NCBI GenBank assembly: GCA_026397015.1
Contig: JAPLVR010000001.1
Coordinates: forward strand, 21,745-85,744
Source of the DNA: Candidatus Iainarchaeum sp.
GTDB taxonomy: Archaea; Iainarchaeota; Iainarchaeia; Iainarchaeales; JAAZKV01
Length of the DNA: 64,000 nucleotides
Reading direction: 5' to 3'
Shown here: one piece after another, positions 1-64,000 of the stretch
Layout of the letters: each line of letters begins with the position of its first letter
Position numbering within the stretch: the first letter of the stretch is position 1
Program-made: the position numbers and the translations under genes
Notes under the pieces: generated by a model
The model's input: the letters and a program-made list of their open reading frames with translations, nothing else
Told to the model about the DNA's origin: nothing
Database searches by the model: none

Positions 1-673
1 CTATGTACCATCCTTTTTTTTCCGCTTTTGCGAGGAGTTCTTTTGACGGGTTCAAGGCAATCGGTTTCTTCACGTTTTCAAAAATCGCCTTGTCCTGGAT
101 GCTGTCGCCCATCCCCATCGTTTTTTCCCTGTCGATGCCGTATTTTTTGATGAGCGCCTGAATTTCCTCCGCTTTTCCCTTTTCCAAATAAAGCTCGTTT
201 TCGATGAAATTGGTTATTTTTGTGTTCGAAGTCCTGATTTTCATTCCCGAGAAACTATCTGCGCCTATTTCTTCGGCGAAAAGCCCTGCCAGTTCTTCCC
301 ATCCTGCGCTTATCAAAAGGAACAAATAATCCTTCTCGTGGAGCAGCTTTACAAGCGGTTTCGTACTTTTGTAGATATTTTTTCCCTTCCATTCCTCGAA
401 AAAGTCCCTTGCCAGCCGCTTTGCCTCTTCCACAGGCAATCCGTCCAGACAATCAGCAACGCTCCTGCTCCATTTTGGAACCAAATCAATATACTTTATT
501 TTTCCTTCCTTGTAGCTTTGCATAAGTCTTTCATGCCTTCCAAATGGCTCTTTCTTCAAAATTCCTTTCTCGGCAAGATGCCTGATGAAGTCAACAGTGA
601 TAAATCCGCTGGAAAGAGTTCCATCTATGTCTGAAAAAACTGCCTTTGAAGCCAAAGTGTTCCCACCACACAT
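1..673 (-). CDS. HAD-superfamily (IB, SerB-like) phosphatase; 3' end cut by window edge
   Basis: Hand translation of the minus strand from ATG (cat at 671-673) gives MCGGNTLASKAVFSDIDGTL (DxDGT motif I) and ...MGMGDSIQD (GDxxxD motif). The frame is open to position 1. It is absent from the ORF track because it has no in-window stop. Confidence 0.75.
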   Translation of the reverse strand, partial: MCGGNTLASKAVFSDIDGTLSSGFITVDFIRHLAEKGILKKEPFGRHERLMQSYKEGKIKYIDLVPKWSRSVADCLDGLPVEEAKRLARDFFEEWKGKNIYKSTKPLVKLLHEKDYLFLLISAGWEELAGLFAEEIGADSFSGMKIRTSNTKITNFIENELYLEKGKAEEIQALIKKYGIDREKTMGMGDSIQDKAIFENVKKPIALNPSKELLAKAEKKGWYI

Positions 674-680
674 TTAAACA

Positions 681-729
681 GTCAAAATGGTGATAATACT
701 ATTGTATAGTGGTCAAAATGGTAATAATA
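681..729 (+). repeat. Direct repeat GTCAAAATGGT(G/A)ATAATA x2, 31 bp apart, just upstream of the HAD gene start
   Basis: Copies at 681-698 and 712-729 differ at one position. They lie in a 590-bp AT-rich intergenic region. Confidence 0.5.
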
Positions 730-1263
730 ATATCGTTTGGCTTTTCGCCATCTCAAAACCAATAATAACCATACATATACATAACCAACTTTTTTAACAT
801 TTTCAAAGATTTTTATTTTTTGTTATGAAGAGGTGTTTCTACATAAGTGCTTTTTTCAGTGTTCAGGGGGCGGTTTAAACATAACCAAAACGCCCCTAGT
901 ATACATAAAATAATAAATTTTTTAGTTGTTTATTATTGCTTTGTTTGTTTTTTTGTGCATTTTTATTGGCTATTAGTTAATTTTAACCAATTTTAACACT
1001 TTTAATTTTTTATTTTAGTAGTTAATGATTGAATTGTTCGGATTCCAGCCAATTTTTTAGAAAATGGTTCAAAATCGGAATGAAAGTGTCGAAAGTTTCC
1101 CCCTAAAAATTTTCAACCTTGATTTTTTTCCCCCATTTCAAAATCGGCGTGTTAAAATGGTTGCATTTTTGGAGAAATGCTTATTAAGTAGTTAATGCGT
1201 ATAATAGTTCAGAATAATTTTTCTCTAACTTTGTTAGAGTATGGAACGTGGAGGGGTGATATC

Positions 1264-2358
1264 ATGAAGTCTATAATAGAAAATGCGATTGGAGGAAAAT
1301 CTCCCAAAGTATCCGAAGATAAATTGGAAGAATTTGGTACTCCAAAAATAATGGTAATAGGGGTAGGAGGAGCCGGCTGTAACGCAGTTAATAGAATCGC
1401 CGACATGGGAGTTTCAGGGGCACAGTTAGTTGCTATCAACACTGATAAGCAGCACTTGGCTATTGTAAACGACGACCTCACAAAAATCCTCATAGGAAAA
1501 AGTGTTACTAGGGGATTGGGTGCAGGAGGCTATCCGGAAGTTGGTGCAAAAGCTGCGGAAGTTTCAAGAAACGCTTTGGAAGAAATACTTTCAGGCGTCG
1601 ATATGTTATTTATTTCAGCAGGTATGGGTGGCGGAACAGGAACAGGAGCTGCGCCGGTAGTTGCTGAAATAGCAAAAGCGCAGGGAGCAATAGTAATAGC
1701 TATTGTTACTTACCCGTTCGCCCTTGAAAAAGCAAGATTAATCAAGGCTGAAGAAGGAATCGAATCTTTGAGAAAAGTAACCGACACGGTTGTAGTAATC
1801 GATAACAACAGATTGGTTGAATTGGTCCCTAATTTGCCAATACAAGACGCTTTCAAAGTTGCGGACGAAGTAATTGCAAGAACCGTAAGAGGAATTACAG
1901 AAACAATTACTCAGCCTTCATTGATCAACTTGGATTACGCGGATGTTCGCTCAATAATGAGCAATAAGGGCCTCTCAGTAATCGCGGTTGGAGAGTCAAA
2001 AAGCGTTGATAAGGTAAACGAGGTTGTTGAAGACACTTTGAAGAACGCGCTTTTGGACATCGATGTCAGGGGAGCAACAGGCTGCCTTATACACATCACA
2101 GGCGGACCCGACCTGACACTCGGAGAAGCTAACAGCGTTGGTGAAATGCTTACCGACAAGATAGACCCTAAGGCAACTGTAATTTGGGGCGCGAGAGTAG
2201 ATCCAAGCTTCGAAAACAGAATGGAAGTAATCTGCATCTTCACAGGAATCCACAGCCCTTTCATAAGGGGCCCGGTTGGAGACGACAGCAGAAGCGGCAG
2301 CAGAATTGGCGGCGGCAGAAGCAGAGACAGAGACTTGGACATAGATTTCGTTCGATAA
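1264..2358 (+). CDS. ftsZ: Cell division GTPase FtsZ
   Basis: Tubulin signature GMGGGTGTGAAP and IMVIGVGGAGCNAVNR. Start at ATG 1264, preceded by GGAGGGGTGAT (Shine-Dalgarno). Confidence 0.95.
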   Translation: MKSIIENAIGGKSPKVSEDKLEEFGTPKIMVIGVGGAGCNAVNRIADMGVSGAQLVAINTDKQHLAIVNDDLTKILIGKSVTRGLGAGGYPEVGAKAAEVSRNALEEILSGVDMLFISAGMGGGTGTGAAPVVAEIAKAQGAIVIAIVTYPFALEKARLIKAEEGIESLRKVTDTVVVIDNNRLVELVPNLPIQDAFKVADEVIARTVRGITETITQPSLINLDYADVRSIMSNKGLSVIAVGESKSVDKVNEVVEDTLKNALLDIDVRGATGCLIHITGGPDLTLGEANSVGEMLTDKIDPKATVIWGARVDPSFENRMEVICIFTGIHSPFIRGPVGDDSRSGSRIGGGRSRDRDLDIDFVR

Positions 2359-2485
2359 ATAAATTTTCAAATTTGAGGAAGGGGCTCCAAGCCCCTATCC
2401 CTCCCTTTTTTTAATTATTTTTTCTTTTGCAGCCTGCCGCACGTATTAGTTTCCTTTATATTTCTTGCCGCTTTCTACTCTTACA

Positions 2486-4060
2486 ATGGTTAAAAAAAGT
2501 TTTCACGCCCATTCTCGCCAAAAAATCCCTGCGGCGAAAAAAAAGGTTAAGCCGTTCGTTTTGAATAAAAAGAAGGGCTTTCTTTTTGCGGGAATTTTAA
2601 TTTTAACTGCGTTAATTGAATTTTTTCTTTCAGGCGTGACGCCCTGGTTCTGGCTTTTCATCGTTCTCGGCGCTCTTGTGCTGCTTCCGAATGTCATCCT
2701 GTCCTTTTTCAAATTTTCCCGCCCGTATTTGATTCCCTATTTTATCACGATGGTTAAAACAAAGAGATTTGTTCAAACCATAAAAAATATCTCCCACTTC
2801 GGAAAGATTTGGGAAAAATTCTGCATTTTCGGTATTTTCGTCGGATTCGGCCTCGCCGGAATCGATTACTGGAAAGCAAGAAAACTGCCGAAGCGGAAAA
2901 GAATTTTTGTTCTCCTTCTTTCATCCGTTTTGCTCTGTGTTTTTTTGTACGTTTGCCTTGCCCTTCTGATGCCCGCTATTTTCACGGTCTCTTTTTTCAA
3001 GCCGCTGATAATTCCGCTTTTCATCGGCTTTATTCTGCTTGGTTTCGGCGGTTTTAGCTTTGCAATTTTGCTCGGTTACGGCGCCCTTTCCGTAAACTCG
3101 ATTTTTACAAACATCCAAATCTGCCCGAATGTCGCCCCCGTTCTTCCTGGCGTGCCGATTCCGGGGCTGGGTGTCGTGATTCCATTGGTGGGATGGATTT
3201 CTTTGGGAATTATTCTTGTTGTTCATGAAACCAGCCACGGAATGATACTTGCGTTCTATATGAAGAAAATAAAATCCGTAGGGCTGTTGCTTGCAGGAAT
3301 CTTCCCAATAGGCGCCTTTGTAGAGGAGAGTGAAAAGAGTTTCAACAAACTGCCTGACAGAAAGAAACTTTTGGTTTTGAGCGCCGGCTCAACGATAAAT
3401 CTGGTAACAATTCCTGTTGCCTTGATTTTGCTTTTCATTTTTTCGCTTTTGTTTTCCGCGCCAATCGAGAGCCAGATGAACCTGCTGTACAACGGACTAA
3501 AAGTAGATTCAGTTGATCAGAATGTGAGTTTTTGCGGCGTCACAAAGCCCGGCGCCTCTTACGGAAAACTGCTTGCGGAAGACAAAGTGATTTCTATTGA
3601 CGGGAAAAAGATAGAAAAAATGTCGGATGTAAATGCGCAGATTTTAAACAACAAAAATATTTCGTTTGTAGTTTTGCGCGACGGAAACACGATTGATGTT
3701 AATGTGACGCCGGTTGAATTTGAGAGCCTCGGCGTGAAAAAAATCGGCGTACAGTTCAGCCTGATTAAGGCTGAAAAAGAAGCGCCTGTTTGGTTCTACC
3801 CCGCGCTTTGGCTCGACAACTCAATTTTTTGGATTCTTCTGCTGCTTTGGGTTTTGAGTTTTGCAATCGGCACCTTCAATTACATTCCAGTGGATCCTTT
3901 TGACGGCGGAAAGATGGCGAAAATAATTTTGCTGCCTTACTTCAGTTTCCTCGGCATGCCGAAGGATGACACCGGGCGCTTCATCGGCAGGCTTTTCCTC
4001 TGGCTCTTCATAGGTTCGCTGCTTCTGAATCTGATTCCTTACTTTACAATGATAATTTGA
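2486..4060 (+). CDS. Site-2 protease family (M50) membrane metalloprotease with PDZ-like insert
   Basis: Multi-TM protein with HETSHG (HExxH) and NYIPVDPFDGGKM (NxxPxxxxDG). Start is ATG 2486 or TTG 2465. Confidence 0.85.
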   Translation: MVKKSFHAHSRQKIPAAKKKVKPFVLNKKKGFLFAGILILTALIEFFLSGVTPWFWLFIVLGALVLLPNVILSFFKFSRPYLIPYFITMVKTKRFVQTIKNISHFGKIWEKFCIFGIFVGFGLAGIDYWKARKLPKRKRIFVLLLSSVLLCVFLYVCLALLMPAIFTVSFFKPLIIPLFIGFILLGFGGFSFAILLGYGALSVNSIFTNIQICPNVAPVLPGVPIPGLGVVIPLVGWISLGIILVVHETSHGMILAFYMKKIKSVGLLLAGIFPIGAFVEESEKSFNKLPDRKKLLVLSAGSTINLVTIPVALILLFIFSLLFSAPIESQMNLLYNGLKVDSVDQNVSFCGVTKPGASYGKLLAEDKVISIDGKKIEKMSDVNAQILNNKNISFVVLRDGNTIDVNVTPVEFESLGVKKIGVQFSLIKAEKEAPVWFYPALWLDNSIFWILLLLWVLSFAIGTFNYIPVDPFDGGKMAKIILLPYFSFLGMPKDDTGRFIGRLFLWLFIGSLLLNLIPYFTMII

Positions 4061-4158
4061 ATAAGATGAAATTAGGCGCTTGACTATTTTATTGTAGGAA
4101 AAGGGTTTAATTAATCTTTCCAATCACACTGCTTTTGTAGAGCAATCGCTGTGGTTTT

Positions 4159-5193
4159 ATGGGTGTAAACCTTTCGGATTTGGCAGAGAAGAAAGAAATT
4201 TCCCTCGACTTTCTCGCGGGAAAACGTGTAGGAATAGACTCTTACAATATGCTTTACCAGTTTCTCGCTTCGATAAGGGGCGCCGATGGTTTGCCTCTTG
4301 CCGATTCGCACGGAAACACAACAAGCCATCTTGCCGGCCTTTTTTACAGGACAATTAATTTGATTGAGAAAGAGATTCAGCCGATTTACATTTTTGACGG
4401 CAAGCCACCCGAATTGAAAAGAGAAACGCTGAGAAAGCGAAGGGCTGTAAGAACGGATGCGGAAGAAAAATCTTCGACGGCATTGAAGGAGGGCAATTTG
4501 GAGGAAGCGAGAAAAATGGGTTCCCGCGCATTGAAAATGACTCCTGAAATGGTTGAAGAAGCGAAACAACTTTTGCGGTTGATGGGAATTCCCGTAATTG
4601 AATCCCCTCAGGAGGGGGAAGCACAGGCTTCGGTTATGGCATCAAAAGGCCAGCTTTTCGGCGTCGCAAGCCAGGACTTTGACTGTCTTCTCTTCGGCGC
4701 AAACAATTTGTTTAGAAATGTCGGCATCACTGGAAAAAGAAAGGTTGCGGGAAAAAATTTTTATGTGGAGATAAGGCCGCAGCATATAGAACTTAATAAT
4801 GTGTTAAAGCAATTGCGCATCGACAGAAGAAAACTTATTTGGCTCGGCATTCTGATTGGAACGGATTTCAACGAAAAGTTTCCGAAAATCGGCCCGAAAA
4901 CCGCCCTTAAACTTGTTCAGCAGCACAATTCTTTTGAAGAAATAATTTCGGCTGCAAAATTTGAGCCAGAGTTTGATTACAAAGAAATTGAAAATGTTTT
5001 TATGAATCCCTCAAGCAGGGAAGTTGATGCAAAGGAGTTTGAAATTAAAAAGCCGGACAAGGAAAAGCTGGTTGATTTTTTGGTTGCGAAACACGATTTT
5101 TCAGCCGAGAGGATTGGGAACGCTCTCGATAGGATTATTTCTGCGCGCGAGGAAAAAGAAAAGCAAAAAAGCATCAATCAGTGGTTCGGCTGA
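4159..5193 (+). CDS. fen: Flap endonuclease 1 (FEN-1)
   Basis: MGVNLSDL... start, XPG-N/XPG-I layout, GIPVIESPQEGEAQAS, C-terminal PIP-like QKSINQWF. Confidence 0.93.
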   Translation: MGVNLSDLAEKKEISLDFLAGKRVGIDSYNMLYQFLASIRGADGLPLADSHGNTTSHLAGLFYRTINLIEKEIQPIYIFDGKPPELKRETLRKRRAVRTDAEEKSSTALKEGNLEEARKMGSRALKMTPEMVEEAKQLLRLMGIPVIESPQEGEAQASVMASKGQLFGVASQDFDCLLFGANNLFRNVGITGKRKVAGKNFYVEIRPQHIELNNVLKQLRIDRRKLIWLGILIGTDFNEKFPKIGPKTALKLVQQHNSFEEIISAAKFEPEFDYKEIENVFMNPSSREVDAKEFEIKKPDKEKLVDFLVAKHDFSAERIGNALDRIISAREEKEKQKSINQWFG

Positions 5194-5312
5194 ATTTTTT
5201 TCACAAAAAATCTTCTCTGTTTTTAAATTCTTCCAACGGAATTTTTCTATGAAAATTTTTGATGCGCATGTGCATAACTGGAATGACGTGCCCGCCAAAA
5301 TTTGAAATTTGC

Positions 5313-6140
5313 CTAAATGAATAAAACTGAAACGTATGCCGCCAGGCTTATGAGCATTCCTATCTTTGAGTATTCCTGGCTTTTTTTGAAATTCTTTTTA
5401 ATCAACTGCAGATAGGAATAACTGAAAATTATTGCGGTCGAGATAATAAGAATGAGGTAAATGGTCCCAAGCCCGATGAGCCAGTACGCGTAAAGCGCGA
5501 CAAACACTGCCAGCGTGTAATCCGCCGCGATTAAAATTTTTGCCGAAAGGGGCGCCCTCATAGGCAGGCTAACCTTGAATCCCTTGTCTTTTTTTATGTC
5601 TTCAAAATCCTTTGTTAATTCTCTTGCCAGGTTTGCGAAGAGCGCGCTCAGCGCAAACAAAATCACGATAGGCATTATTCCGTTGGGCGATGCCGCCGCA
5701 CCGAAAACGAAAGTAAATGCCGTTCCGGATGCAACCACAAAGTTTCCGAGGTACTTTGCCTTTCCCATCGCCGCCGAGTAAATTATCAGAAGGAATGCAA
5801 ATGCAATTGCTATTGTAATTGCCGTAAAATTTAATGGGATTGCCGCAAGCACTCCGAGCAGGAAAAGGGCAAACGCCATATTAAGCGCGTCGCCTTTTGC
5901 GATTTTTCCGCTTGGAATCGGCCTTTTTTTCGAAATTTTTGCGTCCATTTTCGCATCAAAAACATCGTTTATTGCCTGCCCTGCGCCGCAAATCAAAAAA
6001 ACCGAAACCATTGCAAGAAGCAAAGGCATTGAGACAGAAAGTTCCGCAGTTGAAAGAAAATAGCCGATTGCGACCCCTGCTGCCGCCATTGCGCAGTTTC
6101 CGACGCGCATAAGCTGCAGCAAAGCTTTGATTTTTTTCAT
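5313..6140 (-). CDS. UbiA-family prenyltransferase, probably digeranylgeranylglyceryl phosphate synthase
   Basis: Polytopic membrane protein with NDVFDAKMDAKISKKRPIPSG (NDxxDxxxD-type motif). Confidence 0.8.
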   Translation of the reverse strand: MKKIKALLQLMRVGNCAMAAAGVAIGYFLSTAELSVSMPLLLAMVSVFLICGAGQAINDVFDAKMDAKISKKRPIPSGKIAKGDALNMAFALFLLGVLAAIPLNFTAITIAIAFAFLLIIYSAAMGKAKYLGNFVVASGTAFTFVFGAAASPNGIMPIVILFALSALFANLARELTKDFEDIKKDKGFKVSLPMRAPLSAKILIAADYTLAVFVALYAYWLIGLGTIYLILIISTAIIFSYSYLQLIKKNFKKSQEYSKIGMLISLAAYVSVLFI

Positions 6141-6199
6141 CAGAATAGAATAGGGTTGAACCTAGTTTAAAAGTTTTTTGTTTTCGGGCTTTTATTGAT

Positions 6200-6361
6200 T
6201 TACACTGACTTTCTTCTTTTCTTCTTTTGCCTTATTCTCTTGCCGTAGCATTTCCTGCACCTTGGCGGCTTGCCCGTTCCGCACCTTAATCTGGCGTTGC
6301 ATGTCTGGCACACATAAACATTCTTGAAATTTCTTTCCAAAGCTTCTTTTATGTCCGCCAT
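6200..6361 (-). CDS. rpl40e: Ribosomal protein L40e
   Basis: MADIKEALERNFKNVYVCQTCNARLRCGTGKPPRCRKCYGKRIRQKKK, a CxxC...CxxC zinc ribbon with a basic tail. Start at internal ATG 6361. Confidence 0.8.
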   Translation of the reverse strand: MADIKEALERNFKNVYVCQTCNARLRCGTGKPPRCRKCYGKRIRQKKKRRKSV

Positions 6362-6559
6362 TTCAGCCCACCGATTTTTCCTTAACAAGAATTTGATACA
6401 AATATTTATAAAGCATTTTAGTAGCATCTTTCTAGAAGCTCTGCCGAAGGCAAGCTGTATTAGGCGAAAAACGTATTTTTTTGTCAGGTTTAAAATTGCG
6501 AAGCATGCTCTATCGAGCGAAGCGAAGATAGTGCTTCGTTCCCGCCTGGCGAAACAGGC

Positions 6560-6739
6560 GCCCCGATAGTGCAGTGGTCAAGCACACGAGCCTTTCAGAG
6601 CCTACCCCTTTTCTTTTTTGCGAAAAAAGAAAAGTGTTAGTATCCCAAAAGAAAAAGACATATTCGTTATCGCGAACATGGATTGTTTTTTTGTTGCTGA
6701 AGGTAGCTTGTAACCCGGGTTCGAATCCCGGCCGGGGTA
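6560..6739 (+). tRNA. tRNA-Glu(UUC) with a ~107-nt intron at the canonical 37/38 position
   Basis: Acceptor GCCCCGA/CCGGGGT, D arm GTGC-AGTGGTCAA-GCAC, anticodon stem CGAGC/GCTTG, loop CTTTCA, T arm CCGGG-TTCGAAT-CCCGG. The intron 3' end CTGAA pairs with the anticodon-loop TTCAG. Confidence 0.7.
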
Positions 6740-6836
6740 TGCTATTTTGGATTGAATTAGTTTACTGATTTCATTGCCGCCAATTTTGTTTTTAAAGAAC
6801 AGAAGTTGGTGTTATTGCACGGAAGATTTTTTTGCG

Positions 6837-7655
6837 CTATTTGAATTGTTTTAGTGTTTGTTCGCGTATCATATCAGCCACGGTGGCGTTTTTTGTGAGA
6901 ACGAGGTTGAATTTTGCGCGGGTGTCGTATAAATGACGGAGTATTTTGTCAAAGTCTAGTTTTAGCGTACTTTTCGAGTTGCAGTATTTATCCCATTTGA
7001 GCCGAAAGTCGGCTGGAAAATATAAGTAGCAAACGTAGTCGCCTCTTACCCACGTGTCTGGATTAAAGGGCGCATCCATTCCGAGTTTTACTTTTGCGCC
7101 CATTTTTTCGTATTCTTCTTTAAAGCTTTTATTGAGAGGCGTTTCTGAGTGGCAAAGGATATAGATATCGTTTACTGCGATTGATAGTTTCATGCGTTGG
7201 TATTCTGTGTTTGAGAGGCTAAAAGGAGGGTAAAGCGTCCACCAGTGGAATACTGTTTTCTTATTCTCGGGGTTTGGGAAGTCTATGGCAAAGTCCATGA
7301 CAAAGTGGGCTACTTCGGTGAGGGTTTTGAGTGAATGGTTGATTGTTCCTTTGTTTTCAAGTTGGGCAAAGGAAATGGCTTTTTCGCCGTAGCAATCGCT
7401 TATTTTTTCAAACCGATTCTTTTCTTTCTCAACCCACTTAATGTCCAATTCGCACTTGCCGTCAATTTTTCGTATCACTCCCTTGGCGATGAGCCTGCAC
7501 ACTATTTTGTGAACTGCCTGATAGGTTACACCAAAACCGTGTTCACGGTTTATGCGGGAATAAATGGATTTTATTGATAACGGCCATTCGGCGGAAAGAA
7601 TTGAGACAACCGCGTCAGCAGAAGAACCTATTCTGCCCTTAAGGGGCGAAGCCAT
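6837..7655 (-). CDS. Winged-helix DNA-binding domain protein with an uncharacterised C-terminal domain
   Basis: The N-terminal WPLSIKSIYSRINREHGFGVTYQAVHKIVCRLIAKGVIRK looks like a wHTH. The remainder is not recognised. Confidence 0.5.
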   Translation of the reverse strand: MASPLKGRIGSSADAVVSILSAEWPLSIKSIYSRINREHGFGVTYQAVHKIVCRLIAKGVIRKIDGKCELDIKWVEKEKNRFEKISDCYGEKAISFAQLENKGTINHSLKTLTEVAHFVMDFAIDFPNPENKKTVFHWWTLYPPFSLSNTEYQRMKLSIAVNDIYILCHSETPLNKSFKEEYEKMGAKVKLGMDAPFNPDTWVRGDYVCYLYFPADFRLKWDKYCNSKSTLKLDFDKILRHLYDTRAKFNLVLTKNATVADMIREQTLKQFK

Positions 7656-7774
7656 ACCTTATTTTAACAAAAATAACTGTTTTTAACCCATGTGTTCATT
7701 CTGTTCGCCTAACTTTTGGATTGTGGTTTTTGTGCCTTTTATGTGGTCACAAATGGTAATCAGATTTTAAATTC

Positions 7775-8020
7775 TTATTTTTTTGGCGCAAAAACAACCA
7801 GCGGGTACAAAGTTCTTTTCCCGTCTTTTGAGGAATATATTTCGCCGATGGAAATCTTTTTCAGCCCGTGAAGGTTGTGCCAGAATTCCCCGTTGCCCGC
7901 GTAAAGAATCACGTGCGTAAATTCCAGCCGCGGATTGTCCCGCTGTATTTGGCTGTCAGTATACCTTGTTCCAATAACTGTTCCCGGAGAAATTGTTCCA
8001 GCTTTTATGCTTGAAGCCAT
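7775..8020 (-). CDS. C-terminal (His-bearing) part of an NlpC/P60-like cysteine peptidase
   Basis: FTHVILYAGNGEFWHNLHG resembles the NlpC/P60 His motif (HVgIYxGnG..iHa). Confidence 0.4.
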   Translation of the reverse strand: MASSIKAGTISPGTVIGTRYTDSQIQRDNPRLEFTHVILYAGNGEFWHNLHGLKKISIGEIYSSKDGKRTLYPLVVFAPKK

Positions 8021-8031
8021 TTCCCTTTCCG

Positions 8032-8487
8032 TTATCCCTGAATTTTTATTTTCGCCAGTGAAAGGGCGCTTAGTACGACCTTATTTTCTTCCGGAAGAAA
8101 CCATGCCGCCGTGCCCAAATAATTTTTTCCGAAATATTTTTTTGCGGCCCTTTTTACGTATGCAGTACAGTTTCCATGCTCATTAGGATTAAAAATTTCC
8201 CTTTTTCCGTTTTTGTATCTCACTTCAAGCGGAACCATGGGCGGATTTTTTTGGCGCTCCACAGCCAGGATTTTGTTTTGTGCCGCGATTTCGGCGTTTA
8301 TTTTTGCGACTCTGGCATCAGCTGCAAAAAATTGCGGCGCGAATTTTAGGGCAAGTATTGTTGCGCCGATTGCCACGCCACGCAGTAGCATCGAAGGCCT
8401 TTTTTTTACCGTTTTAATCCTGTAATTCGGCTTTATTTTTGGCTTCATAAAAATATTACGAAGCCAAAATTTATATTTGTGCGCCAC
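8032..8487 (-). CDS. Membrane-anchored N-terminal (Cys-bearing) part of an NlpC/P60-like cysteine peptidase
   Basis: N-terminal TM segment, and HGNCTAYVKRAAKKYFG resembles the catalytic Cys motif. It is in a different frame from 7775-8020 and stops 11 nt before that ORF's ATG. Confidence 0.4.
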   Translation of the reverse strand: MAHKYKFWLRNIFMKPKIKPNYRIKTVKKRPSMLLRGVAIGATILALKFAPQFFAADARVAKINAEIAAQNKILAVERQKNPPMVPLEVRYKNGKREIFNPNEHGNCTAYVKRAAKKYFGKNYLGTAAWFLPEENKVVLSALSLAKIKIQG

Positions 8488-8561
8488 ATGCCTTTTTTTG
8501 GCAAAGAAAGTATTATATATTTCCTAAGCTTCCTTCTGTATTATTTCAATTGGTGAGCCTC

Positions 8562-9032
8562 ATGCCGAAAAGGCGAATAAGCTGGAAAGAAATCGAGAGC
8601 GGAAGCAGATTGCTTTACAAGAAAATTCCGAATAAAGATTACGATGGTATTGTTTGCATCGCGACAGGCGGCCTTATTTTTGGAAAGCTTTTATCCGATT
8701 TGTTCAATTTGCCCCTTGGAATTGTTTCTGTCAGCAGGTACAAAAAGAAGGGCGGGAAAATAGGTGAATGCCAGGTGAACACAAACATTCACTGGAACAA
8801 AAAAATTTCAAGAAAAAAGCCAAGCATCCTTCTAGTAGATGACATAATTGATGAAGGAATAACGATGCAGAAAGTGATTTGCGCGCTGAAAAAGAAATTC
8901 ACGAGAATCGACATCGCTGTTTTGTTTTACAAAAAAGTAAGAACCAAGATTGATTTCAGCAAGTACAGGATTTATTACTACAAATCGGTCGGCGACGAGT
9001 GGGTTATCTTTCCGTGGGAAATAGACAAGTGA
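8562..9032 (+). CDS. Purine (hypoxanthine/xanthine-guanine type) phosphoribosyltransferase
   Basis: PRPP-binding motif SILLVDDIIDEGITM. About 155 aa. Confidence 0.75.
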   Translation: MPKRRISWKEIESGSRLLYKKIPNKDYDGIVCIATGGLIFGKLLSDLFNLPLGIVSVSRYKKKGGKIGECQVNTNIHWNKKISRKKPSILLVDDIIDEGITMQKVICALKKKFTRIDIAVLFYKKVRTKIDFSKYRIYYYKSVGDEWVIFPWEIDK

Positions 9033-9033
9033 A

Positions 9034-9459
9034 TTATATTCCTGAGGGTTGAGCCTTCTTTTCTCCCTTCAAATACTTTTTTCTCAGTTCCGGGTCGTCA
9101 ATATGTCGCATTATTTTCGGCGTGCATTTATCCCTTACGCAAAGTGACATGAATTGTTTGCAGAATTCCCTTTCGCCTTCTTTTTTGAAATATTTGCATC
9201 TTTCCCAAGATGGTTTCTGCAGTTCGTTTGCCGCAGGATTTACTTTCGGCTGTTGGTCGCTGCTTATTTCCTCTGCCATTCTGGCTGTTTCACCGTCGAT
9301 TATCTCGCCGCTTTTTGCGGAATAAAACTTCTTCTCGCCGTCAATTATTTCGGCGGCTTTTTCTTCTTGCTGCGCCGCTGGATTTGCCTGGCTCATTTTC
9401 TGCCTTTCCCTCTCCTTATGCTCGTCAACAATTTTTTGTGCGATGCTCCCAAGCGCCAT
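9034..9459 (-). CDS. Hypothetical protein with a Cys-rich C-terminus
   Basis: Start at ATG 9459 behind AGGTGA. C-terminal CKYFKKEGEREFCKQFMSLCVRDKC. Confidence 0.45.
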   Translation of the reverse strand: MALGSIAQKIVDEHKERERQKMSQANPAAQQEEKAAEIIDGEKKFYSAKSGEIIDGETARMAEEISSDQQPKVNPAANELQKPSWERCKYFKKEGEREFCKQFMSLCVRDKCTPKIMRHIDDPELRKKYLKGEKKAQPSGI

Positions 9460-9664
9460 ATTCTCACCTAAAACAACTGCAAAGATTGCTGATATATAGG
9501 GGACTATACTGATTTTAAAATCAATCTTTGCAAACTTCCGAGCATCGAAAAAGCTTTTATACAAAGATGGTTATTGTCGATATGCAAAATGTGGGTTCTC
9601 GCAAAATTTGAGTTCTTCCCAGAGAAGCTAATTATGATAAGCGGCTTGCAAATTACAGTTAAAA

Positions 9665-10372
9665 GTGGTTTCCTTGGACGTAGAAGATTATTCTGATTGG
9701 GCAGTTCAATATTATGATAGAAAAGTGTCTTCAATAATTAGGTCTTATTTGGTTTCAAAAAAAATAAAAACAATACTTGACTGCGGCTGCGGAGACGGAA
9801 ATTTTCTTTATGCTTTAAAATCAAAAAATCTTCTAAAAGGGAAGAAGGTCTATGCAATAGACTTGTCAAAAAGGAGATTGGAAATTGTAAAAAAGATTGA
9901 TGATGGAATAATTGCAAAAATTGATTCTGCTGAAGAGTTAAAGACAATTAAAAGCAGTTCAATTGATTTGGTTGTTTCAATGCAGGTGATAGAACATGTT
10001 AATGATAAAAAAATGGCTTTGCAGTTAAAAAGGGTTTTGAAAAAAAAAGGTTTGGCTTACATTTCAACCATATTCAAAAAAAAATATGCTTTCTGCCCTT
10101 TTGTGGCAGGAGGTAAAAGAGTAATTGATCCGACCCATTTAAGGGAATACGTTAAAGATAGGGAACTTCTTGGTCTTTTCAAAACTGAAGAATTTAAATT
10201 GATAAAACAAAGTAAAACTCCTTTAATGCATTCATTATTTTACCCTTTGTTTTTGTTTTTCTCGAAAGATAGGTTTCTTTTTGAAAAAAATTTGTTTGCA
10301 AAAAACCTCGATAGGATAAAAATTCCGTTTCCGCGGTTCTATATTTGGGAAGTGTTATTGCAAAAAAGGTGA
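9665..10372 (+). CDS. Class I SAM-dependent methyltransferase
   Basis: Motif I ILDCGCGDGNF and a Methyltransf_11-like layout. Confidence 0.75.
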   Translation: MVSLDVEDYSDWAVQYYDRKVSSIIRSYLVSKKIKTILDCGCGDGNFLYALKSKNLLKGKKVYAIDLSKRRLEIVKKIDDGIIAKIDSAEELKTIKSSSIDLVVSMQVIEHVNDKKMALQLKRVLKKKGLAYISTIFKKKYAFCPFVAGGKRVIDPTHLREYVKDRELLGLFKTEEFKLIKQSKTPLMHSLFYPLFLFFSKDRFLFEKNLFAKNLDRIKIPFPRFYIWEVLLQKR

Positions 10373-10462
10373 TTTGAATGGGATGTAAAGTTGTTTTTGA
10401 ATAAATTTTTTGAAAATTTTTTGGTTAAAAAGGTTTTTATATAAATAAAGCTTATTATTGTT

Positions 10463-11233
10463 ATGCCAAATTTCGTGGAAAAAGAGATTTTTTGGAAGCG
10501 CCCTAAGAGGGCGGGCGAAAAAGCCGGTTTTAACGAAAAAATTGCTGTTTCTGTTATCGTTCCTGCGATGAACGAGGAAAAGTTTATCGGGAAATGCCTT
10601 CAATCCCTTGCTAGCCAAACGATGCCGAGGGAAAATTATGAGATTATTGTTAGTGACAGCAGCAGCACTGACTCAACGGTAAAAATTGCCAAAAAATATG
10701 CGGACAAGGTTGTTATTTGCAGGAGGCAGTCCGCCGGGTACGGAAAGAACCGCGGCGCCAAGTATGCGGTCGGAAAAAACCTTTTGTTTATTGACGCAGA
10801 CACAATTGCGGACAAAAAGTGGGCGGAATCTGCAAATGAAGTTCTGCAAAGCACGATTGCATGCACCGGCCCAGTGAGAGCGCTTGAAGATGATTCGCTA
10901 AAACTAACAATCGCCTTTTTGTTCTGGCAGTGCCTTACAAGGGTAAGCGTTTTCTTCGGATTTGGTTTAATGCCCGGCCATAATATGGGTGTCAGAAAGA
11001 AAGCCTTTATGGAACTCAATGAGTTTATTGAAGACAACATAACCAACGAGGACAACGATTTTTCGAAAAGAATCCGCAAAAAAGGAAGGATAATTTATTC
11101 GAACGGCATGGCTGTAAGGACTTCTACAAGAAGGCTTAAAAAAATCTCGATAATAACTTATTTCCTGAACGGGGTAAAGTTTTTTCTTTTCGGCAAGAGC
11201 ATGACGTGGAACGATTTCAGGGATGATTATTGA
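10463..11233 (+). CDS. Family 2 glycosyltransferase
   Basis: VSVIVPAMNEEKFIGKCLQSLASQT and IDADT (DxD). Confidence 0.85.
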   Translation: MPNFVEKEIFWKRPKRAGEKAGFNEKIAVSVIVPAMNEEKFIGKCLQSLASQTMPRENYEIIVSDSSSTDSTVKIAKKYADKVVICRRQSAGYGKNRGAKYAVGKNLLFIDADTIADKKWAESANEVLQSTIACTGPVRALEDDSLKLTIAFLFWQCLTRVSVFFGFGLMPGHNMGVRKKAFMELNEFIEDNITNEDNDFSKRIRKKGRIIYSNGMAVRTSTRRLKKISIITYFLNGVKFFLFGKSMTWNDFRDDY

Positions 11234-11293
11234 AAATAAATTTTGACATGCGGCGAAGTTAATGTTGGGAAAAAGTTTGGCAAGGTGAATATT

Positions 11294-12295
11294 ATGACAA
11301 AAAAATTGAAAAGGAAAAAAGTTGCAGAAAGAATCGACAAGAAAGCAGGTGAAAAAAATGCCAAAAAGAAGTTTTCCCTTGTGAAAAGGCTGGGCGGCTT
11401 TGTCGAGCTTGCGAGGCCTGCCGAATGGGGCAAATCTTTGCTCAACATGATGGTTGCGATGCTCATGGCGTTTTATGCCTACAACGCGCAGGTAAGCCTT
11501 CAGGTATTTTTTGCAGGATTCATGTCAGTAGCGTTTCTCTGGTCCGGGCTTTATACGCTTAATGATTATACCGACCGAAAAATAGATTTCCTGCACAAGG
11601 TGAAAAAAAACAGGGCCATTCCGTCCGGCAGGGTTCCGCCAACTCAAGCGCTTCTATTCTCAATAATCCTTATTTTTGTTTCTTATTCAATTGCTTTCAG
11701 GTTTGACAACCTGCTTGTGGTATGCCTGACAATAATGGTAATCAATCAGCTGCTTTATACTGTCGAGCCTTTCCGCCTTAAATCGCGAAAAGTTTTTGAC
11801 ATAATTTCCGGCTCGATGATTAATCCGATTTTCAGATACGCTTCTGGGCTTGTGTTATTTGTTTCTCCAACAGCTCTTCTATCACAGCCGACGCCTATAC
11901 TTCCGCTGCTTTTTGTGATGGGGGTTCAAGTAAGCGGCTATACCCTTTACAGGCTTTTTTCAAAGAAGCACGACATAATGATAAAAATGAGGAGCACTGT
12001 TGCGCTTGTGCCGGAAAAATTAGTAAAACTTTATTCCTACATTTTGCTTTTCATTGCCTCCGCATCCTACATGATTCTTTTCATAAATTTTTTTACTTTC
12101 AAATCGGCGGCGCTCGGCTTTCTTCCGCCTCAATACCTTTTCCCAATACTGATTGTGTTGATATTCCTGCCGCTGATTAAGAATGCAATTCTTGATCCTG
12201 TGAAGGCGAACTTGAAGGACCAATACAGAATCCTTTACCTAATGAATATAATATTTATTTTTGGAAACATACTTGTATTTGTATTGGCGCCATAA
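11294..12295 (+). CDS. Second UbiA-family prenyltransferase
   Basis: LNDYTDRKIDFLHKVKKNRAIPSGRV, polytopic. Start at ATG 11294 behind AGGTGA. Confidence 0.8.
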   Translation: MTKKLKRKKVAERIDKKAGEKNAKKKFSLVKRLGGFVELARPAEWGKSLLNMMVAMLMAFYAYNAQVSLQVFFAGFMSVAFLWSGLYTLNDYTDRKIDFLHKVKKNRAIPSGRVPPTQALLFSIILIFVSYSIAFRFDNLLVVCLTIMVINQLLYTVEPFRLKSRKVFDIISGSMINPIFRYASGLVLFVSPTALLSQPTPILPLLFVMGVQVSGYTLYRLFSKKHDIMIKMRSTVALVPEKLVKLYSYILLFIASASYMILFINFFTFKSAALGFLPPQYLFPILIVLIFLPLIKNAILDPVKANLKDQYRILYLMNIIFIFGNILVFVLAP

Positions 12296-12342
12296 GAATA
12301 TTTATGTGAAAAAATTTGCAGTGAAACAATGAAGGTAATTTT

Positions 12343-12834
12343 ATGAGAAATCTTACAGTGATAAAAGTCGAACCCGGAAAAAGTTCGGCCGGGTGGACGA
12401 AAGTGAAATCAAAGTTAAGAGTCCTCTTTAATTGGTGCCTTTTACATTTCGGGGAAATTATTCCATTTACTCAAAAAAAGCAGTTCTTTTACAGGTGCAT
12501 GGGGGTAAGGATTGGGAAAAATGTTGAGATAATGCCGAATATTGCTCTCGACATTTTTTTCCCCGAAATGACTGAAATCGGCGACGGCACAGTAATCGGA
12601 ATCAGTTGTTTCCTTACCTGCCACGAATTTAACCCTGGCGAGTTCCGCTACGGCCCAATAAAAATCGGGAAAAATGTTTTAATCGGCGCACGCTCCTTCA
12701 TTCTTCCAGGGGTAACAATCGGCGACGGCGCGATGGTGAGTGCCCAAACCGTTATTTACAAAGACGTTCCCTCAAATGTTTTGGCCTTTGGGAGCCCACT
12801 CGTTTTCAAAGAGCTTGGAAAAAAGAAAAAATAA
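12343..12834 (+). CDS. Hexapeptide-repeat (left-handed beta-helix) acyl/acetyltransferase
   Basis: Repeated [LIV]G-x4 hexapeptides: IGDGTVIG, IGKNVLIGARSFILPGVTIGDGAMV. Confidence 0.8.
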   Translation: MRNLTVIKVEPGKSSAGWTKVKSKLRVLFNWCLLHFGEIIPFTQKKQFFYRCMGVRIGKNVEIMPNIALDIFFPEMTEIGDGTVIGISCFLTCHEFNPGEFRYGPIKIGKNVLIGARSFILPGVTIGDGAMVSAQTVIYKDVPSNVLAFGSPLVFKELGKKKK

Positions 12835-13045
12835 TTTTAGTGAGGAAATGGGTCTGCTGAAAAGGTGATTTTAATAAAAAAATGATTTTGATGAAAAAGT
12901 CTTCTTCGCGAAAATAATGGGGGTTTCTCTCGTGAAATATGTTCTGAATGGGGCGGCGTTTGTGCTTTTCGGCAGGAAAAGAAAATGGGGCGAACACAGG
13001 AAAGAATTTAAAGCAGGTGCAAAATAATATCTCTTGGTGTTTTGA

Positions 13046-13180
13046 ATGTACGAGGATTTGGCGGTTGATTATTTCAGAGGCCTTTCATCCGGCGAAAAGA
13101 AAAAACTGATTAAAAAAATTTTTGATTCGCTCACGGAAAAGGAAAAGCTTGAGATCGCGAAAATGCTGGTGAAGGGATAA
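13046..13180 (+). CDS. 44-aa small ORF translationally coupled to the deaminase gene
   Basis: MYEDLAVDYFRGLSSGEKKKLIKKIFDSLTEKEKLEIAKMLVKG. Its TAA overlaps the ATG at 13180 (TAATG). Confidence 0.25.
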   Translation: MYEDLAVDYFRGLSSGEKKKLIKKIFDSLTEKEKLEIAKMLVKG

Positions 13181-13665
13181 TGAAAAAATCGGAAAAGCAC
13201 GGCGAAAAATTTATGCTTCTTGCAATAAGAGAGGCAAGAAAAGGGATTCGAAAAAAAGAAGGCGGGCCCTTTGGTGCCTGCATTATTCGCGGCGGAAAAG
13301 TTGTTGCGTATGCGCACAATGAAGTCCTTTTGGACCATTGCGTGGTGAGCCACGCGGAAATTAAGGCGATAACAAAAGCGAGTAGAAAACTAAAAAAATG
13401 GGATTTAAGCGGCTGCGAAATTTATTCAACAACGGAGCCGTGCACAATGTGCTTTTCCGCAATCCACTGGGCGAGAATAGAAAAAGTTTATTTCGGAACG
13501 ACCATTAAAGATGCGAAAAAAATAGGGTTCAACGAAATGATGATTCCTGATGAAAAAATGAAAAAAATTGGAAAAAGCAGCGTTAAAATAATCGAGGGAG
13601 TTTTGCGCGAAGAATGCCTCGCGCTCTTTTCAGAATGGAAGAAAGCGAGGGGCAAAAAATACTAG
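13180..13665 (+). CDS. CMP/dCMP-type zinc deaminase (TadA / guanine deaminase-like)
   Basis: HAE...(x)...PCTMC zinc-binding motifs (SHAEIKAI, TTEPCTMCFSAI). Confidence 0.85.
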   Translation: MKKSEKHGEKFMLLAIREARKGIRKKEGGPFGACIIRGGKVVAYAHNEVLLDHCVVSHAEIKAITKASRKLKKWDLSGCEIYSTTEPCTMCFSAIHWARIEKVYFGTTIKDAKKIGFNEMMIPDEKMKKIGKSSVKIIEGVLREECLALFSEWKKARGKKY

Positions 13666-13728
13666 TTTTTTCGGTCGAAGCTTTGGTTTATAAATGCTTT
13701 TGAAATAAGTTTTTTGAAAGGTGCATTG

Positions 13729-13860
13729 ATGTCTAAGCGGGCGAAAGATACCAGCAGATTCAAGAAGACAAGGTCAAGGGAACGCTGGAAATGGAAAAAG
13801 AAAAAAATGCGCAGAAAGAAGCGCAAAAAGCGCTATTTGAGGCAAAGGGCAAGGACATAA
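13729..13860 (+). CDS. rpl41e: Ribosomal protein L41e-like, 43 aa
   Basis: Hand translation gives MSKRAKDTSRFKKTRSRERWKWKKKKMRRKKRKKRYLRQRART. The C-terminal half matches the L41e pattern (W/K-K-K-K-R-M-R-R-L-K-R-K-R-R). A TATA-like TTTATAAAT lies ~35 nt upstream. Too short for the ORF track. Confidence 0.55.
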   Translation: MSKRAKDTSRFKKTRSRERWKWKKKKMRRKKRKKRYLRQRART

Positions 13861-13905
13861 ACCGGCAGGGCATGAGCCGGCGGGCATAACTTTTTTGTTC
13901 CTAAT

Positions 13906-14820
13906 TCAGGGAAGGATTTCTTTCTCTTTTACGTGATAGCACCCCGGATAGGCTACTGCAATTCCCGCGGCCCTGTTAGCCAGCCTTATCGCCTCACGCA
14001 GTTCAAGCCCTTTGCTGTAGAAATGGGCAAAAGTAGCTACGACTGTATCGCCCGCACCGGTAACGTCAAAAACCTTTTTCGCTTCCGTTCCGATTGCGAA
14101 GGGCTTTTTTCCCTTTTCAAAATAAGCAACGCCTTCCTTTCCCCTCTTCAACAGGATTCTTGTGTTCAGGCGCTTCTGCAGAAATTTCGCCGCTTCGAAA
14201 TCATCTTCCTTTTTTGACATTTCCAGCGCCTCTTTGGTGTTAGGGGTTACAAGAAAAACGTTTTTGTAAAATGAGATGTGCGCCGGCTTCGGGTCGACAA
14301 TAATCGGAATTCCCTTCGCCTTCAATTTTTTCATGAGCTTTTCGGAAACCGTCCCCTTGTTGTAGTCCGAGACGATTATTATCGCGCAGTTTCCTATCTG
14401 TTTCATTATTTTTGAAACATAATCAACTTTCACTCCGTTTCCCTGCTCAATGTCTTTTCTGAAGTGATACCTGCCGTCAGCCTTCGACATGGTTCTTTCC
14501 TTTACTATTGTTTTTCTTTTTTTGTCTTCAATTATAAAAAATTTTATTCCCAGCTTTGCGAGCGCCCTCTTTAGTATTTTTGCATTATCATCCTTTCCAA
14601 TTACCCCTATCAGCTTCGTTTCCGCGCCCAGCGATTTCAAATTCGCTGCAACGTTTCCGGCACCGCCCGGAAGGTAAACCGTTTCCTGAACTGTGTAGGA
14701 GGGCGCCGAGCTTTCCGGATTGTCCCTGTTGGTGCAGTAATCGTATTTGTCGAGCAGTACATCCCCCACCACAACGATTCTTTTTTTTTCCTCGGCGGCT
14801 GTTTTTTCGGCCCTTCCCAT
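13906..14820 (-). CDS. PfkB-family sugar kinase (RfaE domain-I-like)
   Basis: VVVGDVLLDKY, GGAGNVA, DVTGAGDT. Start at ATG 14820, with TTTATATA ~25 nt upstream. Confidence 0.8.
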   Translation of the reverse strand: MGRAEKTAAEEKKRIVVVGDVLLDKYDYCTNRDNPESSAPSYTVQETVYLPGGAGNVAANLKSLGAETKLIGVIGKDDNAKILKRALAKLGIKFFIIEDKKRKTIVKERTMSKADGRYHFRKDIEQGNGVKVDYVSKIMKQIGNCAIIIVSDYNKGTVSEKLMKKLKAKGIPIIVDPKPAHISFYKNVFLVTPNTKEALEMSKKEDDFEAAKFLQKRLNTRILLKRGKEGVAYFEKGKKPFAIGTEAKKVFDVTGAGDTVVATFAHFYSKGLELREAIRLANRAAGIAVAYPGCYHVKEKEILP

Positions 14821-14891
14821 AAGCCAAGATGGGGATTTAATTGGTATATAAATTTGTGCGTACAATTTTCGATTTTGCAGCCGCGGCAAGT

Positions 14892-15497
14892 TCATTTCAG
14901 CCTGACGAAAACGAACGAACCGATTTCAAAAAGCTTCTTTTTTTCGCTGTTGAAAACCGTTATGTTCTGCGAGAAATCCCCAACAGGGGCGACAATTTTT
15001 CCGTCTCCGGCAAGCTGGCCGAACAGTTCGGCCGGAATTTCATCAACCGCGGCGCTGATTAGAATCCTGTCAAACGGCGCCTCTTCCTTCATTCCTTTTT
15101 TTCCGTCGCCCGCTCCAACTTTTGCGTCAATTTCAAGCCCTTTCAGCGTCCCCTTGCTGATTTCCACAAGCGATTTATTGACATCAATTCCGAAAACTTT
15201 TCTTTTTGTGATTTTGCTTATCAGCGCGAGCACATATCCCGAGCCGGAACCTATCTCAAGAACTTTCTGTCCTTCTTCCAAGTCAAGAAGTTCGAGCATC
15301 ACTGCGATTGTGCTCGGCTGCGAAATAGTGGAGCCGTCGCACAGCGGAAACGCGGAATCTTCAAAAGCAAATTCCTGCATGTCGTGGCGGAAGAACTTTT
15401 CCCTCGGCACCGAACGAAAAGCAGTTTCGAGCGCTTTGCTTTTTATCGCGCCGTTCTTAACCAGCAAATCGGCCATTCTTTCAAGGCTGTATGCCAT
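14892..15497 (-). CDS. pcm: Protein-L-isoaspartate O-methyltransferase
   Basis: ISQPSTIAVMLELL and VLEIGSGSGY motifs. Confidence 0.9.
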   Translation of the reverse strand: MAYSLERMADLLVKNGAIKSKALETAFRSVPREKFFRHDMQEFAFEDSAFPLCDGSTISQPSTIAVMLELLDLEEGQKVLEIGSGSGYVLALISKITKRKVFGIDVNKSLVEISKGTLKGLEIDAKVGAGDGKKGMKEEAPFDRILISAAVDEIPAELFGQLAGDGKIVAPVGDFSQNITVFNSEKKKLFEIGSFVFVRLK

Positions 15498-15539
15498 AAT
15501 TAAAGTTAAAGAAGGAAAATTAAATTAAGATGAGCGGTT

Positions 15540-15701
15540 TTACCTGCGTTTTGCAAGCTTCTTGAGTTTCAGTACCTTTGACTTTTTGCCCTTTTTGCTC
15601 GGGCGCCTGCTGTGCTTTTTCGCAGACCCGCGCTTTTTCTTCGCACGCTTTGAAATTTTTTTCACTTTTCTCTTTGCTTTTTTTTTAACCATTTTTTTCA
15701 T
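15540..15701 (-). CDS. 53-aa lysine-rich basic protein
   Basis: MKKMVKKKAKRKVKKISKRAKKKRGSAKKHSRRPSKKGKKSKVLKLKKLAKRR. The extreme composition means it could be non-coding. Confidence 0.35.
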   Translation of the reverse strand: MKKMVKKKAKRKVKKISKRAKKKRGSAKKHSRRPSKKGKKSKVLKLKKLAKRR

Positions 15702-16096
15702 TCTCCAAAAAAAGAAATTAGCTGGCATCTGGACTCGGTGGAAGAGTGCCTCAAGCAATCGTCGAAATCGAACTTCACCTATCAACTTGCTATAAAGGTG
15801 ATCTCCTCCGCTCCAAAAGCCGACTTAACAGCAGCAGGTCTCGCACAGAGAGTTATAGTCCAGTCTCTGCACCAGTGGTCGAGCAACTGTAAGAGGTGGT
15901 CTTTGACGCATCCTTTTCAGAACAACCGATTTGTCCTAGCCAGCTGTATATTATGCTGCTTACGAAGTATAAATATGTTTCTGTTGCAAACCGAAACTTT
16001 TGCGCGTGAAGAAGTTTTTTTGGTTTTTGGCCCCGGTTTCCACAATTGACGAGTTTATGAAAAGCCTTTTAAACAAATATAGCGGGCTATATAATT

Positions 16097-16309
16097 ATGG
16101 CTACCATAAGCGCAGATGTGACTTCGCAGATGATTAAATGGGCGGATGTGCAGGTCAGGAAGGGCCTTTACAAGAGCAGGAGCGAAGTAATAAGGGAAAT
16201 GTTCAGGGATAAAATGGTTAAGGAAAACTATTCTCTTCTTGCGGAAAAAGCCTTTGCTGACGCGTGGAAGAATGAGGATGATTCGTATTGGAATAAATAT
16301 TTGAAGTGA
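16097..16309 (+). CDS. Antitoxin (RHH/CopG-like) of a MazF-type module
   Basis: Lies 7 nt upstream of the toxin gene. LYKSRSEVIREMF is RHH-like. It ends in the motif AWKNEDDSYW. Confidence 0.6.
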   Translation: MATISADVTSQMIKWADVQVRKGLYKSRSEVIREMFRDKMVKENYSLLAEKAFADAWKNEDDSYWNKYLK

Positions 16310-16315
16310 TTCTTT

Positions 16316-16633
16316 TTGGAGCAGGGCGAAATCTACCTAGTAAAGTTTCCATTTTCCAGTATGGTTGATTATAAAATACGGCCGGCGCTTGTTGTCTCAA
16401 ACAATTTTTTCAATAAGAAATTTGATGCGTGGTTTTGCCCCGTAACGACAAGCAAAATGGAAGAATGCGTTCCGCTTGAAAGCGGGTTTGCTGGAGGTGA
16501 ACTGGACAGGGAAAGCTTTGCAAAAACGAATGTAATAACGACGATTGAGAATGTTTTGTTGCTCAAAAAAATCGGAAAATTGAAAAAGGAAAAAGTTTTG
16601 GAAATAGTTAAAAGGATTGAGGCAAATTTTTAG
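16316..16633 (+). CDS. PemK/MazF-family toxin
   Basis: GEIYLVKFPF....IRPALVVS is a typical MazF N-terminus. Confidence 0.75.
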   Translation: MEQGEIYLVKFPFSSMVDYKIRPALVVSNNFFNKKFDAWFCPVTTSKMEECVPLESGFAGGELDRESFAKTNVITTIENVLLLKKIGKLKKEKVLEIVKRIEANF

Positions 16634-16709
16634 CGACAGGTGCCCGCTTTTTCTCTTCATACAAAGGTTTTTATTCTTCTGAACTGAGTGTTTTATTGGT
16701 TGGTTTAAG

Positions 16710-17054
16710 ATGGGCGGAATAACCAGAAGAACGGTCAAAATAGGAGTTGCGTCCGGAAGGAAAATTATTTTTTCCCCTGTTATTGGGCACGAAATTCGTA
16801 AGGCTCTTAATCCGAAAAGAATTGTCAGGCAGATTAATGAAAGAACCGGCCGTGCTTGGACAATAATGGATCCCAGTATTTCTGAACTTCAATTAAGGCT
16901 TGCAATAGGAAACCCTTTTGGTGCAAAGGCGATGGTGAAAGCGAATGAAGAATTTTACGCCAGAATACCAAATGGGTTTTTTGTTAAAGGATTTGTATCC
17001 TTTGCAGAATATAACGCCAGATTGCTCGAACTTTCAAAAAAAAAAGCGCGTTAA
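16710..17054 (+). CDS. Hypothetical protein
   Basis: 114-aa ORF with protein-like composition and no recognised motif. Confidence 0.4.
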   Translation: MGGITRRTVKIGVASGRKIIFSPVIGHEIRKALNPKRIVRQINERTGRAWTIMDPSISELQLRLAIGNPFGAKAMVKANEEFYARIPNGFFVKGFVSFAEYNARLLELSKKKAR

Positions 17055-17141
17055 ATAGTTGAACCGCTTTGAGACCGTGCGCGAAAGACGAAAAGACGAT
17101 TTTCCGAAACCTTTCTAGAAAAATAGTTTTTATTTTTGAAC

Positions 17142-17783
17142 CTATTTTCTGCGGATGTGGGCGGCAACGCCGTCCCTTATTTCTTTTCTCATGCCCCTCA
17201 TTGTTTCCAGTGTGGCTCTGGTTTTGTATTTGCTTTGCTTTCTCATGCCGGAATATTTTGAAAGATAAGCCCTCCTGGCGTTCCAGAAATAGGGTATCTC
17301 CTTGTATTTTCCAACAAAATTAAGCCGTCTATACTTGTACCAGGGCAAGTTCTTTTTCATGACAGCTGTTTTTATTTTTCTGAATCCGAGCATTCTAAGG
17401 GCTTCCTTGAGGTTTCTAATAGTTCTTCCGGTTTGAACATATTCTTCCAAAACAAGCACCCTCTCCTTTTCAGGATTTGCCGTATGCAGCTTGGCGTTTA
17501 TTATTCCAGCGAGCTCTTTTGCAGAATATGCCCTCGTCTGAAAAAAGGTCGTCGCAACAGCCGTAAATCTGGGCAGCTCTTCCCCGTATTTTGCCCTCCA
17601 AATGTGCTTTACGGCGTAAGCAAGCGGCTGGGCACCCGAGCCTCCGACAATTATTCTGCTTATCTTTTCGGAGCGTATGTAAGCGGTCATTTTTTCCGCC
17701 GTGTTTATGAATTCTTTGACGCGCTCAGCATCGCCGCCGATTTTGTGTTCCGATTCCGTTCCGCGTTCATCAGATTGAACCAT
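17142..17783 (-). CDS. Phosphoribosyltransferase-fold protein
   Basis: RVLVLEEYVQTGRTIRNL resembles a PRPP loop. Confidence 0.5.
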   Translation of the reverse strand: MVQSDERGTESEHKIGGDAERVKEFINTAEKMTAYIRSEKISRIIVGGSGAQPLAYAVKHIWRAKYGEELPRFTAVATTFFQTRAYSAKELAGIINAKLHTANPEKERVLVLEEYVQTGRTIRNLKEALRMLGFRKIKTAVMKKNLPWYKYRRLNFVGKYKEIPYFWNARRAYLSKYSGMRKQSKYKTRATLETMRGMRKEIRDGVAAHIRRK

Positions 17784-18157
17784 GCAAATAATGTGAACCG
17801 AAGTGTTTTATTAATCTACAGACCAACCGCTGTTTTCATTAATCTACAACGCCGGTTTCGCCGAAACCTTTTTAAAGGTTGAACGCACAATTAGATACAG
17901 CAATTCCAGTTGCCTGGTGGCGCGGATTGCAAGAGTTTAATTGAGTAAAAGGTTTCGACTTTTTGCTTCAAGTTCTCGAGTTGAACACCCAGACCTCGGG
18001 TTTGGATTCTACGCAATAAATGGTTTTCCTGCGGAACGCTTGGCGTTTCTGTTGAGAAATTCCATATGTGAGCACCAAAGTTTTTTTGGTGTGATGTTGG
18101 TTAGTGAATTGATAGTAGTGATTGTCAAATATCAATTCCATGAATGTTTCCAAATCA

Positions 18158-18191
18158 CAGCCTTTTTTTCGAAAAAAGGCTGGCGAAAAAA
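18158..18191 (+). repeat. Hairpin element copy 1: CAGCC-T7-CG-A6-GGCTG-GCGAAAAAA, ~70 nt upstream of 16S
   Basis: Read directly. It is near-identical to the copy at 20059-20092. Confidence 0.8.
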
Positions 18192-18261
18192 TTACGGAGA
18201 AATCCGTGAAAAGTTTGCCGGCATTTTTTGGGAGGATGGCTAATTATATGAGTAATGTGAA

Positions 18262-19745
<1,484 letters not shown>

Positions 19746-19983
19746 ATAAAAAAAATAAAAAGACAACATTGCTTCTTTACACTAACCAACTTATATTTTT
19801 TTACCTGCGAAGCGGGTGAAGAAATTGATTGGATTCAATGGTTTGACCAGCGGTGCAGGCGCGGTTTTCTTGCATTGCAGGAAAGCCGTTGCGAAGTCCT
19901 GAGCGCGGAGAGTTGAATTTGCGAAGCTCGCTTTGTCGAGCAGCAGCGAAGACAATGCTTTTCGCGAACCTTAACAAGGTTCA

Positions 19984-20056
19984 GGGCCTGTAGCTCAGTT
20001 GGTAGAGCGTCCGCCTTGCACGCGGAAGGTCGAGGGTTCGATTCCCCCCGGGTCCA
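19984..20056 (+). tRNA. tRNA-Ala(UGC)
   Basis: Full cloverleaf with G3:U70, anticodon loop CTTGCAC and T loop TTCGATT. No encoded CCA. Confidence 0.95.
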
Positions 20057-20058
20057 CT

Positions 20059-20092
20059 CAGCCTTTTTTCGAAAAAAAGGCTGGCGAAAAAA
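20059..20092 (+). repeat. Hairpin element copy 2, 2 nt after the tRNA-Ala 3' end
   Basis: CAGCCTTTTTTCGAAAAAAAGGCTGGCGAAAAAA. Confidence 0.8.
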
Positions 20093-20205
20093 CTCGCAAA
20101 AAAAAAAATTTGCGAGAACGAAAAAGTTTGCGAGAAATGGCGGCATAAAAAATTTTTCGCAAATGGTTTCGTAAAAAAGTTAAAGAATTTGAAGGTGTAA
20201 AAAAG

Positions 20206-20580
20206 ATGGCAAGAAAAGCGAAAGTAGAGTGGAATATAGAGGGGCTGACAATTGCGCAACGTCGGGCGCTTGGCATAGAAGGACTAACCCATGCACAAGT
20301 AAGGCGATTGGGAATAATAGGAATGACTCCTATTGAAGCTCAAAATCACATACTTAGCGAGTTGGCAAGCTTTAGTCGGCAATGGAATTTAGATTTACGC
20401 CCAGAGGAAAAGATAAAAAAATATTTGGAATATAAGGAAAAGGAAATTATGAAAATGCGAGCTGAGGGACGAAGTACAGAGCGCGGTAGTCGTTATCGTC
20501 GGCCTAGGAGCAAGGCACAATTAATACAACTGGTAAAAAAAACAAGAAGTGTACAGAGAGGAAAGTTAAGGCCCAGGTGA
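20206..20580 (+). CDS. 124-aa basic ORF inside the tRNA-Ala/23S spacer
   Basis: GAAGGTG lies 8 nt upstream of the ATG. Internal repeat GLTIAQRRALGIEGLTHAQVRRLGIIGMTPIEAQ. No known motif. Confidence 0.35.
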   Translation: MARKAKVEWNIEGLTIAQRRALGIEGLTHAQVRRLGIIGMTPIEAQNHILSELASFSRQWNLDLRPEEKIKKYLEYKEKEIMKMRAEGRSTERGSRYRRPRSKAQLIQLVKKTRSVQRGKLRPR

Positions 20581-20811
20581 GGAAAAAATTTTCCTCATTA
20601 GTTAAAAATTTACGCTTATCATAAAATGATAGGAATTTGCAGGAATGAAAATTTCTGCAAGTTGGGATTGCCTGCTTCGGCGGGCAAGATACCATTATTT
20701 TTGTGGTGTCTCCCATTCCGAGTTTTTTCGGGATGGAAGTTAGTAATATAATTTGGGAATTTTTTTCCGCAAAAGAAATTTTGCAGAAAGAAGTTTTCGA
20801 GTTGTGTTGCT

Positions 20812-20831
20812 TTGCATAGGAACTGCCAAAC
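20812..20831 (+). other. 5' strand of the 23S processing helix
   Basis: TTGCATAGGAACTGCCAAAC pairs with 23835-23854 (20 bp, two G-U pairs). Confidence 0.7.
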
Positions 20832-20867
20832 AAAATTAGAGTCAAATAGTAAGTTCTCATATTGTAT

Positions 20868-23810
20868 AACGTTACGCCAGTTAGTGGATGACTAGGCTCG
20901 AGCGCCGATTAAGGACGTGGCAAGCTGCGATAAGCCTTGGCGAGAAGCACGCATTCTTTGAACCAAGGATTTCTGAATAATTCGGCAACGAAAGGGAACA
21001 CGGCGAACTGAATCATCTAAGTAGCCGTAGGAAGAGAAAGCAATTGCGATTCCGTTAGTAACGGCGAGTGAAAGCGGAAGAGGGCGAACTGAATCCTGTC
21101 CGTGAGGAACAGGAGATGTGGTTGCGGCGCAACAGTTTTTTTGCGAGAAGAAGTGTCCTGGAACGGACTGCCAAAGAGAGTGACAGCCTCGTATTTGAAG
21201 CAAAAAAAGTGTATTGCTGCTAGAGAGTACTGTGCACCTGATTGTGCGCAGGAATACGGGTGTATTGACATCCAACCCTAAATACGTCTCGAGACCGATA
21301 GCTGACTAGTACCGCGAGGGAAGGTTGAAAAGTATCCTTGACAGGAGTTGAAAAGCACCTGAAACTAACTGGTTACGGGGAGGCAGGGCGTGGAAGGAAA
21401 GGCGCGCGTAGTTTTCCATCGAGAGTTGGAAAATAAAGTGCGTTTCAGCGTTCTGTCGTACGTCGTGAAGCACGAGCGAGGGAATTTACTTCAGTGGCGA
21501 GGATAACTGTTTTCAAGCAGGCATCCGCAGGGAAACCGAGTGGGCGCAGCATCGCGAGGCTCAGGGTTCAAAGCCTTTAGTCACTGGAGTCAGACCCGAA
21601 ACAAGGCGAGCTAATCCTGAACAGGACGAAGCCCTCTTTCAAGGGGGTGGAGGTCCGCAACTAGTGCTAGTCTATCTGCTTAGGTGATTTGGGATTAGGC
21701 GTAATAAGCGAACCGAGCCTTGTGATAGCGGGCTCCTTTTGAAATACCTCTGAGGGTAGCCTCTCTGGAGGATGAACATGGTGTAGAGATACTGGTTAAG
21801 AAGTATTGATCCGAAAGGATTAGCTTCTTTCCCAAACTCCGAATCTATGTTCTCCGTAGAAGGAGGGAGTAGGGGCGTCGGCGTAAGGTTGATGTCCGTA
21901 AGGGAAAAAACCCAGCTCCAAATTAAGGCCCTAAAATGTTGGTTAAGTGTTTTCAAAGTGAGTCGTTTCTCTAAGACAGTGGGGAGGTTGGCTTAGAAGC
22001 AGCCATCCTTTAAAGAATGCGTAACAGCTCACCCACCTAGAGCAATGGCCGCGAAGATTATCAGGGCTAAAACCAACTGCCGATATTTGGAAAGCGTTCT
22101 AGTTTGAACGTTTTGTAAGAAGGTGCACTGATGGCACAGAAGCTTGCTCGTAAGAACAAGTGGAGCCTTTAGTGATATGGATCCTCGCACTAGTAGTAAC
22201 GATAGAGTAGTGAGAATCTACTCCGCCGAAAGGGCAAGGGTTTCTTAGCGCTAATCATTAGCTAAGAGTTAGCCGGTCCTAACTTCACCCCCAGCAGGGC
22301 GTGTCGGAAGGGGAAACGCGTTCATATTCGCGTGCTTTTTGCATAAGTCTTCGGCAACGATAGGCACACTTTTGACGCCTTGGGATAATTTGAGCCATCT
22401 TGTCTGATGGTTTAACTGGAATAGTTCTTCGGAGAGCCGTAATGGCGAGAAGGAGAACAAGCCAGGAATAGCAGCAATGTTCAGATGATTTCGAGGGCCC
22501 ATGAAAAAAAAGTGTGTAATAATTGCAAAAAACCGTACCCAGAACCGAGAAAGGTGCCCCTAGCTTAGAAAGCTTAGGCGTATTTGGGGAATTGACTTAA
22601 GGGAATTCGGCAAATTAGCCCCGTATCTTAGGTATAAGGGGTGCCTGCAATGTAGATTGCAGGTTTCAATAACAAACGGAGTCCGACTGTTTAACAAAAA
22701 CACAGGTCCCTGCTAGCCAGCAATGGTTCGTATAGGGGCTGACTTCTGCTCACTGCCAGTAGGTGAAAATCTGTTTCAACGGGTCTAAGCCCTGGTGAAG
22801 AGCGGGCCTAACTCTGAGGCTCTCACGGTAGCGTAATACCTTGCCGGTTTATTGCCGGCTTGCACCAAGGAAGCAACGAGATTCCAGCTGTCCCTAAGTC
22901 GAGCCAAATGAACTTACTTCGCAGTGTATATGCTGCGGACTCCTAACGGGAAGAGAAGACCCCACGGAAGTTTACTACAGCCTGTTGTTGTGATGTAGTT
23001 TCTGGCGTGAAGCGTAGTTGGTAGCCTTCGAAGCATTTTCGCTAGGAAATGTGGAGGCAACAATGCGACACCAACCTCTAGAAAGTGCATTGCTTACCTG
23101 AAAAGGAACAGCAATTGGTGGGTAGTTTGGCTGGGGCGGCACGCTCCCGAAAAGATATCAGGAGCGCCCAAAGGTCTGCTCAGGCGAGTTAGAAATTCGC
23201 TGTAGAGTGCAAGAGCAAAAGCAGGCTTAACCATTTTCTGCACAGCAAGGAAAGTGGGAAGGAAACTTGGGTCTAGCGAACGCTAGTGTGTCCGTCAATG
23301 CGACCCTAGTCTTACAATGAACCTATCCTGGGGGTAATTGAGTGGTCGCGGGTAAGAGTTCACATCGACCCCGCGGTTTGCTACCTCGCCGTCGTCTTTT
23401 GGCATCCTGGCCGTGCATCAGCGGCCAAGGGTGGAGGGGTTTACTCATTAAAGCCGAACATTAGTTGGGTTAAGAACGGTGCGAGCCAGTTTGGATACTA
23501 GCTGTTAGGGGTGCAGGTTGACTGAGAGGAAGATGCCATTAGTACGAGAGGAACGTGGCGTCGTAGCCGCTAGTGTACCAGTTGTCCGACAGGGCAACGC
23601 TGGGAAGCCACGCTATATTGGATAAGCGCTGAATGCATCTAAGCACGAAGCCATCCTTAAAAAGAGTCAACCATTCCCGAAACTTCATGTAAAAATGAAG
23701 CCTAGGGACGAGGGCACGCATAGAAGATGCGTTTGATAGACTACGTGTGTAAGTATGAAGCTCACGCGACATATTGAGCATAGTAGCACTAATCGCCCGA
23801 GGTTACACAA
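20868..23810 (+). rRNA. rrl: 23S rRNA
   Basis: 5' ...GTGGATGACTAGGCTCGAGCGCCGA..GGACGTGGCAAGCTGCGATAAGCC; the sarcin-ricin region AGTACGAGAGGAAC is present. About 2.94 kb, ends approximate, no large insertion evident. Confidence 0.93.
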
Positions 23811-23834
23811 AATGAGAAACAAGATCCTAACAAA

Positions 23835-23854
23835 GTTTGGCGGTTCCTATGCGA
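23835..23854 (+). other. 3' strand of the 23S processing helix
   Basis: GTTTGGCGGTTCCTATGCGA is complementary to 20812-20831. Confidence 0.7.
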
Positions 23855-23945
23855 CACTATTAAAACTAATTTTCAAAAATACTATTTGGCGTGTCACGGA
23901 AGGCGTGAACAAAAGCTATATAAGCTAGAATTTCCTTTATTAAAG

Positions 23946-25007
23946 ATGCTTTCTACCGAGGCACGCCTGGTTTTAGCAAGTAATCTGAAAAAAGTACAAG
24001 CAACTATTTTCTCGCAATCAGATGGGCAGCCAGACTTGGATCAATATTTGGCAAAAGAAGATAAAAAAAAATATTTACGCAGTTTGGGATTCAATTTTGG
24101 TTCAGCAAAACAGATTTGTGGAACGACAACAATTTATACAATAAATCTTACAAAGAAACCAAAGCAAAAGTCGTTTGAGCCCAAACGTGGGCGGTTTTTC
24201 ATAGCGGTAACCGAAGGTGATTCTTTTTTTTATGTTCTTACCGACAGTAACTTAGTTTTTTTGAAACATGCAGTTATTCCTTTTATTACATATTTAACAT
24301 ACCCAAACATAACTCGCGCAACTTTGACCTCATTGGAGTTGCAAAATGTTATACAAAATTTTTCAGCAACATTGAATGCTGGCGTTTTTGTTAATAAATC
24401 AAGTGGAAAAGGAATGTTTGGAAAAAAACCTCAAACAATAATTAAGTTCGAAAAAAATAATCCAGTTTCGCTAAATTCGGTTTATAAACAAGCGGTGAAT
24501 CAAGACCTGTGGGTTCATTGGTTAAGTCTATTGATGCGAGGAAAAAATGATTCCATGAAAGTTAATATTTCCCGAGATGGGACTATCAGTTTTCCAAAAG
24601 AATCATTAGGTAAAGCTCTTATTTTGTTTGAGATTATAGGAAAAATTGCCGAATCCCAAAATGTTCTGTTAAAGGATAAAGAGATAAAACCCGAACAAGA
24701 AATGAAATCAATAATTCTTAGGTACGGGGAAGAAATTTTTTCCGAAAAGAAACATTTGCTTCAACTATTAGACACTATAAAAAAGTATAAAGATTCAAGC
24801 TATTCAATAATTCACTCCGGAAATCCGCACATTTATATGTATTTACAAGATACTGTTGACAAATCATCATTTTCTATTAGAAATTTGAGACAAGATTCGA
24901 TTTTAATCACGCCTCAAATAAGGTGTGGCGCAAGTGCTCTTTCAAGATTTATAAGTTACTTGAATGAAGATTTTAGAGAGGCAATTGAAACAAATGTTTG
25001 TGATTAG
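23946..25007 (+). CDS. Hypothetical 353-aa protein, first gene of the island
   Basis: ATG 23946 lies ~20 nt after the TATA-like AAGCTATATAAGC. AT-rich coding sequence with no recognised motif. Confidence 0.55.
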   Translation: MLSTEARLVLASNLKKVQATIFSQSDGQPDLDQYLAKEDKKKYLRSLGFNFGSAKQICGTTTIYTINLTKKPKQKSFEPKRGRFFIAVTEGDSFFYVLTDSNLVFLKHAVIPFITYLTYPNITRATLTSLELQNVIQNFSATLNAGVFVNKSSGKGMFGKKPQTIIKFEKNNPVSLNSVYKQAVNQDLWVHWLSLLMRGKNDSMKVNISRDGTISFPKESLGKALILFEIIGKIAESQNVLLKDKEIKPEQEMKSIILRYGEEIFSEKKHLLQLLDTIKKYKDSSYSIIHSGNPHIYMYLQDTVDKSSFSIRNLRQDSILITPQIRCGASALSRFISYLNEDFREAIETNVCD

Positions 25008-25008
25008 T

Positions 25009-26037
25009 ATGCCAAAAATGAGTCTTTCAGAAGCAGTTTCAATAAAAGCGAAAGAAATGGACAGGTACCACCAACAAATATTGTTATGTCTCGGATTATT
25101 ATTTTTTTTTGAAAAAAATAAATCTCTTGGAATGTTTGTTGGGGCCGAGATAGACCTGAAATATGCACTAAATAGTGTGCAAAAATGTGTTCGCCCAGAT
25201 GTAATAATTCAAGCATGGAAAAAAGATGGGAAATTATTTGGGATTCCAATCGAAATTAAATTGTCAGTAGATTATGATATTGAAATAAAAAAAGAATTAA
25301 ATGAAATGAAACGTTATGATAACCAATTATCAGGGTGGAAAGAATTTGAAGGCTTGACGCCTGATGATCATGTAATAGTTTATGCCCCGAACGGTCTTGA
25401 CTCTGGAAAGGTTAAAAGGGTACTTGAACAGGAGTTGAAAAGTGGAAATATTAAGTTTAACAGAGAATTTTGTATTTGGGAATGGCAAACAGTGACGAGT
25501 CAAAAATACGGGAAGGGCGATGTTTTATTGATAAAGCAAATTTTTGGAGATTTACATGGAATGTGTGATTCACTAAACAAGCAACTTACCGATGGGATTC
25601 CTATTGATTATGAGTCTGAAGAATTCGCCAAGAAAAGAGAAGGGGCTGTTTTTACTAGAAAAAAACCACCAAAAGAATACATGATGGTTTGGCTTTGGAC
25701 CAATGTTTTGCAACAATCTGTGGATTCTTCCAGCAATATAACCCTTGATGAGCTTACTAAAAAAGTTAACCAATTTTATAAGTCGGAGCTGATGAATAAC
25801 AATGACGGACAATCTTTTTTTATTAAAAAGGACTGGATTAGGGAAGCTATGGATTGGTTTTGTAAAATTAAACTTTGTAAAGAAAGTTCCGAAACGTGTT
25901 ATAACATTGTAATGAACAAAAAAATTAGAAACATATCAAAATTTATTTGTACACAAGTAGCAAAAAAGGAAAAACTGCGCAAAATTAACACTGACACAAA
26001 CCAAATGGCACTTGAAACATTTACACAAGGAAGTTAA
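25009..26037 (+). CDS. PD-(D/E)xK nuclease-like protein, 342 aa
   Basis: Its ATG is 1 nt after the upstream stop. VRPDVIIQAWKKDGKLFGIPIEIKL fits PD-x(n)-ExK. The C-terminal third may be DNA-binding. Confidence 0.5.
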   Translation: MPKMSLSEAVSIKAKEMDRYHQQILLCLGLLFFFEKNKSLGMFVGAEIDLKYALNSVQKCVRPDVIIQAWKKDGKLFGIPIEIKLSVDYDIEIKKELNEMKRYDNQLSGWKEFEGLTPDDHVIVYAPNGLDSGKVKRVLEQELKSGNIKFNREFCIWEWQTVTSQKYGKGDVLLIKQIFGDLHGMCDSLNKQLTDGIPIDYESEEFAKKREGAVFTRKKPPKEYMMVWLWTNVLQQSVDSSSNITLDELTKKVNQFYKSELMNNNDGQSFFIKKDWIREAMDWFCKIKLCKESSETCYNIVMNKKIRNISKFICTQVAKKEKLRKINTDTNQMALETFTQGS

Positions 26038-26081
26038 TTCAAATAACTTTCAACTATTTTAATTTGTGATTAAAAAAATGA

Positions 26082-26342
26082 TTAATGTGTCTCCTCACAC
26101 GCCTTCCCATCCTTATCATGATCCAGTCCGTGCACGTCTCTTCCGCATTTTTCCAGCATTTCCTGTGCCCCCTCCTGCGTCTCAAAGTCATTGCAGTTAT
26201 ATTTGTCGTAAGCGCAGTCCGGCGGCGTTACTTCGTCGAGGGAGATTTTTTCAGGGCGGGCGGATTCTTCGGATTGAATGCAGCCGGAAATTAGAGCAAA
26301 TATCAGGATAATTGCAATTATTTTGTTTAATGACTCGCTCAT
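26082..26342 (-). CDS. Secreted lipoprotein with an Excalibur Ca-binding motif
   Basis: Lipobox LISGC, and C-terminal [10 protein letters not shown] (DxDxDGxxCE). Confidence 0.7.
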
Positions 26343-26353
26343 TTAATCGCCAT

Positions 26354-26405
26354 ATTCTATATAGAATAAACCACAAAGGATTTATAAATATATTCTATAT
26401 AGAAT
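26354..26405. promoter_or_regulatory. Two copies of the perfect palindrome ATTCTATATAGAAT flanking a TATA box (TTTATAAATA, 26381-26390)
   Basis: Palindromes at 26354-26367 and 26392-26405, centres 38 bp apart. They sit between the divergent Excalibur gene and the small-ORF/R-M operon. Confidence 0.6.
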
Positions 26406-26419
26406 TAATTCTGGGAATT

Positions 26420-26590
26420 ATGCCTGAAAAATACCAATACGAAGCCAAAATAAGCAAAACAACCGACAACAAGAAGCTCGCCACAGGCGAAAAAAAAGCC
26501 TATAACTATGGCACAATTAATCTAAGAAAACCAGAACTCGCCAAATACATAGGAAAAATAGCTAAAATTGAGGTAAAAATACAGGATTGA
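26420..26590 (+). CDS. 56-aa protein, possible AbrB/SpoVT-like controller of the R-M gene
   Basis: MPEKYQYEAKISK...GTINLRKPELAKYIGKIAKIEVKIQD. ATG ~30 nt after the TATA box. Its stop overlaps the R-M start region. Confidence 0.4.
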   Translation: MPEKYQYEAKISKTTDNKKLATGEKKAYNYGTINLRKPELAKYIGKIAKIEVKIQD

Positions 26591-26595
26591 TTTCT

Positions 26596-29523
26596 ATGGT
26601 TGGTGCAGGGGGCAAACTTCAAGAAAATTCTTTCAATGCCCTTTTAACAAAAGAACTTATTGACCTAGAATTAGACGCTAATTTTGAAGAGCACTTTACA
26701 ACATTTCAGGGGCTAAAAAAACCAGACATCTCAATTAAATTCAAAGATACTTATTTTTTTGTAGAATCAAAACAAGAGCCAGCTAAACTAATTGATGCAA
26801 TCAGCAAAGCGTATCTTTATCAACAATCCATTAGGCAGGCTAAACTCAACACAATTGTTTTTGGAGTTCTTTTTCCAAAAGATGGTGGAACAAAAAAGAT
26901 TGAAGCTGCATGTCTGTTGAATAAGGAGCCATTTTTTCAGCAAGAAACATTTTTCACGCTTGGGGAATTGGCTCGTTGGATAAAAGAAGTTATAACCGAA
27001 GAGAAACCAATTGCTGAACTCAGTACAACAAAATTTATCAAAATATTAACAGAAGCGGTTCATTCCATAGATAAAAATCTCAAAACACTAAAACTTGATG
27101 AAATAGAAAGTATTTTTGGTGGAAAAACCTTTTTTGAAACAATACTTGGATATTCGGAAGAAGAAAAAATACCGATTGAAAATTTGCGAGTGGCATCCTC
27201 ATATCTGCTTGTAAATCAAATATTTTTCTATCAGATTCTTGCAACTGAAACAAAAAAATATCCACTGTTCGATGTTGAAAAAATAACATCTTCCAACGAA
27301 ATATATGATAGGCATTTTGCAAAAGTTCTTGAAGACGATTATGAACCAATATTCAGTTTTAACATAATATCAAAATTGAGTGGAAAAGAAGCTCTTGCAA
27401 ACGTATTGACTGTTGTTTCAGCAATTCAGGCACTTTCAACGAGCAAGCAAAATCACGACTTACTCGGAAAAATATTTCATAATCTCATACCGTTGGACAT
27501 AAGGAAAGTTGTAGCTGCATTTTATACAAACTCCGAAGCAGGCAACCTTCTTGCTGATTTGGCTATAGAAAAATTTGATGAAAAAATATTAGATACTGCC
27601 TGTGGCTCTGGAACATTGCTTGTTTCCTCTTATAGAAGGAAAAAAGAACTTTTTGAAAAACAATTTGGGGATTTCAGTGAAGATGCACACAAAAAGTTTC
27701 TTTCAAAAGATATATTCGGGGTGGATATAATGCCTTTTGCCGCTCATTTGGCCGCGATAAATCTTGCATTGCAAGCTCCGCTCTACGAAACTGACATATT
27801 GAATATTGCCATACACGATTCGACAGATTTATCGCCAGAAAGAGAACTGGAAGCCGCAGAAGAAACTATAAGAGAAGGTTTTAAACAACAAAAACTTTTT
27901 GATTTTGGAAAAAGTAGGGCAGAAAAAACAAGCGCAAAGGGCGTTGTGTCTCTTTACAAAAATAAGCACAAAATAGTTTTGCCATATTTTGATGTTGTAA
28001 TAATGAATCCGCCATTTACCCGTTTTCAAAGAATACCACCAGAATTCAAACAGATATTGGAAAATAGATTTAGCGGCAAATATAGAAAGATAATAAGCGG
28101 GCAATTAGGCTTGCACGGATATTTTTTATTGCTCGCAGATAAATTCCTAAAAGAAGATGGTAGGATAGCGGCCGTATTGCCGCTCACAACAATCAGCACA
28201 AGTAGTTTTTATCAACTCATAAAAATGCTCCTTGAAGAATATTGTATAGAATATGTAGTAGCGTCAGATGGCAGAGCCGCGTTTTCTGAAAACACAAGTT
28301 TAAGAGAAATACTTTTAATTGCCAAAAAACAGAAGCCAAAAAAAGACCATGAGCTTAAGCTCGTGATACTAAATATGTCGCCTGCACAACTAAATGAAAA
28401 GACCACAAAAGAAATAAGCATGAGGCTAAGGCAATTTTCCGCTCTTGAACTGAAAGAAAAAGAAGAAGACTATTTTTACATAAAAACTTTCAAGCAAGAA
28501 GACCTGAAAGCCAACATAAGACAATTGTATCATTCAATAACACTTTCTTCAAAAGAGCTTATACAAATAAATAAGAAATTGGAAAAAGTTCTTGAAAATG
28601 AAAAGACAGAAACTTTGAAAATAATTTCAGAAAAAAACAGGTGGGAAATAAAAGAAAACCCAAGAGGATTAAATATTTATAACTATTCTGCACTAACTAT
28701 ATTGAATGATGAAAAACGCGCCTTGAAAAAAACAGATTTCTGGCTTGCCAAAGAAAAAACAAGAGAATTTGTTACAGTGCTCAACAAAATCAATGGAAAT
28801 AAATTTAAAATACCAACCAAAGCACTTGCAAAACAATTTAGAAGATTCTCAACAATAAACACAATCAACATAGACAAGAAAACCGATTATCTTGTAAAAG
28901 ACGACTTTCAAGGGTTTGAAGTATTTTTGGAAAATGGTTTTGTAAAAAGAAGCGAAATCAAAAAAACAGCAAAAGCAATAGAGTTTGGTGAATTTAACAC
29001 ATTTATACAAAGAAACTCATCCAATCTTTTCTTTTTCTATAGGGGTGATTTAACCGCCCCAAACACGAATTGCTTAAGTGTAAACTGTCAAGAAAAAGTA
29101 TTTGCCGGTTCTGGCGGAAGTTGGGTTTTTTACGGTCTAAAAAATAATGAGGCAAACAATCTTTCTTTGTGGCTAAATTCAAGTTTGCAATTGTTCCAAG
29201 TTTTACGAGATAGAAAAGAAACAAGAGGCGGATGGATGGAAATAGACAAATATGTTTTAGACGAGTCTAAAATTCTGAACTTGGATAAATTAACAAAAAC
29301 TGATAAAGAAAAATTGGATAATTTATACGAAAAGATCAAAGATACTCAGTTCCCTTCTTTAATCGAGCAATTGAAAACAAAAAATTCAATAAGAAAGCAA
29401 ATTGACACTACATTTTTGTCAATATTGGGCATGAATAAAGCAGAAGCAGAAAGCTTGCTTGAAGAGTTATATCCAGCAATCTATAAAGAATTGGTAAAGT
29501 TAAAGGGAGTAATGGGCAAATAA
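26596..29523 (+). CDS. Type IIG/IIL (MmeI-like) fused restriction endonuclease / N6-adenine DNA methyltransferase
   Basis: N-terminal KKPDISIKFKDTYFFVESKQ (PD-x13-ExK). AAFYTNSEAGNLLADLA, motif I ILDTACGSGTLL, motif IV VIMNPPF. A long C-terminal region would be the target-recognition domain. Confidence 0.85.
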   Translation: MVGAGGKLQENSFNALLTKELIDLELDANFEEHFTTFQGLKKPDISIKFKDTYFFVESKQEPAKLIDAISKAYLYQQSIRQAKLNTIVFGVLFPKDGGTKKIEAACLLNKEPFFQQETFFTLGELARWIKEVITEEKPIAELSTTKFIKILTEAVHSIDKNLKTLKLDEIESIFGGKTFFETILGYSEEEKIPIENLRVASSYLLVNQIFFYQILATETKKYPLFDVEKITSSNEIYDRHFAKVLEDDYEPIFSFNIISKLSGKEALANVLTVVSAIQALSTSKQNHDLLGKIFHNLIPLDIRKVVAAFYTNSEAGNLLADLAIEKFDEKILDTACGSGTLLVSSYRRKKELFEKQFGDFSEDAHKKFLSKDIFGVDIMPFAAHLAAINLALQAPLYETDILNIAIHDSTDLSPERELEAAEETIREGFKQQKLFDFGKSRAEKTSAKGVVSLYKNKHKIVLPYFDVVIMNPPFTRFQRIPPEFKQILENRFSGKYRKIISGQLGLHGYFLLLADKFLKEDGRIAAVLPLTTISTSSFYQLIKMLLEEYCIEYVVASDGRAAFSENTSLREILLIAKKQKPKKDHELKLVILNMSPAQLNEKTTKEISMRLRQFSALELKEKEEDYFYIKTFKQEDLKANIRQLYHSITLSSKELIQINKKLEKVLENEKTETLKIISEKNRWEIKENPRGLNIYNYSALTILNDEKRALKKTDFWLAKEKTREFVTVLNKINGNKFKIPTKALAKQFRRFSTINTINIDKKTDYLVKDDFQGFEVFLENGFVKRSEIKKTAKAIEFGEFNTFIQRNSSNLFFFYRGDLTAPNTNCLSVNCQEKVFAGSGGSWVFYGLKNNEANNLSLWLNSSLQLFQVLRDRKETRGGWMEIDKYVLDESKILNLDKLTKTDKEKLDNLYEKIKDTQFPSLIEQLKTKNSIRKQIDTTFLSILGMNKAEAESLLEELYPAIYKELVKLKGVMGK

Positions 29524-29658
29524 CTAATTTAAGAGCAAAGCCATTAAGAGCAAAAAAATTATATAAAACCCAACTTTAATGAATTTAAGTGCGAGTTGGC
29601 AGCTTTAAGTGCAACTTAGACTTTAGGCGCAAAGTTGATGGAAGCCATAAAAAGAGAT

Positions 29659-29919
29659 TTATTGAAATCCTTTTATTCTTTGGCGCACCGTTTTTTCTAT
29701 TAATGGATTATCTTTCAGAATTTGTTGGCGTCTTGTTTTGAGAAAAATTTTTTGTTGCTTTTTTTCCTCGTCAGATAAAAACAATAAGGTGTCAAGTTTT
29801 CCTATTCTTTCTCTCAATATATCCTTTGGAATGCTGTAGGTCTCACCTAAGTATTGGTATATTTCTATTTTTCTTACCGTTACGGCTTCCATCAATTCAG
29901 CAAAATTTTCTAACTTCAT
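29659..29919 (-). CDS. Hypothetical 86-aa protein
   Basis: ATG 29919 is 1 nt after the stop of the upstream 177-aa ORF (TGAtATG). Confidence 0.4.
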   Translation of the reverse strand: MKLENFAELMEAVTVRKIEIYQYLGETYSIPKDILRERIGKLDTLLFLSDEEKKQQKIFLKTRRQQILKDNPLIEKTVRQRIKGFQ

Positions 29920-29920
29920 A

Positions 29921-30454
29921 TCACTCCACCATGAAATTAACAAATTTATCAAAATCATCTTCTAACGTAGTTTCTATCGTAGAACTAAAAAAATCAGCAA
30001 CCATTGGTTCCGGGATATTGCCTTTTTCGGCTATTAGTGATATCATCCCTGAATTAGAAGCAGACTGACATAACCCACTTGAAACCTCTTGGATAATTGG
30101 GGCTGCAAGCCGACCAGCTTGTGGCAACAGCGCATTTTTTAGGTCATCAATTAACCCTGCTTTATTGTTATTTTTGAAGTCTGAAATAGTTTTCTGGATT
30201 AGCCTTCCAGCTTTAACAAATTCATAAATGGTCAGTAGGAGTGGACCTCCAAGAGTTGCAGAAACTACTACAGCACCAACGACTCCGCGTATTAGATCTT
30301 CTCGAGAGGAATTTGTATAAATAACCCTCTTATTTCCTGTTGCCTTGGTTTTCCATGAACCATCCCTTCGTCTATATCTATACATTCTATGCCCTCTAGT
30401 CATCTTCCTGTTGTCATATGCATAATATCTTTCGCAAAACTTGTTTTTAAACAC
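29921..30454 (-). CDS. Hypothetical 177-aa protein with a basic N-terminus and one TM-like segment
   Basis: RYRRRDGSWKTK..., then GVVGAVVVSATLGGPLLLTIYEFV. Confidence 0.45.
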   Translation of the reverse strand: MFKNKFCERYYAYDNRKMTRGHRMYRYRRRDGSWKTKATGNKRVIYTNSSREDLIRGVVGAVVVSATLGGPLLLTIYEFVKAGRLIQKTISDFKNNNKAGLIDDLKNALLPQAGRLAAPIIQEVSSGLCQSASNSGMISLIAEKGNIPEPMVADFFSSTIETTLEDDFDKFVNFMVE

Positions 30455-30569
30455 TCTTGGGGTAGCTTGCCGGTGTTTAAGCTCCTTTATTTCAAAGTGT
30501 AATTGTAGAGTTTACCCAAAGACAGATGGGTTAAAAAATCAAAGCTGAGCGATTATTATTGGTGTTTGG

Positions 30570-31298
30570 TTGGTCGTTAAACACAGAAGTTTTTTAGTAG
30601 TACTTGGGATTTTTTCGGCTTTAACTTTGGGGTTAATTGTTACATCTCTTGCTTTTTTGCCAACTAGCTTGGGACCGGTAACTGTTGATAAAAATATTGC
30701 GATTGTAGGGTTTGTTTTAGACATTTGTGTAGCGCTTGGAACAGTTGGCGTTTTGATTTGGGTTGTTTATGAAAAGGCAGAAAATGAAACTAAACTTCTT
30801 GTTGAATTCGAAGATATGCGTCCGTTTGTTACAAAAAACATAAAAGTTTTAGGAACTGACATTATAAATGACTGGTATCGTTTAAGGATAAAAAATATTG
30901 GAGAAACAACCGCGAAAAATGTTTATTCCAGACTAATGTCAATCAAAAGATTGGATTCGGGCCAGCCGATTGATTATGATCCTCACACCCTGCATTGGGT
31001 CGGGATGCGTCCAGTAACGTCTGGAGGAAAGCAGGTGTTAGTTAGAGAATATTTGCCAAGAAATTTTGCATCAAAGGATGAAGATTTTGTTGATTTATTC
31101 TATGTTGATTATCCTCAAAGATTGGTTGTCATTGCAGATGATAACATTCCAAGAGGCAATATTGGTGCAATAAGTGATTCTGGAAAATATCGTTTCAAGA
31201 TAAATGTTTTTTGTGATAATGCCGAAATTGTTTCTATTGAAAAAACATTTACTTTTACTTTTGGAGAAGTCCCGATTTCAGTAAAATTAGAAGCATAA
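30570..31298 (+). CDS. Membrane-anchored (2 TM) protein with a beta-rich C-terminal domain
   Basis: Two N-terminal hydrophobic helices. No known motif. Confidence 0.5.
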   Translation: MVVKHRSFLVVLGIFSALTLGLIVTSLAFLPTSLGPVTVDKNIAIVGFVLDICVALGTVGVLIWVVYEKAENETKLLVEFEDMRPFVTKNIKVLGTDIINDWYRLRIKNIGETTAKNVYSRLMSIKRLDSGQPIDYDPHTLHWVGMRPVTSGGKQVLVREYLPRNFASKDEDFVDLFYVDYPQRLVVIADDNIPRGNIGAISDSGKYRFKINVFCDNAEIVSIEKTFTFTFGEVPISVKLEA

Positions 31299-31336
31299 CG
31301 TATTTTTTGTTGAATAGACCTTCTGCTTTTGTCATT

Positions 31337-31370
31337 GTTTTCAAAAAGCAGTTGCGTGACCCGGGCGGGA
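31337..31370 (+). repeat. Island intergenic repeat, copy A
   Basis: GTTTTCAAAAAGCAGTTGCGTGACCCGGGCGGGA. Compare copy B at 36341-36392. Confidence 0.65.
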
Positions 31371-31424
31371 GAGAGCATTTAGGAAATCAAATTATATAAA
31401 AATGTTCTTCGCCTTATTTTTTTC

Positions 31425-31970
31425 ATGCCGCCCTCCGCCGTCAAATCAATTCGAGATTTAATCTTTTGGCAGTATGCGAAGCTCGTTTCGAAGTCCGCGG
31501 GTTTCGGAATCAACGCAAGAGCCTTTCAGATGAGCACTTTCAAAAAGCTCCAATCGGAAGAAATGCAGTGGTCGGGAACAATCAGGGAGTATGTTAAGGA
31601 GCACGAAAAGCCGAACGAGTGCATTTATTGCGGCGTGAAAACTAATCTGACTCTTGAGCATATTCTTCCGAAGTGCTGCGGCGGCCCGGATTCTACTGAT
31701 AATTCGGTTTGGATTTGCAAGTCCTGCAATTCAAAGAAAGGCGGAAAGCGCCTTTACGAATATTTCGGATTGGGAAACAAGGATAAAATACCGAGGATAG
31801 CGGAAGGAAAATACTTGAAACTGCTTTATTCTTTGCACGAGAAAAAAGGCACGCTGAATGAAACCGATTTGTCGAAATTTTGCGAGGTTTGCGATTTGGG
31901 CGCGAAATGCCCGAAAAAGGCGAAATTGACGGTTTATTGCCTGGAAGGAGCGTTTCAGAAACAAAATTAA
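31425..31970 (+). CDS. HNH endonuclease
   Basis: CIYCGVKTNLTLEHILPKCCGGPDSTDNSVWICKSCNSKKG (CxxC...H...N...CxxC). Confidence 0.8.
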   Translation: MPPSAVKSIRDLIFWQYAKLVSKSAGFGINARAFQMSTFKKLQSEEMQWSGTIREYVKEHEKPNECIYCGVKTNLTLEHILPKCCGGPDSTDNSVWICKSCNSKKGGKRLYEYFGLGNKDKIPRIAEGKYLKLLYSLHEKKGTLNETDLSKFCEVCDLGAKCPKKAKLTVYCLEGAFQKQN

Positions 31971-31990
31971 TGCAATTTGTTGATAGATTG

Positions 31991-32695
31991 TTAATTTTTC
32001 TTCTTGAATCGCAGAACACCAACAATAATGTAGGTTTTCGGGCTTTTGTGGATATTTCCGACAAGGAAATATGTTTTCCACTCTTTGTCGGTTAAACGCA
32101 GGTTGTCGAAGACTTTTTTGCAGTGCTCTTTGCTGTCGGGGTTCTTTCTCATCCATTCGTAACAGCCCCATTCGACGATTTGCTGTTTGTGCTGCGGGTT
32201 CTTGCACGAGCATTTTGCTGTGCATTCATAAACTACATATGGTTTGAATTTGAATTCGTTTTGGTTTATTATATAATAATCTGGATCGAAAAGTTTGGTC
32301 TGGATTGATGTTGCCGAGTTTTGTGTGACAAGCTCAAAGTCAATGATTTTTGGTTCAATTACCCCGAAACTTTTTCTCGCCTTAATAAGGTCTCCAAGGT
32401 TGTCTTTTGCGAGTGATTGTATTAATTTGCTTCTTTCTTCTTTTGGATATTCGCTTTTTTTTCTAATCCATTTTTCGATTCTCTGCCAGTCCTCTTTTGA
32501 GCGGTAAATTTTCCAGGTATTTTCTCTGTGGTCCTGAGTATTTAGCTCGACGGTAGCATCAAAGACATCCCACTGGCGAAGCAACTTTTTTGGAATCGGG
32601 TAAAGTCTTACGAGGCCGTGTTCTTTTGAGTAAGCGCAAACGCATCTTGATATTCGGCCGCCGCTCAAACTGTTTGGTGCGCCTTGGCCTAACAT
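31991..32695 (-). CDS. Hypothetical 234-aa Cys/His-rich protein
   Basis: ECTAKCSCKNPQHKQQIVEWGCYEW...HCKK. Start ATG 32695 lies 20 nt after the DUF488 gene stop. Confidence 0.5.
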   Translation of the reverse strand: MLGQGAPNSLSGGRISRCVCAYSKEHGLVRLYPIPKKLLRQWDVFDATVELNTQDHRENTWKIYRSKEDWQRIEKWIRKKSEYPKEERSKLIQSLAKDNLGDLIKARKSFGVIEPKIIDFELVTQNSATSIQTKLFDPDYYIINQNEFKFKPYVVYECTAKCSCKNPQHKQQIVEWGCYEWMRKNPDSKEHCKKVFDNLRLTDKEWKTYFLVGNIHKSPKTYIIVGVLRFKKKN

Positions 32696-32715
32696 GACCA
32701 AGTCTTTGAGTTCAA

Positions 32716-33549
32716 TCAAATGTGAACAACCTCGTGGTTCAAAAAATCGCTTAAGACTCCGCGATGGCAAAAATCCTTGTCCGCTTCGAAGCACATGAGG
32801 GCAATTTTTTCCTTTTTACCGAGGGATTCCAGTTCGGTTATTTTTTCCTTTTTATCAGGCAAGGATGCTTCGTATTCTTTGAACAGTTCCTTGTAATCTT
32901 CTTCGGAATTCAGTTCCTTCCTTTTTTCGGATTCTATTCCGAGTTCGGGAAAATGAATGTATCTTATATTGACGTCGGCTAAATGTTTCGATAAACTATT
33001 TTTTGAAAATCCTTTTTTCATGCTCATTGCATTTTTTCTTACGTCAACCAAAATTGAAATCTTGTTTTTGACCAATTCGTTAAGGAATCCGTCCAGTGTT
33101 TTTCCTTCGTATCCGATTGAGCAGACGCCTTTCTCAGGCCCACCTTTTTCCATTCTTGGCGAATCACTATTGATTGTAAATTCTACAAAATTTGCATAAA
33201 CAAAATTTTTTATTGCATCAGTAGTTGGATGTTCTTCAACTATACGGCCGGCTTCTGAATTGATTTCATTGGCATTATCAATTTTGTTTATTAATTCTAT
33301 TCCATTCTTGGTTAGTTCCAATCTATTTTCGTTAAGAAGCCCCTCACTTTCAAGATAAGAAAGGTCGGCATAAATTTGATTAGAAAACGGCCCGTATTTG
33401 TACGGGAAAAAGTCGTAGCCGATTTTTTCAAACCCGAACTTTTGCCTCAGCAAAAAAATAGTTTTAACTAGGTATGTCTTTGACCTAATTTTCCTTTCAC
33501 TCAGCTTTTTAATTATTTGAAGCAATAGTTTTTGCCTTCTGTAAAGCAT
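32716..33549 (-). CDS. wHTH (YwgA/SocA-like) N-terminal domain fused to DUF488
   Basis: N-terminal FPYKYGPFSNQIYADLSYLESEGLL. C-terminal IGYEGKTLDGFLNELVKNKISILVDVR...ALMCFEADKDFCHRGVL is a typical DUF488 pattern. Confidence 0.7.
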   Translation of the reverse strand: MLYRRQKLLLQIIKKLSERKIRSKTYLVKTIFLLRQKFGFEKIGYDFFPYKYGPFSNQIYADLSYLESEGLLNENRLELTKNGIELINKIDNANEINSEAGRIVEEHPTTDAIKNFVYANFVEFTINSDSPRMEKGGPEKGVCSIGYEGKTLDGFLNELVKNKISILVDVRKNAMSMKKGFSKNSLSKHLADVNIRYIHFPELGIESEKRKELNSEEDYKELFKEYEASLPDKKEKITELESLGKKEKIALMCFEADKDFCHRGVLSDFLNHEVVHI

Positions 33550-33621
33550 GCAATAAATAGTGATTTATGGTATATAAATTATTCGTAACCTTTCTGCTGG
33601 TGACGAAATTTCAAAGCCTTG

Positions 33622-33658
33622 AATCCTCCCAAAATCGCGTTTTTAAAAAGCAGTCCCG
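33622..33658 (+). repeat. Island intergenic repeat, copy C
   Basis: AATCCTCCCAAAATCGCGTTTTTAAAAAGCAGTCCCG. Confidence 0.6.
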
Positions 33659-33681
33659 AACCCTGTTCGGCTTGGAGCGTT

Positions 33682-33763
33682 CAGCCTTTTTTTCGAAAAA
33701 AAGCCGTGGCACCCTGCAGGGTGTCACGCTTCGTCCCCTAAGGGGACTTAGTGGCGAAAAAAA
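33682..33763 (+). repeat. Expanded hairpin element
   Basis: The T7/A7 hairpin CAGCCTTTTTTTCGAAAAAAAGCC is followed by two extra hairpins (GTGGCACCCTGCAGGGTGTCAC and GTCCCCTAAGGGGAC) and then GGCGAAAAAAA. Confidence 0.65.
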
Positions 33764-33848
33764 TGCGCTAATAATACTAACAAAATAATTAAAACAAAAA
33801 AGCTAAGAAAAAAATAATACGCTCGTTAAATCTTTAAAACCACGAATC

Positions 33849-34142
33849 TTACCAATTTTTTCTCACTGTTTTTGCAATTCTTTTTCCGGTTTTTGGGTCG
33901 TATTCTATAAGGACACTTTTTCTTAGGCCGCCTTCTAAAGAAGTATATTCCTTTTCATAAGACTGCCTTACTCCCTCACGAGTCCATTTTTTGGTTTTAC
34001 TCAGTCTCGCATACGGAGAAAATAGCGATGCTAATATTCGTTTGCCGCTCTTTTCGAAGCCGTGGACATATTGTTCTAATCCGCCTTTACCTTGCCTTGC
34101 CCCTCTCATTGCCCTGTCACTCAAAAACCTCTTTATCGGCAT
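33849..34142 (-). CDS. Hypothetical 97-aa basic protein
   Basis: ATG 34142 with TTTTATATATT ~30 nt upstream. Confidence 0.35.
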   Translation of the reverse strand: MPIKRFLSDRAMRGARQGKGGLEQYVHGFEKSGKRILASLFSPYARLSKTKKWTREGVRQSYEKEYTSLEGGLRKSVLIEYDPKTGKRIAKTVRKNW

Positions 34143-34181
34143 CCAATCACCATTAATAAGACTCAACCCAAATATATAAAA

Positions 34182-34226
34182 CTTTCCAAACCGCGTTTTT
34201 GCGGAAGAGCAGTCGGGTAACCTGGG
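34182..34226 (+). repeat. Island intergenic repeat, copy D (degenerate)
   Basis: CTTTCCAAACCGCGTTTTTGCGGAAGAGCAGTCGGGTAACCTGGG. Confidence 0.5.
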
Positions 34227-34304
34227 AACATTTGAGCGTGTATTCTTCAAACCGGCACCGCGCCCCCGATTAATTTAAAACCCTAAATTTGCTTATTTTT
34301 AGGC

Positions 34305-35477
34305 ATGGCAATCTATTCGCATTCGAAATTGGCTGCTTTTGAGGATTGCAGGTACAAGTACAAATTGTGCTACATTGACGGGATTAAGTTTGAGCGGGCC
34401 AAGGCGGCGCATTTGGTGCTTGGCGGCGTTGTTCACGGGGTTTTGGAAAAGCTTTACTCCGATTTAAAGTACCAAAAAACCGATTCTTTGAAGGATTTGC
34501 TGGATTTTTTTGACGATTGCTGGGAGAAAGAGTGGACTGATGAAGTAATTAACCCGAAAGAAAGCGAAGGCATTACCGAAGAGCACTTTAAGTCCATGGG
34601 AAAAAAGTATATTGAGGAATATTACGGCCGCTACAAACCCTTTAACCAAATCAAAATAATTGGTTTAGAAACACAGGACAAACTAAAACTAAAGAACGGG
34701 AGCTATTATCATATCAGAATCGACAAATTGGCCTGCGACGGGGACACATACTACGTTTGCGACTACAAAACCAACTTAGGCATGAAAGACCAGAGTGATG
34801 CCGACCAGGACCGGCAGCTGGCAATGTATTCTTTGTGGGTAAAGAAAACGTTCAGGGATGCTAAAAAGATAGTTTTGTTGTGGCACATGCTGGCTTTCGA
34901 CAAGGAAGTGGCCTCGGAAAGAACTGCTGAACACCTCGAAAAACTTGAAGACGAAGTGGTAAAACTGATAGAAGAAATCGAGTCAACCAAGCAATTTCCG
35001 ACAAACGTTACCGGAAGATGCGATTACTGCGAATACAAACAAATGTGCCCGAGTTTTAAGCATGAAGCGGAGCTGGAAACAAAAACGGTGAAAGAATTCA
35101 AAGCGGATGAAGGGGTAAAACTGGTGAACAAATACGCCAAACTAAAAGATACGGAAAGCCGGGTAAAGGAAGAAGCTGAGGAAACAAAATCGGACTTAAT
35201 TGCATTCTCAATACAAAAAGAAGTAGACGTAATTTATGGCTCGAACAAAAAAGTGTCGGTAAAAGAATATGACAAAATCATGTGGTCCGAGGAAAACAAA
35301 GAAAAGCTGGCGGAGCTGCTCAAAAAAGGCGGCTTATACGAAGAATTCTCGATGATAAGCTATCCAAAGCTCAATGCGCAAATAAACGAAGGAAACCTAG
35401 GAAAGCCCATAACAAAATTGGCGCAAAAAGAAAAAGACTACCGAGTAAATCTGTCAAATAAGAAAAAAGAAGAATGA
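34305..35477 (+). CDS. Cas4/RecB-like PD-(D/E)xK nuclease with a Fe-S Cys cluster
   Basis: N-terminal FEDCRYKYKLCY, RIDKLACDGDTYYVCDYKT (D...D/ExK), QLAMY, C-terminal GRCDYCEYKQMCP. Confidence 0.8.
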   Translation: MAIYSHSKLAAFEDCRYKYKLCYIDGIKFERAKAAHLVLGGVVHGVLEKLYSDLKYQKTDSLKDLLDFFDDCWEKEWTDEVINPKESEGITEEHFKSMGKKYIEEYYGRYKPFNQIKIIGLETQDKLKLKNGSYYHIRIDKLACDGDTYYVCDYKTNLGMKDQSDADQDRQLAMYSLWVKKTFRDAKKIVLLWHMLAFDKEVASERTAEHLEKLEDEVVKLIEEIESTKQFPTNVTGRCDYCEYKQMCPSFKHEAELETKTVKEFKADEGVKLVNKYAKLKDTESRVKEEAEETKSDLIAFSIQKEVDVIYGSNKKVSVKEYDKIMWSEENKEKLAELLKKGGLYEEFSMISYPKLNAQINEGNLGKPITKLAQKEKDYRVNLSNKKKEE

Positions 35478-35630
35478 GCTCATCGTGAATTTTATATACA
35501 TAACCAGCCGGCTTCCGCAAAACTCTTATAAATGACTTTGTTGCAATAAAATAATATCAAGTCCCCAGTATGCCCTTGCGCGTAAGTGCATGGAAATGCT
35601 GGGCTTATACTTATTTCTTTGGGAATTGCC

Positions 35631-36278
35631 ATGACTTCAAAAAGGGCGATGCTATTTATTGATGGAAATAATTTCTATCACAATCTTAGAGCGAGCAATA
35701 TTTCGCCCAGCAGTATTGATTTTCTAAAATTGTCGGAAGTAGTTTGCAATAAATTTCACACTTCAAGAGTTAAAACGATTTATTACAATTCGTCACCAAG
35801 TATAGAATCCGGACAGCAGGCATACTATGACCAAATGAGATTTTTTGGAGAACTTCAGAATTTGCCAAAGTTTGAAGTAAAATTACGAAAGCTCCAGAAG
35901 CATAGCAACGCAGAAGTTATAAGAAAGGCCCATGAGAGGGTAGATGCATTGATATTATGCTCAAAATGCAAGCCCATTGTCAGGGCCGAATTCGCGGAAA
36001 CAATAAAACGAAGCAAATATAGAGAAAAAGGAGTGGATGTTTCAATTGCAATCGATATGGTTGCTTTGGCTTATTCAAATGACTATGATGTGTGCATATT
36101 GCTTTCAGGAGATGCTGATTTTATTCCTGCGTTGGAGCTTGTTCAACTTCTGGGAAAAGAGGTTAGAAGCACGTTTTTGAAGTTTGGGTATTCTACTCAA
36201 TTAAGACAAAAATTTCACAGTAACTTCATGTACCTTGATAAACAATTATTGGAAGAGCATTGTTCAAAAGAAAGTTGA
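35631..36278 (+). CDS. NYN (LabA/DUF88) domain RNase-like protein
   Basis: AMLFIDGNNFYHNL, EKGVDVSIAIDMV, ILLSGDADFIPALELV. Confidence 0.8.
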   Translation: MTSKRAMLFIDGNNFYHNLRASNISPSSIDFLKLSEVVCNKFHTSRVKTIYYNSSPSIESGQQAYYDQMRFFGELQNLPKFEVKLRKLQKHSNAEVIRKAHERVDALILCSKCKPIVRAEFAETIKRSKYREKGVDVSIAIDMVALAYSNDYDVCILLSGDADFIPALELVQLLGKEVRSTFLKFGYSTQLRQKFHSNFMYLDKQLLEEHCSKES

Positions 36279-36340
36279 AAGTCAAACCTCTCTTTCCTTC
36301 TTGTATCTTTCCAAGAACTCCGGCTCGGGAACAACGCAAA

Positions 36341-36392
36341 ATCCTTCCAAATTCGCATTTTCAAAAAGCAGTCGCGTGGCCTGGGCGGCGAG
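36341..36392 (+). repeat. Island intergenic repeat, copy B
   Basis: ATCCTTCCAAATTCGCATTTTCAAAAAGCAGTCGCGTGGCCTGGGCGGCGAG. Confidence 0.65.
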
Positions 36393-36421
36393 TCTGTGAA
36401 CGCCGTTAAAAAAACTGTTTT

Positions 36422-36823
36422 TTATTGGCTGGAAATTTTTATGTCTATTCCTGTATAGAGAGGAAACGCGTACACAATCTGCTTGAATTGTTTTAGTGTT
36501 ACCAATCCAAGATTTTTGAGGTATGTAATATCCCTGCTTATTGCTTCCTGGTGCCTGTCAAGTTTCTTTGCCAAATCAGAAATTGATAAAGGGTGCTCTC
36601 CAGTCTGTGTTTCCATAAGGTATAACAGCAAGTCCATTTTCGACGGCGATAGCAGTTTGTCGAGTTGGGCGTATGATTTTAGGTAAAGCATATTTTCTGA
36701 CTGCTTTATTCGCGACAAGGGTTTTTTTGAAAACAGTTCTTTGTAATCCGCCTCAATATCCCCCCCTATTTTTATGTGCAATATTTTATTTTTAGAAACC
36801 ATTCTCTCGCCCCCTTTGGCCAA
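36422..36823 (-). CDS. wHTH DNA-binding protein, TumA / HVO_A0114-like putative antitoxin
   Basis: LLSPSKMDLLLYLMETQTGEHPLSISDLAKKLDRHQEAISRDITYLKNLGLV. Confidence 0.6.
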   Translation of the reverse strand: MAKGGERMVSKNKILHIKIGGDIEADYKELFSKKPLSRIKQSENMLYLKSYAQLDKLLSPSKMDLLLYLMETQTGEHPLSISDLAKKLDRHQEAISRDITYLKNLGLVTLKQFKQIVYAFPLYTGIDIKISSQ

Positions 36824-36893
36824 TACGACAATTTATGATATGTATGTTATATAACCTGTAAGTTAATAAGCATTCCTGTTAGGAAATCGAACC

Positions 36894-37229
36894 TCATATT
36901 TTCCACTTCCTTTTGTATTTTTGCAGGTATTCCTCCCATTTATTTTCTACATCCTTTTTGAATTCATTAAAGCTTTTTTGGGATATTCTATGGTCGGGCA
37001 GGATGTCTCCACAGTGGTTGATGTTTTCGTAATATTTGTGGGCATGGCAATGCCCGTGTGCCGTATCGTATTTGATTATTTGGCGCTGCTTTTCTTCAGA
37101 AACGTGGAGCTGTATTATGCAGAACTCTTTCAATGTTTTTGTTTTTTCTTCAAAATCTATTCGCGTTAATATGAAATTCGCCAAATCCCCGTCAAGCGGT
37201 TCCTTTTTTTCAAATATTTTGATGCCCAT
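36894..37229 (-). CDS. TumE-like putative toxin
   Basis: IKYDTAHGHCHAHKY resembles the TumE (R/K)(W/Y)DNAPHH...HHKH motif. It lies immediately upstream of the wHTH gene. Confidence 0.5.
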   Translation of the reverse strand: MGIKIFEKKEPLDGDLANFILTRIDFEEKTKTLKEFCIIQLHVSEEKQRQIIKYDTAHGHCHAHKYYENINHCGDILPDHRISQKSFNEFKKDVENKWEEYLQKYKRKWKI

Positions 37230-37323
37230 GCACAGCGCCTGAATGGATCTAGCTCAGAGACTATTTATAGTTTTCTGGAGTTGCATGCCAGTGATAGAAT
37301 CTTGGCGAATAAAAACAGGGTTT

Positions 37324-37875
37324 TCAAATCTTATTTTCTTTTTTGTACCTTTCTAAAAACTCAGGCATCGTCTTGTACAGCCACGCATTCAAATGTATAA
37401 ACGATTTCGTTTCGTCTTTAATGTAATCAATTATCTTCCCATACTCTTTTCGTTGGTACCAAATAGGAACATCCTTTCCGTTTGTTTTTTTGCCGGAGAT
37501 TTTGTCCAGCCCCGAGCCTTTGAATTCGCCTTTGTTCATTATTATTCCGAAGGCGCGCAAATCGATGAAGGGCTTGTTCAGAATATCGACGGGGTTGAGG
37601 CTGTGCAGGGCGGTTCTTTCTTTCAAAAAGTTGTGTTCGAAGTTGAGGTTGTAGCCGGTGGGAATGAATGTGAAGGGATAATCCTCTTCAATTCCGGATT
37701 TCCGTATAAATTCGGTTAAAATTTCCCTTTCAGAGGATTCCCACTCTTTCAAAATAGTAAGTTCTCCGATTGCTTCGCCCGTGCCCCTGTTTAGTTCCTG
37801 GAACTGGATTGTAATAATCTTGGCCGTTTTCGAGTCTAACCCTGTTGTTTCTATGTCGAAGTAAAAATTGCCCAT
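37324..37875 (-). CDS. DEDD-type 3'-5' exonuclease (RNase H-like fold)
   Basis: Exo I motif FYFDIETTGLD, then GYNLNFEHNFL. Confidence 0.7.
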   Translation of the reverse strand: MGNFYFDIETTGLDSKTAKIITIQFQELNRGTGEAIGELTILKEWESSEREILTEFIRKSGIEEDYPFTFIPTGYNLNFEHNFLKERTALHSLNPVDILNKPFIDLRAFGIIMNKGEFKGSGLDKISGKKTNGKDVPIWYQRKEYGKIIDYIKDETKSFIHLNAWLYKTMPEFLERYKKENKI

Positions 37876-37974
37876 ATGAGGGAATAATTAAGCATTAGAA
37901 ATAATAAATGGGGGTTTCTGGAAAAAATGGTCGGGCAAAAGAATTATTAAATTGCTTGGCATATTTTAATTTCT

Positions 37975-38391
37975 ATGGGCAGATCAATTTTTGGCAAAAC
38001 TGACAAAATAAATGTTTTTGATAAGGGGCATATTTTATCGCAAGTTCAGATTTGGCTTTTTGGTTTCTATTTTTTGAACAGCATATCTGCATTTAATCTG
38101 GTGATTTTCGGGTATGCGAAGTCTTCAAGCCCGGTCTATCAATATCTTATGCCGGAATTGGCTTTTTTTGAGCTCATAATTGGAATAATACTTGGCACCT
38201 TTTCCATAATAGGGTTCATTCTTGCTTTTAAACGGACAAAATGGCTGGCGCCCCATCTAATTCTAATGGCTTTGCCGTTATTGCTGCAATTCATCTTGGA
38301 AATCAGTATGATGTGGGTGCTAATGCTGATTGAGTTTGTTATAGTAATAATTTTGTACGCAAAAGCAAAAAAGCTCGGCGCGCTGAATTGA
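37975..38391 (+). CDS. Small integral membrane protein (4 TM)
   Basis: Hydrophobicity pattern only. Confidence 0.45.
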   Translation: MGRSIFGKTDKINVFDKGHILSQVQIWLFGFYFLNSISAFNLVIFGYAKSSSPVYQYLMPELAFFELIIGIILGTFSIIGFILAFKRTKWLAPHLILMALPLLLQFILEISMMWVLMLIEFVIVIILYAKAKKLGALN

Positions 38392-38562
38392 GCGTTAGAA
38401 ATAAGAAACGAGGCTTTCTGAACTAAGTCAAAAACGGCTACATAACAAAATAGTTAATTTAATATATTCCGGGGCGCAATAATTTATCGTGGGTAAGACC
38501 AAGGGGTTAAGTGTACCTTGAGGTGCACGCAAAACAATGCCTCTTGGGTCCACGGCTTTTTC

Positions 38563-39204
38563 TCAGTTTTTCCAAAGCCTTTTCAGGGTGCCTATTTTCG
38601 GTTCGATTATTTTGTAATACAAGTCATCATTGAAAGAGTATTTTCTGTGCGCCGCCCATGCGACAAAATCCACTATTTGAAGCGCCTTGTTTGCGTACGA
38701 CGGCATGTGAGTTATTTTTACGTTTTCACATAAGTGAGTTTCTTTTATTTTTTTGTAAATATACTGGTCTAAATCTTCCCTGAGCAGTCTGTTGCTGTCT
38801 TTTTTGTCAATTACTATTTCAATTTTTAATTTTTGAAAATCCATTTCTTCTACCAGCACACCGAAAACATAATTATACAACTTGTTTTTGGCGCCGTACA
38901 ATTGTTCCGTTACCTGCTTCTTGTCTATTATTATCAAATCGATTTTACATTCGCACTTAACCAGCCGCTTCAAAACATCAATCCTAATTTCCTGATTTGA
39001 AGAATTCGCTTTCAATTCGGTTATTTCGCGCATTTTCCGCTTCAACCTCCTTTCCCTGACCTTTTTTACTATTCGCTCGATTGGTCTCGGGTCGCCGGTT
39101 GAAAGGCAAGCGATAACGAAATAATTACTGCCGTGCTTTCCCAAGTCGCCGCTTTCATCGACAAAAATGTAAGTAGTTATTTTTTCAAAAACCATGTCAA
39201 TCAA
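38563..39204 (-). CDS. DUF3800 family protein
   Basis: N-terminal YIFVDESGDLG is typical of DUF3800. Confidence 0.7.
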   Translation of the reverse strand: MIDMVFEKITTYIFVDESGDLGKHGSNYFVIACLSTGDPRPIERIVKKVRERRLKRKMREITELKANSSNQEIRIDVLKRLVKCECKIDLIIIDKKQVTEQLYGAKNKLYNYVFGVLVEEMDFQKLKIEIVIDKKDSNRLLREDLDQYIYKKIKETHLCENVKITHMPSYANKALQIVDFVAWAAHRKYSFNDDLYYKIIEPKIGTLKRLWKN

Positions 39205-39353
39205 TAATTAAAAAAGCCGTCGGGCTGAATAAAAACGTTCGCAGAGTTTCGTGCCGGTGATATGCCAAATCAGGCGCAAACCCAGTTCGCAGTTTTCACG
39301 ATTGAATGAAAAAAAGCGGAAGGGGGCGAACCCCCTCCGAACAGTTAAATCCG

Positions 39354-39611
39354 TTAAACCATTTCGCCCGCCGAAACATCTTCGCTTTCTGAAATGATTG
39401 TCGCATCAACTTCGGCGTCCGTTGATGTTTCCCCAACCGGAGTCATCTCGCCTACGTTGATGTCCGAATCCCCCATGATTGTTGCATCGACTCCTCCGAG
39501 CGCGTCGGATTCGCTGCCGCCCAGATTGTCATTGGGTTTTTTTTCAGCGCAGCCAATCACCACAAACAAAAGGCCGAGGCACAGGAGCAGCATTATTATT
39601 TTTCCTTTCAT
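39354..39611 (-). CDS. Small acidic secreted lipoprotein
   Basis: Signal peptide plus VIGC lipobox. Repeats of GxxDATI/DVxxGEM. Confidence 0.5.
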   Translation of the reverse strand: MKGKIIMLLLCLGLLFVVIGCAEKKPNDNLGGSESDALGGVDATIMGDSDINVGEMTPVGETSTDAEVDATIISESEDVSAGEMV

Positions 39612-39623
39612 TTAGTAGCCCCC

Positions 39624-40463
39624 TTACTTCCTGCCCCTTATTTTTTGGGCGATTTTGTGAAGCACTTCCGCCCTTCTGCCAAGGCGCCTTGCTTCACGTT
39701 CCAGTATTCTTTCGCGGAGCTTTTCCTTTGCTTTCACAACCGCGGCGTTTTCAGCGACTTTTCGCTTCGCGCCCAGTTCCTTGAATTCCTGCAAAGCCAT
39801 TTTCCTTTCTTCAGGAGTCATATCCTGAAGGGCTTTGCGCACCGCCTCTTTTATTTCAGCGCGGGTCGCATTCCCGTCATTAACCCTCTGAATAAGGGCT
39901 TCGTCTGTTATGCCAACTATGCCGAAAATCTTAAGGGTTCCGGTTGCATTGTGCTCCTTTATAGCTTTCATTATTCTTTGGTTCAGCCCTGAAACGTTTT
40001 TGTCGTTTTGGATTGTTTTTATGTATTCCTTTATTTCCTGCATATCCTCCGCTTCAAGGTAATCCTTTGTTTCTGTTTTGAAATCCTGCGCCAGCGTGAT
40101 GGATTCCTTTTTTATTTCAACGAATTGCTGCGCCAGCTCGTTTCCATCCCCTTCGGTTGGAAGCGCCTTCACCTCTTCTACAAGGCTTTTTAGTTCCTCA
40201 AGGGAAGCTTCCGCATCGCTTATATTTGCGTCAGGGTGGTTCGCTGCTATGACGTCAAGAACCTTCTCCCCTATAAGGACATTTTTTGTTATGGCTTTTT
40301 CCAGCTGCAACAGCCTTACTTCCGCCCCGTGCGGGGAGGCCATTGTTGCGACTTCGTTTGCATCCGTTTCGGTAAGCGAGGAATTAGTTTGTTCCGCACT
40401 TGCCAGCGGCGCAATCAGAAGCAGCGCAATCAGCACCAAAAAAGCAAATTTTTTTATTTCCAT
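39624..40463 (-). CDS. Secreted coiled-coil protein
   Basis: Start ATG 40463, signal MEIKKFAFLVLIALLLIAPLASA, helical E/K-rich body. Confidence 0.5.
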   Translation of the reverse strand: MEIKKFAFLVLIALLLIAPLASAEQTNSSLTETDANEVATMASPHGAEVRLLQLEKAITKNVLIGEKVLDVIAANHPDANISDAEASLEELKSLVEEVKALPTEGDGNELAQQFVEIKKESITLAQDFKTETKDYLEAEDMQEIKEYIKTIQNDKNVSGLNQRIMKAIKEHNATGTLKIFGIVGITDEALIQRVNDGNATRAEIKEAVRKALQDMTPEERKMALQEFKELGAKRKVAENAAVVKAKEKLRERILEREARRLGRRAEVLHKIAQKIRGRK

Positions 40464-40582
40464 TATTAAAACACCTCTGCAATTACTTACGCCGGAACAG
40501 CAGTTATATTCTGCCCGAAAAAGGGCGGAACGAGGCGGAACAGGTGGAAAAATAGGCAAAAATTTGTTAAAAAGGAAGAGTT

Positions 40583-41329
40583 TTATTTTTTCAGGAAAAC
40601 AACCATCGACATTCCCTTGCGCTCCTTCGAAATTATTTCCTTCCTTGCAAGGGAATCGAGGTTCCTTGAAAGGGAAGCCTTTGGAAGCCCGAGGGATTTC
40701 TGGAGTTCCGACTGCATAACGGCGCTTCCTTTTTTTTCAAGGTAATCAATTATTTGAAGCTGCCTCTCCGTGAGGGATTCTTTGTTATATTTTTTGGGCG
40801 CCGGTTCAGTTTCGCGCGGGCTCTCCTTTTCCAAAAATTTTTTTTCCCTGAAAACCAGAAAATAAAGCACGGCGGCAATTGCCGCGAGGAACAAAAGCAG
40901 TAAAATTGCGGGCAGCACATAATCGGAAAAATTTTTCGGCAAAATGAGGTAATCCGCCTCGGCATTGAACTGGGAATTCTCAGCAACGCCTATTATCGAT
41001 ATCTGCGAACCGTTGGTTTCAACCCTATAATTGCCGGGGAGAACAATTTTTTCAATTGAAGCGCCTTCCGGAAAAATGATTTCATAAACTATTTGTGAAA
41101 AGGTTTCCGGCGCGGAAATGTCGAGGCTCCAAATGGCGCCCTGTTTTGAAGTGAATTCCTGCGTTTGCCCTGGAACAAAGAGTTCGTGATTTGAAGTTCC
41201 GCTTATTTCAGCCGAGCCGTTCTCGGACAGAACAATTTTAACATCGGCGTAATATTCCTGCGCGGCGCAGCTTGAAAGCAAAAGCACCGCGAAAAGCACG
41301 GGCAAAAAATTTCGAAATGCGCGAACCAT
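40583..41329 (-). CDS. Membrane-anchored transcription regulator
   Basis: Signal peptide, extracellular domain, one TM, then a cytoplasmic wHTH: TERQLQIIDYLEKKGSAVMQSELQKSLGLPKASLSRNLDSLARKEII. Confidence 0.6.
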   Translation of the reverse strand: MVRAFRNFLPVLFAVLLLSSCAAQEYYADVKIVLSENGSAEISGTSNHELFVPGQTQEFTSKQGAIWSLDISAPETFSQIVYEIIFPEGASIEKIVLPGNYRVETNGSQISIIGVAENSQFNAEADYLILPKNFSDYVLPAILLLLFLAAIAAVLYFLVFREKKFLEKESPRETEPAPKKYNKESLTERQLQIIDYLEKKGSAVMQSELQKSLGLPKASLSRNLDSLARKEIISKERKGMSMVVFLKK

Positions 41330-41526
41330 TTGAATACCTTATTGGTGGATAAGTTATAATATTCTTTTGCGTCTGAAAATTGCCAATACAACAGGATAAT
41401 TAAACGCCACAAAGAACATTATTCACAGTGTGCGCCCAGTGCAGACACCGAATCTGCGGCGAAGAACTGGAATCAAAATGCAACTGCCCACAGGGCTGCA
41501 ACCCCTAACATTTCATAAATTTTGCC

Positions 41527-42384
41527 TTAAACATTGACGCCCAAAAGCTGGCGCAGCGCAAGGCCGATTAGGAAGGATACCGCGGCGACGCCGAGGCTGA
41601 TGGAAGCCATTTCAATGAATTTTTTCCCGAAGGGCTGTTCGTTGATTGTTGACATGAAATAAGAAAAAATAATTACCACTAAAACGGCGTTTGTGAGTGT
41701 CAGGGCGAGCGCGGAATAATAATCCTTGAAAATAAAATATGGAAAGACAAGGAACAAAACTGTGAAGATGTAAGTTATTCCCGTGTAGATTGCGGCCTTC
41801 AAAGGATTTTTGTCACCCTCCGATTTTTTTGACAAGTATTCGGAAGAGGCCATCGATAATGCGGCGGATATGCCCGTTATCAGCGCCGCAATGCTGACAA
41901 TGGTGGTGTTTTGCAAGGCAAATGTAAGCCCCGCGATTGTTCCTGTCAGTTCAACCAATGCGTCGTTCAATCCAAGAACCATTGCCCCTATGTATTCGAG
42001 TTTTTCTTCGTTGATTAGTTTTGTGAGTTTTTTCTCATGCGCCGCCTCTTCAGCCACTATTTTTTTTGCGGCGGGAATTTTTTCTATAAAACTTGCGTAT
42101 TTCAGCTGGGCCTTTTTCTCGCCCTTTTCCATCAGCTTTATTGCAAATGTCAGGCCGGTCAGCTTCGCCAGCAGGGAATATTCCAAAACATGAAACATAT
42201 CCGGTTTCACCTCCTTTTTGGAGTATTTTTTCCAGAAGTGGAAATGCTTCAGCTCGTCTTCCGCTATTTTTTCAAGGGTTTTTCTGTTGTTTCCGCTTTC
42301 GAAGCGCGCGAGCCGCCTGTAAACAATGTGCTGTGTAATTTCATTTTTTTGGAAATCAAAAGCGATTTTTTCAATGCTTTCCAT
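41527..42384 (-). CDS. VIT1/CCC1-family iron transporter with an N-terminal ferritin/rubrerythrin-like domain
   Basis: EITQHIVYRRLA...DELKHFHFW, followed by a VIT1-like TM domain. Confidence 0.85.
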   Translation of the reverse strand: MESIEKIAFDFQKNEITQHIVYRRLARFESGNNRKTLEKIAEDELKHFHFWKKYSKKEVKPDMFHVLEYSLLAKLTGLTFAIKLMEKGEKKAQLKYASFIEKIPAAKKIVAEEAAHEKKLTKLINEEKLEYIGAMVLGLNDALVELTGTIAGLTFALQNTTIVSIAALITGISAALSMASSEYLSKKSEGDKNPLKAAIYTGITYIFTVLFLVFPYFIFKDYYSALALTLTNAVLVVIIFSYFMSTINEQPFGKKFIEMASISLGVAAVSFLIGLALRQLLGVNV

Positions 42385-42582
42385 CAGAGCCGGAATAATA
42401 AGGGTCTAGTGGTTAAATAGCTTTTTGGTGGGCAATTAAAATTGACTCAATTGTTGGTTGTAAGAGAAGTTGGTTTTTGGCAATCGCCGAAAAGTTCCAA
42501 AAGTTTTTATGCTCCGAAAAGCAAAATCCTTTAGCCAAAAGCAATAAATATACTTCGGTATACCAAGGTATTCGGTGATTTT

Positions 42583-42822
42583 GTGGAAGCGACTACTATA
42601 AAGCTTTATTCCGGCACGAAGATGGAGCTCGACTCCTTCAGGGAGTACAAGAACGAAAGCTATGATGAGGTCGTAAGGAAGCTTTTGTTCATTGCAAAGA
42701 ATTGCTCCAAAAAGCCGGAGCTAAGCAAACAAACCGTTGAAGACATCGAAAGGGCGAGAAGGCGGATAAAAGAAGGCAAGTACCTTACCGAAGCAGAGGC
42801 TCGGAAGGTTTTGCGCCTATGA
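42583..42822 (+). CDS. Antitoxin of the RelE module
   Basis: Overlaps the toxin start by 4 nt (ATGA). Confidence 0.6.
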   Translation: MEATTIKLYSGTKMELDSFREYKNESYDEVVRKLLFIAKNCSKKPELSKQTVEDIERARRRIKEGKYLTEAEARKVLRL

Positions 42823-43076
42823 CATACGAAATAATTTTTGACAAGGAAGCAATAAAATTCCTCGAAAAGCTCCTGAAAAATGTCAGGGAAAGGATATTCA
42901 ACAAAATTATGGGCGCAAAGGAAAGACCCGGACTGTTTTTCGAAAAGCTTTCTAGAAGAGACGACTATAAGATGCGCATCGGGTCTTACAGGGCAATAGC
43001 AGATATTGACCACACTTTGAAAAGAATCAGCGTCACAAAAATCGGGCACAGGAGAAATGTATACAAAAGAATTTAA
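42819..43076 (+). CDS. RelE/ParE-family toxin
   Basis: 85 aa; YRAIADIDHTLKRISVTKIGHRRNVYK is a typical RelE C-terminus. Confidence 0.8.
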   Translation: MTYEIIFDKEAIKFLEKLLKNVRERIFNKIMGAKERPGLFFEKLSRRDDYKMRIGSYRAIADIDHTLKRISVTKIGHRRNVYKRI

Positions 43077-43110
43077 TTGCCGCTATTTTAGCATCAGCTA
43101 AAATTTTTCT

Positions 43111-44409
43111 TTACTCGTATCTCAGCGCGTCAACGGGCTTCATTTTTGATGCCGCACGCGCGGGCATTACTCCGGAAATTATTCCGATTACTGTGGACAA
43201 AAAAATCGCGATTATTATTAGTTGCGGGCTCACGAGTGTTCCTCCCGCGCCGCCCCTAATCATCGGTATTGAAATTACGCCAAGGCCGGATATTATCTCC
43301 GAAATTAGCATTCCAATTATCACTCCTATTATTCCGCCGAGCAAACCGAACAAGCCGGATTCCATTATGAAGATTGTTAGAATTTCATTATTTGTTGTGC
43401 CTAACGCTTTCAGTATTCCGATTTCTTTTGTTTTTTCAAGCACCGAAGTGAACATGCTGTTCGCAACTCCTATAGCACCGACTATGAGGGATACTGCCGC
43501 TATTGCCCCGAGGAAAAGGGTGAGCGTTTGAGTTACGGAAGTTATTTGTTCTTTTATTGCCTGAGAGGAAGTTACGGAAAAATTCTGGCTTCTTGTAGTA
43601 ACTTTTCTTGAAATTAATAAAGATTGTGTCAGCTCATCCGTAACTGTTTCAACGATATCCGCGCTTGAAGCCTTCGCCTGTATTGAAGAAAAAACATCCC
43701 TGTTTACATCAATCGTGTTCCAGGCGCTGTTTTGTGTCATGTAAACTGTTGAATCGCCGCCGCCGAAGCCGAGCCCCGTTCCTGCGGGGGCAAGTATGCC
43801 CACAACTGTGAACGGTTTGTCTTCGATTGTTATTTTTCTGCCTATTGTGAGGGGCTCTTTGAAGGTGCTGTTTGCAAGCCTGTTTCCTATTACTATTGCG
43901 GTTGAATCGCTGGCACTCAGGAGCCTGCCGGAAGCAAGCGTTACCTGAATTGTTTGTGTCCAGGTGTTCGGATCAACCCCCTGAATTGTTGCGTTTGTTG
44001 TTTCCGCCAAAAAAACCATTTCCCCTCTTCCCGAAACAATTCCATTTACATATGAAATGTTCGGATTGCTGCGTATAATCATTAGGTCTTTTGTTGTCAG
44101 TTTAGGCGTTTCTACAGTATTGGTCGAGCTTCTTGTTCTGCCTCCGTCGCCACCGCCCCCTTCCGGTCCCCCTCCTCTGAAGTCTCCTCCAAAGCCGCCG
44201 GCCCTGCTAAAACCTGCTGTTATTGTTATTATGTCTGCTCCAAAACCTGAAAGTTGCTGATTGATGCTGGTTTGCGCCCCTTCTCCTATTGAAATTATGG
44301 AAACAACTGCGGCCACTCCAATAATTATGCCGAGGAGGGTGAGCCAAGCCCTTAGCCTCCTGTGCAAAATATTGTTCAGCGACAGCTTGAAGGAATCGGC
44401 AACTTTCAT
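43111..44409 (-). CDS. ABC transporter permease, MacB/FtsX family
   Basis: N-terminal TM, large periplasmic-type domain and a C-terminal FtsX 3-TM bundle (KEIGILKALG). Confidence 0.9.
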   Translation of the reverse strand: MKVADSFKLSLNNILHRRLRAWLTLLGIIIGVAAVVSIISIGEGAQTSINQQLSGFGADIITITAGFSRAGGFGGDFRGGGPEGGGGDGGRTRSSTNTVETPKLTTKDLMIIRSNPNISYVNGIVSGRGEMVFLAETTNATIQGVDPNTWTQTIQVTLASGRLLSASDSTAIVIGNRLANSTFKEPLTIGRKITIEDKPFTVVGILAPAGTGLGFGGGDSTVYMTQNSAWNTIDVNRDVFSSIQAKASSADIVETVTDELTQSLLISRKVTTRSQNFSVTSSQAIKEQITSVTQTLTLFLGAIAAVSLIVGAIGVANSMFTSVLEKTKEIGILKALGTTNNEILTIFIMESGLFGLLGGIIGVIIGMLISEIISGLGVISIPMIRGGAGGTLVSPQLIIIAIFLSTVIGIISGVMPARAASKMKPVDALRYE

Positions 44410-44413
44410 TTCT

Positions 44414-45919
44414 TCACCTTTTTTGCTTCTTCCCTGACTGCACTATTTTCTGGGCAGTTGAAACTATTTCTTCCCTGTAAAAAACCCATCCAAGCAAAGC
44501 AATCGAAATTATTGCAACTGTTATTGTTGAAATCAGGTTTGAGTTCAGGAAAAATATTGCTGCGAGGAACAAAACTATTATTATCCCAAGCGCTACCGCC
44601 AATTTTTTCCAACTGACATCTTTTTTTCTGAATTTTTTCAGCACTATCGCGCTTCCGGCAATTAGCACAAGCAGCGCCCAAGGGAGGAGCCCAAATTGAT
44701 TTGACTGCTGTCTTGTGCTTGCGATTGCCGAAGTGTTTGTTGATGCCGAAGAGGAAAGCTGGATTGTTTTTTGAACGCTCTGCCTTTCCCCAGTTGTATC
44801 AGTGTAATCGATTTCCAACAGAAGAGTGTTTGAAGTTTGGCCGCCTGTGAATCTGCCTCCTGCAGAAGTTTGCTGCCCGTTTTGTGCCGTTGGGGCAGGC
44901 GGACCGCCGTTTCTATCTGCCCCAAGTGAAGATTGCACCGTGAAATTTGCGAGGGTGTAATCCCCTTTGTTTAAATTTCCAAGGATTGAAGTGTTGCTTC
45001 CGCTTACACTAATCCCCTGCTGTTTCGGGATTCTTGCAACTACCGCTCCTGCATTATTCGAGCCGATATTTGCGATGCTGATAGAGAGGCTCGAACCTGA
45101 GAGTTCGGCGCTCACTTCGAAATCAGTTGCGCCCCCAACTATTAATCCTACCTGTGATGTCTGCGTTTTCATTCCGTTGACGTCCGCGAAAACCACCGTT
45201 ACGGTGAGAGGATAAATTCCTGTTGTGATGTTCGGGTCGGCAGCAACAACGTATGAAACCTTTTCGCTCTGTCCGTTTTGTATGATTGAAACATATCTTT
45301 TATTATCGGAGCCGACCGGCAGCACAAGGCTGCTTGCCTCGCTCCAGGAAAAAGAAATGTTTGAAACGGGGGTTCCGCCGATATTTGAGATTGTGAAATT
45401 TATGTCTGTTTGCTTTCCCGGATTTATTACGCGCGGCGAAACGGTAACGTCAAGGTTTCTTTCAATTTTTGAAACAGGCACGAGTATTGTTTGTGTTTCT
45501 GTTATGGGAGTTTGGCTGTCCTCAATTGTTCCCCCGTCTCTTGTATATTTCATTGTCAAAACAATCGGATAATAACCCGGCAGCGTGTTTTCTTTTACCC
45601 TGAAACTAAATACAAGCGTTTTTGTTGCGCCCGGTTTTATCAGGTTTATGCTGTCATTCAAATCAATCGATTCGAATTGTTGTGGGATGTCAAGCGCCGC
45701 ATTCAATTCTGAAATTGAATAATATGTTCCGTTGTCTTTGATATTTACCGCCATGTTTACAACGTTACCGGCATAGATTGTTATCGGCAGAAATGTTGTT
45801 CCCTGCATGCTTATGAGGTATAAATATTCCCCTCCAGGCACCGCAGCATACGCGGACTGGCATATCGTCGCACTTACGAAAATAAGGGCGAAGAGCGAAA
45901 TTATTCTTGTTTTGTTCAT
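44414..45919 (-). CDS. Secreted CARDB / S-layer-domain-like protein with a C-terminal membrane anchor
   Basis: Signal peptide, repeated beta-sandwich-like segments and C-terminal TMs. Confidence 0.6.
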   Translation of the reverse strand: MNKTRIISLFALIFVSATICQSAYAAVPGGEYLYLISMQGTTFLPITIYAGNVVNMAVNIKDNGTYYSISELNAALDIPQQFESIDLNDSINLIKPGATKTLVFSFRVKENTLPGYYPIVLTMKYTRDGGTIEDSQTPITETQTILVPVSKIERNLDVTVSPRVINPGKQTDINFTISNIGGTPVSNISFSWSEASSLVLPVGSDNKRYVSIIQNGQSEKVSYVVAADPNITTGIYPLTVTVVFADVNGMKTQTSQVGLIVGGATDFEVSAELSGSSLSISIANIGSNNAGAVVARIPKQQGISVSGSNTSILGNLNKGDYTLANFTVQSSLGADRNGGPPAPTAQNGQQTSAGGRFTGGQTSNTLLLEIDYTDTTGERQSVQKTIQLSSSASTNTSAIASTRQQSNQFGLLPWALLVLIAGSAIVLKKFRKKDVSWKKLAVALGIIIVLFLAAIFFLNSNLISTITVAIISIALLGWVFYREEIVSTAQKIVQSGKKQKR

Positions 45920-45922
45920 TTT

Positions 45923-46300
45923 TTATCCTCCCCAATTTTTATCATTCATATTTCTAAAAGAATCTCCCGTTTTTTGCCTGAAGGCGTCCATCACCTGAAT
46001 GTCGGTGGCGTCTTCCGGCAAGCCGAGAGATTTTTTAATATCAATTATTGTTGCGCCCGAAGGCAAATTCAAGTCCGCTTTCATTCTGTCAAAGTTGAAG
46101 TTGCCGTCCATCGGGCCCCTTGGAAAATTCCTGTCCATTGGCACTGGAAAATTGTGGTCGCCTGGACCGCCCCAGAAGTTGCCGTCCCGCGATCCGTTTG
46201 GCCGGCCTTGCCCATTTTGTTCTTGGGTGCATCCTGTTGTTATGATAAAAATCAGCGCCGCCAAAACTAAAACAACCAATCCGTTTGCAATTTTTTTCAT
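45923..46300 (-). CDS. Small secreted lipoprotein
   Basis: Lipobox TTGC, with repeats of DGNF/DRNFP. Confidence 0.45.
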   Translation of the reverse strand: MKKIANGLVVLVLAALIFIITTGCTQEQNGQGRPNGSRDGNFWGGPGDHNFPVPMDRNFPRGPMDGNFNFDRMKADLNLPSGATIIDIKKSLGLPEDATDIQVMDAFRQKTGDSFRNMNDKNWGG

Positions 46301-46398
46301 CCAATTTCCCCATCAAATTTTTTTAATTTCGAATTTTTTAACCTTAAATTTTTTTTATACACCTAACTTTATTTTTTAAACTTAAATTTTTGTTAACC

Positions 46399-47130
46399 TC
46401 AAATTGTTTTTTTGACAACAAATTTTTTTCCGCCCTGCGAGCGATTTTTCCCGTCATAAATTATTTTTCCATCCCTCAATTCAATTACCCTTTCCGCATA
46501 TTTTGCGATGTCCGGTTCGTGGGTAACCAGCACAACTGTTTTTCCCTGTTTCCTGTGCAGGTCTGAAAAAAGTTTCATTATTTCCATGCTTGTTGCGGTG
46601 TCCAAGTTGCCTGTGGGCTCATCCGCTAAAACCATTGAAGGCTCGGCCGACAATGCCCTTGCAATCGCAACCCTCTGCCTTTCTCCGCCCGAGAGCTGCG
46701 CCGGTAAATGGTCGTTTCTGTGTTCTAATCCGACAAGTTTTACAAGTTCCTCGACAGTTCTCTTTATTTTTTCCTCGCCAAATTCGTGTATTCTCATTGG
46801 CAGGGCGATGTTTTCAAAAACGTTTAAAGTCGGGTAGAGGTTAAAGGTCTGGAAAACAAAACCGATTTTTTTGCCCCTTATGCGCGCGAGCTCCGATTCG
46901 GGAAGTGTTGTTATTTCAGTTCCGTCCAGATAAACCAATCCTGTTGTGGGCACGTCAAGTGCGCCCATAATGCTTAAGGCGGTTGATTTTCCGGAGCCGG
47001 AAGCGCCCACAACCGCGACAAATTCCCCTTCCCTGATTTTCATGCTTATCCCTTTCACCGCCGGCACTTCAACCGAATCCATTTTGTATATTTTCCAAAC
47101 ATCTCTAAGTTCTAAGACATTTTTTTCCAT
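46399..47130 (-). CDS. ABC transporter ATP-binding protein (MacB/LolD-like)
   Basis: Walker A GASGSGKST, signature LSGGERQRVAIARAL, Walker B VLADEPT. Confidence 0.93.
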   Translation of the reverse strand: MEKNVLELRDVWKIYKMDSVEVPAVKGISMKIREGEFVAVVGASGSGKSTALSIMGALDVPTTGLVYLDGTEITTLPESELARIRGKKIGFVFQTFNLYPTLNVFENIALPMRIHEFGEEKIKRTVEELVKLVGLEHRNDHLPAQLSGGERQRVAIARALSAEPSMVLADEPTGNLDTATSMEIMKLFSDLHRKQGKTVVLVTHEPDIAKYAERVIELRDGKIIYDGKNRSQGGKKFVVKKTI

Positions 47131-47264
47131 GAAAGTCAGCTCTCTGCGCCAGAACCCGATTTTCTGAAACCTGGCGCAACCGTTTTAAATACGTTGCAAC
47201 CATTATTAACTGTAAGTGTAACGACCTGAAACGGCTTTTTGGGCAAGATGAAACGTGGTGAAAC

Positions 47265-47864
47265 ATGAAACACCTTGAAAATTTTTCAAAATCAAAGAAA
47301 AAATACACAATAGTGATGATGCTTTGCCTGCTTTACGGGGGCTTTTCTCTGATACTTTTTTTGTTTCAGCTTTATAGTGCATTTTGGATGACGGAAATAA
47401 ACGAAACGCCCGGCTTTGGAAATCAGGCGGGCGATAATAACCATTTTTTGGGCGATGGAAATCGCTTTTTTGATTCTGATTCAAACAAAGTTGTCGGCCC
47501 GCCAAGGACGCCCCGCGACCCGTTCGTATTATTGAGTTCGCCTGCGTCATTATCATATCTTCTGGGCGGGGTAATTTCGATATTTGCAGGGTTTGCGATT
47601 TGGAATCTAATAAGGGAAAAAGAAATCAAAATTGTGAAGCAGGAAACAGCGAACAACCTGTTGATGCCTGATGAGAAAGCGGTAATAGACGCGCTCAAAT
47701 CCGCAAATTACGAATTAACACAGGCAAAACTTGTAAGAGAAACTGGCTTAAGCAAGGTGCAGGTGCACAGAGCCATTAAAAGGTTGGAAGCAAAGGGCGC
47801 GGTTCAGAAGCACGAGTACGGCCTCACAAATAAAATAATTTTAAAGAAGGAATTGTTCGAGTAG
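47265..47864 (+). CDS. Membrane-anchored wHTH regulator, same architecture as 40583-41329
   Basis: TM segments followed by DEKAVIDALKSANYELTQAKLVRETGLSKVQVHRAIKRLEAKGAV. Confidence 0.6.
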   Translation: MKHLENFSKSKKKYTIVMMLCLLYGGFSLILFLFQLYSAFWMTEINETPGFGNQAGDNNHFLGDGNRFFDSDSNKVVGPPRTPRDPFVLLSSPASLSYLLGGVISIFAGFAIWNLIREKEIKIVKQETANNLLMPDEKAVIDALKSANYELTQAKLVRETGLSKVQVHRAIKRLEAKGAVQKHEYGLTNKIILKKELFE

Positions 47865-47867
47865 GTT

Positions 47868-48635
47868 TTATTCGTGGTTTCCGAAATTTATTAGGCCAAC
47901 AATCACAACTCCGAGCAAAAACAGTCCGAAAATTATTTTCAAGTCTGGCGCGCTCACCGCTTTTGACGCAAATGTTCCGATGATTGCGGAAACGAACCCG
48001 AAAATGATTATTGTTTTCGCTGCGATGAAATCTATTGTCTCGCCTTTCTTGTGGAAGAATGCGCCGAATATTGAGGTTCCAAATATAGTGGCGATCGAAG
48101 TTGCTACGGCGGCCTGAATCGGGAAACCGAAAAAGTCGCTTAGCATCGGAACGTATATCGCACCGCCCCCGATTCCAAAAAGCGTCGAGGACAGCCCGCC
48201 CAGTAATCCTGTTAAAATGAAAACAATTATGCCGATAGAAGCATCATTTATTTGTATCTGCAGGAAGGATTCAAAGACCCCGAGCATTTTTAGGGAAACA
48301 AAAATCAGGAGCAGGTAGAACATTATTGCAAGGGCCTTTGAATGGATTTTTTTTATTAGTTCGGATCCTATCTTCGACCCTAACAAAGCCCCTATTAGTA
48401 ATACAAACACTGCAAAAAAGTTTATACTTTCAGGGTCGATCACAAAATGGGTGGCAGCGCCGACGAGCGACACCACTACAAGTACTGCGAGAGAAGTCCC
48501 TACCGCCTTTTTTATGTTGAATTTCATTGCGAGCAGCGCGGGAACGAGTATTATCCCGCCGCCTATTCCGAGAAATGATGAGGCGAAGCCGGTGGCAATA
48601 CCTGTAAGCGCGTACTGCCAAAGATTTTTTTTCAT
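47868..48635 (-). CDS. TauE/SafE (DUF81) family anion exporter
   Basis: Polytopic, with duplicated G(I/L)GGG(I/A) motifs. Confidence 0.8.
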   Translation of the reverse strand: MKKNLWQYALTGIATGFASSFLGIGGGIILVPALLAMKFNIKKAVGTSLAVLVVVSLVGAATHFVIDPESINFFAVFVLLIGALLGSKIGSELIKKIHSKALAIMFYLLLIFVSLKMLGVFESFLQIQINDASIGIIVFILTGLLGGLSSTLFGIGGGAIYVPMLSDFFGFPIQAAVATSIATIFGTSIFGAFFHKKGETIDFIAAKTIIIFGFVSAIIGTFASKAVSAPDLKIIFGLFLLGVVIVGLINFGNHE

Positions 48636-48837
48636 CAAAACCATTTCCCTTTTCGAATTAAAGAGGCGACTGAAAAGCATTCTCTTGTTCCGCTTGGATT
48701 AGAGACAAACTGGGTAAGATTTATATAACATTTCAATGAGGGGTGGTGAAAATTGCCCCATTTCTGTTCTTTTAAATTTGAATTTAAGGACAACAGCTTT
48801 TTATCCGCTTCCAATCATTCTTGCATAGGTTTTTCTG

Positions 48838-49317
48838 GTGGTTTATTACTTCGCTTACGGCGGGAACCTTTCTCTTGAGGAGCTTAGTGGCCGCGTCGGA
48901 AGAAACCTAAAGCCTTTGTTCGCCGCTTACTTGCCGAATTCAAAGCTTGCTTTTCCAAGAGAATCGACTTACCAGCGGGGGGGCACTGCAGGCTACGTGC
49001 CTTGCAAGGGGAAAAAATTATGGGGCGCAGTTTTTTTGCTGAGCCGAGAGGAAATCGAGGAAAAATTGGACATGCATGAGGGCTATTATAAAAAAAATGA
49101 AAGGGGTTCAGCTTACACAAAAATGGAAGTAAAAATAATGAGGGAGGAAGGAAGGGAGCTGAGCGCAATAACCTATGTCGCCAACAAGACAGGAAACTTT
49201 CATCCGTCAAAATACTATTTGGACAAAATAATCAAGGGCGCAAAAGAATGCAAGCTGCCGAAAGAATACATCGAAGAATTGAAGAAAATTAAAATGGAAG
49301 AATTGAAAGCGGATTGA
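48838..49317 (+). CDS. Gamma-glutamylcyclotransferase (AIG2/GGCT-like)
   Basis: YFAYGGNLSLEEL N-terminal motif. Confidence 0.75.
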   Translation: MVYYFAYGGNLSLEELSGRVGRNLKPLFAAYLPNSKLAFPRESTYQRGGTAGYVPCKGKKLWGAVFLLSREEIEEKLDMHEGYYKKNERGSAYTKMEVKIMREEGRELSAITYVANKTGNFHPSKYYLDKIIKGAKECKLPKEYIEELKKIKMEELKAD

Positions 49318-49352
49318 TTAATTCGCGCTGCTTCTAAACCAGTTTTTATATT

Positions 49353-50081
49353 TCAAAAAATCAGCGCCATTGCAAAAACAATTGCCAATCCAAAAACAAT
49401 TATAATCGCTTTTTTGAAAGAATCTTTTTTCATTTCCGCGCCGGGAATAAGTTCGTGCGTTGAAATAAAAATCATTATTCCCGCCGCCGCGCCCAAAGCC
49501 ATTCCTATAAAACCCATATCCACATTTTTCAAGAAAAAATATCCAAGGACGAAGCCAAGCAGTTCAAAGAGTGTTGTTAAACAAATTATCCCAAACGCTT
49601 TTAATTTATTTTTTGTAAGGGCATACGTCGGCATTATCGCCGCAATATTTTCAGGGATGTCCTGCGCAGCAATTGCAAGCGCAATTACCAATCCGAGCGC
49701 GGGGTTGAGCGCAAAACTTACGCCGACCGCCAACCCTTCTATTACATTGTGCAAACTCATTCCCGTTATGAGCATCACTACGCACCTCAAATGGCTGAAG
49801 TGCAATCTATTGCAAAGTTCGGGGTGAACATGCGGCAAAATCTTTTCAACCAGAATTATTATTGCAACGCCGATTACAAATCCAATAAGCAGGAACTGGT
49901 AGGGCGCTATTTTAAGCGCCTCGGGCATCAGCTGGAAGAAAGAGACGCCGCACATCATCGCCGCCGCAAAAGCAAGGGAATACGCCATCATATCCCTGCC
50001 CGGCTTTCTTATAATCCCGATTAAAGCTCCAAGCGTTTGGCCGAAGAAAAGCAAAAGCATTGCAAGAATTATTTCGTCCAT
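49353..50081 (-). CDS. ZIP-family metal transporter
   Basis: SLHNVIEGLAVG and AIAAQDIPENIA motifs. Confidence 0.85.
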   Translation of the reverse strand: MDEIILAMLLLFFGQTLGALIGIIRKPGRDMMAYSLAFAAAMMCGVSFFQLMPEALKIAPYQFLLIGFVIGVAIIILVEKILPHVHPELCNRLHFSHLRCVVMLITGMSLHNVIEGLAVGVSFALNPALGLVIALAIAAQDIPENIAAIMPTYALTKNKLKAFGIICLTTLFELLGFVLGYFFLKNVDMGFIGMALGAAAGIMIFISTHELIPGAEMKKDSFKKAIIIVFGLAIVFAMALIF

Positions 50082-50226
50082 CGGAAATATTGCGCATTTA
50101 CTGCTTTATATAGTAATGTTTTGACATGGTTTTTCAAATTTTGGTTCGGCCTTCCAAAAGCAAAGATCAATTTGCAATAAGCGAAAACCAATTTACAATA
50201 ACCCTTAAAGATTCAATCAGACTCAA

Positions 50227-51495
50227 CTACAATCTGTAGACTTTTTTTGTTTTCAAAATCCCTTTCACATCGACAATTACCGGCGGCTTTCCGCACACCC
50301 AGCCCGCGATTTTTTTGAAAGGCAGTTTCAAATACTCTTTATGCGCCACCGCAATTATTACGGCATCAACCGACTTCGGCTTTATTTTTTCAAGCGGCAC
50401 AATTTTTTTGCGCATGTGCTCGAACCTCACTTCGTCAAAAAGCGGGTCGTTCAAAATCACTTCCGCGCCGAGGCGCTCCAGTTCCATGATGATGTCCTCC
50501 ACCCTGCTATTGCGTATGTCGCGCACGTCCTCCTTGAAGGTGGCGCCGAGCACAAGCACCTTCGCACCCCTCATCACCTTTGAGTTTTTGTTTAGCCCTT
50601 CCATTGCGAGGCGTACCACCTCGAAAGGCATGCAATCATTAATGCGCCGCCCGGCAAGAATTACCTGCGGATGGTAGCCAAGCTCCTCCGCCTTGTAAGT
50701 GAGATAATACGGGTCGACGCCTATGCAGTGGCCGCCGACAAGCCCCGGCTTGAATGGAAGGAAGTTCCACTTCGTGCCTGCAGCCTCAAGCACCTCGAGA
50801 GTGTCGATGCCAATTTTTTTGAAGATTAGGCTCAATTCATTTACGAGCGCGATGTTCAAATCCCGCTGCGTGTTTTCAATCACCTTTGCGGCTTCAGCAA
50901 CCTTTATGGAAGAAACGCGGAAAGTTTTGGTTACATGGGAATAAACAAAATCAATCCTTTCAAGCGATTTCTTGTCCATTCCTGAAACTATTTTTATTAT
51001 TCTCTCCATGGTGTGTTCCAAGTCGCCAGGATTAACCCTTTCCGGTGAGTAGCCGACCTTCCACCCCGCACCGCATTTCAAACCGGATTCCTTTTCGATG
51101 ATTGGAACGCAAACCTCCTCCGTTGCGCCGGGATAAACTGTGCTTTCAAAAACAACAATGCTTCCCTTTGAGAGGTTCCTGCCCACTATCTTTGAAGCAC
51201 CTTCAAGGAGTGAAAAATCCGGTTTTTTGGCTTCCGTTACGGGTGTCGGCACCGCGACAATGATGAAATTGCACTTCTTTATCTCCTTTTCATCGGAAGT
51301 GAAAAGCACAGTCGCGTCTTTAAGCTCCTCTCCGAGTGTCTCTCCGTTCCTGTCGATTCCGCCGGAGAGTTCTGTTATTCTTTTGTTATTAATATCAAAG
51401 CCAGCCACTTTGAAATGTTTTGAGAGGGCGAGGGCAAGGGGCAATCCGACATAGCCGAGGCCGGCAACACAAACAACAAAATCCTTTTTATTCAT
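50227..51495 (-). CDS. Nucleotide-sugar 6-dehydrogenase (TviB/WecC-like)
   Basis: VCVAGLGYVGLPLALAL Rossmann motif; catalytic GGHCIGVDP. Confidence 0.9.
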   Translation of the reverse strand: MNKKDFVVCVAGLGYVGLPLALALSKHFKVAGFDINNKRITELSGGIDRNGETLGEELKDATVLFTSDEKEIKKCNFIIVAVPTPVTEAKKPDFSLLEGASKIVGRNLSKGSIVVFESTVYPGATEEVCVPIIEKESGLKCGAGWKVGYSPERVNPGDLEHTMERIIKIVSGMDKKSLERIDFVYSHVTKTFRVSSIKVAEAAKVIENTQRDLNIALVNELSLIFKKIGIDTLEVLEAAGTKWNFLPFKPGLVGGHCIGVDPYYLTYKAEELGYHPQVILAGRRINDCMPFEVVRLAMEGLNKNSKVMRGAKVLVLGATFKEDVRDIRNSRVEDIIMELERLGAEVILNDPLFDEVRFEHMRKKIVPLEKIKPKSVDAVIIAVAHKEYLKLPFKKIAGWVCGKPPVIVDVKGILKTKKVYRL

Positions 51496-51654
51496 CCGAC
51501 CGGTGATACCACTTCGATTCGAAAAGGTTATATTTCTTTTTGGTTCAGCACAACGCGCAAATTCCTTGACGCGGCAAGCACCGCAACTGCAACCCCCTCA
51601 AATACTTTCTTCATTTAATTTCTCTTCATGATTAACGCCCCGCACATAAAACTT

Positions 51655-51738
51655 TCTCTTATGTATTGCACAAGATTTCTATTTCTTCCTCCTGTGTATA
51701 TCTTTCTCCTATACATTGCACAAGATTTCTATTTTTTT
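51655..51738 (+). repeat. Two ~33-nt direct repeats (core ATTGCACAAGATTTCTATTT), 50 bp apart, upstream of the surface-protein gene
   Basis: Cores at 51665-51684 and 51715-51734 are identical. Confidence 0.7.
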
Positions 51739-51860
51739 GTTTCAACCAATTTTTTCTGTTTTTTAACATTATTTATAAACATTTTGGTGCAACATTTGAG
51801 CAGTTATATGGAATTGTAGGCGTTTTAACGCGTGCTTTTCAAAAAAAGGGGTGTTTGTTG

Positions 51861-54467
51861 GTGTCTGATGGTTTTGGTTTGAAAAAGTTAAGCAGCTATT
51901 TTTTAGTGTTATCAATTTTGGTTTTATTGTTTGGGGGCGCTTCGGCAATTACTGTAACTGGGATGTCGGCGTCATTAAACGCTTCTGCCACATATAGGTG
52001 GCAGTATATAGATTTGAATTTTGATATTAATGGTCTCAACTCGGGAGGTACGCCGGTGAGATTAGTTGATGTTAACATCTTTGCTGAAAAGTTGGTTGAC
52101 AGCAACACAATTATAGCACAGGATACCGATCATAACGTAATGACTTCCGCCAATATGACTGCGAAGTTTAGATGTGACGGAAATATTTCAGACTTTAACA
52201 GTGCGGCCTGTGGGTTCGTGCTGGATTCAAACTCCATCGTGGATGGAAATTATCACATCATAATCAACGCCGGAGCACTAGATTCAACCGGAGATACAAA
52301 CACTTGGGTAAGTTACACCTTAACCAGCACCGCTACTTTGACAATCGATAATAACTTTCCAACATATGCAAGGTTAGATGTTGATAGCAACGGAACTTCA
52401 AATTGGAGAACCGCAGATTATAACATGATAGTAGTTGACGCGAACTTTTACATATCTGGGATAAATTCAACCGCTTCATACTACGCAATAGACGGTGGAA
52501 CACACAACACATTAATCAAGACAACCAACGGAACACAAGATTATAACATATACGTTCCGATAACGACCGATGGAAACCACGTGGTAACAGTTTACTTGCA
52601 GGACAATGCAGGAAACAACAGAACATTGACATTCCCTGCGATAGGTCTTGATAAAACTGTACCAGTAGTTGCCGCAGCAAGGGTAACTGGATTTTCCGGT
52701 GCCGACGTAGATAATTTCTACGGCTGGGATCAGAACATTAGAGTAAAACTCACACCTTTGGATACATCATCGATTGCGTACCTTGATGTAAATTTCTACG
52801 ATGTGAACGGCTCTACCGGATGGGTAAGGGCTGCAGCTGGCGGCGATGCCAACACATACGATGTAAACCTTAAAAGAAACTGGGATCGCGACTTCAATGT
52901 AACAACATTGAAAATAAGGGTAACAGATGTTGCAGGCAACTCAACAGGAAGCCTCGACATGAACGACCCTGTTATTTTGTACGACATGAACTACGCGCCT
53001 GGAACAACAAAGGATGGAAATTCTACAAACTTCCAGGGCATAATGAACTTTGCGGATATCAATTCGCTAAAGTTCCAAGACGATCAAAATAGAGGAAAAA
53101 TAGAATATATAAATCAGGATATTAACTTGAGCACATACGCACAGGCAATGAAACTGGTAGCTTTGCAGAACGCCTTGACAATGGACGTTGACGATGCTGG
53201 AAACCATTATGTCAGCATGGATTCAACTATTTTCAGCGACATAAACAAGGCTGCAATTGTAACAATCTACAATCTGCCTTACGCAACTATGCCTCCAATA
53301 AAAATGGGCGATGATGCGAACTGTACAAGCACATTCTGTTATGGAATAAGTTATGGAACATCAACTCATCAATTGGACTTCAATGTGTTGCACTTCACAA
53401 AGTACACGGCGGATGACAACGCGCCTGTATTCACTTTGAGCGCAACAACTACAACAACTACTGCAACCGTGTCTGTTACTTCAGATGAAAGGGTAACATG
53501 TAGGTATGGTAGCGATTTGGTTGCCTATGATTCTATGAGTAGTGCGACACAGGAAACTGTTATTGCGAGCACGCTTACCGCGTTGCCTGTAAAAACCGGT
53601 TATCCTACTGGCGCTTCAGCGACTTTGTATGTGCAATGCAGAGATCCTGTAGGGCACGACACAAACAGTTCAATAACATTCGATCTGAAAACTGAAAACA
53701 ACACCGGTAGTGCACCTGCGGGCGGAACTTCAGGAACTCCTGCAACAACGCCAACTACAACGGTTGAAAGCACTTCAAGCGATACTTTCTCTCCGACAGC
53801 GGATGAAGTAACTTCTTTGCTTGAAGGCAGCGGCTTAACGGAAGCCGAGATAGCTGAATACGCAGCCGATGCCGCTTCAGGGGAAATTGCTGTTGAAAGG
53901 GCATTAGTTGTGGAGAAAACGGTTACAAGTGGCGTTACAAGCTACAAATCAACTTTCACTGTAACTGTGAAGAATTCTTCAACAAAGGACATGGCTGATG
54001 TTAAGGTTGTTGAAACTGTTCCAAAAAACGTTGCGGCAGATGCCTCAAGCATCAGCTCTGTATATCAGTTTACGGTATTGAACGCCGACCCGGTGTTGGA
54101 ATTCATAATCCCTAGTGTTGATGCCGGACAAACAGCCATTGTGACTTATAGCGTAGACAAAAAAGTCACTGCAGCAGAGTTTGGCGCAATGAACTCGCCG
54201 GTGGCTAAGTTTACCGAAGCGACAACACCGCCAGCGACTCCGCCAGTTACTCCGCCAATAACCCCACCGGTAACACCGCCAGTAACGCCTGGAACGGGAA
54301 CAGAAACGCCTGCTCAGGCACAGCCGGCGGATTACACGATGCTAATCGCAGCGTTGCTGCTGATAATCATTGTCGTAGCCGTTTTGTACATTGGCAGGGA
54401 TAAAATAGTTGGAAAAAAAAATAAGCCGGTAACAATATGGCCTAAAAATAAGGGTGCGGGGAAGTAA
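51861..54467 (+). CDS. Large secreted surface (S-layer-like) protein with a Pro/Thr linker and C-terminal TM anchor
   Basis: Signal KKLSSYFLVLSILVLLFGGASA. Many N-x-S/T sequons. C-terminal PATPPVTPPITPPVTPPVTP followed by a TM. Start uncertain (GTG 51861 after GGGGTG). Confidence 0.7.
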   Translation: MSDGFGLKKLSSYFLVLSILVLLFGGASAITVTGMSASLNASATYRWQYIDLNFDINGLNSGGTPVRLVDVNIFAEKLVDSNTIIAQDTDHNVMTSANMTAKFRCDGNISDFNSAACGFVLDSNSIVDGNYHIIINAGALDSTGDTNTWVSYTLTSTATLTIDNNFPTYARLDVDSNGTSNWRTADYNMIVVDANFYISGINSTASYYAIDGGTHNTLIKTTNGTQDYNIYVPITTDGNHVVTVYLQDNAGNNRTLTFPAIGLDKTVPVVAAARVTGFSGADVDNFYGWDQNIRVKLTPLDTSSIAYLDVNFYDVNGSTGWVRAAAGGDANTYDVNLKRNWDRDFNVTTLKIRVTDVAGNSTGSLDMNDPVILYDMNYAPGTTKDGNSTNFQGIMNFADINSLKFQDDQNRGKIEYINQDINLSTYAQAMKLVALQNALTMDVDDAGNHYVSMDSTIFSDINKAAIVTIYNLPYATMPPIKMGDDANCTSTFCYGISYGTSTHQLDFNVLHFTKYTADDNAPVFTLSATTTTTTATVSVTSDERVTCRYGSDLVAYDSMSSATQETVIASTLTALPVKTGYPTGASATLYVQCRDPVGHDTNSSITFDLKTENNTGSAPAGGTSGTPATTPTTTVESTSSDTFSPTADEVTSLLEGSGLTEAEIAEYAADAASGEIAVERALVVEKTVTSGVTSYKSTFTVTVKNSSTKDMADVKVVETVPKNVAADASSISSVYQFTVLNADPVLEFIIPSVDAGQTAIVTYSVDKKVTAAEFGAMNSPVAKFTEATTPPATPPVTPPITPPVTPPVTPGTGTETPAQAQPADYTMLIAALLLIIIVVAVLYIGRDKIVGKKNKPVTIWPKNKGAGK

Positions 54468-54576
54468 AAACTTCCTCTGCACATTTTCTTTTTTTTATTT
54501 TTCTTCTTTTTCTGTTTTTCCTGTGAGTTAACGTTAAAGCATCCGTTTAAATACTTCAAAAGCAAAAATCTGTTGT

Positions 54577-55155
54577 ATGCCTCCGAGAAGACCCGGTTTT
54601 TTCAGTAATCTACTCGGGATTGGAAGGCGGCCGCAGGCCAGACAAAACAGGAGTGTTCAAATAGGGCGCGGGGCGCTTCGCACCGGCTGGAACGCGGCAA
54701 AATACGTCGGTCGTTATCCGCAAAGGCAATTGAATTCGCGCCACATAAGAGGCGAAATTGAAATGCGGCAAACTGAACAGGCGGAACGCAGAAACATTGC
54801 AGGGCGGCAGCTCAGGCAGGAAGCGGAACAAAGAGGGTGGCGCTCCACCTTGACCGAGCGCGAAGAGGACATTGAATCGGAACGTTTGGGAAGAGCGGCT
54901 GAAGAGAGGCGCGCCGAAGCAATGGCGCGCGCGGTGAAAGAAGACCCTGTTTTGAGAAAAAAAGTAACGGTGCTCGCCACAAAAATTCTTGTTTATGAGG
55001 TTGACAAAAATCCTGATTTGAGGAAAATGATGGTGAGGGTAAGGCGCGGCGTTGCAAACCAACAAGAAGTAAAGTATTATTATGAGTTGGTTGACAAGGC
55101 GACAAAAGAAGCGATGAGAAGGCTTGGGAAACCCGTGGAAATGGAAGGCGAGTAA
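54577..55155 (+). CDS. Hypothetical Arg/Glu-rich protein
   Basis: 192-aa ORF with no recognised motif. Confidence 0.4.
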   Translation: MPPRRPGFFSNLLGIGRRPQARQNRSVQIGRGALRTGWNAAKYVGRYPQRQLNSRHIRGEIEMRQTEQAERRNIAGRQLRQEAEQRGWRSTLTEREEDIESERLGRAAEERRAEAMARAVKEDPVLRKKVTVLATKILVYEVDKNPDLRKMMVRVRRGVANQQEVKYYYELVDKATKEAMRRLGKPVEMEGE

Positions 55156-55204
55156 TGTCCGAGCAAACGGAAAACTTAATAATCCCTTTTGCAGCAATCT
55201 GTTT

Positions 55205-55478
55205 GTGGTAGTGGTTGATTGGCTAACGGTTCCCCTCTGGGTTAGAACCGAGGAAAGTCCGCCCACCCGCGCGCAAGCGCGTCGCACAAAAACCGAGAGG
55301 TTGCGCAGTTCAACAGAAACGAAACCTTTTTCGAAAAAGGTTTGCGAAAACTTTTTTTGAGGGGGGATGAAACGGGGGCTGTGGTGCAACTCCGAAAGGA
55401 GGCTTAGGTTAATGCCGACGGCTGACAGGTTTTCCTGTCTTTTGCCGGAACAGAAGGCGGCTTACTTTCCACTGCCAC
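55205..55478 (+). ncRNA. rnpB: RNase P RNA
   Basis: CR-I GAGGAAAGTCCGCCCAC and CR-V ACAGAAGGCGGCTTAC (the P4 strands). The P1 helix GTGGTAGTGG/CCACTGCCAC closes the molecule. About 274 nt. Confidence 0.75.
55322..55350 (+). repeat. Hairpin-element-like module inside the RNase P RNA
   Basis: AAACCTTTTTCGAAAAAGGTTTGCGAAAA. Confidence 0.6.
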
Positions 55479-55561
55479 GCATTCATTCATGAAGAGACCT
55501 TTAAATATATAACTGTTTATATATCAATTATAGCAAATATATAATTATTGAAAACTACAAG

Positions 55562-55795
55562 GTGATAAATTTGAATGCAACTACAATCCAACTGGAAAAG
55601 TCGGTCGTTAACGCATTAAAGGAATCAAAGGATTATTCGCGGCAAACATATAATGAGCTGATAGTAAAATTGTTAGAGTCATACAAAAACTCAAAAAACA
55701 AAAACCAGTACGATGAATTCCTGCACAAAATACAGCAAAAAAAGATGGCGGAACTTTGGGACAACAAGGAAGACGAGGCTTGGGAAAATGTTTAA
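55562..55795 (+). CDS. Antitoxin of the second MazF module
   Basis: Overlaps the toxin start. C-terminal LWDNKEDEAW matches AWKNEDDSYW of the 16097 antitoxin. Confidence 0.55.
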   Translation: MINLNATTIQLEKSVVNALKESKDYSRQTYNELIVKLLESYKNSKNKNQYDEFLHKIQQKKMAELWDNKEDEAWENV

Positions 55796-56099
55796 AGCCG
55801 GCGATATTGTCCTCGCAAGAATCCAGTTCAGCGACACTTTTGAAGTAAAGGTGCGCCCAGTGCTCGTTCTTTTCGAAGAATTTGGAAATGTTGTTGTTGC
55901 AGGAATAACAAGCAACAAAAATATGAAGGGAATCGTTCTTACTAAGAAAGAAGGGGCTGTAAAAGACAGTGTGATAAAATTGAACTATATTTTTACTATT
56001 TCCGAAGCGATGATCCAAAAAAGGTTATTTAACCTTGGAACCGAAAAAAAGAGGGTTGTTTTCACAGAATTATGCAAAAAGTTAGAAGGGTTGAAATAA
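55788..56099 (+). CDS. PemK/MazF-family toxin
   Basis: MFKAGDIVLARIQFSD...VRPVLVL. Confidence 0.7.
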   Translation: MFKAGDIVLARIQFSDTFEVKVRPVLVLFEEFGNVVVAGITSNKNMKGIVLTKKEGAVKDSVIKLNYIFTISEAMIQKRLFNLGTEKKRVVFTELCKKLEGLK

Positions 56100-56100
56100 T

Positions 56101-57906
56101 ATGATTTCAAGCGACGAAATAAGAAAAAAATATATTGATTTCTTCAAATCAAAAGGGCACGCGGAAATTGCGGGCGCCTCGCTGATTCCTGAAAACGACC
56201 CGACCGTTTTATTTACGACAGCGGGAATGCATCCTTTGGTTCCTGTTCTGATGGGAGACAGGCACCCTGCGGGAAAGCGGCTGGTGAATTTCCAGAAGTG
56301 CATTAGGACGGGCGATATTGAGGATGTTGGTGACGCGTGGCACCTTACTTTTTTTGAGATGCTGGGCAACTGGTCCCTTGGAGATTATTTCAAGAAAGAA
56401 GCAATTGAAATGAGCTTTGAATTTCTCACCGGGAAAAAGTGGCTCAATATTCCAGTTGAGAGATTAAGCGTCACTTGTTTTGCGGGCGATGCCGACGCGC
56501 CGAAGGACGAGGAAGCCGCAAAAGTTTGGGAAGCCTGCCCCATTCCGAAAAAAAGAATTCACTTCCTGTCGAAGAAAGATAACTGGTGGGGTCCGGCCGG
56601 GCAAACAGGCCCGTGCGGTCCCGATACAGAAATGTTCTACCACGTTGTCGGTGTGCAGGAAAAAAATACAGCCGATTTTGTAAAGTTTTGCAAGGAAGAA
56701 AAGTTCTGCGAAATATGGAACGACGTTTTCATGCAGTACAACAAAACGGCGGAAGGAAAATATGCGAAAGCGGCACAGCAAAACGTTGACACCGGTTTCG
56801 GACTGGAGCGGACAACCGCTGTACTGAATGGTTTGGACAATGCTTATGAAACTGATTTGCTGAAATCGACCTTTGATAAAGTAAAGAAACTCGCCGGAAA
56901 GAAAGAGTTGAATGGGCACAATTTGAAGAGCGCCCGCATAATTACCGACCATTTGAGGGCGGCAACATTTATTTTGGGGGACGAGAAAGGAATTGCGCCA
57001 AGCAATGTCGGGCAAGGATACGTTTTGCGCAGATTGATAAGGAAAAGCATCAGGCACGCGCACCTGCTTGGAATCGAAGGAAATTTTTGCAGTGCGGTTG
57101 CAGAAACCGCTGTTAAAAGATTTGAAAAAATTTATCCTGAATTGAAAAAAAATTCCGCCAAAATTTATTCCGAATTGGAAAAAGAAGAGGAAAGGTTTTC
57201 CCGCGCGCTTGAAACTGGAACAGAATTGTTGGAAAAAAAATTGGGCGAGCTTGCAAAACAGAAAAAGAAACAATTGGATTGCACCACTGCCTTCGATTTG
57301 TACCAGAGTTACGGCTTTCCGCTTGAAATGATTGCGGAAATATGCAGGGAAAAAGGATTCGAAGTTGATAATGAAGGGTTCGGAAAGTGCCTGATTGAAC
57401 ATCAACAGGTTTCGCGCAAAGGTGCCGAACAGACATTCAAGGGCGGCTTAGCTGATGCAAAAGAACAAACCACACGCCTTCACACCGCAACGCACTTGCT
57501 TCACGCAGCACTGATGGAAATCGTAAACAAAAATATTATTCAAAAGGGTTCGAACATTACCGCCGAGCGCTTGAGGTTCGATTTTAATTCTGATGAAAGA
57601 TTGAACGACGCGCAATTGAGGAAAGTTGAAGATTGGGTAAACAAAGCAATTCAGTCTTGCGCCAACGTGAACGAAGAAGTCCTTTCTGTTGATGAGGCGA
57701 AGAAAAAGGGCGCACACGGAATTTTTGATTCAAAGTATGGGGAAAAGGTGAAGGTTTACACTGTTGTCGACGGCAAAAAAGTTTATTCAAAAGAGATTTG
57801 CGGCGGGCCGCACGTGAAAACTGTAAAAGGCCTGGGGCATTTCAAAATTCTGAAGCAGGAAAGCGTTGCCGCGGGCGTTAAGAGAATTAAAGCTGTTTTG
57901 GAATAA
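56101..57906 (+). CDS. alaS: Alanine--tRNA ligase, short (601 aa) bacterial-type form lacking the C-Ala domain
   Basis: IRKKYIDFFKSKGHAEI...NDPTVLFTTAGM; editing-domain HTATHLLHAAL and CGGPHV. It ends right after GVKRIKAV. Confidence 0.92.
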   Translation: MISSDEIRKKYIDFFKSKGHAEIAGASLIPENDPTVLFTTAGMHPLVPVLMGDRHPAGKRLVNFQKCIRTGDIEDVGDAWHLTFFEMLGNWSLGDYFKKEAIEMSFEFLTGKKWLNIPVERLSVTCFAGDADAPKDEEAAKVWEACPIPKKRIHFLSKKDNWWGPAGQTGPCGPDTEMFYHVVGVQEKNTADFVKFCKEEKFCEIWNDVFMQYNKTAEGKYAKAAQQNVDTGFGLERTTAVLNGLDNAYETDLLKSTFDKVKKLAGKKELNGHNLKSARIITDHLRAATFILGDEKGIAPSNVGQGYVLRRLIRKSIRHAHLLGIEGNFCSAVAETAVKRFEKIYPELKKNSAKIYSELEKEEERFSRALETGTELLEKKLGELAKQKKKQLDCTTAFDLYQSYGFPLEMIAEICREKGFEVDNEGFGKCLIEHQQVSRKGAEQTFKGGLADAKEQTTRLHTATHLLHAALMEIVNKNIIQKGSNITAERLRFDFNSDERLNDAQLRKVEDWVNKAIQSCANVNEEVLSVDEAKKKGAHGIFDSKYGEKVKVYTVVDGKKVYSKEICGGPHVKTVKGLGHFKILKQESVAAGVKRIKAVLE

Positions 57907-57911
57907 TTTGT

Positions 57912-58364
57912 TTGATGGGTGTCCCTGTGGCAGTAAAAGAAAAATCTGTTCGTATGCCGAGGGTGCTTGTAAAGAGAGCAAAAACAAGTGATTTGCTGGA
58001 AATTTGGCGCAACTTTAAATATTTCAAATATCTCCCGTACATCCCAATCGCCGATTCATCCGGGAAACCGGCTGCACCGAGAGAAGCGCCCATGCAAACA
58101 TTTGTTGCAGTCAGGGATAGAATAATAGTGGGTTTTGTACAATTCAAGTTTTCGCGGGAAGAACGCACCTGGGCACTAAAACTGGTAAGTGTAAAAAAAG
58201 GTTTCCGCAGGTTTGGAATTGCCAAAAAGTTGACCGGTGCAACAAGTGCATATCTGAACAGGCTTGGCGTTTCAAGGCTGCATATTTATGCGGATGAAAA
58301 TGAAGCTGCAGAGGGGCTTTATAAAAAAACATTCCTAAACGCTGAAAAAAAGGCGGCGGCCTGA
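57912..58364 (+). CDS. GNAT-family N-acetyltransferase
   Basis: VKKGFRRFGIAKKL (motif A). The start may be the internal ATG at 57954. Confidence 0.6.
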   Translation: MMGVPVAVKEKSVRMPRVLVKRAKTSDLLEIWRNFKYFKYLPYIPIADSSGKPAAPREAPMQTFVAVRDRIIVGFVQFKFSREERTWALKLVSVKKGFRRFGIAKKLTGATSAYLNRLGVSRLHIYADENEAAEGLYKKTFLNAEKKAAA

Positions 58365-58425
58365 TAAAAGATGCCCGATTAAAAAGCCGCAAACCAAGGT
58401 TAAGAAAGCCTCTGCATGCCTGATT

Positions 58426-60129
58426 TTACATTTCTTCCAGCGCTTCGATTTCCAAAATCTCGAGCCCTTTTTTCAAAACAATTGAAGTCGCCTCAACAAG
58501 CGCGAGTCGCGCATTTTTTTCCTTTCCGCCTTCGAGGACTGAAAGGTGCTGGTAGAAGGAATTGAATCTTTCAGAAACGGCGAGGAGGGCGTGCGCGACA
58601 TGGTGCGGAGACAGTTCTGAAATGCTTTTTGAAACCGCCTCATCAAAGTTTGCAAGCGCGACCAAAAGCTCTTTTTCTTTTTCATGTGTAAGAAGCACAA
58701 AATCTTTTTTCGAAACTTTCGCTTTCTTCTTTCCGGCTTTGCGCAGGATGCTTCGTGCGCGGGCATACGAGTATTGCACGTACGGTCCGGTTTCGCCGTC
58801 GAAGGAAATGCTTTTTTCCGGCTCGAAAACCATGTCTTTTTTCGCATCATTCCTCAGCAGATAAAATTTTATTGCGGCGAGCGCAATCGCTTTTGCCCTT
58901 TCCTTTTTTTCTTTTTCCGAAATTTTTTTGTACCGCGCCTCGATTTCTTTTTCCGCAAGCTTTTTTATTTCCAAAATCAAATCATCCGCATCAACGACAT
59001 TTCCTTCCCTTGATTTCATTCTTCCGGAAGGGAGGGAGACATAACCATAATTCAGGTGGAAACAATTTTTCGCCCATTTTCTGTCCAACTTTTCAAAAAT
59101 TTTAAATAATTGCTTAAAATACAAATCCTGTTCATTTGCAACAACCCAAACGCATTTGTCTAATTTGAATTTTTCAAATTTTTCTTCGGTAAGCCCTAAA
59201 TCGTTTGTAATATAGAGGGAGGTTCCGTCTTTTCGCACCAGCACCTTGTTTTGGAGCTCGGGTTCGAGCGTCGCGAGGACGGACCCGTCATCTTCCTTGC
59301 TAAAAATCCTTTTTTTTAATCCCTCTTCAATTATTTTTGCGCCGCTTCCTTTCCTGAATGTTTCGGATTCCTTAAACCAGATATCAAATTCTGTCCCGAA
59401 TTCTTTGTAAGTTTCTTTTATCCCCGAAAGCGCCCAATCATTCATTTTTTTCCAAAGAGCTATTGTTTTCCTGTCCCCTTTTTCCCATGCGCGCAACATT
59501 CCCTGCGCCTTTTCTTCAAGGGAAGAATCCTCTTTTGCCTTTTCATTGAACAAAACATACATGCCGCCGACGAAATGATCCGATTTTAACCCTTCGCTTT
59601 TTGGCGTTTTTCCTTTTGCAAACATCTCATAGGCAATCATTGCCTTGCAGATGTGAATGCCTCTGTCGTTTATCAAATTCGCCTTGATTACTTTGTAGCC
59701 GGCTTCTTCCAGAATATTCGAAACCGCCGCGCCAAGGGAATTGTTTCTCAAATGGCCTACGTGAAGAGGCTTATTGGTGTTCGGAGAGCTGTACTCAACC
59801 ATTACTTTGCCTTTTCCAGCGTTGCTGAAGGACCACTTTTTTGAGAGTATTTTTTTGATTGTTGAGGAGGCAATGGCTTCTTTTTCCACGAAAAAGTTGA
59901 GGTAAGCGCCCTTGGATTCGACTTTTTCAAGGAAATCTGCGGAAATCTTGCCCGCGAGGCGCTTAGAAACCGCTTCTGGAGCCTCTTTTAACTGCTTTGA
60001 AACGCGAAAGCAGGGGAAAGAATAGTCGCCCATTCCCTGCGGCGGTTTCACCAGCAAGCCGCCTATTTCTGTCTTTTCCAACCCAATTTCTTTGGCTAAA
60101 AGCCCGGCGATTTTTTCGGCAAAATCCAT
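58426..60129 (-). CDS. argS: Arginine--tRNA ligase
   Basis: SSPNTNKPLHVGHLRN (HIGH), a MKSREGN (KMSK-like) motif and a DALR-type C-terminus. Confidence 0.93.
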   Translation of the reverse strand: MDFAEKIAGLLAKEIGLEKTEIGGLLVKPPQGMGDYSFPCFRVSKQLKEAPEAVSKRLAGKISADFLEKVESKGAYLNFFVEKEAIASSTIKKILSKKWSFSNAGKGKVMVEYSSPNTNKPLHVGHLRNNSLGAAVSNILEEAGYKVIKANLINDRGIHICKAMIAYEMFAKGKTPKSEGLKSDHFVGGMYVLFNEKAKEDSSLEEKAQGMLRAWEKGDRKTIALWKKMNDWALSGIKETYKEFGTEFDIWFKESETFRKGSGAKIIEEGLKKRIFSKEDDGSVLATLEPELQNKVLVRKDGTSLYITNDLGLTEEKFEKFKLDKCVWVVANEQDLYFKQLFKIFEKLDRKWAKNCFHLNYGYVSLPSGRMKSREGNVVDADDLILEIKKLAEKEIEARYKKISEKEKKERAKAIALAAIKFYLLRNDAKKDMVFEPEKSISFDGETGPYVQYSYARARSILRKAGKKKAKVSKKDFVLLTHEKEKELLVALANFDEAVSKSISELSPHHVAHALLAVSERFNSFYQHLSVLEGGKEKNARLALVEATSIVLKKGLEILEIEALEEM

Positions 60130-60195
60130 GCAAAAATAATGAGTATAAGAGTTTAAAAAAAGGGGGCGTTAAAACAAAAATTTGGTCTGCAGTGC

Positions 60196-60344
60196 TTTTT
60201 TTCGCCGGCCTTTTATTAAAAGGCACGCCTGCCGCAGCGGGCACATTCTTACCAAATATTTTTTCGCCAGCCTTTTTACGGAAAAAGGCTGATGCGAAGC
60301 ATTTTTCACTAACTTTTTCGCCGGCCTTTTTTTTAAAAAGGCTG
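60196..60344 (-). repeat. Three tandem hairpin-element copies immediately downstream of tRNA-Arg
   Basis: Copies at 60196-60224, 60258-60291 and 60313-60344. On the minus strand they read CAGCC-T/A hairpin-GGC(C/T)GGCGAAAAA. Confidence 0.75.
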
Positions 60345-60346
60345 AA

Positions 60347-60567
60347 CGGGCCTGGGGGGAATCGGACCCCCGACCTACTGCTAACTTCCACAACCAAAAT
60401 AAATGCGAAGCACGCCCCTGCAAATGCGAAGCATGCTGCATTGCAAGAGCAATGCGGCTCGCCCGCCAATTGCCGTGACGGCAAGTCGAGTGCAACGAGA
60501 CACTCACCCGCCAACCGGCGCGACGGCTGATAGAAGGCAGTCGCCCTATCCACTAGGCTACAGGCCC
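60347..60567 (-). tRNA. tRNA-Arg(UCU) with a ~148-nt intron at 37/38
   Basis: Minus strand: GGGCCTG-TA-GCCT-AGTGGATA-GGGC-G-ACTGC-CTTCTA / intron / A-GCAGT-AGGTC-GGGGG-TCCGATT-CCCCC-CAGGCCC-G. Confidence 0.8.
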
Positions 60568-60568
60568 A

Positions 60569-60599
60569 CAGCTTTTTTGGGAAAAAAGCTGGCAAAAAA
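60569..60599 (+). repeat. Hairpin-element copy abutting the tRNA-Arg 5' end, opposite orientation
   Basis: CAGCTTTTTTGGGAAAAAAGCTGGCAAAAAA. Confidence 0.7.
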
Positions 60600-60723
60600 C
60601 CCGCTTCGCGGGCATTGCCAAAGAATAATTCGGAATCAACCTATTTAAAGGTATTTGAACGGCGTTTTTGGCTCCTTGCCGCTTTGGGATAGGTTTTTAT
60701 TTCTGAAAAGTGTTCTTCTTTGG

Positions 60724-61617
60724 ATGGACAAAACAATCACCTACGCAGTGGTGCTGGCAATATTTCTTCAAATAATTTTGCTGATAATTATCCCGCAGTC
60801 GGCGCTCGGCGACCTGAAAATAATTCTCCTGTTTTTGCCGCTGCTCACAATTATTGCGGTAATTGTTTTTGCAATGTTTTTAGCGGGAAAAAAGAAAAAA
60901 ATCCAGGCAACCCAAATGAAGCCAGGAAAGAACACAAAAAAAGCGGTGCGGCAAGCCGCGGCAAAAGACGGGGAAAACACGAACCAATCCGATGCCCAGC
61001 CGCAGGAAAAAAAAGGTTTCTTCCAAAAATTTTTTGGGAATTCCAAGGTGAATAAAGGCGGCAGTCTGAAAAAACTCGAAGATGAAAAGAAGGTTGTGCT
61101 TGAAGAGCTTAAACAAACCGAGAACCAGTTTTTGAAACACCAAATCGACCAGGAAACTTTTGATTCGGTTTCAAACGAAAAAAATACGGCGCTTGTAAAA
61201 ATCGAGGCGGAAATCGACATGGAAAAAAATTCTGAGCTGAGCGGAGAAGAGCTGAAAAAATTGCAGCAAATTTCCGCGAAAAAAAGGCGTGTCCTTGAAG
61301 AACTGCTTAAGCAGAGGCAAAAAAAAGTTCTTGAAGTAAAGGCGGCCGAAAGGGCGTACCTAAAAAGAAAAATAAACGAAAATTCCCTTAAAAAAATTTC
61401 TTCGGACATAAGGAGGGAGCTCGTTTCAATTAATTCTAAGATAAACCTGATTCAAACCGAAGAGGAAATAAGCAAAATAAAGCAGAATCTGAAAGAGAGC
61501 CTTCAGGAAGTCGCGGCGCAGAAAAAAATTTCAAGGAGCAGGAAGCTTCAGAAGCTTGAAGATGATGTTTTTGAACAGATAGATTCGACAAAACAACCGT
61601 CAGCCAGAAGAAAATAA
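60724..61617 (+). CDS. Membrane-anchored coiled-coil protein
   Basis: Two N-terminal TMs followed by a K/E-rich helical region. Confidence 0.5.
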   Translation: MDKTITYAVVLAIFLQIILLIIIPQSALGDLKIILLFLPLLTIIAVIVFAMFLAGKKKKIQATQMKPGKNTKKAVRQAAAKDGENTNQSDAQPQEKKGFFQKFFGNSKVNKGGSLKKLEDEKKVVLEELKQTENQFLKHQIDQETFDSVSNEKNTALVKIEAEIDMEKNSELSGEELKKLQQISAKKRRVLEELLKQRQKKVLEVKAAERAYLKRKINENSLKKISSDIRRELVSINSKINLIQTEEEISKIKQNLKESLQEVAAQKKISRSRKLQKLEDDVFEQIDSTKQPSARRK

Positions 61618-61618
61618 C

Positions 61619-62098
61619 CTATTCTTTGGCGACAAACCTTGCGAAAAATTTTTCGACTTCCAAAAATTTTTTTGAATCAAATTCAAAGATGCTCGAGAAC
61701 GATTCGCAGTCAATTACTTTCCCGCCCTTCATCGAAAGCAGGCTCTGCATCCTCTTTATGGTTGTTCCGGAAAGCCCGATACTGGTGGAAAACAGGACAA
61801 ATTTTTTTCCCTCGCAGTCCGGCAGGTTTCGGATAAACAGGCTCACCGCCGGAACCGGCGAAAATAAAAACACAGGCGTCCCAATAACAACCAAACCGTA
61901 TTCTGCCAGGGATTCTATGCCGTCTTTCAGCTGAAGGCTTTTTTCCTCTTTCAGCTGCGCCGCCGGTTCAAGCGGCTTCTCAAGCTCGATTTGTTTTTTT
62001 GAAACCTCTATTCCTTTTTTTGAAAAAAGTTCCGCCATTTTTTCGGCAACTTTCGGGGTTTCTCCTGAAGGATAGTAAGCTATGAGGACTTTTTTCAT
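61619..62098 (-). CDS. Flavodoxin-like fold protein
   Basis: MKKVLIAYYPSGETPKVAEKMA... and LVVIGTPVF. Confidence 0.6.
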   Translation of the reverse strand: MKKVLIAYYPSGETPKVAEKMAELFSKKGIEVSKKQIELEKPLEPAAQLKEEKSLQLKDGIESLAEYGLVVIGTPVFLFSPVPAVSLFIRNLPDCEGKKFVLFSTSIGLSGTTIKRMQSLLSMKGGKVIDCESFSSIFEFDSKKFLEVEKFFARFVAKE

Positions 62099-62143
62099 AA
62101 GGATTGGAATGACAGAAATTATTAAAAAAGCCTTTTTGGAACT

Positions 62144-62734
62144 TCAATTCTTTTTTTCTATTGTGACAAGTGTGAAGTCAAAGACGAGCGTTTTTCCTGC
62201 GAGAAAGTGATTGAAATTAATGGTCACATTTTTGTCGTTGAACGCTTCTATCCTTCCTTCCAATCCATCATCTGCTGAAACGCCCATGCCGATTTCAAGC
62301 GAAGAAAATTTTGAGAAGGAGTTCCTGTCAAAAGTAACTATTTTGTTCGGGTTAACTGCCCCATATGCTTTTTCCGGGGGGATTGTGACTGTTTTTGTTT
62401 CCCCGGCTCGCATTCCAATTATTGCTTCTTCAAATCCAGGTATCGCATCTCCTTTTCCAAGTTCAAACGTAAAAGGACTCTTGCCGACACTTGAGTCAAA
62501 AATATTTCCATCTTCATATTTGCCGATGTAATGCACCGAAACCGTATCGCCTGCTTTTGCCTTCACAAATTTATCAAAATTGCTCATTTCCCCCCCTCCG
62601 TTTTTATCCGCCGCATTGTTTAAATCCAAATTCGCATTTGAATCAGTCGCTTGGTTTGTGTTTGTGCAACCATTTAACAGAAGCACAAGAAGAATCGCAC
62701 ACACTGCACAAACCACTAGAACGGCTTTTTTCAT
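62144..62734 (-). CDS. FKBP-type peptidyl-prolyl isomerase lipoprotein (SlyD-like with an IF insert)
   Basis: Lipobox LLNGC; VHYIGKYEDGNIFDSS...FELGKGDAIPGFEEAIIGMRAGE. Confidence 0.85.
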   Translation of the reverse strand: MKKAVLVVCAVCAILLVLLLNGCTNTNQATDSNANLDLNNAADKNGGGEMSNFDKFVKAKAGDTVSVHYIGKYEDGNIFDSSVGKSPFTFELGKGDAIPGFEEAIIGMRAGETKTVTIPPEKAYGAVNPNKIVTFDRNSFSKFSSLEIGMGVSADDGLEGRIEAFNDKNVTINFNHFLAGKTLVFDFTLVTIEKKN

Positions 62735-62801
62735 CACAAACATCACACAAGAAAAGATTAAAAAACCGAATTAATTCTTCGGTCCGAACACCTCAAACTC
62801 A

Positions 62802-63314
62802 TTAATTCTCCGGCTTGAGCGCCTCAACCCCCAATCGTTGCGCTTCGCCCTCTTTTGTTTTTATTCTTTTTATTTCAACAAACCCCGCTTCTTCCAAAAA
62901 CTTTTTCAGAGTTTCGAAATTGTAGCCGAAGTAGTGATGGTCTTCCTCGTATTTTTCAAAGCCGTAAATTTTATTCAACGACCATTCCTTTTCCTGCGCG
63001 TTTCCTTCCAAAAAAAGTTTGCAGAAATGCGCGAGGTTCGGCACGATTATTTCGAGCCTCCCGCCGGGTGCGAGAACGCGAAACATTTCCTTCAGCGCTT
63101 TTTTTGCGTCGTTTCTTGGAAGATGCTCGAGGAAAAAACGCGAATAAATTTCCGAGAATTCGTTTTCTTTGAAAGGCAACTTTTTTGCATTGCCGACAAA
63201 ATCAACACTTTCAATTTTCCTGATGTCAAAATGAATGTAGCCGCTGCGCGGCTTCTCCCCGCAGCCGATTTCAAGCTTTTTCATCTCTCCAGCCTTTTTC
63301 ATTTCAAAAACCAA
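62802..63314 (-). CDS. Class I SAM-dependent methyltransferase
   Basis: LEIGCGEK and VLAPGGRLEIIVPN. Confidence 0.75.
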   Translation of the reverse strand: MVFEMKKAGEMKKLEIGCGEKPRSGYIHFDIRKIESVDFVGNAKKLPFKENEFSEIYSRFFLEHLPRNDAKKALKEMFRVLAPGGRLEIIVPNLAHFCKLFLEGNAQEKEWSLNKIYGFEKYEEDHHYFGYNFETLKKFLEEAGFVEIKRIKTKEGEAQRLGVEALKPEN

Positions 63315-63466
63315 AAAAACAAAATAAAAATAAAAAAATGCAGGGAAGGAGTGTTAACCGAAAATAGTGTTACTGCACTTCCCCACGAGTAGCCTATTTT
63401 TATATCTCAATTACTAACGCTGTTGCAGTATATAAAACTTTTAGGCACTACGACTCTGGGACAGAA

Positions 63467-64000
63467 TTAGGTTGGGTGTAGGATTGTTGTGATGTAGTTG
63501 TGTAGGGTCATTCTGGTTGACATGGTTGTTATGATTCTGTTTTCTTTTTTTTGGCGTATTATGCCAAAGCGTTTTTTGTCTGCTGAGTGGCAGTATTCGC
63601 TAGTTTCTCTTTTGTAATAATGTTTCAGGAAATCGATTGTGTTGGTTGTGAATTGTTGGATTGATTGTTTCCATTTTTCGCATCCTCTTATGGTTGTGTT
63701 CTTTTTTGGAATAAAATATGTCGCGGTTTCTTTATTGAATCCCGCGATTGTTTTTTGGTTGGAATAATATTTATCCAATGTTATTGAGTTCAATTCAAAT
63801 CCTCTTTGTTCGAGCGATTGTTTGGCTTGTTCAAACAGTTTCATTTCTGATTGAAATCCTGTTGCAAAGCTGACATAAATTTTTGTTTTCAAATCAACAA
63901 TTGTTGATGTTATGATGTATTTTTTTCGTTCAACTTCTTTCCAATGCTCTTTGTTTTCCTCTTTGTCTGTGCGATAATGTTTTGTAATCGTTAACGCGTA
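63467..64000 (-). mobile_element. IS4/IS5-family DDE transposase gene, 5' part outside the window
   Basis: The frame is open from 64000. LDKYYSN (second D region) and an exact Y-x2-R-x3-E-x6-K signature (YYKRETSEYCHSADKK). Confidence 0.7.

Follow-up and report, generated by a model that had tools for sequence, protein, structure and literature searches.

What fills the DNA behind the 23S rRNA gene of this archaeon, and did it arrive as one unit? A preliminary description of the window (the whole stretch of DNA that was analyzed, 64,000 nucleotides) had proposed a single mosaic, AT-rich accessory island of about 15 kb, running from the 23S processing helix to position 39204. A mosaic accessory region does lie directly after the helix, as shown by its foreign composition, its patchily distributed genes and a restriction-modification (R-M) cassette that recurs elsewhere. 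We conclude that it is probably not a single mobile element but a flexible genomic island located at a recurrently variable site.

The left border and the AT-rich block

The rRNA operon and its processing helix are arranged as follows.

18262-19745, 16S rRNA gene
19984-20057, tRNA-Ala
20814-20831, plus strand, 5′ arm of the 23S processing helix (18 bp with 23835-23852, one G.U)
20858-23812, 23S rRNA gene
23835-23852, plus strand, 3′ arm of the helix, left border of the variable interval

The helix said to bracket 23S is present. Its 18-bp core ends at 23852 and about five further pairs extend it to ~23857, with a duplex energy of -38 kcal/mol. A contig of the sister species (G001:C11) stops at the position equivalent to 23862. 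The first gene of the island begins at 23946, as described, with an ATG preceded by a TATA-like box. The reported lack of a 5S gene after 23S was also correct, the genome's only 5S being on another contig. However, the idea that the island displaced or replaced a distal 5S gene did not hold. The 5S gene lies apart from 23S in each of the 40 relatives of the order in which it was found (nearest, 13 kb, in G025), and therefore no 5S was displaced by the island.

GC content, tetranucleotide distance and GC3 all confirmed that 23.9 to 31.3 kb is more AT-rich than its flanks. The GC content is 33%, compared with 42.5% for the genome; 1-kb windows range from 0.32 to 0.38 (genome mean, 0.425; SD, 0.026 in 2-kb windows) and belong to the lowest ~1% of the 0.9-Mb genome, and tetranucleotide distance is in the 97th to 99th percentile. 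The GC3 of the genes is 0.25 to 0.31, versus 0.46 ± 0.06 for 537 genes (z, -2.4 to -3.5), i.e., about 3 SD under the genome for all genes but one; it rises abruptly at 31.3 kb. This 7.4-kb AT-rich block is foreign by composition. In contrast, the part from 31.3 to 39.2 kb is not anomalous (tetranucleotide distance in the 73rd to 88th percentile, native GC3 for most genes), so that only the left part of the proposed island has the expected signature. Other low-GC islets of the genome also carry defense-type genes, one together with an integrase fragment.

Within the block, at least three cassettes can be told apart, making it a mosaic in its own right.

23946-26037, plus, cassette a1, a protein pair with GC3 of 0.27-0.29
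23946-25007, plus, i01, 353-aa protein without assigned family (cassette a1), abutting i02
25009-26037, plus, i02, 342-aa PD-(D/E)xK nuclease of an uncurated family (cassette a1)
26082-26342, minus, orf86, small lipoprotein-like ORF of 86 aa between cassettes a1 and a2
26354-29538, plus, cassette a2, self-contained type IIG R-M module (Pfam, PADLOC)
26354-26405, plus, twin palindromes (cassette a2)
26420-26590, plus, 56-aa ORF upstream of the nuclease-methylase (cassette a2)
26587-29523, plus, 978-aa type IIG nuclease-methylase, P46-D47...E60-x-K62
29527-29640, plus, array of about five TTTAAGWGCAA-like motifs directly 3′ of the R-M gene
29659-31298, cassette a3, AT-rich, GC3 of 0.25-0.31
29659-30454, minus, coupled 177-aa/99-aa pair (cassette a3)
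30570-31298, 242-aa two-TM protein divergent from the pair (cassette a3)

The i02 protein has neither a Pfam nor a PDB match. Its 108 representative homologues carry an invariant PD...ExK motif, and in an alignment of 40 homologues P63, D64 and K84 were invariant and E82 was conserved in at least 90%, supporting the third of the three PD-(D/E)xK proteins counted previously. The family is present in 2 of 215 genomes of the phylum, and the i01-i02 pair abuts again in one distant genome, G084. The neighboring orf86, whose sole match is a weak PHROG, has a native GC content (0.48; GC3, 0.54) and thus splits the block.

The type IIG enzyme matched Pfam N6_Mtase and Eco57I above cut-off and PADLOC REase_MTase_IIG. 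It shares with MmeI-like type IIG/IIL enzymes a single polypeptide of ~975 aa, an N-terminal PD-x12-ExK motif, gamma-type N6-adenine methylase domains (N6_Mtase, Eco57I) and an extended C-terminal region. In contrast to them, it scored 24.9 bits with the MmeI_Mtase model, just under the 27-bit cut-off, and a conserved 56-aa upstream ORF and twin palindromes travel with it. An unrelated contig of 8 kb and 32% GC carries the cassette again (26355-29538, 74% DNA identity); there it keeps the palindromes and the small ORF and adjoins a DDE transposase, the neighbors being otherwise unrelated, and the two IIG proteins are 81% identical. Among relatives the enzyme was found in 7 of 151 genomes (best match, 40% identity). 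A similar TTTAAGWGCAA-like array, as read by eye, follows the R-M homologue on L108. The cassette a3 proteins had no family match in Pfam, NCBIfam, PADLOC or PHROGs.

Genes and repeats from 31.3 to 39.2 kb

Beyond the compositional step, the following features were identified.

31338-31371, plus, repeat copy A (right half of the full repeat), 90% identical to 36358-36392
31425-31970, plus, 181-aa HNH endonuclease (Pfam HNH_5, 2.3e-10; weak PADLOC PDC-M01B)
31504-31548, plus, repeat copy A′ (left half), in the 5′ part of the HNH ORF
31991-33549, minus, two-gene candidate defense module PDC-M19 (PADLOC)
31991 to about 32695, minus, M19B (PADLOC, 8.8e-08)
32716-33549, minus, M19A, wHTH-DUF488 fusion (PADLOC, 1.6e-75, full length)
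33622-33671, plus, repeat copy B1 (full type), 80% identical to 36340-36389
33684-33705, plus, palindromic hairpin GCCTTTTTTTCGAAAAAAAGCC
33849-36278, gene group of a 133-aa ORF, a Cas4-like nuclease and a NYN nuclease
within 33849-36278, minus, 133-aa ORF without assigned family
34305-35477, Cas4-like PD-(D/E)xK nuclease (PDDEXK_1, by HMM)
35586-36278, NYN nuclease (PADLOC HEC-09, 3.3e-15)
36325-36392, plus, repeat copy C, the fullest, core TTTTYAAAAAGCAGTYSCG
36422-39204, block common with the sister species, rearranged, of native composition
within 36422-39204, wHTH (HVO_A0114-type) and DUF7718 pair (Pfam)
within 36422-39204, 138-aa ORF
37324-37875, DEDD/RNase_H_2 exonuclease (Pfam)
38563-39204, DUF3800 (Pfam)
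39227-39264, minus, promoter-like 38-nt element upstream of DUF3800

HMMs upheld the type IIG R-M, HNH, DUF488, NYN, DEDD exonuclease and DUF3800 assignments made earlier. The M19A match extends over the full length, M19B matches as well, and NYN matches HEC-09; PDC-M19 and HEC-09 are themselves unvalidated candidate systems, so the HMM basis of these defense roles is a match to PDC and HEC models that nobody has validated. PDCs are enriched in DPANN archaea (PMC12988326). M19A occurs in 17 of 196 genomes, with 59 to 66% identity in other families versus 44 to 49% in its own, and the M19A-M19B adjacency is kept in three other families (G071, G094 and G078). Like the IIG enzyme and i02, it is rare and patchy among relatives, with a distribution incongruent with phylogeny. 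The Cas4-like gene is frequent in the order (80 of 196 genomes) and adjoins M19A in G012 and DUF3800 in G022.

Three to four private same-strand repeats punctuate the stretch from 31.3 to 36.4 kb. Their core, TTTTYAAAAAGCAGTYSCG, occurs three times in the genome, on one strand and always in this region, and showed no excess over control in 195 relatives. Copy A lies at the compositional border, 40 nt past the last AT-rich gene, and none of 300 shuffles matched its alignment score. Short same-orientation repeats at the junctions of small modules (31338, 33640 and 36358) are reminiscent of integron cassette arrays. Unlike those, the region has no integrase and only three to four copies, confined to this genome; the HNH ORF contains a partial one, and none bounds the left side of the AT-rich cassettes. 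The hairpin GCCTTTTTTTCGAAAAAAAGCC belongs to the family that flanks the 16S gene and tRNA-Ala (18160 and 20060), with three matches in the window versus none expected.

The genes from 36.4 to 39.2 kb recur on a sister contig (G001:C16), with amino acid identities of 92% for DEDD, 80% for DUF3800 and 38%/24% for the wHTH/DUF7718 pair, which is flanked there by two copies of the 38-nt promoter-like element. This pair had been called TumE/A. TumE is DUF6516 (PMC10584680), which was not matched; the identification was not confirmed, the matches being to DUF7718 and an HVO_A0114-type wHTH. The Cas4-like nuclease and the DEDD exonuclease, which are widespread or highly conserved, may be repair rather than defense genes.

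A variable interval between two stable-RNA genes

Neither composition nor comparison with relatives places a boundary at position 39204. Composition stops deviating at 31.3 kb and the genes from 36.4 kb recur in the sister species, which argues against one ~15-kb island ending there. The fill continues to a second stable-RNA gene.

39624-51495, rest of the fill, of native composition
51666-54467, plus, 933-aa protein, ancestral resident of the interval
55207-55476, plus, RNase P RNA, right anchor (Rfam, 108.6 bits)
56101-57906, plus, alaS (Pfam; colinear homologues in relatives)
58426-60129, minus, argS (Pfam; colinear homologues in relatives)

In 14 relatives the RNase P RNA gene follows 23S on the same strand, at distances of 0.9, 1.5, 1.5, 2.0, 2.6, 3.7, 3.9, 4.2, 5.6 and 8.0 kb in ten of them and 10.1, 12.5, 14.9 and 17.8 kb in the other four; the distance here is 31.4 kb. 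Past the RNase P RNA, alaS and argS are colinear and spaced by 0.06 to 0.7 kb in family members, showing that the neighboring intervals do not vary; synteny is also retained upstream of 16S. Homologues of the 933-aa protein lie inside the interval in G018 and G024, and past the RNase P RNA, before alaS, in G006. As judged from these sequence comparisons, what varies as a unit is everything between 23S and the RNase P RNA (23.86-55.2 kb).

In the relatives, this interval holds giant surface proteins, glycosyltransferases, DUF2207, an ABC1 kinase and a helicase, and none of the island genes of the window. For the left part, no relative has the same gene order beside 23S. The sister species, the only other genome of the genus, has no DNA match to 23.9-37.3 kb and homologues for 36.4-49.3 kb, as seen in a MAG of 1.4x coverage, which has contig breaks where 23S ends and within alaS. 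The genes at 39624-51495 (regulators, VIT, a MacB/ABC exporter, a CARDB protein, TauE, GGACT, ZIP and UDP-glucose dehydrogenase) are partly common with it, on other contigs there.

The region is probably an ordinary defense or flexible island, and the first 7.4 kb of its 31-kb fill are AT-rich, putative defense cassettes. Like the defense islands described by Makarova et al. 2011 (cited in PMC12988326), it brings R-M, nuclease, TA-like and candidate defense genes together in about 12 kb, patchy in relatives and partly deviant in composition, in a fixed interval whose cargo varies by genome. In contrast to such islands, this one has no mobile-element gene inside, the relatives' interval holds surface and glycosylation genes instead of defense genes, and the anchors are two stable-RNA genes. 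In the literature searched, we found no description of 23S and RNase P RNA as island anchors.

Origin and predicted role of the island

The region is unlikely to be one decayed integrative element (a provirus, plasmid or integrative island) whose site-specific recombinase targeted the 3′ end of the 23S operon. Genomic islands integrate at the 3′ ends of tRNA or tmRNA (rarely rRNA) genes via tyrosine integrases, and this one similarly has a foreign composition and starts at most 10 nt past a stable-RNA processing helix. The same-strand repeats at 31338, 33640 and 36358, a weak TTTTCAAAAA...GCGTG likeness at 23870 (a loose pattern found three times in the genome, always in this region) and the integrase fragment retained in another low-GC islet also fit such an element. 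Yet it differs from those islands by lacking an integrase, a duplicated target end and a single-unit structure. Searches with Pfam, NCBIfam, PADLOC and PHROGs revealed no integrase, replication, capsid or conjugation gene, phage and plasmid collections gave no DNA match, and the likeness at the left border is not significant, as 34 and 4 of 300 shuffles matched the alignment score. The block itself is mosaic, and its R-M part moves alone elsewhere. Since 23.9-39.2 kb contains no transposase, integrase or target duplication, no insertion mechanism is supported, including the one proposed below. There are likewise no att repeats and no duplication of the 23S 3′ flank, and nothing points to an integrase having inserted the DNA at the 23S end.

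An assembly chimera, in which the AT-rich 7.4 kb would come from a co-occurring archaeon of lower GC misjoined at the conserved rRNA operon, is quite improbable. The edge of an rRNA operon is a classic place for misjoins, the block begins exactly there, the sister contig breaks at the same point, the 33% GC equals that of sibling genera (24 to 36%), and the block genes have no homologues in close relatives. Nevertheless, an 86-kb contig encloses the block on both sides, so that two misjoins would be needed, and both flanks have sister-species orthologues. Native-GC orf86 inside the block, and copy A just past it, 90% identical to copy C in native DNA 5 kb off, further argue against a chimera.

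Vertical descent, with low GC caused by non-essential genes evolving fast and drifting toward AT, is very unlikely: although the interval is variable with lineage-specific genes in all relatives, and inheritance within the genus does apply to 36.4-39.2 kb, such descent does not account for the GC3 deficit with its sharp step, for patchy distributions incongruent with phylogeny, or for an R-M cassette 74% identical to a contig with unrelated neighbors when sister-species core genes are 70 to 77% identical.

For a flexible island in a recurrent variable spot, we propose the following history. The ancestral order in this small-genome (DPANN-type) order would be 16S, tRNA-Ala, 23S, RNase P RNA, alaS, argS, with a 23S-RNase P RNA stretch that tolerates insertions and has presumably grown to its present length here. 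The left 7.4 kb would be the newest layer, with three foreign AT-rich cassettes and one native-GC spacer gene; the a2 palindromes may be operator-like, serving an R-M module with its own small upstream ORF. The near-native nucleases and candidate defense genes at 31.3-36.4 kb may be older or come from closer donors, and the remainder would comprise genes partly common with the sister species in rearranged order. Gain may have been piecemeal, through IS-assisted or illegitimate recombination, possibly with the rRNA and RNase P genes, which are highly conserved, as homology anchors. By homology, the left 12.5 kb would be a defense island, in which the R-M enzyme would cleave invading DNA that lacks its modification, and further or abortive responses would come from the remaining nucleases and the small two-gene modules.

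Gene order around 23S and RNase P RNA

The window spans 21745-85744 of contig C6 in genome G000, which is recognisable as that of a DPANN-type archaeon by its size, archaeal rRNAs, and relatives. This source genome (0.90 Mb in 6 contigs, 85% complete, 42.5% GC) has the following stable-RNA genes around the region, assigned with Rfam:

18262-19745, 16S rRNA
19984-20057, tRNA-Ala
20858-23812, 23S rRNA
55207-55476, RNase P RNA

The processing helix that brackets 23S and the first gene at 23946, both pointed out in the preliminary description, are real. The 18-bp core of the helix pairs 20814-20831 with 23835-23852, weaker pairs reach ~23857, and a TATA-like box then precedes the ATG at 23946. Far upstream, at 6560-6739 on the plus strand, a 180-nt Rfam tRNA match absent from the ARAGORN output is probably an intron-containing tRNA gene.

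It had also been proposed that the island may have displaced or replaced the distal end of the operon, where many archaea have a 5S gene. The sole 5S gene of the source genome is on contig C5, and 5S was detected in 39 of 40 relatives of the order, adjoining 23S in none. Where both genes could be placed, 5S was on another contig or 87 to 464 kb away (87 kb in genome G003, 182 kb in G038, 295 kb in G039, and 464 kb in G026); the closest exception was G025, at 13 kb, the shortest distance seen. Because 5S is unlinked from 23S in the relatives, the island displaced no 5S gene, and this idea is rejected: in this group, 5S normally lies apart from 23S.

In 16 relatives we examined the sequence that follows 23S, to a maximum of 20 kb. 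Neither homologues of the island proteins nor the island gene order beside 23S turned up in any of the 16. A search with the window ORFs found homologues of alaS (56101-57906), argS (58426-60129), and the genes out to 63.3 kb colinear after 23S in relatives, and Rfam placed the RNase P RNA between 23S and alaS on the same strand. The order 23S, RNase P RNA, alaS, argS is kept across several families of the order (window 23812-60129; relatives' loci L031-L043 and L103-L107), and only its first gap varies, from 0.9 to 31 kb.

Distance from 23S to RNase P RNA in the window and in relatives' genomes
G010: 0.9 kb
G003: 1.5 kb
G039 (another family, complete genome): 1.5 kb
G034: 2.0 kb
G016: 2.6 kb
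G006: 3.7 kb
G040: 3.9 kb
G038: 4.2 kb
G012: 5.6 kb
G019: 8.0 kb
G007: 10.1 kb
G018: 12.5 kb
G005: 14.9 kb
G024: 17.8 kb
Window: 31.4 kb, the largest seen

In seven genomes, 23S and RNase P RNA are far apart or on separate contigs. The alaS-argS spacing is stable within the family (0.06-0.7 kb), and synteny is also kept upstream of 16S. Thus, judging from sequence comparison, a variable first gap flanked by stable genes marks the 23S-to-RNase P interval as a spot that varies recurrently within an otherwise conserved gene order. Its cargo in relatives (giant surface proteins, glycosyltransferases, DUF2207, TrkA, an epimerase, an ABC1 kinase, and a helicase) is typical of flexible islands and does not consist of defence genes. 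The gene for a 933-aa protein at 51666-54467 is an old resident of the neighbourhood: G018 and G024 have homologues within the interval, and G006 has one just past the RNase P RNA and ahead of alaS.

AT-rich cassettes between 23.9 and 31.3 kb

The preliminary description called the island AT-rich and, by eye, singled out 23.9-31.3 kb. Between 23.9 and 31.3 kb, GC content is 0.32-0.38 per 1-kb window, 2-kb windows fall within the lowest ~1% of the genome, and by tetranucleotide distance from the genome the stretch ranks at the 97th-99th percentile. With one exception, the genes of this stretch have a GC3 of 0.25-0.31, against 0.46 +/- 0.06 for the genome (537 genes). Starting with the HNH gene (31425), the genes are essentially native in composition, and only NYN (GC3 of 0.34) and DUF488 (0.38) are somewhat low; the transporters and regulators at 39.6-51.5 kb are native in composition as well. 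Deviation from the host was thus found at 23.9-31.3 kb only, and the AT-rich claim therefore holds for the left half of the island and not beyond 31.3 kb.

Other low-GC islets are present in the same genome (G000), at G000:C6:2000-5000, G000:C5:163500-169700, G000:C1:211000-217000, and G000:C2:3000-5500. By eye rather than by HMM, the first holds an AbiEii/AbiEi-like pair and phosphoesterases, and the second a C-terminal integrase fragment, a DNA methylase, and a second DUF3800 gene.

The 23.9- to 31.3-kb stretch is foreign and is itself a mosaic:

23946-25007, i01, 353 aa (cassette a1)
25009-26037, i02, 342 aa (cassette a1)
26082-26342, minus strand, orf86, a lipoprotein-like 86-aa ORF of native GC between a1 and a2
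26354-29538, cassette a2, the type IIG restriction-modification (R-M) module
26587-29523, type IIG nuclease-methylase (HMM), within a2
29659-31298, cassette a3

In a1, i01 directly abuts i02. The i02 family, uncurated, has ~108 representatives, in whose alignment P63, D64, and K84 are invariant and E82 nearly so, residues that make up a PD-(D/E)xK core. The family profile had no match by sequence in Pfam or PDB, and a single-sequence AlphaFold model of i02 was unusable (pLDDT 38). Only 2 of 215 genomes in the phylum have the family; the second is G084, where an ORF with an i01-like C terminus likewise abuts the i02 homologue. A single distant homologue of i01 was found among 5.8 billion proteins. 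The native-GC orf86, flanked by two foreign AT-rich cassettes, has a C terminus rich in Cys and Asp and gave the only PHROGs match, a weak one.

Type IIG (MmeI-like) R-M enzymes combine nuclease, methylase, and target-recognition parts in a single polypeptide, and the 978-aa protein of a2 is predicted to do the same. It has a PD...ExK motif at residues 46-62, matches Pfam N6_Mtase (66 bits) and Eco57I (57 bits) above their cut-offs, scores 24.9 bits with MmeI_Mtase (cut-off 27), and matches PADLOC REase_MTase_IIG at 3.4e-16. The enzyme occurs in 7 of 151 genomes. Its top foreign homologue, 81% identical, is on L108, an unrelated 8-kb contig of 32% GC; every other homologue is at most 46% identical. 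The DNA match between a2 and L108, at 74% identity, begins exactly at twin palindromes (26355), ends 15 nt after the stop codon (29538), and takes in a 56-aa upstream ORF. The neighbours of the homologous module on L108 are unrelated to the window, with a DDE transposase immediately to its left. The exact limits, the unrelated neighbours, and the transposase are together direct evidence, at the level of sequence, that the 3.2-kb R-M module moves as a unit.

Right after the IIG gene, 29527-29640 holds ~5 copies of a TTTAAGWGCAA-like motif, and a similar array lies 3' of the 81%-identical homologue (L108 7295-7360); these could be regulatory or binding arrays. Cassette a3 encodes two small proteins in coupled genes, plus a two-TM protein; its genes are all AT-rich and without a family match in HMM searches or PHROGs.

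Candidate defence genes, repeats, and the sister species

To the right of the cassettes, the island continues as follows:

31425-31970, HNH (HMM; weak PADLOC PDC-M01B match)
31991-33549, PDC-M19 pair: wHTH-DUF488 protein, PADLOC PDC-M19A (1.6e-75), with PDC-M19B adjoining
34305-35477, PDDEXK_1/Cas4-like nuclease (HMM)
35586-36278, NYN, HEC-09 (HMM)
36422-37229, HVO_A0114-type wHTH and DUF7718 pair
37324-37875, minus strand, RNase_H_2/DEDD exonuclease, 183 aa (HMM)
38563-39204, DUF3800 (HMM)

A 133-aa ORF also belongs to the 31.3- to 36.4-kb group. The PADLOC search called for in the preliminary description, together with Pfam, recovered REase_MTase_IIG, PDC-M19A and B, HEC-09/NYN, HNH, and the Cas4-like nuclease, and most of its family labels (IIG, HNH, DUF488, PDDEXK_1, NYN, DEDD, and DUF3800) were borne out by HMM. 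The label TumE/A for 36422-37229 was not. TumE toxins belong to family DUF6516 and are paired with a DNA-binding antitoxin (PMC10584680). The 111-aa partner protein matches a single family, DUF7718 (1.9e-10), and gave no DUF6516 match at E <= 0.01; the label is therefore unconfirmed. A toxin-antitoxin-like layout of the wHTH/DUF7718 pair is plausible.

The M19A match spans model positions 2-283 of 294, M19B matches at 8.8e-08, and the adjacent genes satisfy both PDC-M19 models. The pairing is kept in three other families (G071, G094, and G078). M19A is patchy (17 of 196 genomes) and is 59-66% identical to genes in other families, versus 44-49% in its own; this closer kinship with other families points to acquisition by transfer. 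The Cas4-like gene, found in 80 of 196 genomes and near-universal in some families, adjoins M19A in G012 and DUF3800 in G022; it may have resided here for long or may serve in repair.

The genome has exactly three copies of a repeat core, TTTTYAAAAAGCAGTYSCG, which start at 31338, 33640, and 36358 and are always on the plus strand at intergenic junctions. Repeat occurrences are limited to 31338, 31504 (partial), 33622, and 36325; the fullest copy is 36325-36392, and the left-half copy at 31504-31548 falls within the HNH ORF. Among 195 relatives, the repeat did not rise above control level. The half-copies at 31338 and 31504 look like hybrid sites. The repeats might be recombination sites for the capture and shuffling of small defence cassettes, an integron-like DPANN system devoid of a recognisable integrase and served perhaps by the neighbouring HNH or PD-(D/E)xK nucleases. 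We regard this as very improbable. An integron cassette array needs an integrase and a repeat at each cassette boundary, whereas here there is no integrase, the repeats are private to this genome, and their sites are few. On the left they do not delimit the foreign cassettes, and the region has no recombinase. A resemblance of the left border (23870) to the repeat, TTTTCAAAAA, was not significant by alignment. Derivation of the repeats from 5' ends of HNH genes was likewise discarded, the similarity being limited to a 14-aa stretch.

In the middle of the island, at 33684-33705, is a palindromic hairpin related to those beside the 16S gene and tRNA-Ala (18160-18181 and 20060-20081). It lies in a 300-nt non-coding stretch with palindromes at 33705-33728 and ~33737-33747; Rfam gave no match in non-coding 33.4-33.95 kb.

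The sole same-genus genome, G001, is a MAG of 1.4x coverage. It was the only match when genome contigs were scanned with 23S-flank patterns, and the metagenome contigs scanned gave none. Its contig C11 has the rRNA operon, with synteny kept upstream, and stops at the position that corresponds to window 23862; C12 begins within alaS, C11 and C16 do not overlap, and RNase P RNA is missing from the assembly. Low coverage may explain the break just as well as variability.

The 36.4- to 39.2-kb segment is shared with C16 of G001 in a different gene order, with other genes interspersed; protein identity is 92% for DEDD, 80% for DUF3800, and 38%/24% for wHTH/DUF7718. A promoter-like element of 33-38 nt has one copy in the window (39227-39264), upstream of DUF3800. 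Two copies on C16 (locus L055, 2233-2270 and 3108-3140) bracket the wHTH/DUF7718 pair, as if it had been inserted as a cassette between them. Shuffling at the cassette level thus occurs within the genus. L055 also encodes, at 3-1118 beside DUF3800, a Cas4-like and DEDD fusion ORF (DUF2779-like by eye) that has no counterpart in the window. The DEDD exonuclease combines patchiness (no more than 24 of the order's 151 genomes) with high conservation, an unusual combination; across families most of its matches share 56-77% identity, and many are located at contig ends.

Origin and meaning of the region

The accessory region beginning right after 23S is real. A defence island gathers three or more distinct defence-system genes within ~10-20 kb, and by PADLOC and Pfam this region does so at 26.6-36.3 kb. 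As for accessory status, 23.9-37.3 kb has no DNA match in G001, and the IIG, M19A, and i02 genes are patchy, but the Cas4-like gene is common. Defence islands are expected to be associated with mobile elements; here no integrase or transposase was found at 23.9-39.2 kb, and a DDE transposase occurs only beside the L108 cassette. At the right end of the window, ~63480-64000 (G000:C6:85226-86230), a weak tblastn match to that transposase (21% identity, 2.8e-13) may mark a transposase gene.

A single integrase-type element is unlikely because HMMs and PHROGs detected no integrase, transposase, capsid, or replication gene at 23.9-39.2 kb, phage and plasmid collections gave no DNA match, and the 23S 3' flank (23855-23945) is not repeated elsewhere. 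Integrase-type islands at stable-RNA genes are expected to have a recombinase and a duplicated target 3' end; both are absent from the window, and ORFs of at least 60 aa contain no site-specific recombinase domain. An assembly chimera that supplied the AT-rich block is very unlikely, as it needs two misjoins within an 86-kb contig whose flanks both have orthologues in the sister species, and the native-GC orf86 inside the block does not fit. Vertical descent alone, with drift toward AT, is at odds with the sharp GC3 step, the foreign twin of the R-M cassette, and the patchy gene distributions.

The best description of the region is a defence island that occupies the left part of the 31-kb fill between 23S and RNase P RNA, where the interval is variable. 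This fill was probably assembled piecemeal, its newest layer being the three foreign AT-rich cassettes.

DPANN genomes are tiny, and this 0.9-Mb genome still devotes ~12 kb at one spot to nucleases and candidate defence modules. The island offers a compact set of candidate systems: PDC-M19, the i01-i02 nuclease pair, and the predicted IIG enzyme. DPANN archaea reportedly have few R-M and CRISPR systems (PMC12988326). A useful by-product is the finding that 23S, RNase P RNA, alaS, and argS keep their order, with a variable first interval. Recurrent variability of this interval accounts for the frequent contig breaks of MAGs there and makes it a good hunting ground for accessory genes; the practical rule for the order is therefore to search the 23S-to-RNase P interval (0.9-31 kb) for them.

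Follow-up and report, generated by a model that had tools for sequence, protein, structure and literature searches.

A conserved two-gene module of archaea and bacteria with a predicted PD-(D/E)xK nuclease and putative sliding-clamp docking tails

NucS/EndoMS is a RecB-like PD-(D/E)xK nuclease that carries at its extreme C-terminus a PIP motif (in archaea) or a beta-clamp motif (in bacteria), and its cleavage is stimulated by the clamp (PMC6159515, PMC6159521, PMC8228993). The protein comprises some 250 aa, has no partner gene, functions as a homodimer, and is inherited vertically as a housekeeping enzyme; its nuclease domain is C-terminal, behind an N-terminal DNA-binding domain. Docking peptides of this kind, Qxx[LIM]xx[FYW] or QLxLF at the terminus after a flexible basic linker, are found also in FEN1, RNase HII, Pol, ligase and MutL, core replication and repair proteins that are present in every genome. 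The Cas4/RecB nucleases (e.g. SSO0001, 4IC1) display the motifs D...ExK...QxxxY. Finally, the two-gene defence systems of the PADLOC and DefenseFinder type (e.g. PDC-M19) are operons of a nuclease effector and an uncharacterised partner, patchily distributed and carried on mobile DNA.

Here we describe two adjacent genes, G1 and G2, in a 64,000-nucleotide stretch of DNA (‘the window’) from Candidatus Iainarchaeum sp., a DPANN (Diapherotrites) archaeon. G2 is like NucS/EndoMS in ending with a putative clamp-binding peptide that matches the domain of the host. This is a shared working principle rather than membership: no sequence relationship can be detected (0 of 64 G2 members match the NucS family), the order of domains is opposite, the nuclease being N-terminal and followed by a winged-helix-like (wHTH-like) region, and G2 always occurs with G1, in mobile or defence islands. 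By analogy, NucS/EndoMS is the best guide to how G2 may work. G2 resembles Cas4 in the order and spacing of its motifs, but the match is marginal (E=0.035), and G2 differs in having extra C-terminal domains and a clamp tail, and in having no CRISPR-Cas linkage. Neither conserved cysteines in the G2 alignments nor matches to Cas_Cas4 or PDDEXK_1 were found; because the conserved cysteine quartet of Cas4 is missing, we infer that G2 lacks an Fe-S cluster and does not qualify as a Cas4 protein. Its tail is built like those of FEN1 and the other clamp clients, but G2 is a rare accessory gene of variable islands, for which there are no binding data. The pair shares setting, operon organization and patchy, mobile distribution with the two-gene defence systems, one of which, PDC-M19, is its neighbour. 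However, it matches none of the 5,027 models of PADLOC-DB v2.0.0, and 64 G2 and 10 G1 relatives yield only isolated noise at E>0.001. We found no defence system with a clamp-docking or clamp-tethered nuclease in the literature searched.

The gene pair and its family

The pair and its upstream element are laid out as follows.

23946..25007, forward strand: G1, from ATG 23946 to TAG 25005-25007; 353 aa, basic (pI 9.4), of an unmodelled family
25009..26037, forward strand: G2, from ATG 25009 to TAA 26035-26037; 342 aa, a predicted PD-(D/E)xK DNA nuclease
23912..23923, forward strand: TATA-box-like element AAAGCTATATAA, purine-rich and BRE-like towards its 5' end; read directly

Both open reading frames are intact, and a single base, T25008, separates the stop codon of G1 from the start codon of G2. 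This is the one-nucleotide spacing to which an earlier note on this DNA, made without database searches, had drawn attention. Alignment to homologues and HMMs favour the starts given above over the longer alternatives at TTG 23886 (G1) and ATG 24964 (G2). The same note credited the pair with a TATA-like element of its own, and this, too, can be read in the DNA: AAAGCTATATAA is centred ~26 nt 5' of the G1 ATG, and its pattern occurs twice in the window against an expectation of 0.27. That distance is the geometry of leaderless archaeal transcripts and so implies a leaderless, bicistronic message; the role of the element as a promoter is inferred. The pair begins 134 nt 3' of a stable-RNA gene.

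Word-indexed homologue searches returned almost nothing, and the G2 family was revealed only by exhaustive HMMER, which yielded ~108 clusters of relatives at E<1e-3 among 1.84 billion representatives. A pattern scan of 185,579 species genomes gave only four matches, and tblastn and contig scans of viral DNA (2.9 million contigs), phages (50,697 records) and plasmids (72,556 records) found no family members. G1 immediately precedes G2 in all 16 of the non-redundant loci examined, which represent both archaea and bacteria: DPANN, Methanosarcinales, Thaumarchaeota, Bathyarchaeota, Anaerolineaceae and Thermotogaceae. In 15 of the 16, the junction between the genes falls between -56 and +5 nt. The two genes co-evolve: across 120 pairs of loci, the identity between G1 proteins correlates with that between G2 proteins (r=0.87). 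The earlier note had offered the pair as a candidate undescribed system, to be given up if profile searches assigned both proteins to a known one or if homologues never co-occurred. Neither happened; no known system in Pfam, NCBIfam, PADLOC, PHROGs or PDB claims either protein, and co-occurrence is without exception. G1–G2 is confirmed as a conserved, previously unmodelled module of archaea and bacteria. One copy is damaged: in locus L020, a frameshift together with an in-frame stop disrupts G1, and G2 keeps its PD, ExK and PIP motifs. An apparent natural frameshift in the G1 of L019 proved to be a 10-N scaffold gap.

A predicted nuclease, its C-terminal tails and an unplaced partner

Three regions of G2 and one of G1 concern us.

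25195..25320, forward strand: nuclease core motifs of G2, P63-D64 (beta-2) and E82-x-K84 (beta-3), then [QE]xxxY103 and G-W110
25741..25923, forward strand: probable winged-helix DNA-binding region of G2, ~residues 245-305, KKDW276IREAMDWFCKIKLCKE...Y298; by inspection and inference
26002..26022, forward strand: putative PIP-box core of G2, Q332-M-A-L-E-T-F338, four residues from the C-terminus, after a basic linker
24801..24947, forward strand: conserved C-terminal core of G1, Y286-S-I-I-H290-S-G292-N-P-H295...D302...S307...P323-Q324...R334

The nuclease core of G2 occupies residues ~55-130. Within it lies the string VRPDVIIQAWKKDGKLFGIPIEIKL (residues 61-85), from which the earlier note had read a PD...ExK core near the N-terminus, and the family bears the reading out. 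D64, E82 and K84 are invariant, with a spacing of 18 residues, as the catalytic signature of PD-(D/E)xK nucleases requires; P63 is near-invariant, being conserved to 90% or more both among 64 sequences and in a cross-domain set of 16. The residues invariant throughout the family are Y20, D64, E82, K84, P220 and W276. Against PDB, the top match of the nuclease-domain profile is Cas4 SSO0001, the marginal one mentioned above, with D, ExK and QxxxY in register. Individual members weakly match AHJR-like REase (0.004), RE_TdeIII (0.008) and REase_II models of PADLOC. The window G2 itself has no matches in Pfam, NCBIfam, PADLOC, PHROGs or PDB, and the whole-G2 profile finds only EngC in PDB, which is spurious. 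From its motifs, then, we predict that G2 is a PD-(D/E)xK DNA nuclease; the activity is inferred, and has neither structural nor experimental support.

The C-terminal region of G2 displays a conserved pattern, R..WI..AL..L...[GK][LM]A.K......Y.[IV]. The earlier note had suggested that the C-terminal third binds DNA. To the eye, residues ~245-305 do resemble a winged helix, and we consider a winged-helix DNA-binding region probable, but statistical support is wanting: the best matches of the domain profile in PDB, to zeste (E=0.12) and to the wHTH of FadR (E=1.2), are sub-significant. Single-sequence AlphaFold2 models of G1 and G2 were unusable (pLDDT 35 and 38, respectively), and because they failed, both the PD-(D/E)xK fold and the winged helix of G2 remain predictions.

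The tail peptide of the window G2 is KINTDTNQMALETFTQGS. Its PIP motif, QMALETFT, has T where the canonical PIP has the second aromatic. Two kinds of motif recur in the tails of the family, each far more often than expected: the PIP motif Qxx[LIM]xx[FYW], which is found in archaeal-type members (19 of 90 tails; 1.05 expected), and the beta-clamp motif Q[LM]xLF (15 of 90; 0.6 expected), of which the Anaerolineaceae tail ...KQLPLFDL is an example. When G2 proteins are clustered on their bodies alone, tails of the QLxLF beta type make up 17 of 52 in the cluster with every known bacterial member and 0 of 46 in the clusters with all known archaeal members (p=5e-6), the domain of origin being known for a minority of members. 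By no means all tails conform. Only ~38% have a strict clamp motif; the remainder are degenerate or have none. No G1 tail has a clamp motif of either type (0 of 16). Window-wide, the only proteins that end in a PIP core are G2 and the host FEN1, the latter with QKSINQWFG. And in three sister lineages (L008, L011 and L027) the gene directly 3' of G2, adjoining an integrase, encodes a full-length homologue of PCNA (profile E=3.6e-39 against archaeal PCNA). We infer that the tails are sliding-clamp docking motifs; that they physically bind PCNA or the beta clamp is likewise an inference, from the motifs. Three window ORFs of 242-248 aa were considered as the host PCNA and ruled out, being an ABC ATPase, a ZIP transporter and a MarR-type protein. 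The clamp motifs, the linked PCNA gene, and the integrase and IS neighbours described below are all new with respect to the earlier note.

G1 homologues in the 15 other loci are 19-32% identical to the window protein. They are 350-390 aa in size, and basic (pI 8-9.6) in 14 of 16. G292, N293, P294, D302, S307, Q324 and R334 are invariant in all 16 archaeal and bacterial homologues, and H290, P323 and Y281 are kept in 15. The earlier note could place no motif in this protein, and neither can we: Pfam, NCBIfam, PADLOC, PHROGs and PDB contain no matches to it, even with profiles; against PDB, the whole-G1 profile finds nothing, and that of the C-terminal domain only noise. Divergent paralogy with G2 was considered for G1 and rejected (hhalign probability 0.2%). 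Inspection ruled out an AEP primase (the SGNPH stretch is like motif II, but the conserved DxD is absent), an HNH enzyme (the H-N-H spacing is too short) and a D...QxK nuclease (K/R at 326 is not conserved). The invariant polar pocket suggests that G1 has an activity of its own; with its relatives beyond detection, this conserved 350-aa protein may be a new fold or enzyme.

Genomic setting and possible roles

The window pair lies in an island of 33% GC in a host of ~43%. Its flank includes a Type IIG R–M system, PDC-M19A/B, HNH, solo Cas4-like and HEC-09/NYN genes. The earlier note had placed the pair beside an R–M system, in the usual setting of defence modules, and both statements hold: a 978-aa N6-MTase of the Eco57I/MmeI (Type IIG) type occupies 26587-29523. 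The Cas4-like gene proper is a separate ORF of the window, at 34305-35477. Elsewhere, the neighbours vary. They include SNF2/SMC-like, ImmA-like, Type III R–M and DarTG genes in L026; Type III R–M, AbiEii and an IS transposase in L018; an MTase–REase fusion, HEPN_AbiV and IS in L021; MTases, NYN and IS in L005 and L007; and TIR, Rad52, SSB, RadC, PolB-exo and DnaN in L024. In L011 the order is tRNA-Glu, integrase, pair; in L008 the pair lies beside NikA-like and TrbC conjugation genes; in L020 it is near the host replication genes PriS, PriL, GINS and PCNA; and in L029, L030 and L013 it lies among housekeeping or unannotated genes. The small ORFs that lead the operon in L005, L007 and L021 were considered as AbrB-like, a reading that was dropped for want of Pfam support.

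The reading that we put forward, and in which our confidence is evenly divided, is that G1–G2 is a mobile defence or exclusion module comprising a clamp-tethered PD-(D/E)xK nuclease and a partner of unknown kind. It would be a self-contained, horizontally mobile unit of two genes, expressed from its own promoter as a leaderless bicistronic mRNA. Translational coupling of the genes would mean that the two proteins are probably produced at matching levels and work together as a complex. G2 would be the effector: a Mg-dependent DNA nuclease of the RecB/Cas4-like kind, with a winged-helix region that binds DNA and a flexible basic linker that ends in a docking peptide, which in archaea is a PIP box for PCNA and in the bacterial relatives a QLxLF motif for the beta clamp. 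In place of the peptide, some clades would supply a PCNA gene of their own. By docking to a loaded clamp, on primed or replicating DNA, G2 would be recruited to, or activated on, DNA that is actively replicating, and G1, with its basic character and its invariant H-x-G-N-P-[HY]...D...S...Q...R pocket, would act as its partner in sensing or regulation and license cleavage. The most likely role of such a module, a passenger of defence islands and small integrative elements, would be defence against, or exclusion of, invading replicons (viruses and plasmids). This role is inferred, and rests on guilt by association with neighbouring genes.

Versions with an integrase and PCNA could equally be maintenance or replication modules of a mobile element, and the same might hold for the pair at large: G2 would then act in replication, recombination or maintenance as an initiator or processing nuclease that the clamp recruits, with G1 as its accessory factor, the element-encoded PCNA would recruit the host polymerase, and the window copy would be an element remnant integrated beside the 23S rRNA gene. 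We judge this unlikely on balance, but by no means negligible. The order integrase, G1, G2, PCNA recurs in the three lineages closest to the window, L011 is inserted at tRNA-Glu, and the conjugation genes of L008, the Rad52-to-DnaN set of L024, the IS transposases of L005, L007, L018 and L021, and the position of the window pair 134 nt after a stable-RNA gene all point the same way. Most loci, however, lack integrase, replication and conjugation genes. No helicase, primase or Rep gene is linked to the pair, no convincing att-type direct repeats surround either the window island or the L011 element, and the searches of viral, phage and plasmid records were empty; the pair is the sole constant unit amid varying R–M, Abi, DarTG and HEPN neighbours. 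A housekeeping role is more doubtful by far. A clamp-activated repair nuclease like NucS/EndoMS, acting on mismatches, flaps or branched fork DNA with G1 as an accessory, would share with that enzyme the combination of PD-(D/E)xK and a C-terminal PIP (archaea) or beta-clamp motif (bacteria), and would be at home near the replication genes of L020. But the distribution of the family is extremely sparse and patchy, the GC content of the island is atypical, its neighbours are IS, integrase and defence genes, the G1 copy of L020 is decayed, and NucS similarity is lacking and domain order reversed, so that we find this explanation very improbable.

The pair could also be a classical restriction enzyme, either a heteromeric Type II endonuclease that serves a neighbouring methyltransferase or a modification-dependent (Type IV) enzyme; G1 would provide specificity or regulation as a subunit. 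Six of the 16 loci (the window, L005, L007, L018, L021 and L026) do have DNA methyltransferases within 5 kb, the weak matches of single G2 relatives are to RE_TdeIII, AHJR-like REase and REase_II, and Type IV enzymes, which need no methylase, are typical of such islands. The consistently linked cognate methyltransferase that defines a Type II R–M system is nonetheless missing. The methylases nearby belong to different, unrelated families and already own a nuclease partner or domain (Type IIG fusion, ResIII, NA-iREase1 fusion), while in 10 loci, L008, L011, L013, L015, L027 and L030 among them, no DNA methylase is in view. An NTPase and known modification-reader domains are also absent. A clamp-docking tail is, to our knowledge and in the literature we searched, a feature of no described restriction enzyme. 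Type IV-like activity is not excluded; as a whole, we think the restriction explanation improbable. We give less credence still to a toxin–antitoxin or addiction module, in which G2 would be a nuclease toxin and the upstream G1 its antitoxin, stabilising the island or element. In its favour, the two genes are tightly coupled and the putative neutraliser precedes the toxin, the pair is sited on mobile DNA, and small regulator-like ORFs head the operon in some loci. G1, however, is too large and too basic for a typical antitoxin, let alone the small, labile and indispensable one of Type II systems, and its polar pocket suggests an activity of its own. That G1 is disrupted in L020 beside a G2 with its motifs intact points the same way, though a single case is weak evidence.

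If the defence reading is right, the module adds two protein families that are missing from Pfam, NCBIfam, PADLOC and PHROGs. A stronger proposal, which we offer only tentatively and would sooner expect to fail than to stand, is that it is the first representative of a clamp-guided immune nuclease in both prokaryotic domains, a PD-(D/E)xK effector that senses replicating DNA via the clamp and is controlled by the new protein, G1, whose fold or active site would be new as well. Cleavage would then be aimed at replicating viruses and plasmids, a mode of targeting non-self that is used by no described defence system. Tethering an immune nuclease to the sliding clamp would be a new targeting principle, linking replication-fork biology and immunity, with a docking peptide that is PIP or QLxLF depending on the domain of the host, and, in some lineages, PCNA encoded by the module itself. 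Even if the pair serves instead to maintain a mobile element, a clamp-docking nuclease with its own PCNA beside an integrase would be new element biology. The family covers little-studied lineages with few defined defence systems: DPANN, Bathyarchaeota, Thaumarchaeota, Methanosarcinales, Chloroflexota and Thermotogota.

The gene pair and its family

Judging by an archaeal 16S/tRNA-Ala/23S operon and an archaeal RNase P RNA, the source of the window is archaeal, and database records list the pair, NTZ73_00285 and NTZ73_00290 of a Candidatus Diapherotrites (DPANN) MAG, as hypothetical proteins. The two genes, G1 (family unknown) and G2 (a predicted PD-(D/E)xK nuclease), are laid out as follows:

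23912–23923 (+): TATA-like element AAAGCTATATAA, centred ~26 nt 5' of the G1 ATG
23946 (ATG) to 25005–25007 (TAG) (+): G1, 353 aa
25009 (ATG) to 26037 (TAA) (+): G2, 342 aa

The reading frames, the single base between the G1 stop and the G2 start, and the TATA-like element had been described in the earlier note, and all are confirmed in the sequence; both start codons are backed by homologue and HMM alignments. The TATA-like pattern matches twice in the window (0.27 expected), and its spacing from the ATG is that of a leaderless archaeal mRNA. The pair starts 134 nt beyond the end of the 23S gene, within a 33% GC stretch (genome ~43%), and is bordered downstream by a convergent 86-aa ORF with an Excalibur domain.

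Nothing in Pfam, NCBIfam, PADLOC v2 or PHROGs, or among PDB sequences, matches either protein; no library searched models or describes either family. A word-indexed search returned one distant relative of G1 and none of G2. Scanning 1.84 billion representatives exhaustively with HMMER turned up 108 G2 relatives, 36 of them below 1e-10, all about 320–380 aa long. When the G1 and G2 family HMMs were run on all six-frame ORFs of 16 non-redundant loci, every G2 homologue had a same-strand G1 homologue directly upstream. The proposal of an undescribed cassette, which would have fallen had profile searches assigned the proteins to a known system or had homologues never co-occurred, thus stands in these libraries and loci. 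In all but one of the 16 the junction lies between −56 and +5 nt, and it is exactly +1 nt in the window and at L005, L007 and L015 (three of the other loci); pairwise identities of G1 and G2 are correlated (r = 0.87, Spearman 0.71, 120 pairs). Because gene order is constant, the junction tight and the identities correlated, the two genes must be passed on as one unit. Archaeal hosts by name are DPANN (the window), Methanosarcinales, Cenarchaeum and Bathyarchaeota, and bacterial ones Anaerolineaceae and Thermotogaceae; L011/L028 is labelled ‘bacterium’ in the record, yet its ribosomal proteins S28e and L7Ae are archaeal.

G1 (348–392 aa; basic, pI 8.2–9.6, in 14/16) has no relatives in family libraries or the PDB, whether whole-length or domain profiles are used, just as no motif in it could be placed by eye. 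Its N-terminal third is variable. The C-terminal ~100 residues hold an almost invariant polar set (H290-x-G292-N293-P294-[HY]295, D302, S307, P323-Q324 and R334), which hints at a fixed interface or at a pocket for catalysis or ligand binding. G1 could not be matched to the AEP, HNH, GIY-YIG or PD-(D/E)xK patterns, and a paralogous origin with G2 is ruled out (hhalign probability 0.2%). Its AlphaFold model, at a pLDDT of 35, is unusable.

The putative nuclease core and the tail of G2

The PD...ExK core spotted in G2 proves to be a family signature, since its residues are conserved across two alignments: among 64 sequences D64 is invariant and P63, G78, E82 and K84 are conserved at ≥90%, and among 16 from both domains Y20, D64, E82, K84, P220 and W276 are invariant. 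The hairpin has the classic 18-residue spacing and is followed by a [QE]xxxY-..-GW motif. The best PDB match of the N-terminal 140-residue profile is 4IC1, at only E = 0.035; D, ExK and QxxxY all align in this marginal match. 4IC1 is the Cas4 protein SSO0001 (PMC5704561). G2 is not itself a Cas4, because the conserved cysteine quartet is absent. Isolated members match AHJR-like REase and TdeIII models weakly. A DNA-binding C-terminal third, also suggested earlier, lacks statistical support: residues ~245–305 have a winged-helix-like pattern, and PDB profile matches there are not significant (FadR wHTH, E = 1.2). Both folds remain inferred because the single-sequence AlphaFold model is unusable (pLDDT 38); the tie to solved nucleases is marginal.

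The family consensus of G2 ends in QxxLxxF. For 90 full-length members we compared the terminal 25 residues with shuffled tails and internal windows:

Clamp-binding motifs in 90 G2 tails
PIP core, Qxx[LIM]xx[FYW] (archaeal clamp, PCNA): 19 observed; 1.05 expected from shuffled tails, 1.2 from internal windows
Beta-clamp motif, Q[LIMV]x[LIM]F or QxxLF (bacterial clamp): 15 observed; 0.6 expected from shuffled tails, 0.2 from internal windows

The tail in the window, ...KLRKINTDTNQMALETFTQGS, carries a PIP core at residues 332–338. A Q-less PIP-like core occurs in 26 more G2 tails, weakly above background; G1 tails have neither a PIP nor a beta-clamp motif (0/16). Domain of origin is established for only some members. 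When G2 bodies were clustered with the last 30 residues stripped beforehand, all 17 beta-type tails fell within one 52-member cluster, which holds every member known as bacterial, as against 0/46 in the clusters with all known archaeal members (Fisher p = 5e-6). The window also offers an internal control: of its 50 ORFs of ≥150 aa, just two, G2 and the host FEN1 (a textbook PCNA client), have a PIP core at the end.

4159–5193: host FEN1, tail QKSINQWFG (canonical PIP box), E = 3.5e-101 to archaeal FEN-1

In the three lineages nearest to the window (L008-10, L011-12 and L027), G2 lacks a canonical PIP, and a full-length PCNA homologue lies directly 3' of it with overlapping stop and start codons:

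L008, 4275–5015: divergent PCNA homologue
L011, 11061–11807: divergent PCNA homologue
L027, 3219–3992: divergent PCNA homologue

This protein matches Pfam PCNA_N (up to 1.8e-10; Rad9, Rad1 and Hus1 are weaker), and its profile matches archaeal PCNA structures (E = 3.6e-39); identity to a host PCNA is about 16%. Given tail-motif enrichment, the domain split, the FEN1 control and the linked PCNA gene together, no functional feature of G2 is better supported than clamp docking, although binding itself is inferred, without binding data.

Neighbourhoods and possible roles

The defence-type setting proposed earlier, R–M neighbour included, is borne out: the flank is, by its gene content, a defence island, which reaches to about 36.3 kb in the window.

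26587–29523: Type IIG-like MTase/REase, 978 aa
31425–31970: HNH endonuclease, PDC-M01B/PtuB-like
31991–32794 (−): PDC-M19B, overlapping PDC-M19A, E = 9e-8
32716–33549 (−): PDC-M19A, DUF488-containing, E = 2e-75
34305–35477: solo Cas4-like PDDEXK_1 nuclease, 390 aa
35586–36278: HEC-09/NYN-family protein

PDC-M19, a PADLOC candidate system, is complete here (31991–33549, −). Our best-supported model, which could equally be right or wrong and in which function is read from context, is that of a mobile unit of two genes: G2 would be a PD-(D/E)xK nuclease that cuts DNA and also has a DNA-binding region, docked by its tail on the sliding clamp (in some clades on a dedicated PCNA instead), G1 a licensing or sensing partner of unknown kind produced in stoichiometric amounts, and the module would serve defence or exclusion against replicating invaders.

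Settings differ at the other loci. L026 has an ImmA-like regulator on one side and Type III R–M and DarT-DarG on the other; L018 has Type III R–M, AbiEii and a GHKL ATPase; L021 an MTase-NA-iREase1 fusion, an IS66-type transposase and HEPN_AbiV; and L005 and L007 MTases, NYN, AAA_14/DUF4143 and IS elements. That the pair is itself a Type II or Type IV restriction enzyme we consider quite unlikely. A tyrosine integrase lies 5' of G1 in L008 (conjugative context) and in L011, which is inserted at tRNA-Glu; L027 has no recognisable integrase before G1, and L024 carries Rad52, SSB, RadC, DnaN and TIR. A replication or maintenance module of a mobile element is possible, if improbable, and no family member was found on the viral contigs, sequenced phages or plasmids searched.

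Housekeeping genes flank the pair at L029 and L030, and at L020 it sits in an archaeal chromosome near the PriS, PriL, GINS and host PCNA genes; a housekeeping repair nuclease seems very unlikely. Beside an intact G2, the L020 G1 homologue (8882–9968) has become a pseudogene, broken by an in-frame TAA and by a frameshift at an A7 run, and a toxin–antitoxin reading is barely tenable. A second disrupted G1, at L019, was rejected as a scaffold gap only.

In its way of working, the nearest analogue of G2 is NucS/EndoMS, a PD-(D/E)xK endonuclease activated by the clamp, whose PIP or beta-clamp tails track host domain (PMC6159515, PMC6159521, PMC8228993), as G2 tails do. G2 falls outside that family, with no sequence match, a reversed domain order and an obligatory partner, and it is accessory and mobile. 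The G2 superfamily is familiar, and modules of two genes built on a nuclease are already known; the literature searched yielded no nuclease of defence islands that is tethered to a clamp. The chance that the pair represents a new targeting principle is considerable, though less than even.

Minor features

In one clade, G1 is preceded by a conserved leader ORF of 51–55 aa (..TTIAE..GQLLVT.PK..) that adjoins or overlaps its start (L005, 8002–8157; L007, 4554–4721; L021, 8668–8835). It has no Pfam support for any fold and could be a small regulator. An IS66/IS240-type transposase lies ~0.5 kb upstream on the opposite strand in L007 and L021, and an IS240-type one ~5 kb upstream in L005; the pair in this clade could be a transposon passenger.

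Downstream of the pair in the window, a palindromic 19-nt repeat, ATATTCTATATAGAAT[AT]AA, occurs twice (26352–26370 and 26390–26408) just 5' of a small ORF (~26420–26590) that overlaps the MTase/REase start by 4 nt and has no match in Pfam or PADLOC; together they look like a controller-protein/operator pair for the R–M gene. Intergenic repeats of 30–50 nt, which resemble TTTTCAAAAAGCAGTCGCGTGGCCTGGGCGG and include a GC-rich hairpin, recur across the island (31338–31368, 33622–33671, 33690–33720 and 36340–36389); they might act as terminators or represent a small repeat element.

Beyond the 23S gene there is no 5S rRNA gene; the low-GC island begins there instead. The tRNA-Ala to 23S spacer is unusually long (~800 nt, 20058–20857) and contains a 124-aa ORF (20206–20580) with the internal repeat GIEGLT.AQ.RRLGI twice. 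An Rfam tRNA match at 6560–6739, uncalled by ARAGORN, spans 180 nt and is probably an intron-containing archaeal tRNA.

Follow-up and report, generated by a model that had tools for sequence, protein, structure and literature searches.

What does this locus encode: a defence module of three genes, a linked pair with an independent neighbour, or something that serves repair rather than immunity? The genes lie in a window, by which we mean the whole stretch of 64,000 nucleotides of Candidatus Iainarchaeum sp. DNA that was analysed, and they are gene A, in which a winged-helix domain is fused to a DUF488 domain, gene B, its Cys-rich partner, and a stand-alone HNH nuclease (Table 1). DUF488 is a very large family, to our knowledge without an assigned function. 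A preliminary description had put the three genes together as a possible module, with the thought that a DUF488 fusion and its obligate partner in a defence context could help to assign that function. The account we favour, and consider on balance probable, is that A and B are a translationally coupled two-gene operon, a DPANN member of a widespread accessory cassette, the defence candidate PDC-M19. A dual-OB protein, B, is paired in it with a protein, A, that combines a domain like the DarG C-terminal domain with DUF488, and nucleases are plug-in parts.

Table 1. Features of the locus, with positions counted from the first nucleotide of the window.
Feature	Coordinates	Strand	Remarks
Gene A (wHTH::DUF488)	32716..33549	-	277 aa; ORF intact
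Gene B (Cys-rich partner of A)	31991..32719	-	242 aa, TTG 32719 as start
Stand-alone HNH nuclease	31425..31970	+	181 aa; Pfam HNH_5 and HNH
Cas4-like PD-(D/E)XK nuclease	34305..35477	+	390 aa; PF12705 1.5e-27
TATA-like box TTTATATA	33571..33578	-	ends 22 nt 5' of A's ATG; read from sequence
TATA-like box ATTATATAAA	31391..31400	+	25 nt 5' of HNH ATG; read from sequence
Island repeat copy, left of HNH gene	31338..31368	+	family D2, repeat search
Two degenerate repeat copies, 33640-33670 and 33690-33720	33640..33720	+	upstream of A

HNH, A and B are three real ORFs, all of them intact. The partner of A had been described as a protein of 234 residues beginning 20 nt downstream. A same-strand downstream ORF ending at 31991 is indeed there, but its length and spacing most likely need correcting: the start is most likely TTG 32719 rather than ATG 32695, eight codons earlier, which gives 242 instead of 234 residues. 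The public gene call for B (P0001) has the same 242-residue length, and the N-terminal pattern MxxLKxL is kept across 19 B homologues. Begun at this TTG, B overlaps the TGA of the DUF488 gene by 4 nt (TTGA; context tTTGAttg), and A and B are therefore translationally coupled, not 20 nt apart. Upstream of A, TTTATATA is likely the archaeal promoter of a leaderless A–B operon. The putative box ATTATATAAA would make the HNH gene, whose stop at 31970 converges on that of B with 20 nt between the two stops, a separate transcription unit.

The pair is not new: PADLOC already catalogues it as the candidate PDC-M19. A matches PDC-M19A (PDLC04505) at 1.6e-75 and 252 bits, its residues 3-272 aligning to positions 2-283 of the 294 in the profile. 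The match of B to PDC-M19B (PDLC04507) is weak (1.9e-7, 28.8 bits, residues 82-233), where canonical pairs (L011 and L013) reach 1e-118 on the PDC-M19B model. BLAST aligns the B of the window with canonical B at 2e-7 over residues 26-236, and both belong with phrog_25907 (7.8e-27 for the window's B, 2.9e-32 for canonical PDC-M19B). Like PDC-M19, the window has two overlapping genes on one strand, and its B equals canonical PDC-M19B in length and fold class. It differs in being only 23-24% identical to canonical B, in having Asn for two family-conserved Glu, in additional Cys residues, in the missing Q..LF tail and in its DPANN-archaeal host. On these comparisons of sequence we take the pair for a divergent member, from DPANN archaea, of PDC-M19, a phage-defence candidate in PADLOC. 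PDC-M19, made up of PDC-M19A and PDC-M19B, comes from Payne et al. 2024 (bioRxiv 10.1101/2024.01.29.577857), where candidates were proposed because they are embedded in loci of BREX, DISARM and type I R-M systems ('guilt-by-embedding') and where all 145 PDC systems are, by the authors' own listing, untested candidates. A literature search returned no paper naming PDC-M19 and no DUF488 paper mentioning a defence system; searches on DUF488 with DUF4326, and on DuOB, returned nothing. At present, then, the A–B pair is a catalogued candidate, not a discovery. Its interest is that PDC-M19 is among the most widespread untested defence candidates, and that this copy reveals a divergent DPANN-archaeal subfamily of B which the PADLOC model barely detects.

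How constant is the pairing? A and B are same-strand neighbours in all 23 evaluable loci. A DUF488 gene lies immediately 5' of B in each of the 20 loci fetched through B, as it does in the window, and B follows immediately 3' of A in both loci fetched through A. Around the pair is a low-GC island that also encodes a type IIG R-M enzyme, an NYN protein and the Cas4-like nuclease. The idea that a DUF488 fusion has an obligate partner, and that the two belong to a defence context, is borne out by this adjacency, by the PADLOC assignment and by these neighbours; the linkage is conserved, and B, which had no match in Pfam or NCBIfam, did not turn out to belong to a known, unrelated enzyme family.

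A is strongly predicted to join a DarG-C-terminal-like domain to a DUF488 domain of Cys-phosphatase-like fold. Residues ~141-277 are DUF488, of the 'active N3a' subclade of the rhodanese-phosphatase superfamily. A lies above the Pfam cut-offs both for PF04343 (DUF488; 2.8e-30, 105.9 bits against a gathering cut-off of 22.2) and for PF22751 (DUF488-N3a; 7.8e-9, 36.3 bits against 27), and it keeps the Cys...CHR motif, in which C253 and C261-H262-R263 are invariant in 27 homologues (alignment A3). In the AlphaFold2 (AF2) model of A (pLDDT 90.7, pTM 0.87), the C-terminal half matches PTP-fold phosphatases in Foldseek, an RNA 5'-phosphatase included. The best Foldseek match of the model is 7yk3_D, from a DarTG complex (prob 1.00, TMt 0.53, 148 columns).

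Residues ~1-125 of A form a helical winged-helix domain that resembles the C-terminal, DUF4065/Panacea-related domain of DarG. They had been called YwgA/SocA-like; the winged helix stands, but residues 1-141 have no match to a DUF4065/SocA (Panacea) family in Pfam at E<=10, and by structure the domain is DarG-C-terminal-like. The PADLOC DarG model matches A at 8.3e-5, and in the matches to DarG models the N-terminal domain of A aligns to model positions 163-258 and 170-264, which are the C-terminal part of DarG. A is not itself a DarG: it scores 16.1 bits on NCBIfam NF048014, whose cut-off is 250, in the C-terminal-domain region only, and a Pfam search found no macrodomain. We relate A to Panacea because of the 7yk3 structural match and the published statement of homology between DUF4065/Panacea proteins and the inhibitor domain at the C-terminus of DarG (PMC13621843), and not because of Pfam. 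PDB sequence searches with A, its profile and the profile of B gave no relatives. Across the family the N-terminal domain varies. Six loci (L001 and L006-L010) encode proteins homologous to A in the DUF488 half only, and two others (L034 and L035) are entirely without the A-type N-terminal domain; such inconstancy weakens the case for an essential toxin-neutralising role.

B, described earlier as a Cys/His-rich unknown, is better described by its fold. Prediction points strongly to a double OB fold of the ssDNA-binder type: the AF2 model (pLDDT 84, pTM 0.83) is a tandem OB fold, and Foldseek matches it to RPA, Teb1, TEBP-alpha, LEF-3 and SSB with probabilities up to 0.99. OB folds are known in proteins that do not bind DNA as well, which counts against that type. 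B shares its tandem topology with the multi-OB ssDNA binders RPA70, Tetrahymena Teb1, Oxytricha TEBP-alpha and baculovirus LEF-3; it differs from them in showing no detectable sequence similarity, and whole-chain TM-scores are 0.2-0.38, so single OB folds alone superpose well. In the second OB fold, B, these proteins and Pfam DuOB all have a helix between strands 3 and 4. The predicted fold is compatible with DuOB (PF22557), although the window's B does not match that model; in the family we saw sub-threshold DuOB matches, one in a Gordonia phage protein, gp43 (E 0.002, 18.6 bits where the cut-off is 27), and one among the 47 aligned members (E 0.009).

The Cys/His cluster is present in B, but only part of it is conserved across the family. 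Among 47 members the cysteine columns are C26 in 46, C166 in 26, C170 in 22, C186 in 13 and C28 in two. C166, C170, C172, H177 and C186 make a facultative Cys/His knuckle in the second OB fold, and DBD-C of RPA70 likewise has a Cys/His knuckle inserted in its OB fold. A conserved family-wide Cys4 metal site was rejected, with C26 alone near-invariant and the C166/C170/H177/C186 knuckle found in roughly half of the members or fewer. Also rejected is a family-4-like uracil-DNA glycosylase, suggested by the stretch 'GQGAPN', by 'H-K-S-P' at the terminus and by four Cys: the AF2 model is an all-beta tandem OB, not the alpha/beta fold of a UDG. From the predicted secondary structure, the N-terminal invariants P15, C26, R38, Y40, P41, D63, R65 and S/T68 would fall on strands and loops in the first of the two OB folds, on the face where a ligand usually binds. 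Glu occupies position 16 in 29 of the 47 members and position 67 in 42; in the DPANN subfamily both are Asn, and its chemistry may therefore differ. B also recalls ARPP, the ARG and rhodanese-phosphatase-associated protein of Iyer et al. 2022, in accompanying rhodanese-phosphatase enzymes and in its near-invariant Cys, C26; going by the published description, ARPP differs in having a meander topology where the model of B is a tandem OB.

Away from the window, partners change. The B family comprises 422 representatives. Genes of the B family pair interchangeably with DUF488 or DUF4326, as would be expected of sister enzymes, and DUF4326 is predicted to process terminal phosphates on ribose (PMC9503650). 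Among distant relatives, B ends in an HNH_5/HNH domain (E 1e-9 to 1e-15) in four family representatives and has a GIY-YIG-like domain in a fifth, and the proteins encoded upstream of these fusions are DUF4326, ASCH or DUF488. This comparison speaks for the dual-OB protein as the constant core; the enzyme partner (DUF488, DUF4326 or ASCH) is swappable, and nucleases are fused or adjacent. From this we read the module as a dual-OB core with an enzyme that varies and, in some loci, a nuclease.

Two nuclease genes in the window might fill that last place. The PD-(D/E)XK gene, divergent from A with 755 bp between them, belongs to a family that adjoins A–B in 6 of the 23 loci, window included. One homologue (L001), 49% identical to the window's, overlaps the end of B, as do shorter PD genes at three loci (L006, L008 and L010); at another (L037) the PD gene is divergent from the pair, the same layout as in the window. 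It is no obligate third member: 79 of the phylum's 215 genomes carry the family, mostly without B. A recurrent, facultative neighbour, it is a more credible optional third part than the HNH gene.

The HNH gene is what it was said to be. Its product scores above the cut-offs for Pfam HNH_5 (PF14279; 2.3e-10, 40.7 bits against 27.5) and HNH (PF01844; 31.2 bits against 21.4), and the core CIYC...EH...DN...CKSCN (CxxC...H...N...CxxC) is readable in the translation. The convergence on the pair also stands, but not the place of a conserved third member. Could HNH, B and A nonetheless be one three-gene module, with the stand-alone HNH a nuclease effector recruited by B? The stop codons of HNH and B are 20 nt apart, all three genes lie between repeat copies, HNH and GIY-YIG-like domains are found fused to B in the five representatives above, and the HNH core in the window shares 44% identity with the HNH that P0281 carries fused to B (pairwise E 3e-12). 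That identity extends over 45 residues, and such a figure is ordinary among HNH_5 domains. The gene is convergent and has its own TATA-like box. Its homologues in two other genomes (G154 and G093), 63-66% identical, have housekeeping or miscellaneous genes for neighbours, those for ribose-5-phosphate isomerase and a PLP enzyme among them; neither A nor B nor PD lies within 3-5 kb, and neither genome gave a B match. None of the 22 other A–B loci has an adjacent HNH; at L008 one lies 2 kb off, beside an AAA ATPase. We therefore think the three-gene module unlikely. Most likely the HNH of the window is an independent neighbour, an unrelated passenger in the island.

What, then, would the two-gene cassette do? 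B may recognise ssDNA or DNA ends that lie exposed when DNA invades or replicates. The chemistry of the DUF488 domain could be that of phosphates or sugar-phosphates, with the terminus of a nucleic acid, or an adduct, as its substrate. As for the N-terminal domain, it might bind DNA, or else restrain B much as the DarG C-terminal domain blocks DarT, and nucleases would serve as plug-in effectors, either fused to B (HNH, GIY-YIG) or encoded alongside (PD-(D/E)XK). As hypotheses we offer that B binds ssDNA, that A carries out phosphatase-type chemistry dependent on Cys, and that there is neutralisation as in DarG; if confirmed, they would give DUF488 a role and reveal a new defence or toxin–antitoxin mechanism.

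The likeness to DarTG can be pressed further, into a tentative alternative that we regard as possible but doubtful. A and B would be a DarTG-like toxin–antitoxin or abortive-infection pair. B would be a DNA-directed toxin acting at fork ssDNA, armed with a nuclease in some relatives, and A a two-part antidote whose DarG-like domain sits in the ssDNA cleft of B while DUF488 undoes or processes the lesion enzymatically, in the manner of the DarG macrodomain. In structure the N-terminal domain of A is matched best by the DarT-binding, C-terminal domain of DarG (PDB 7YK3), the sequence matches fall in the same part, and Panacea and the DarG C-terminal domain are homologous (PMC13621843). DarG and A each fuse that domain to an enzyme domain with a known or proposed activity on nucleic-acid adducts, and the partner in both systems binds or acts on ssDNA, a prediction in the case of B with its ssDNA-binder type of fold. 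Translational coupling fits as well, and the B::nuclease fusions are plausible toxins. The two systems differ, though, in that the A–B pair has neither a macrodomain nor an ART-fold DarT, in the reversed domain order of A relative to DarG, and in a DarG-like domain that is not constant across the A family: it is missing or replaced in many close pairs (the loci listed above and Gordonia gp42). The Pfam Panacea model finds nothing in A, and toxicity of B is hypothetical.

A second way of using the DarG-like domain, which strikes us as improbable, is an enzyme-plus-decoy immunity module built on a dual-OB ssDNA sensor. Here the domain would mimic ssDNA and keep B off host DNA, DUF488 (DUF4326 or ASCH in relatives) would erase or create a mark, of phosphate or sugar, at a DNA terminus, and B would then license a fused or adjacent nuclease, in the window the HNH, the PD-(D/E)XK or both. 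If true, it would be the first biochemical role assigned to DUF488. Less probable again is an accessory function in DNA repair or replication end-processing, not immunity, with an OB protein that binds ssDNA or ends and a phosphatase-fold enzyme, at times a nuclease, brought to the replisome by the sliding clamp. The OB fold of B, the PTP-like fold of A with its RNA 5'-phosphatase match and the Cas4/RecB-type nuclease next door would suit such a role. Q..LF, which resembles the bacterial beta-clamp-binding motif, stands within the last 25 residues of 21 of 104 full-length B representatives, where by our estimate ~0.3 would be expected by chance, and near variants are many. The tail is absent from the window's B and its DPANN relatives, and in B::HNH fusions Q..LF is internal, so perhaps it is no clamp motif at all. 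The distribution argues against this and for the cassette: a phylum-wide genome search found the B family, patchily, in 17 of 215 genomes and 16 of 79 genera, and none in a genome of the same genus (G149). The settings argue against it too, the low-GC island here and, elsewhere in the A–B family, the immunity regions of prophages and places next to R-M genes. The two-gene defence cassette, with nucleases as optional parts, accordingly remains the reading we prefer.

The family also occurs in phages. In Gordonia phage Nymphadora the gene for gp43, a B-family protein (hhalign 99.6%), follows that for the immunity repressor and is convergent with the gene for gp42, a protein made up of DUF488 only, without a DarG-like domain; we count this prophage context in favour of the cassette. 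Yet occurrence in phages (phrog_25907, phrog_14939) could equally reflect a phage function. Proteins gp43/44 of Gordonia phage CarolAnn, which we take to be a defence system of that phage, were dropped as possible relatives, being absent among the phage matches for B.

The flanking repeats that were said to bound the module do exist. As its limits they fare less well: the copies are intergenic, the right-hand ones at 33640-33720 are degenerate (65-71% identity to the reference copy), and we saw no sign that repeats mark out a unit. The copies at 31338-31368 and 36358-36388 are 90% identical, with 0.03 chance matches expected.

The preliminary description read three genes as one possible functional module: an HNH nuclease gene, a wHTH::DUF488 fusion (gene A) and a Cys-rich partner (gene B). 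All three open reading frames are present and intact, and Pfam bears out the HNH and DUF488 assignments. Where we differ is the start of B. It had been placed at ATG 32695, giving 234 aa and a start 20 nt past A. The most likely start is TTG 32719, which puts B and the stop of A in a 4-nt overlap, as suggested by the junction (...CAC ATT TGA; TTG ATT GAA CTC AAA... in overlapping frame), a public gene call of 242 aa for an identical protein, and an N-terminus (MxxLKxLV in the first eight residues) kept in 19 homologues. Through this overlap, A and B form a translationally coupled operon. The stop codons of B and the HNH gene converge across a 20-nt gap, and each transcription unit has a putative TATA-like box, read from the sequence, 22-25 nt 5' of its start codon.

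Features of the A–B cassette and its surroundings in the window
Feature	Position	Strand	Description
HNH gene	31425-31970	+	181 aa, intact ORF; Pfam HNH_5/HNH
Gene B	31991-32719 (TTG start)	-	242 aa, intact ORF; no family match in Pfam or NCBIfam
Gene A	32716-33549	-	277 aa, intact ORF; Pfam DUF488 2.8e-30 and 'active DUF488-N3' subclade
ORF	33849-34250	-	133 aa, in the interval that separates gene A from the PD-(D/E)XK gene, adjoining degenerate repeats
PD-(D/E)XK gene	34305-35477	+	Cas4-like nuclease gene, divergent from gene A

That A and B are a real and obligate pair, as had been proposed, held up well. A DUF488 gene lies directly 5' of B on the same strand in the window and in 20/20 loci fetched through B from DPANN genomes; B lies directly 3' of A in both loci fetched through A. 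Against PADLOC models, A is PDC-M19A (1.6e-75) and B is a weak match to PDC-M19B (1.9e-7); PDC-M19 is already in that catalogue, so the system itself is not new. Payne et al. (bioRxiv 10.1101/2024.01.29.577857) arrived at the 145 PDC candidates by 'guilt-by-embedding', with BREX, DISARM and type I R-M systems as the surrounding loci. Two canonical copies, L011 and L013, were reached through distant A homologues (42-45% identical to the window's A); in both, a gene of 251-254 aa overlaps the A stop and scores 1e-118 on PDC-M19B. Identity between these proteins and the window's B is low, at 23-24%. Despite this, it aligns with them over residues 26-236 (E 2e-7) and both match phrog_25907 over their full length, so that, judged by sequence, the window cassette is a divergent subfamily of PDC-M19, a candidate defence system. 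A profile of this DPANN subfamily of B gathers 422 representatives (50% clustering), of which 212 reach E<=1e-10. A literature search returned no paper linking DUF488 to a defence system and none naming PDC-M19. Two things are new: the divergent DPANN subfamily of B, and a comparative picture of a dual-OB core with interchangeable DUF488, DUF4326 or ASCH partners and plug-in nucleases.

Sequence searches gave no relative of known structure for either protein. The AlphaFold2 model of B (pLDDT 84, pTM 0.83) consists of two OB folds with a helical linker between them, and Foldseek matches it to RPA, Teb1, TEBP-alpha, LEF-3, HIN and SSB (highest prob 0.99, lowest E 2e-4). Single OB folds fit to 3-4 Å; over the whole chain the orientation of the domains differs, which keeps TM-scores down (0.2-0.38). 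Near-invariant in the family are P15, C26, R38, Y40, P41, D63, R65, E67, S/T68, S117, E/D183, W184, G185, E188, G221 and N222. In our reading of the model's secondary structure, the N-terminal members of this set sit in the first OB fold, on its strands and loops, where such folds usually hold their ligands. At residues 16 and 67, acidic in most of the family (Glu in 29/47 and 42/47, respectively), the DPANN subfamily carries Asn, a paired change that may touch a single functional site. The Cys/His cluster that had been remarked upon (C166, C170, C172, H177, C186) is there, as an insertion in the second OB fold. Only some family members have it, probably as a facultative zinc knuckle. A Q..LF motif resembling the bacterial beta-clamp-binding motif occurs in the last 25 residues of 21/104 full-length B representatives (including P0201, P0207, P0227, P0233, P0242 and P0246), with many more carrying the near variants DLF, SLF or PLF. 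The window's B has no such tail. In fusions of B to HNH domains the motif is internal, just before the HNH domain, so its meaning as a clamp motif is uncertain.

Does the HNH gene belong with the pair? Membership of a three-gene module seems to us quite unlikely. The gene is convergent, with its own putative promoter, and none of 22 other A–B loci has an adjacent HNH gene. Its closest homologues (63-66% identical), in genomes G154 and G093, sit among genes for ribose-5-phosphate isomerase, a PLP enzyme, a transglutaminase-like protein and the like, with no A, B or PD-(D/E)XK gene nearby; neither genome has a B match. A looser link finds some favour: a C-terminal HNH domain is present in four B-family representatives and a GIY-YIG-like domain in one, and the core of the window's HNH protein shares 44% identity with one of the fused HNH domains. 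The HNH gene is probably not part of the A–B pair. The genes 5' of the B::HNH fusions encode an HTH/ParB-like domain joined to DUF4326 in three cases, overlapping the fusion (L046:60-1852; L050:2-1773; JGI 3300047160 contig), and an ASCH domain in one (L049); the B::GIY-YIG fusion comes after a DUF488 protein of 347 aa, within a phage-like string of genes. With DUF4326 or ASCH in the place of DUF488, sister enzyme families seem to be exchanged as partners.

The analysis shows an obligate, translationally coupled A–B pair, the predicted folds, enzyme-partner swapping and nuclease fusions; the mechanism we propose is conditional. B would bind ssDNA or DNA ends, DUF488 would act on nucleic-acid termini or adducts by Cys-dependent phosphate or sugar-phosphate chemistry, and the nucleases would be effectors. 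In the AlphaFold2 model of A (pLDDT 90.7, pTM 0.87), the DUF488 half is similar to PTP-fold phosphatases that depend on Cys, among them an RNA 5'-phosphatase (prob 0.5-0.75). The abstract of a 2023 paper by Burroughs and Aravind is reportedly in keeping with such phosphate chemistry. The proposal also fits a published prediction for DUF4326, the processing of ribose terminal phosphates (PMC9503650). A's N-terminal domain might bind DNA or restrain B as DarG restrains DarT. Structurally, A is matched best by chain D of the DarTG complex from M. tuberculosis (7YK3; prob 1.00, TMt 0.53), in agreement with weak sequence matches of the N-terminal domain to the C-terminal part of DarG models and with the published homology of DUF4065/Panacea proteins to the DarG C-terminal inhibitor domain (PMC13621843). 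A DarTG-like toxin–antitoxin version of the pair is attractive, but is weakened by the absence or replacement of the DarG-like domain in many close A–B pairs.

In L001, L006, L008 and L010 a PD-(D/E)XK gene runs into the end of B; in L037, as in the window, one is divergent from A. This nuclease family is common in the phylum in its own right (79/215 genomes), mostly without B, which makes it a facultative partner. A Cas4/RecB-like protein of this kind (~390-410 aa) is near universal in some families (20/22, 7/7), suggesting something like a housekeeping function in many DPANN lineages, although in the window the gene lies in an island. The ORF between it and gene A has no family match and one weak match (E 5e-5) among 215 phylum genomes; it is either an orphan gene or no gene at all. 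At L037, a related locus, just 122 bp take its place.

B-family genes also occur in phages. In the temperate Gordonia phage Nymphadora, and in four relatives of it (seven records altogether), a B-family gene, gp43 (hhalign 99.6%), comes after the immunity repressor, a site typical of prophage-expressed defence genes. It converges on gp42, a 150-aa DUF488(-N3a) gene misannotated as HipA. In the Nymphadora locus L054 (NC_031061.1, 4018-6265), gp42 is labelled 'HipA toxin', and the 'hypothetical' gp43, a dual-OB protein, ends QISLF and directly follows repressor gp44.

The cassette is sporadic (17/215 phylum genomes, 16/79 genera) and was not found in the same-genus genome G149. Its setting in the window is a low-GC island, which also holds a type IIG R-M enzyme, an NYN protein and the Cas4-like nuclease. 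The flanking repeats of the preliminary description exist but are short: copies 5' of A are degenerate, and two others are 90% alike (0.03 matches expected by chance). Elsewhere, the A–B–PD-(D/E)XK trio is followed by a 1054-aa PLD-nuclease::SNF2/ResIII helicase (L010:5248-8412) or by an N6/N4 methyltransferase and then a ResIII helicase, type III R-M-like (L001:7921-11963), so the cassette is embedded beside restriction-type genes. In the second-closest relative pair (L004/L036:1662-2678), the position held in the window by the HNH gene is occupied by an uncharacterised convergent 147-aa ORF, followed by a HEPN-domain gene.
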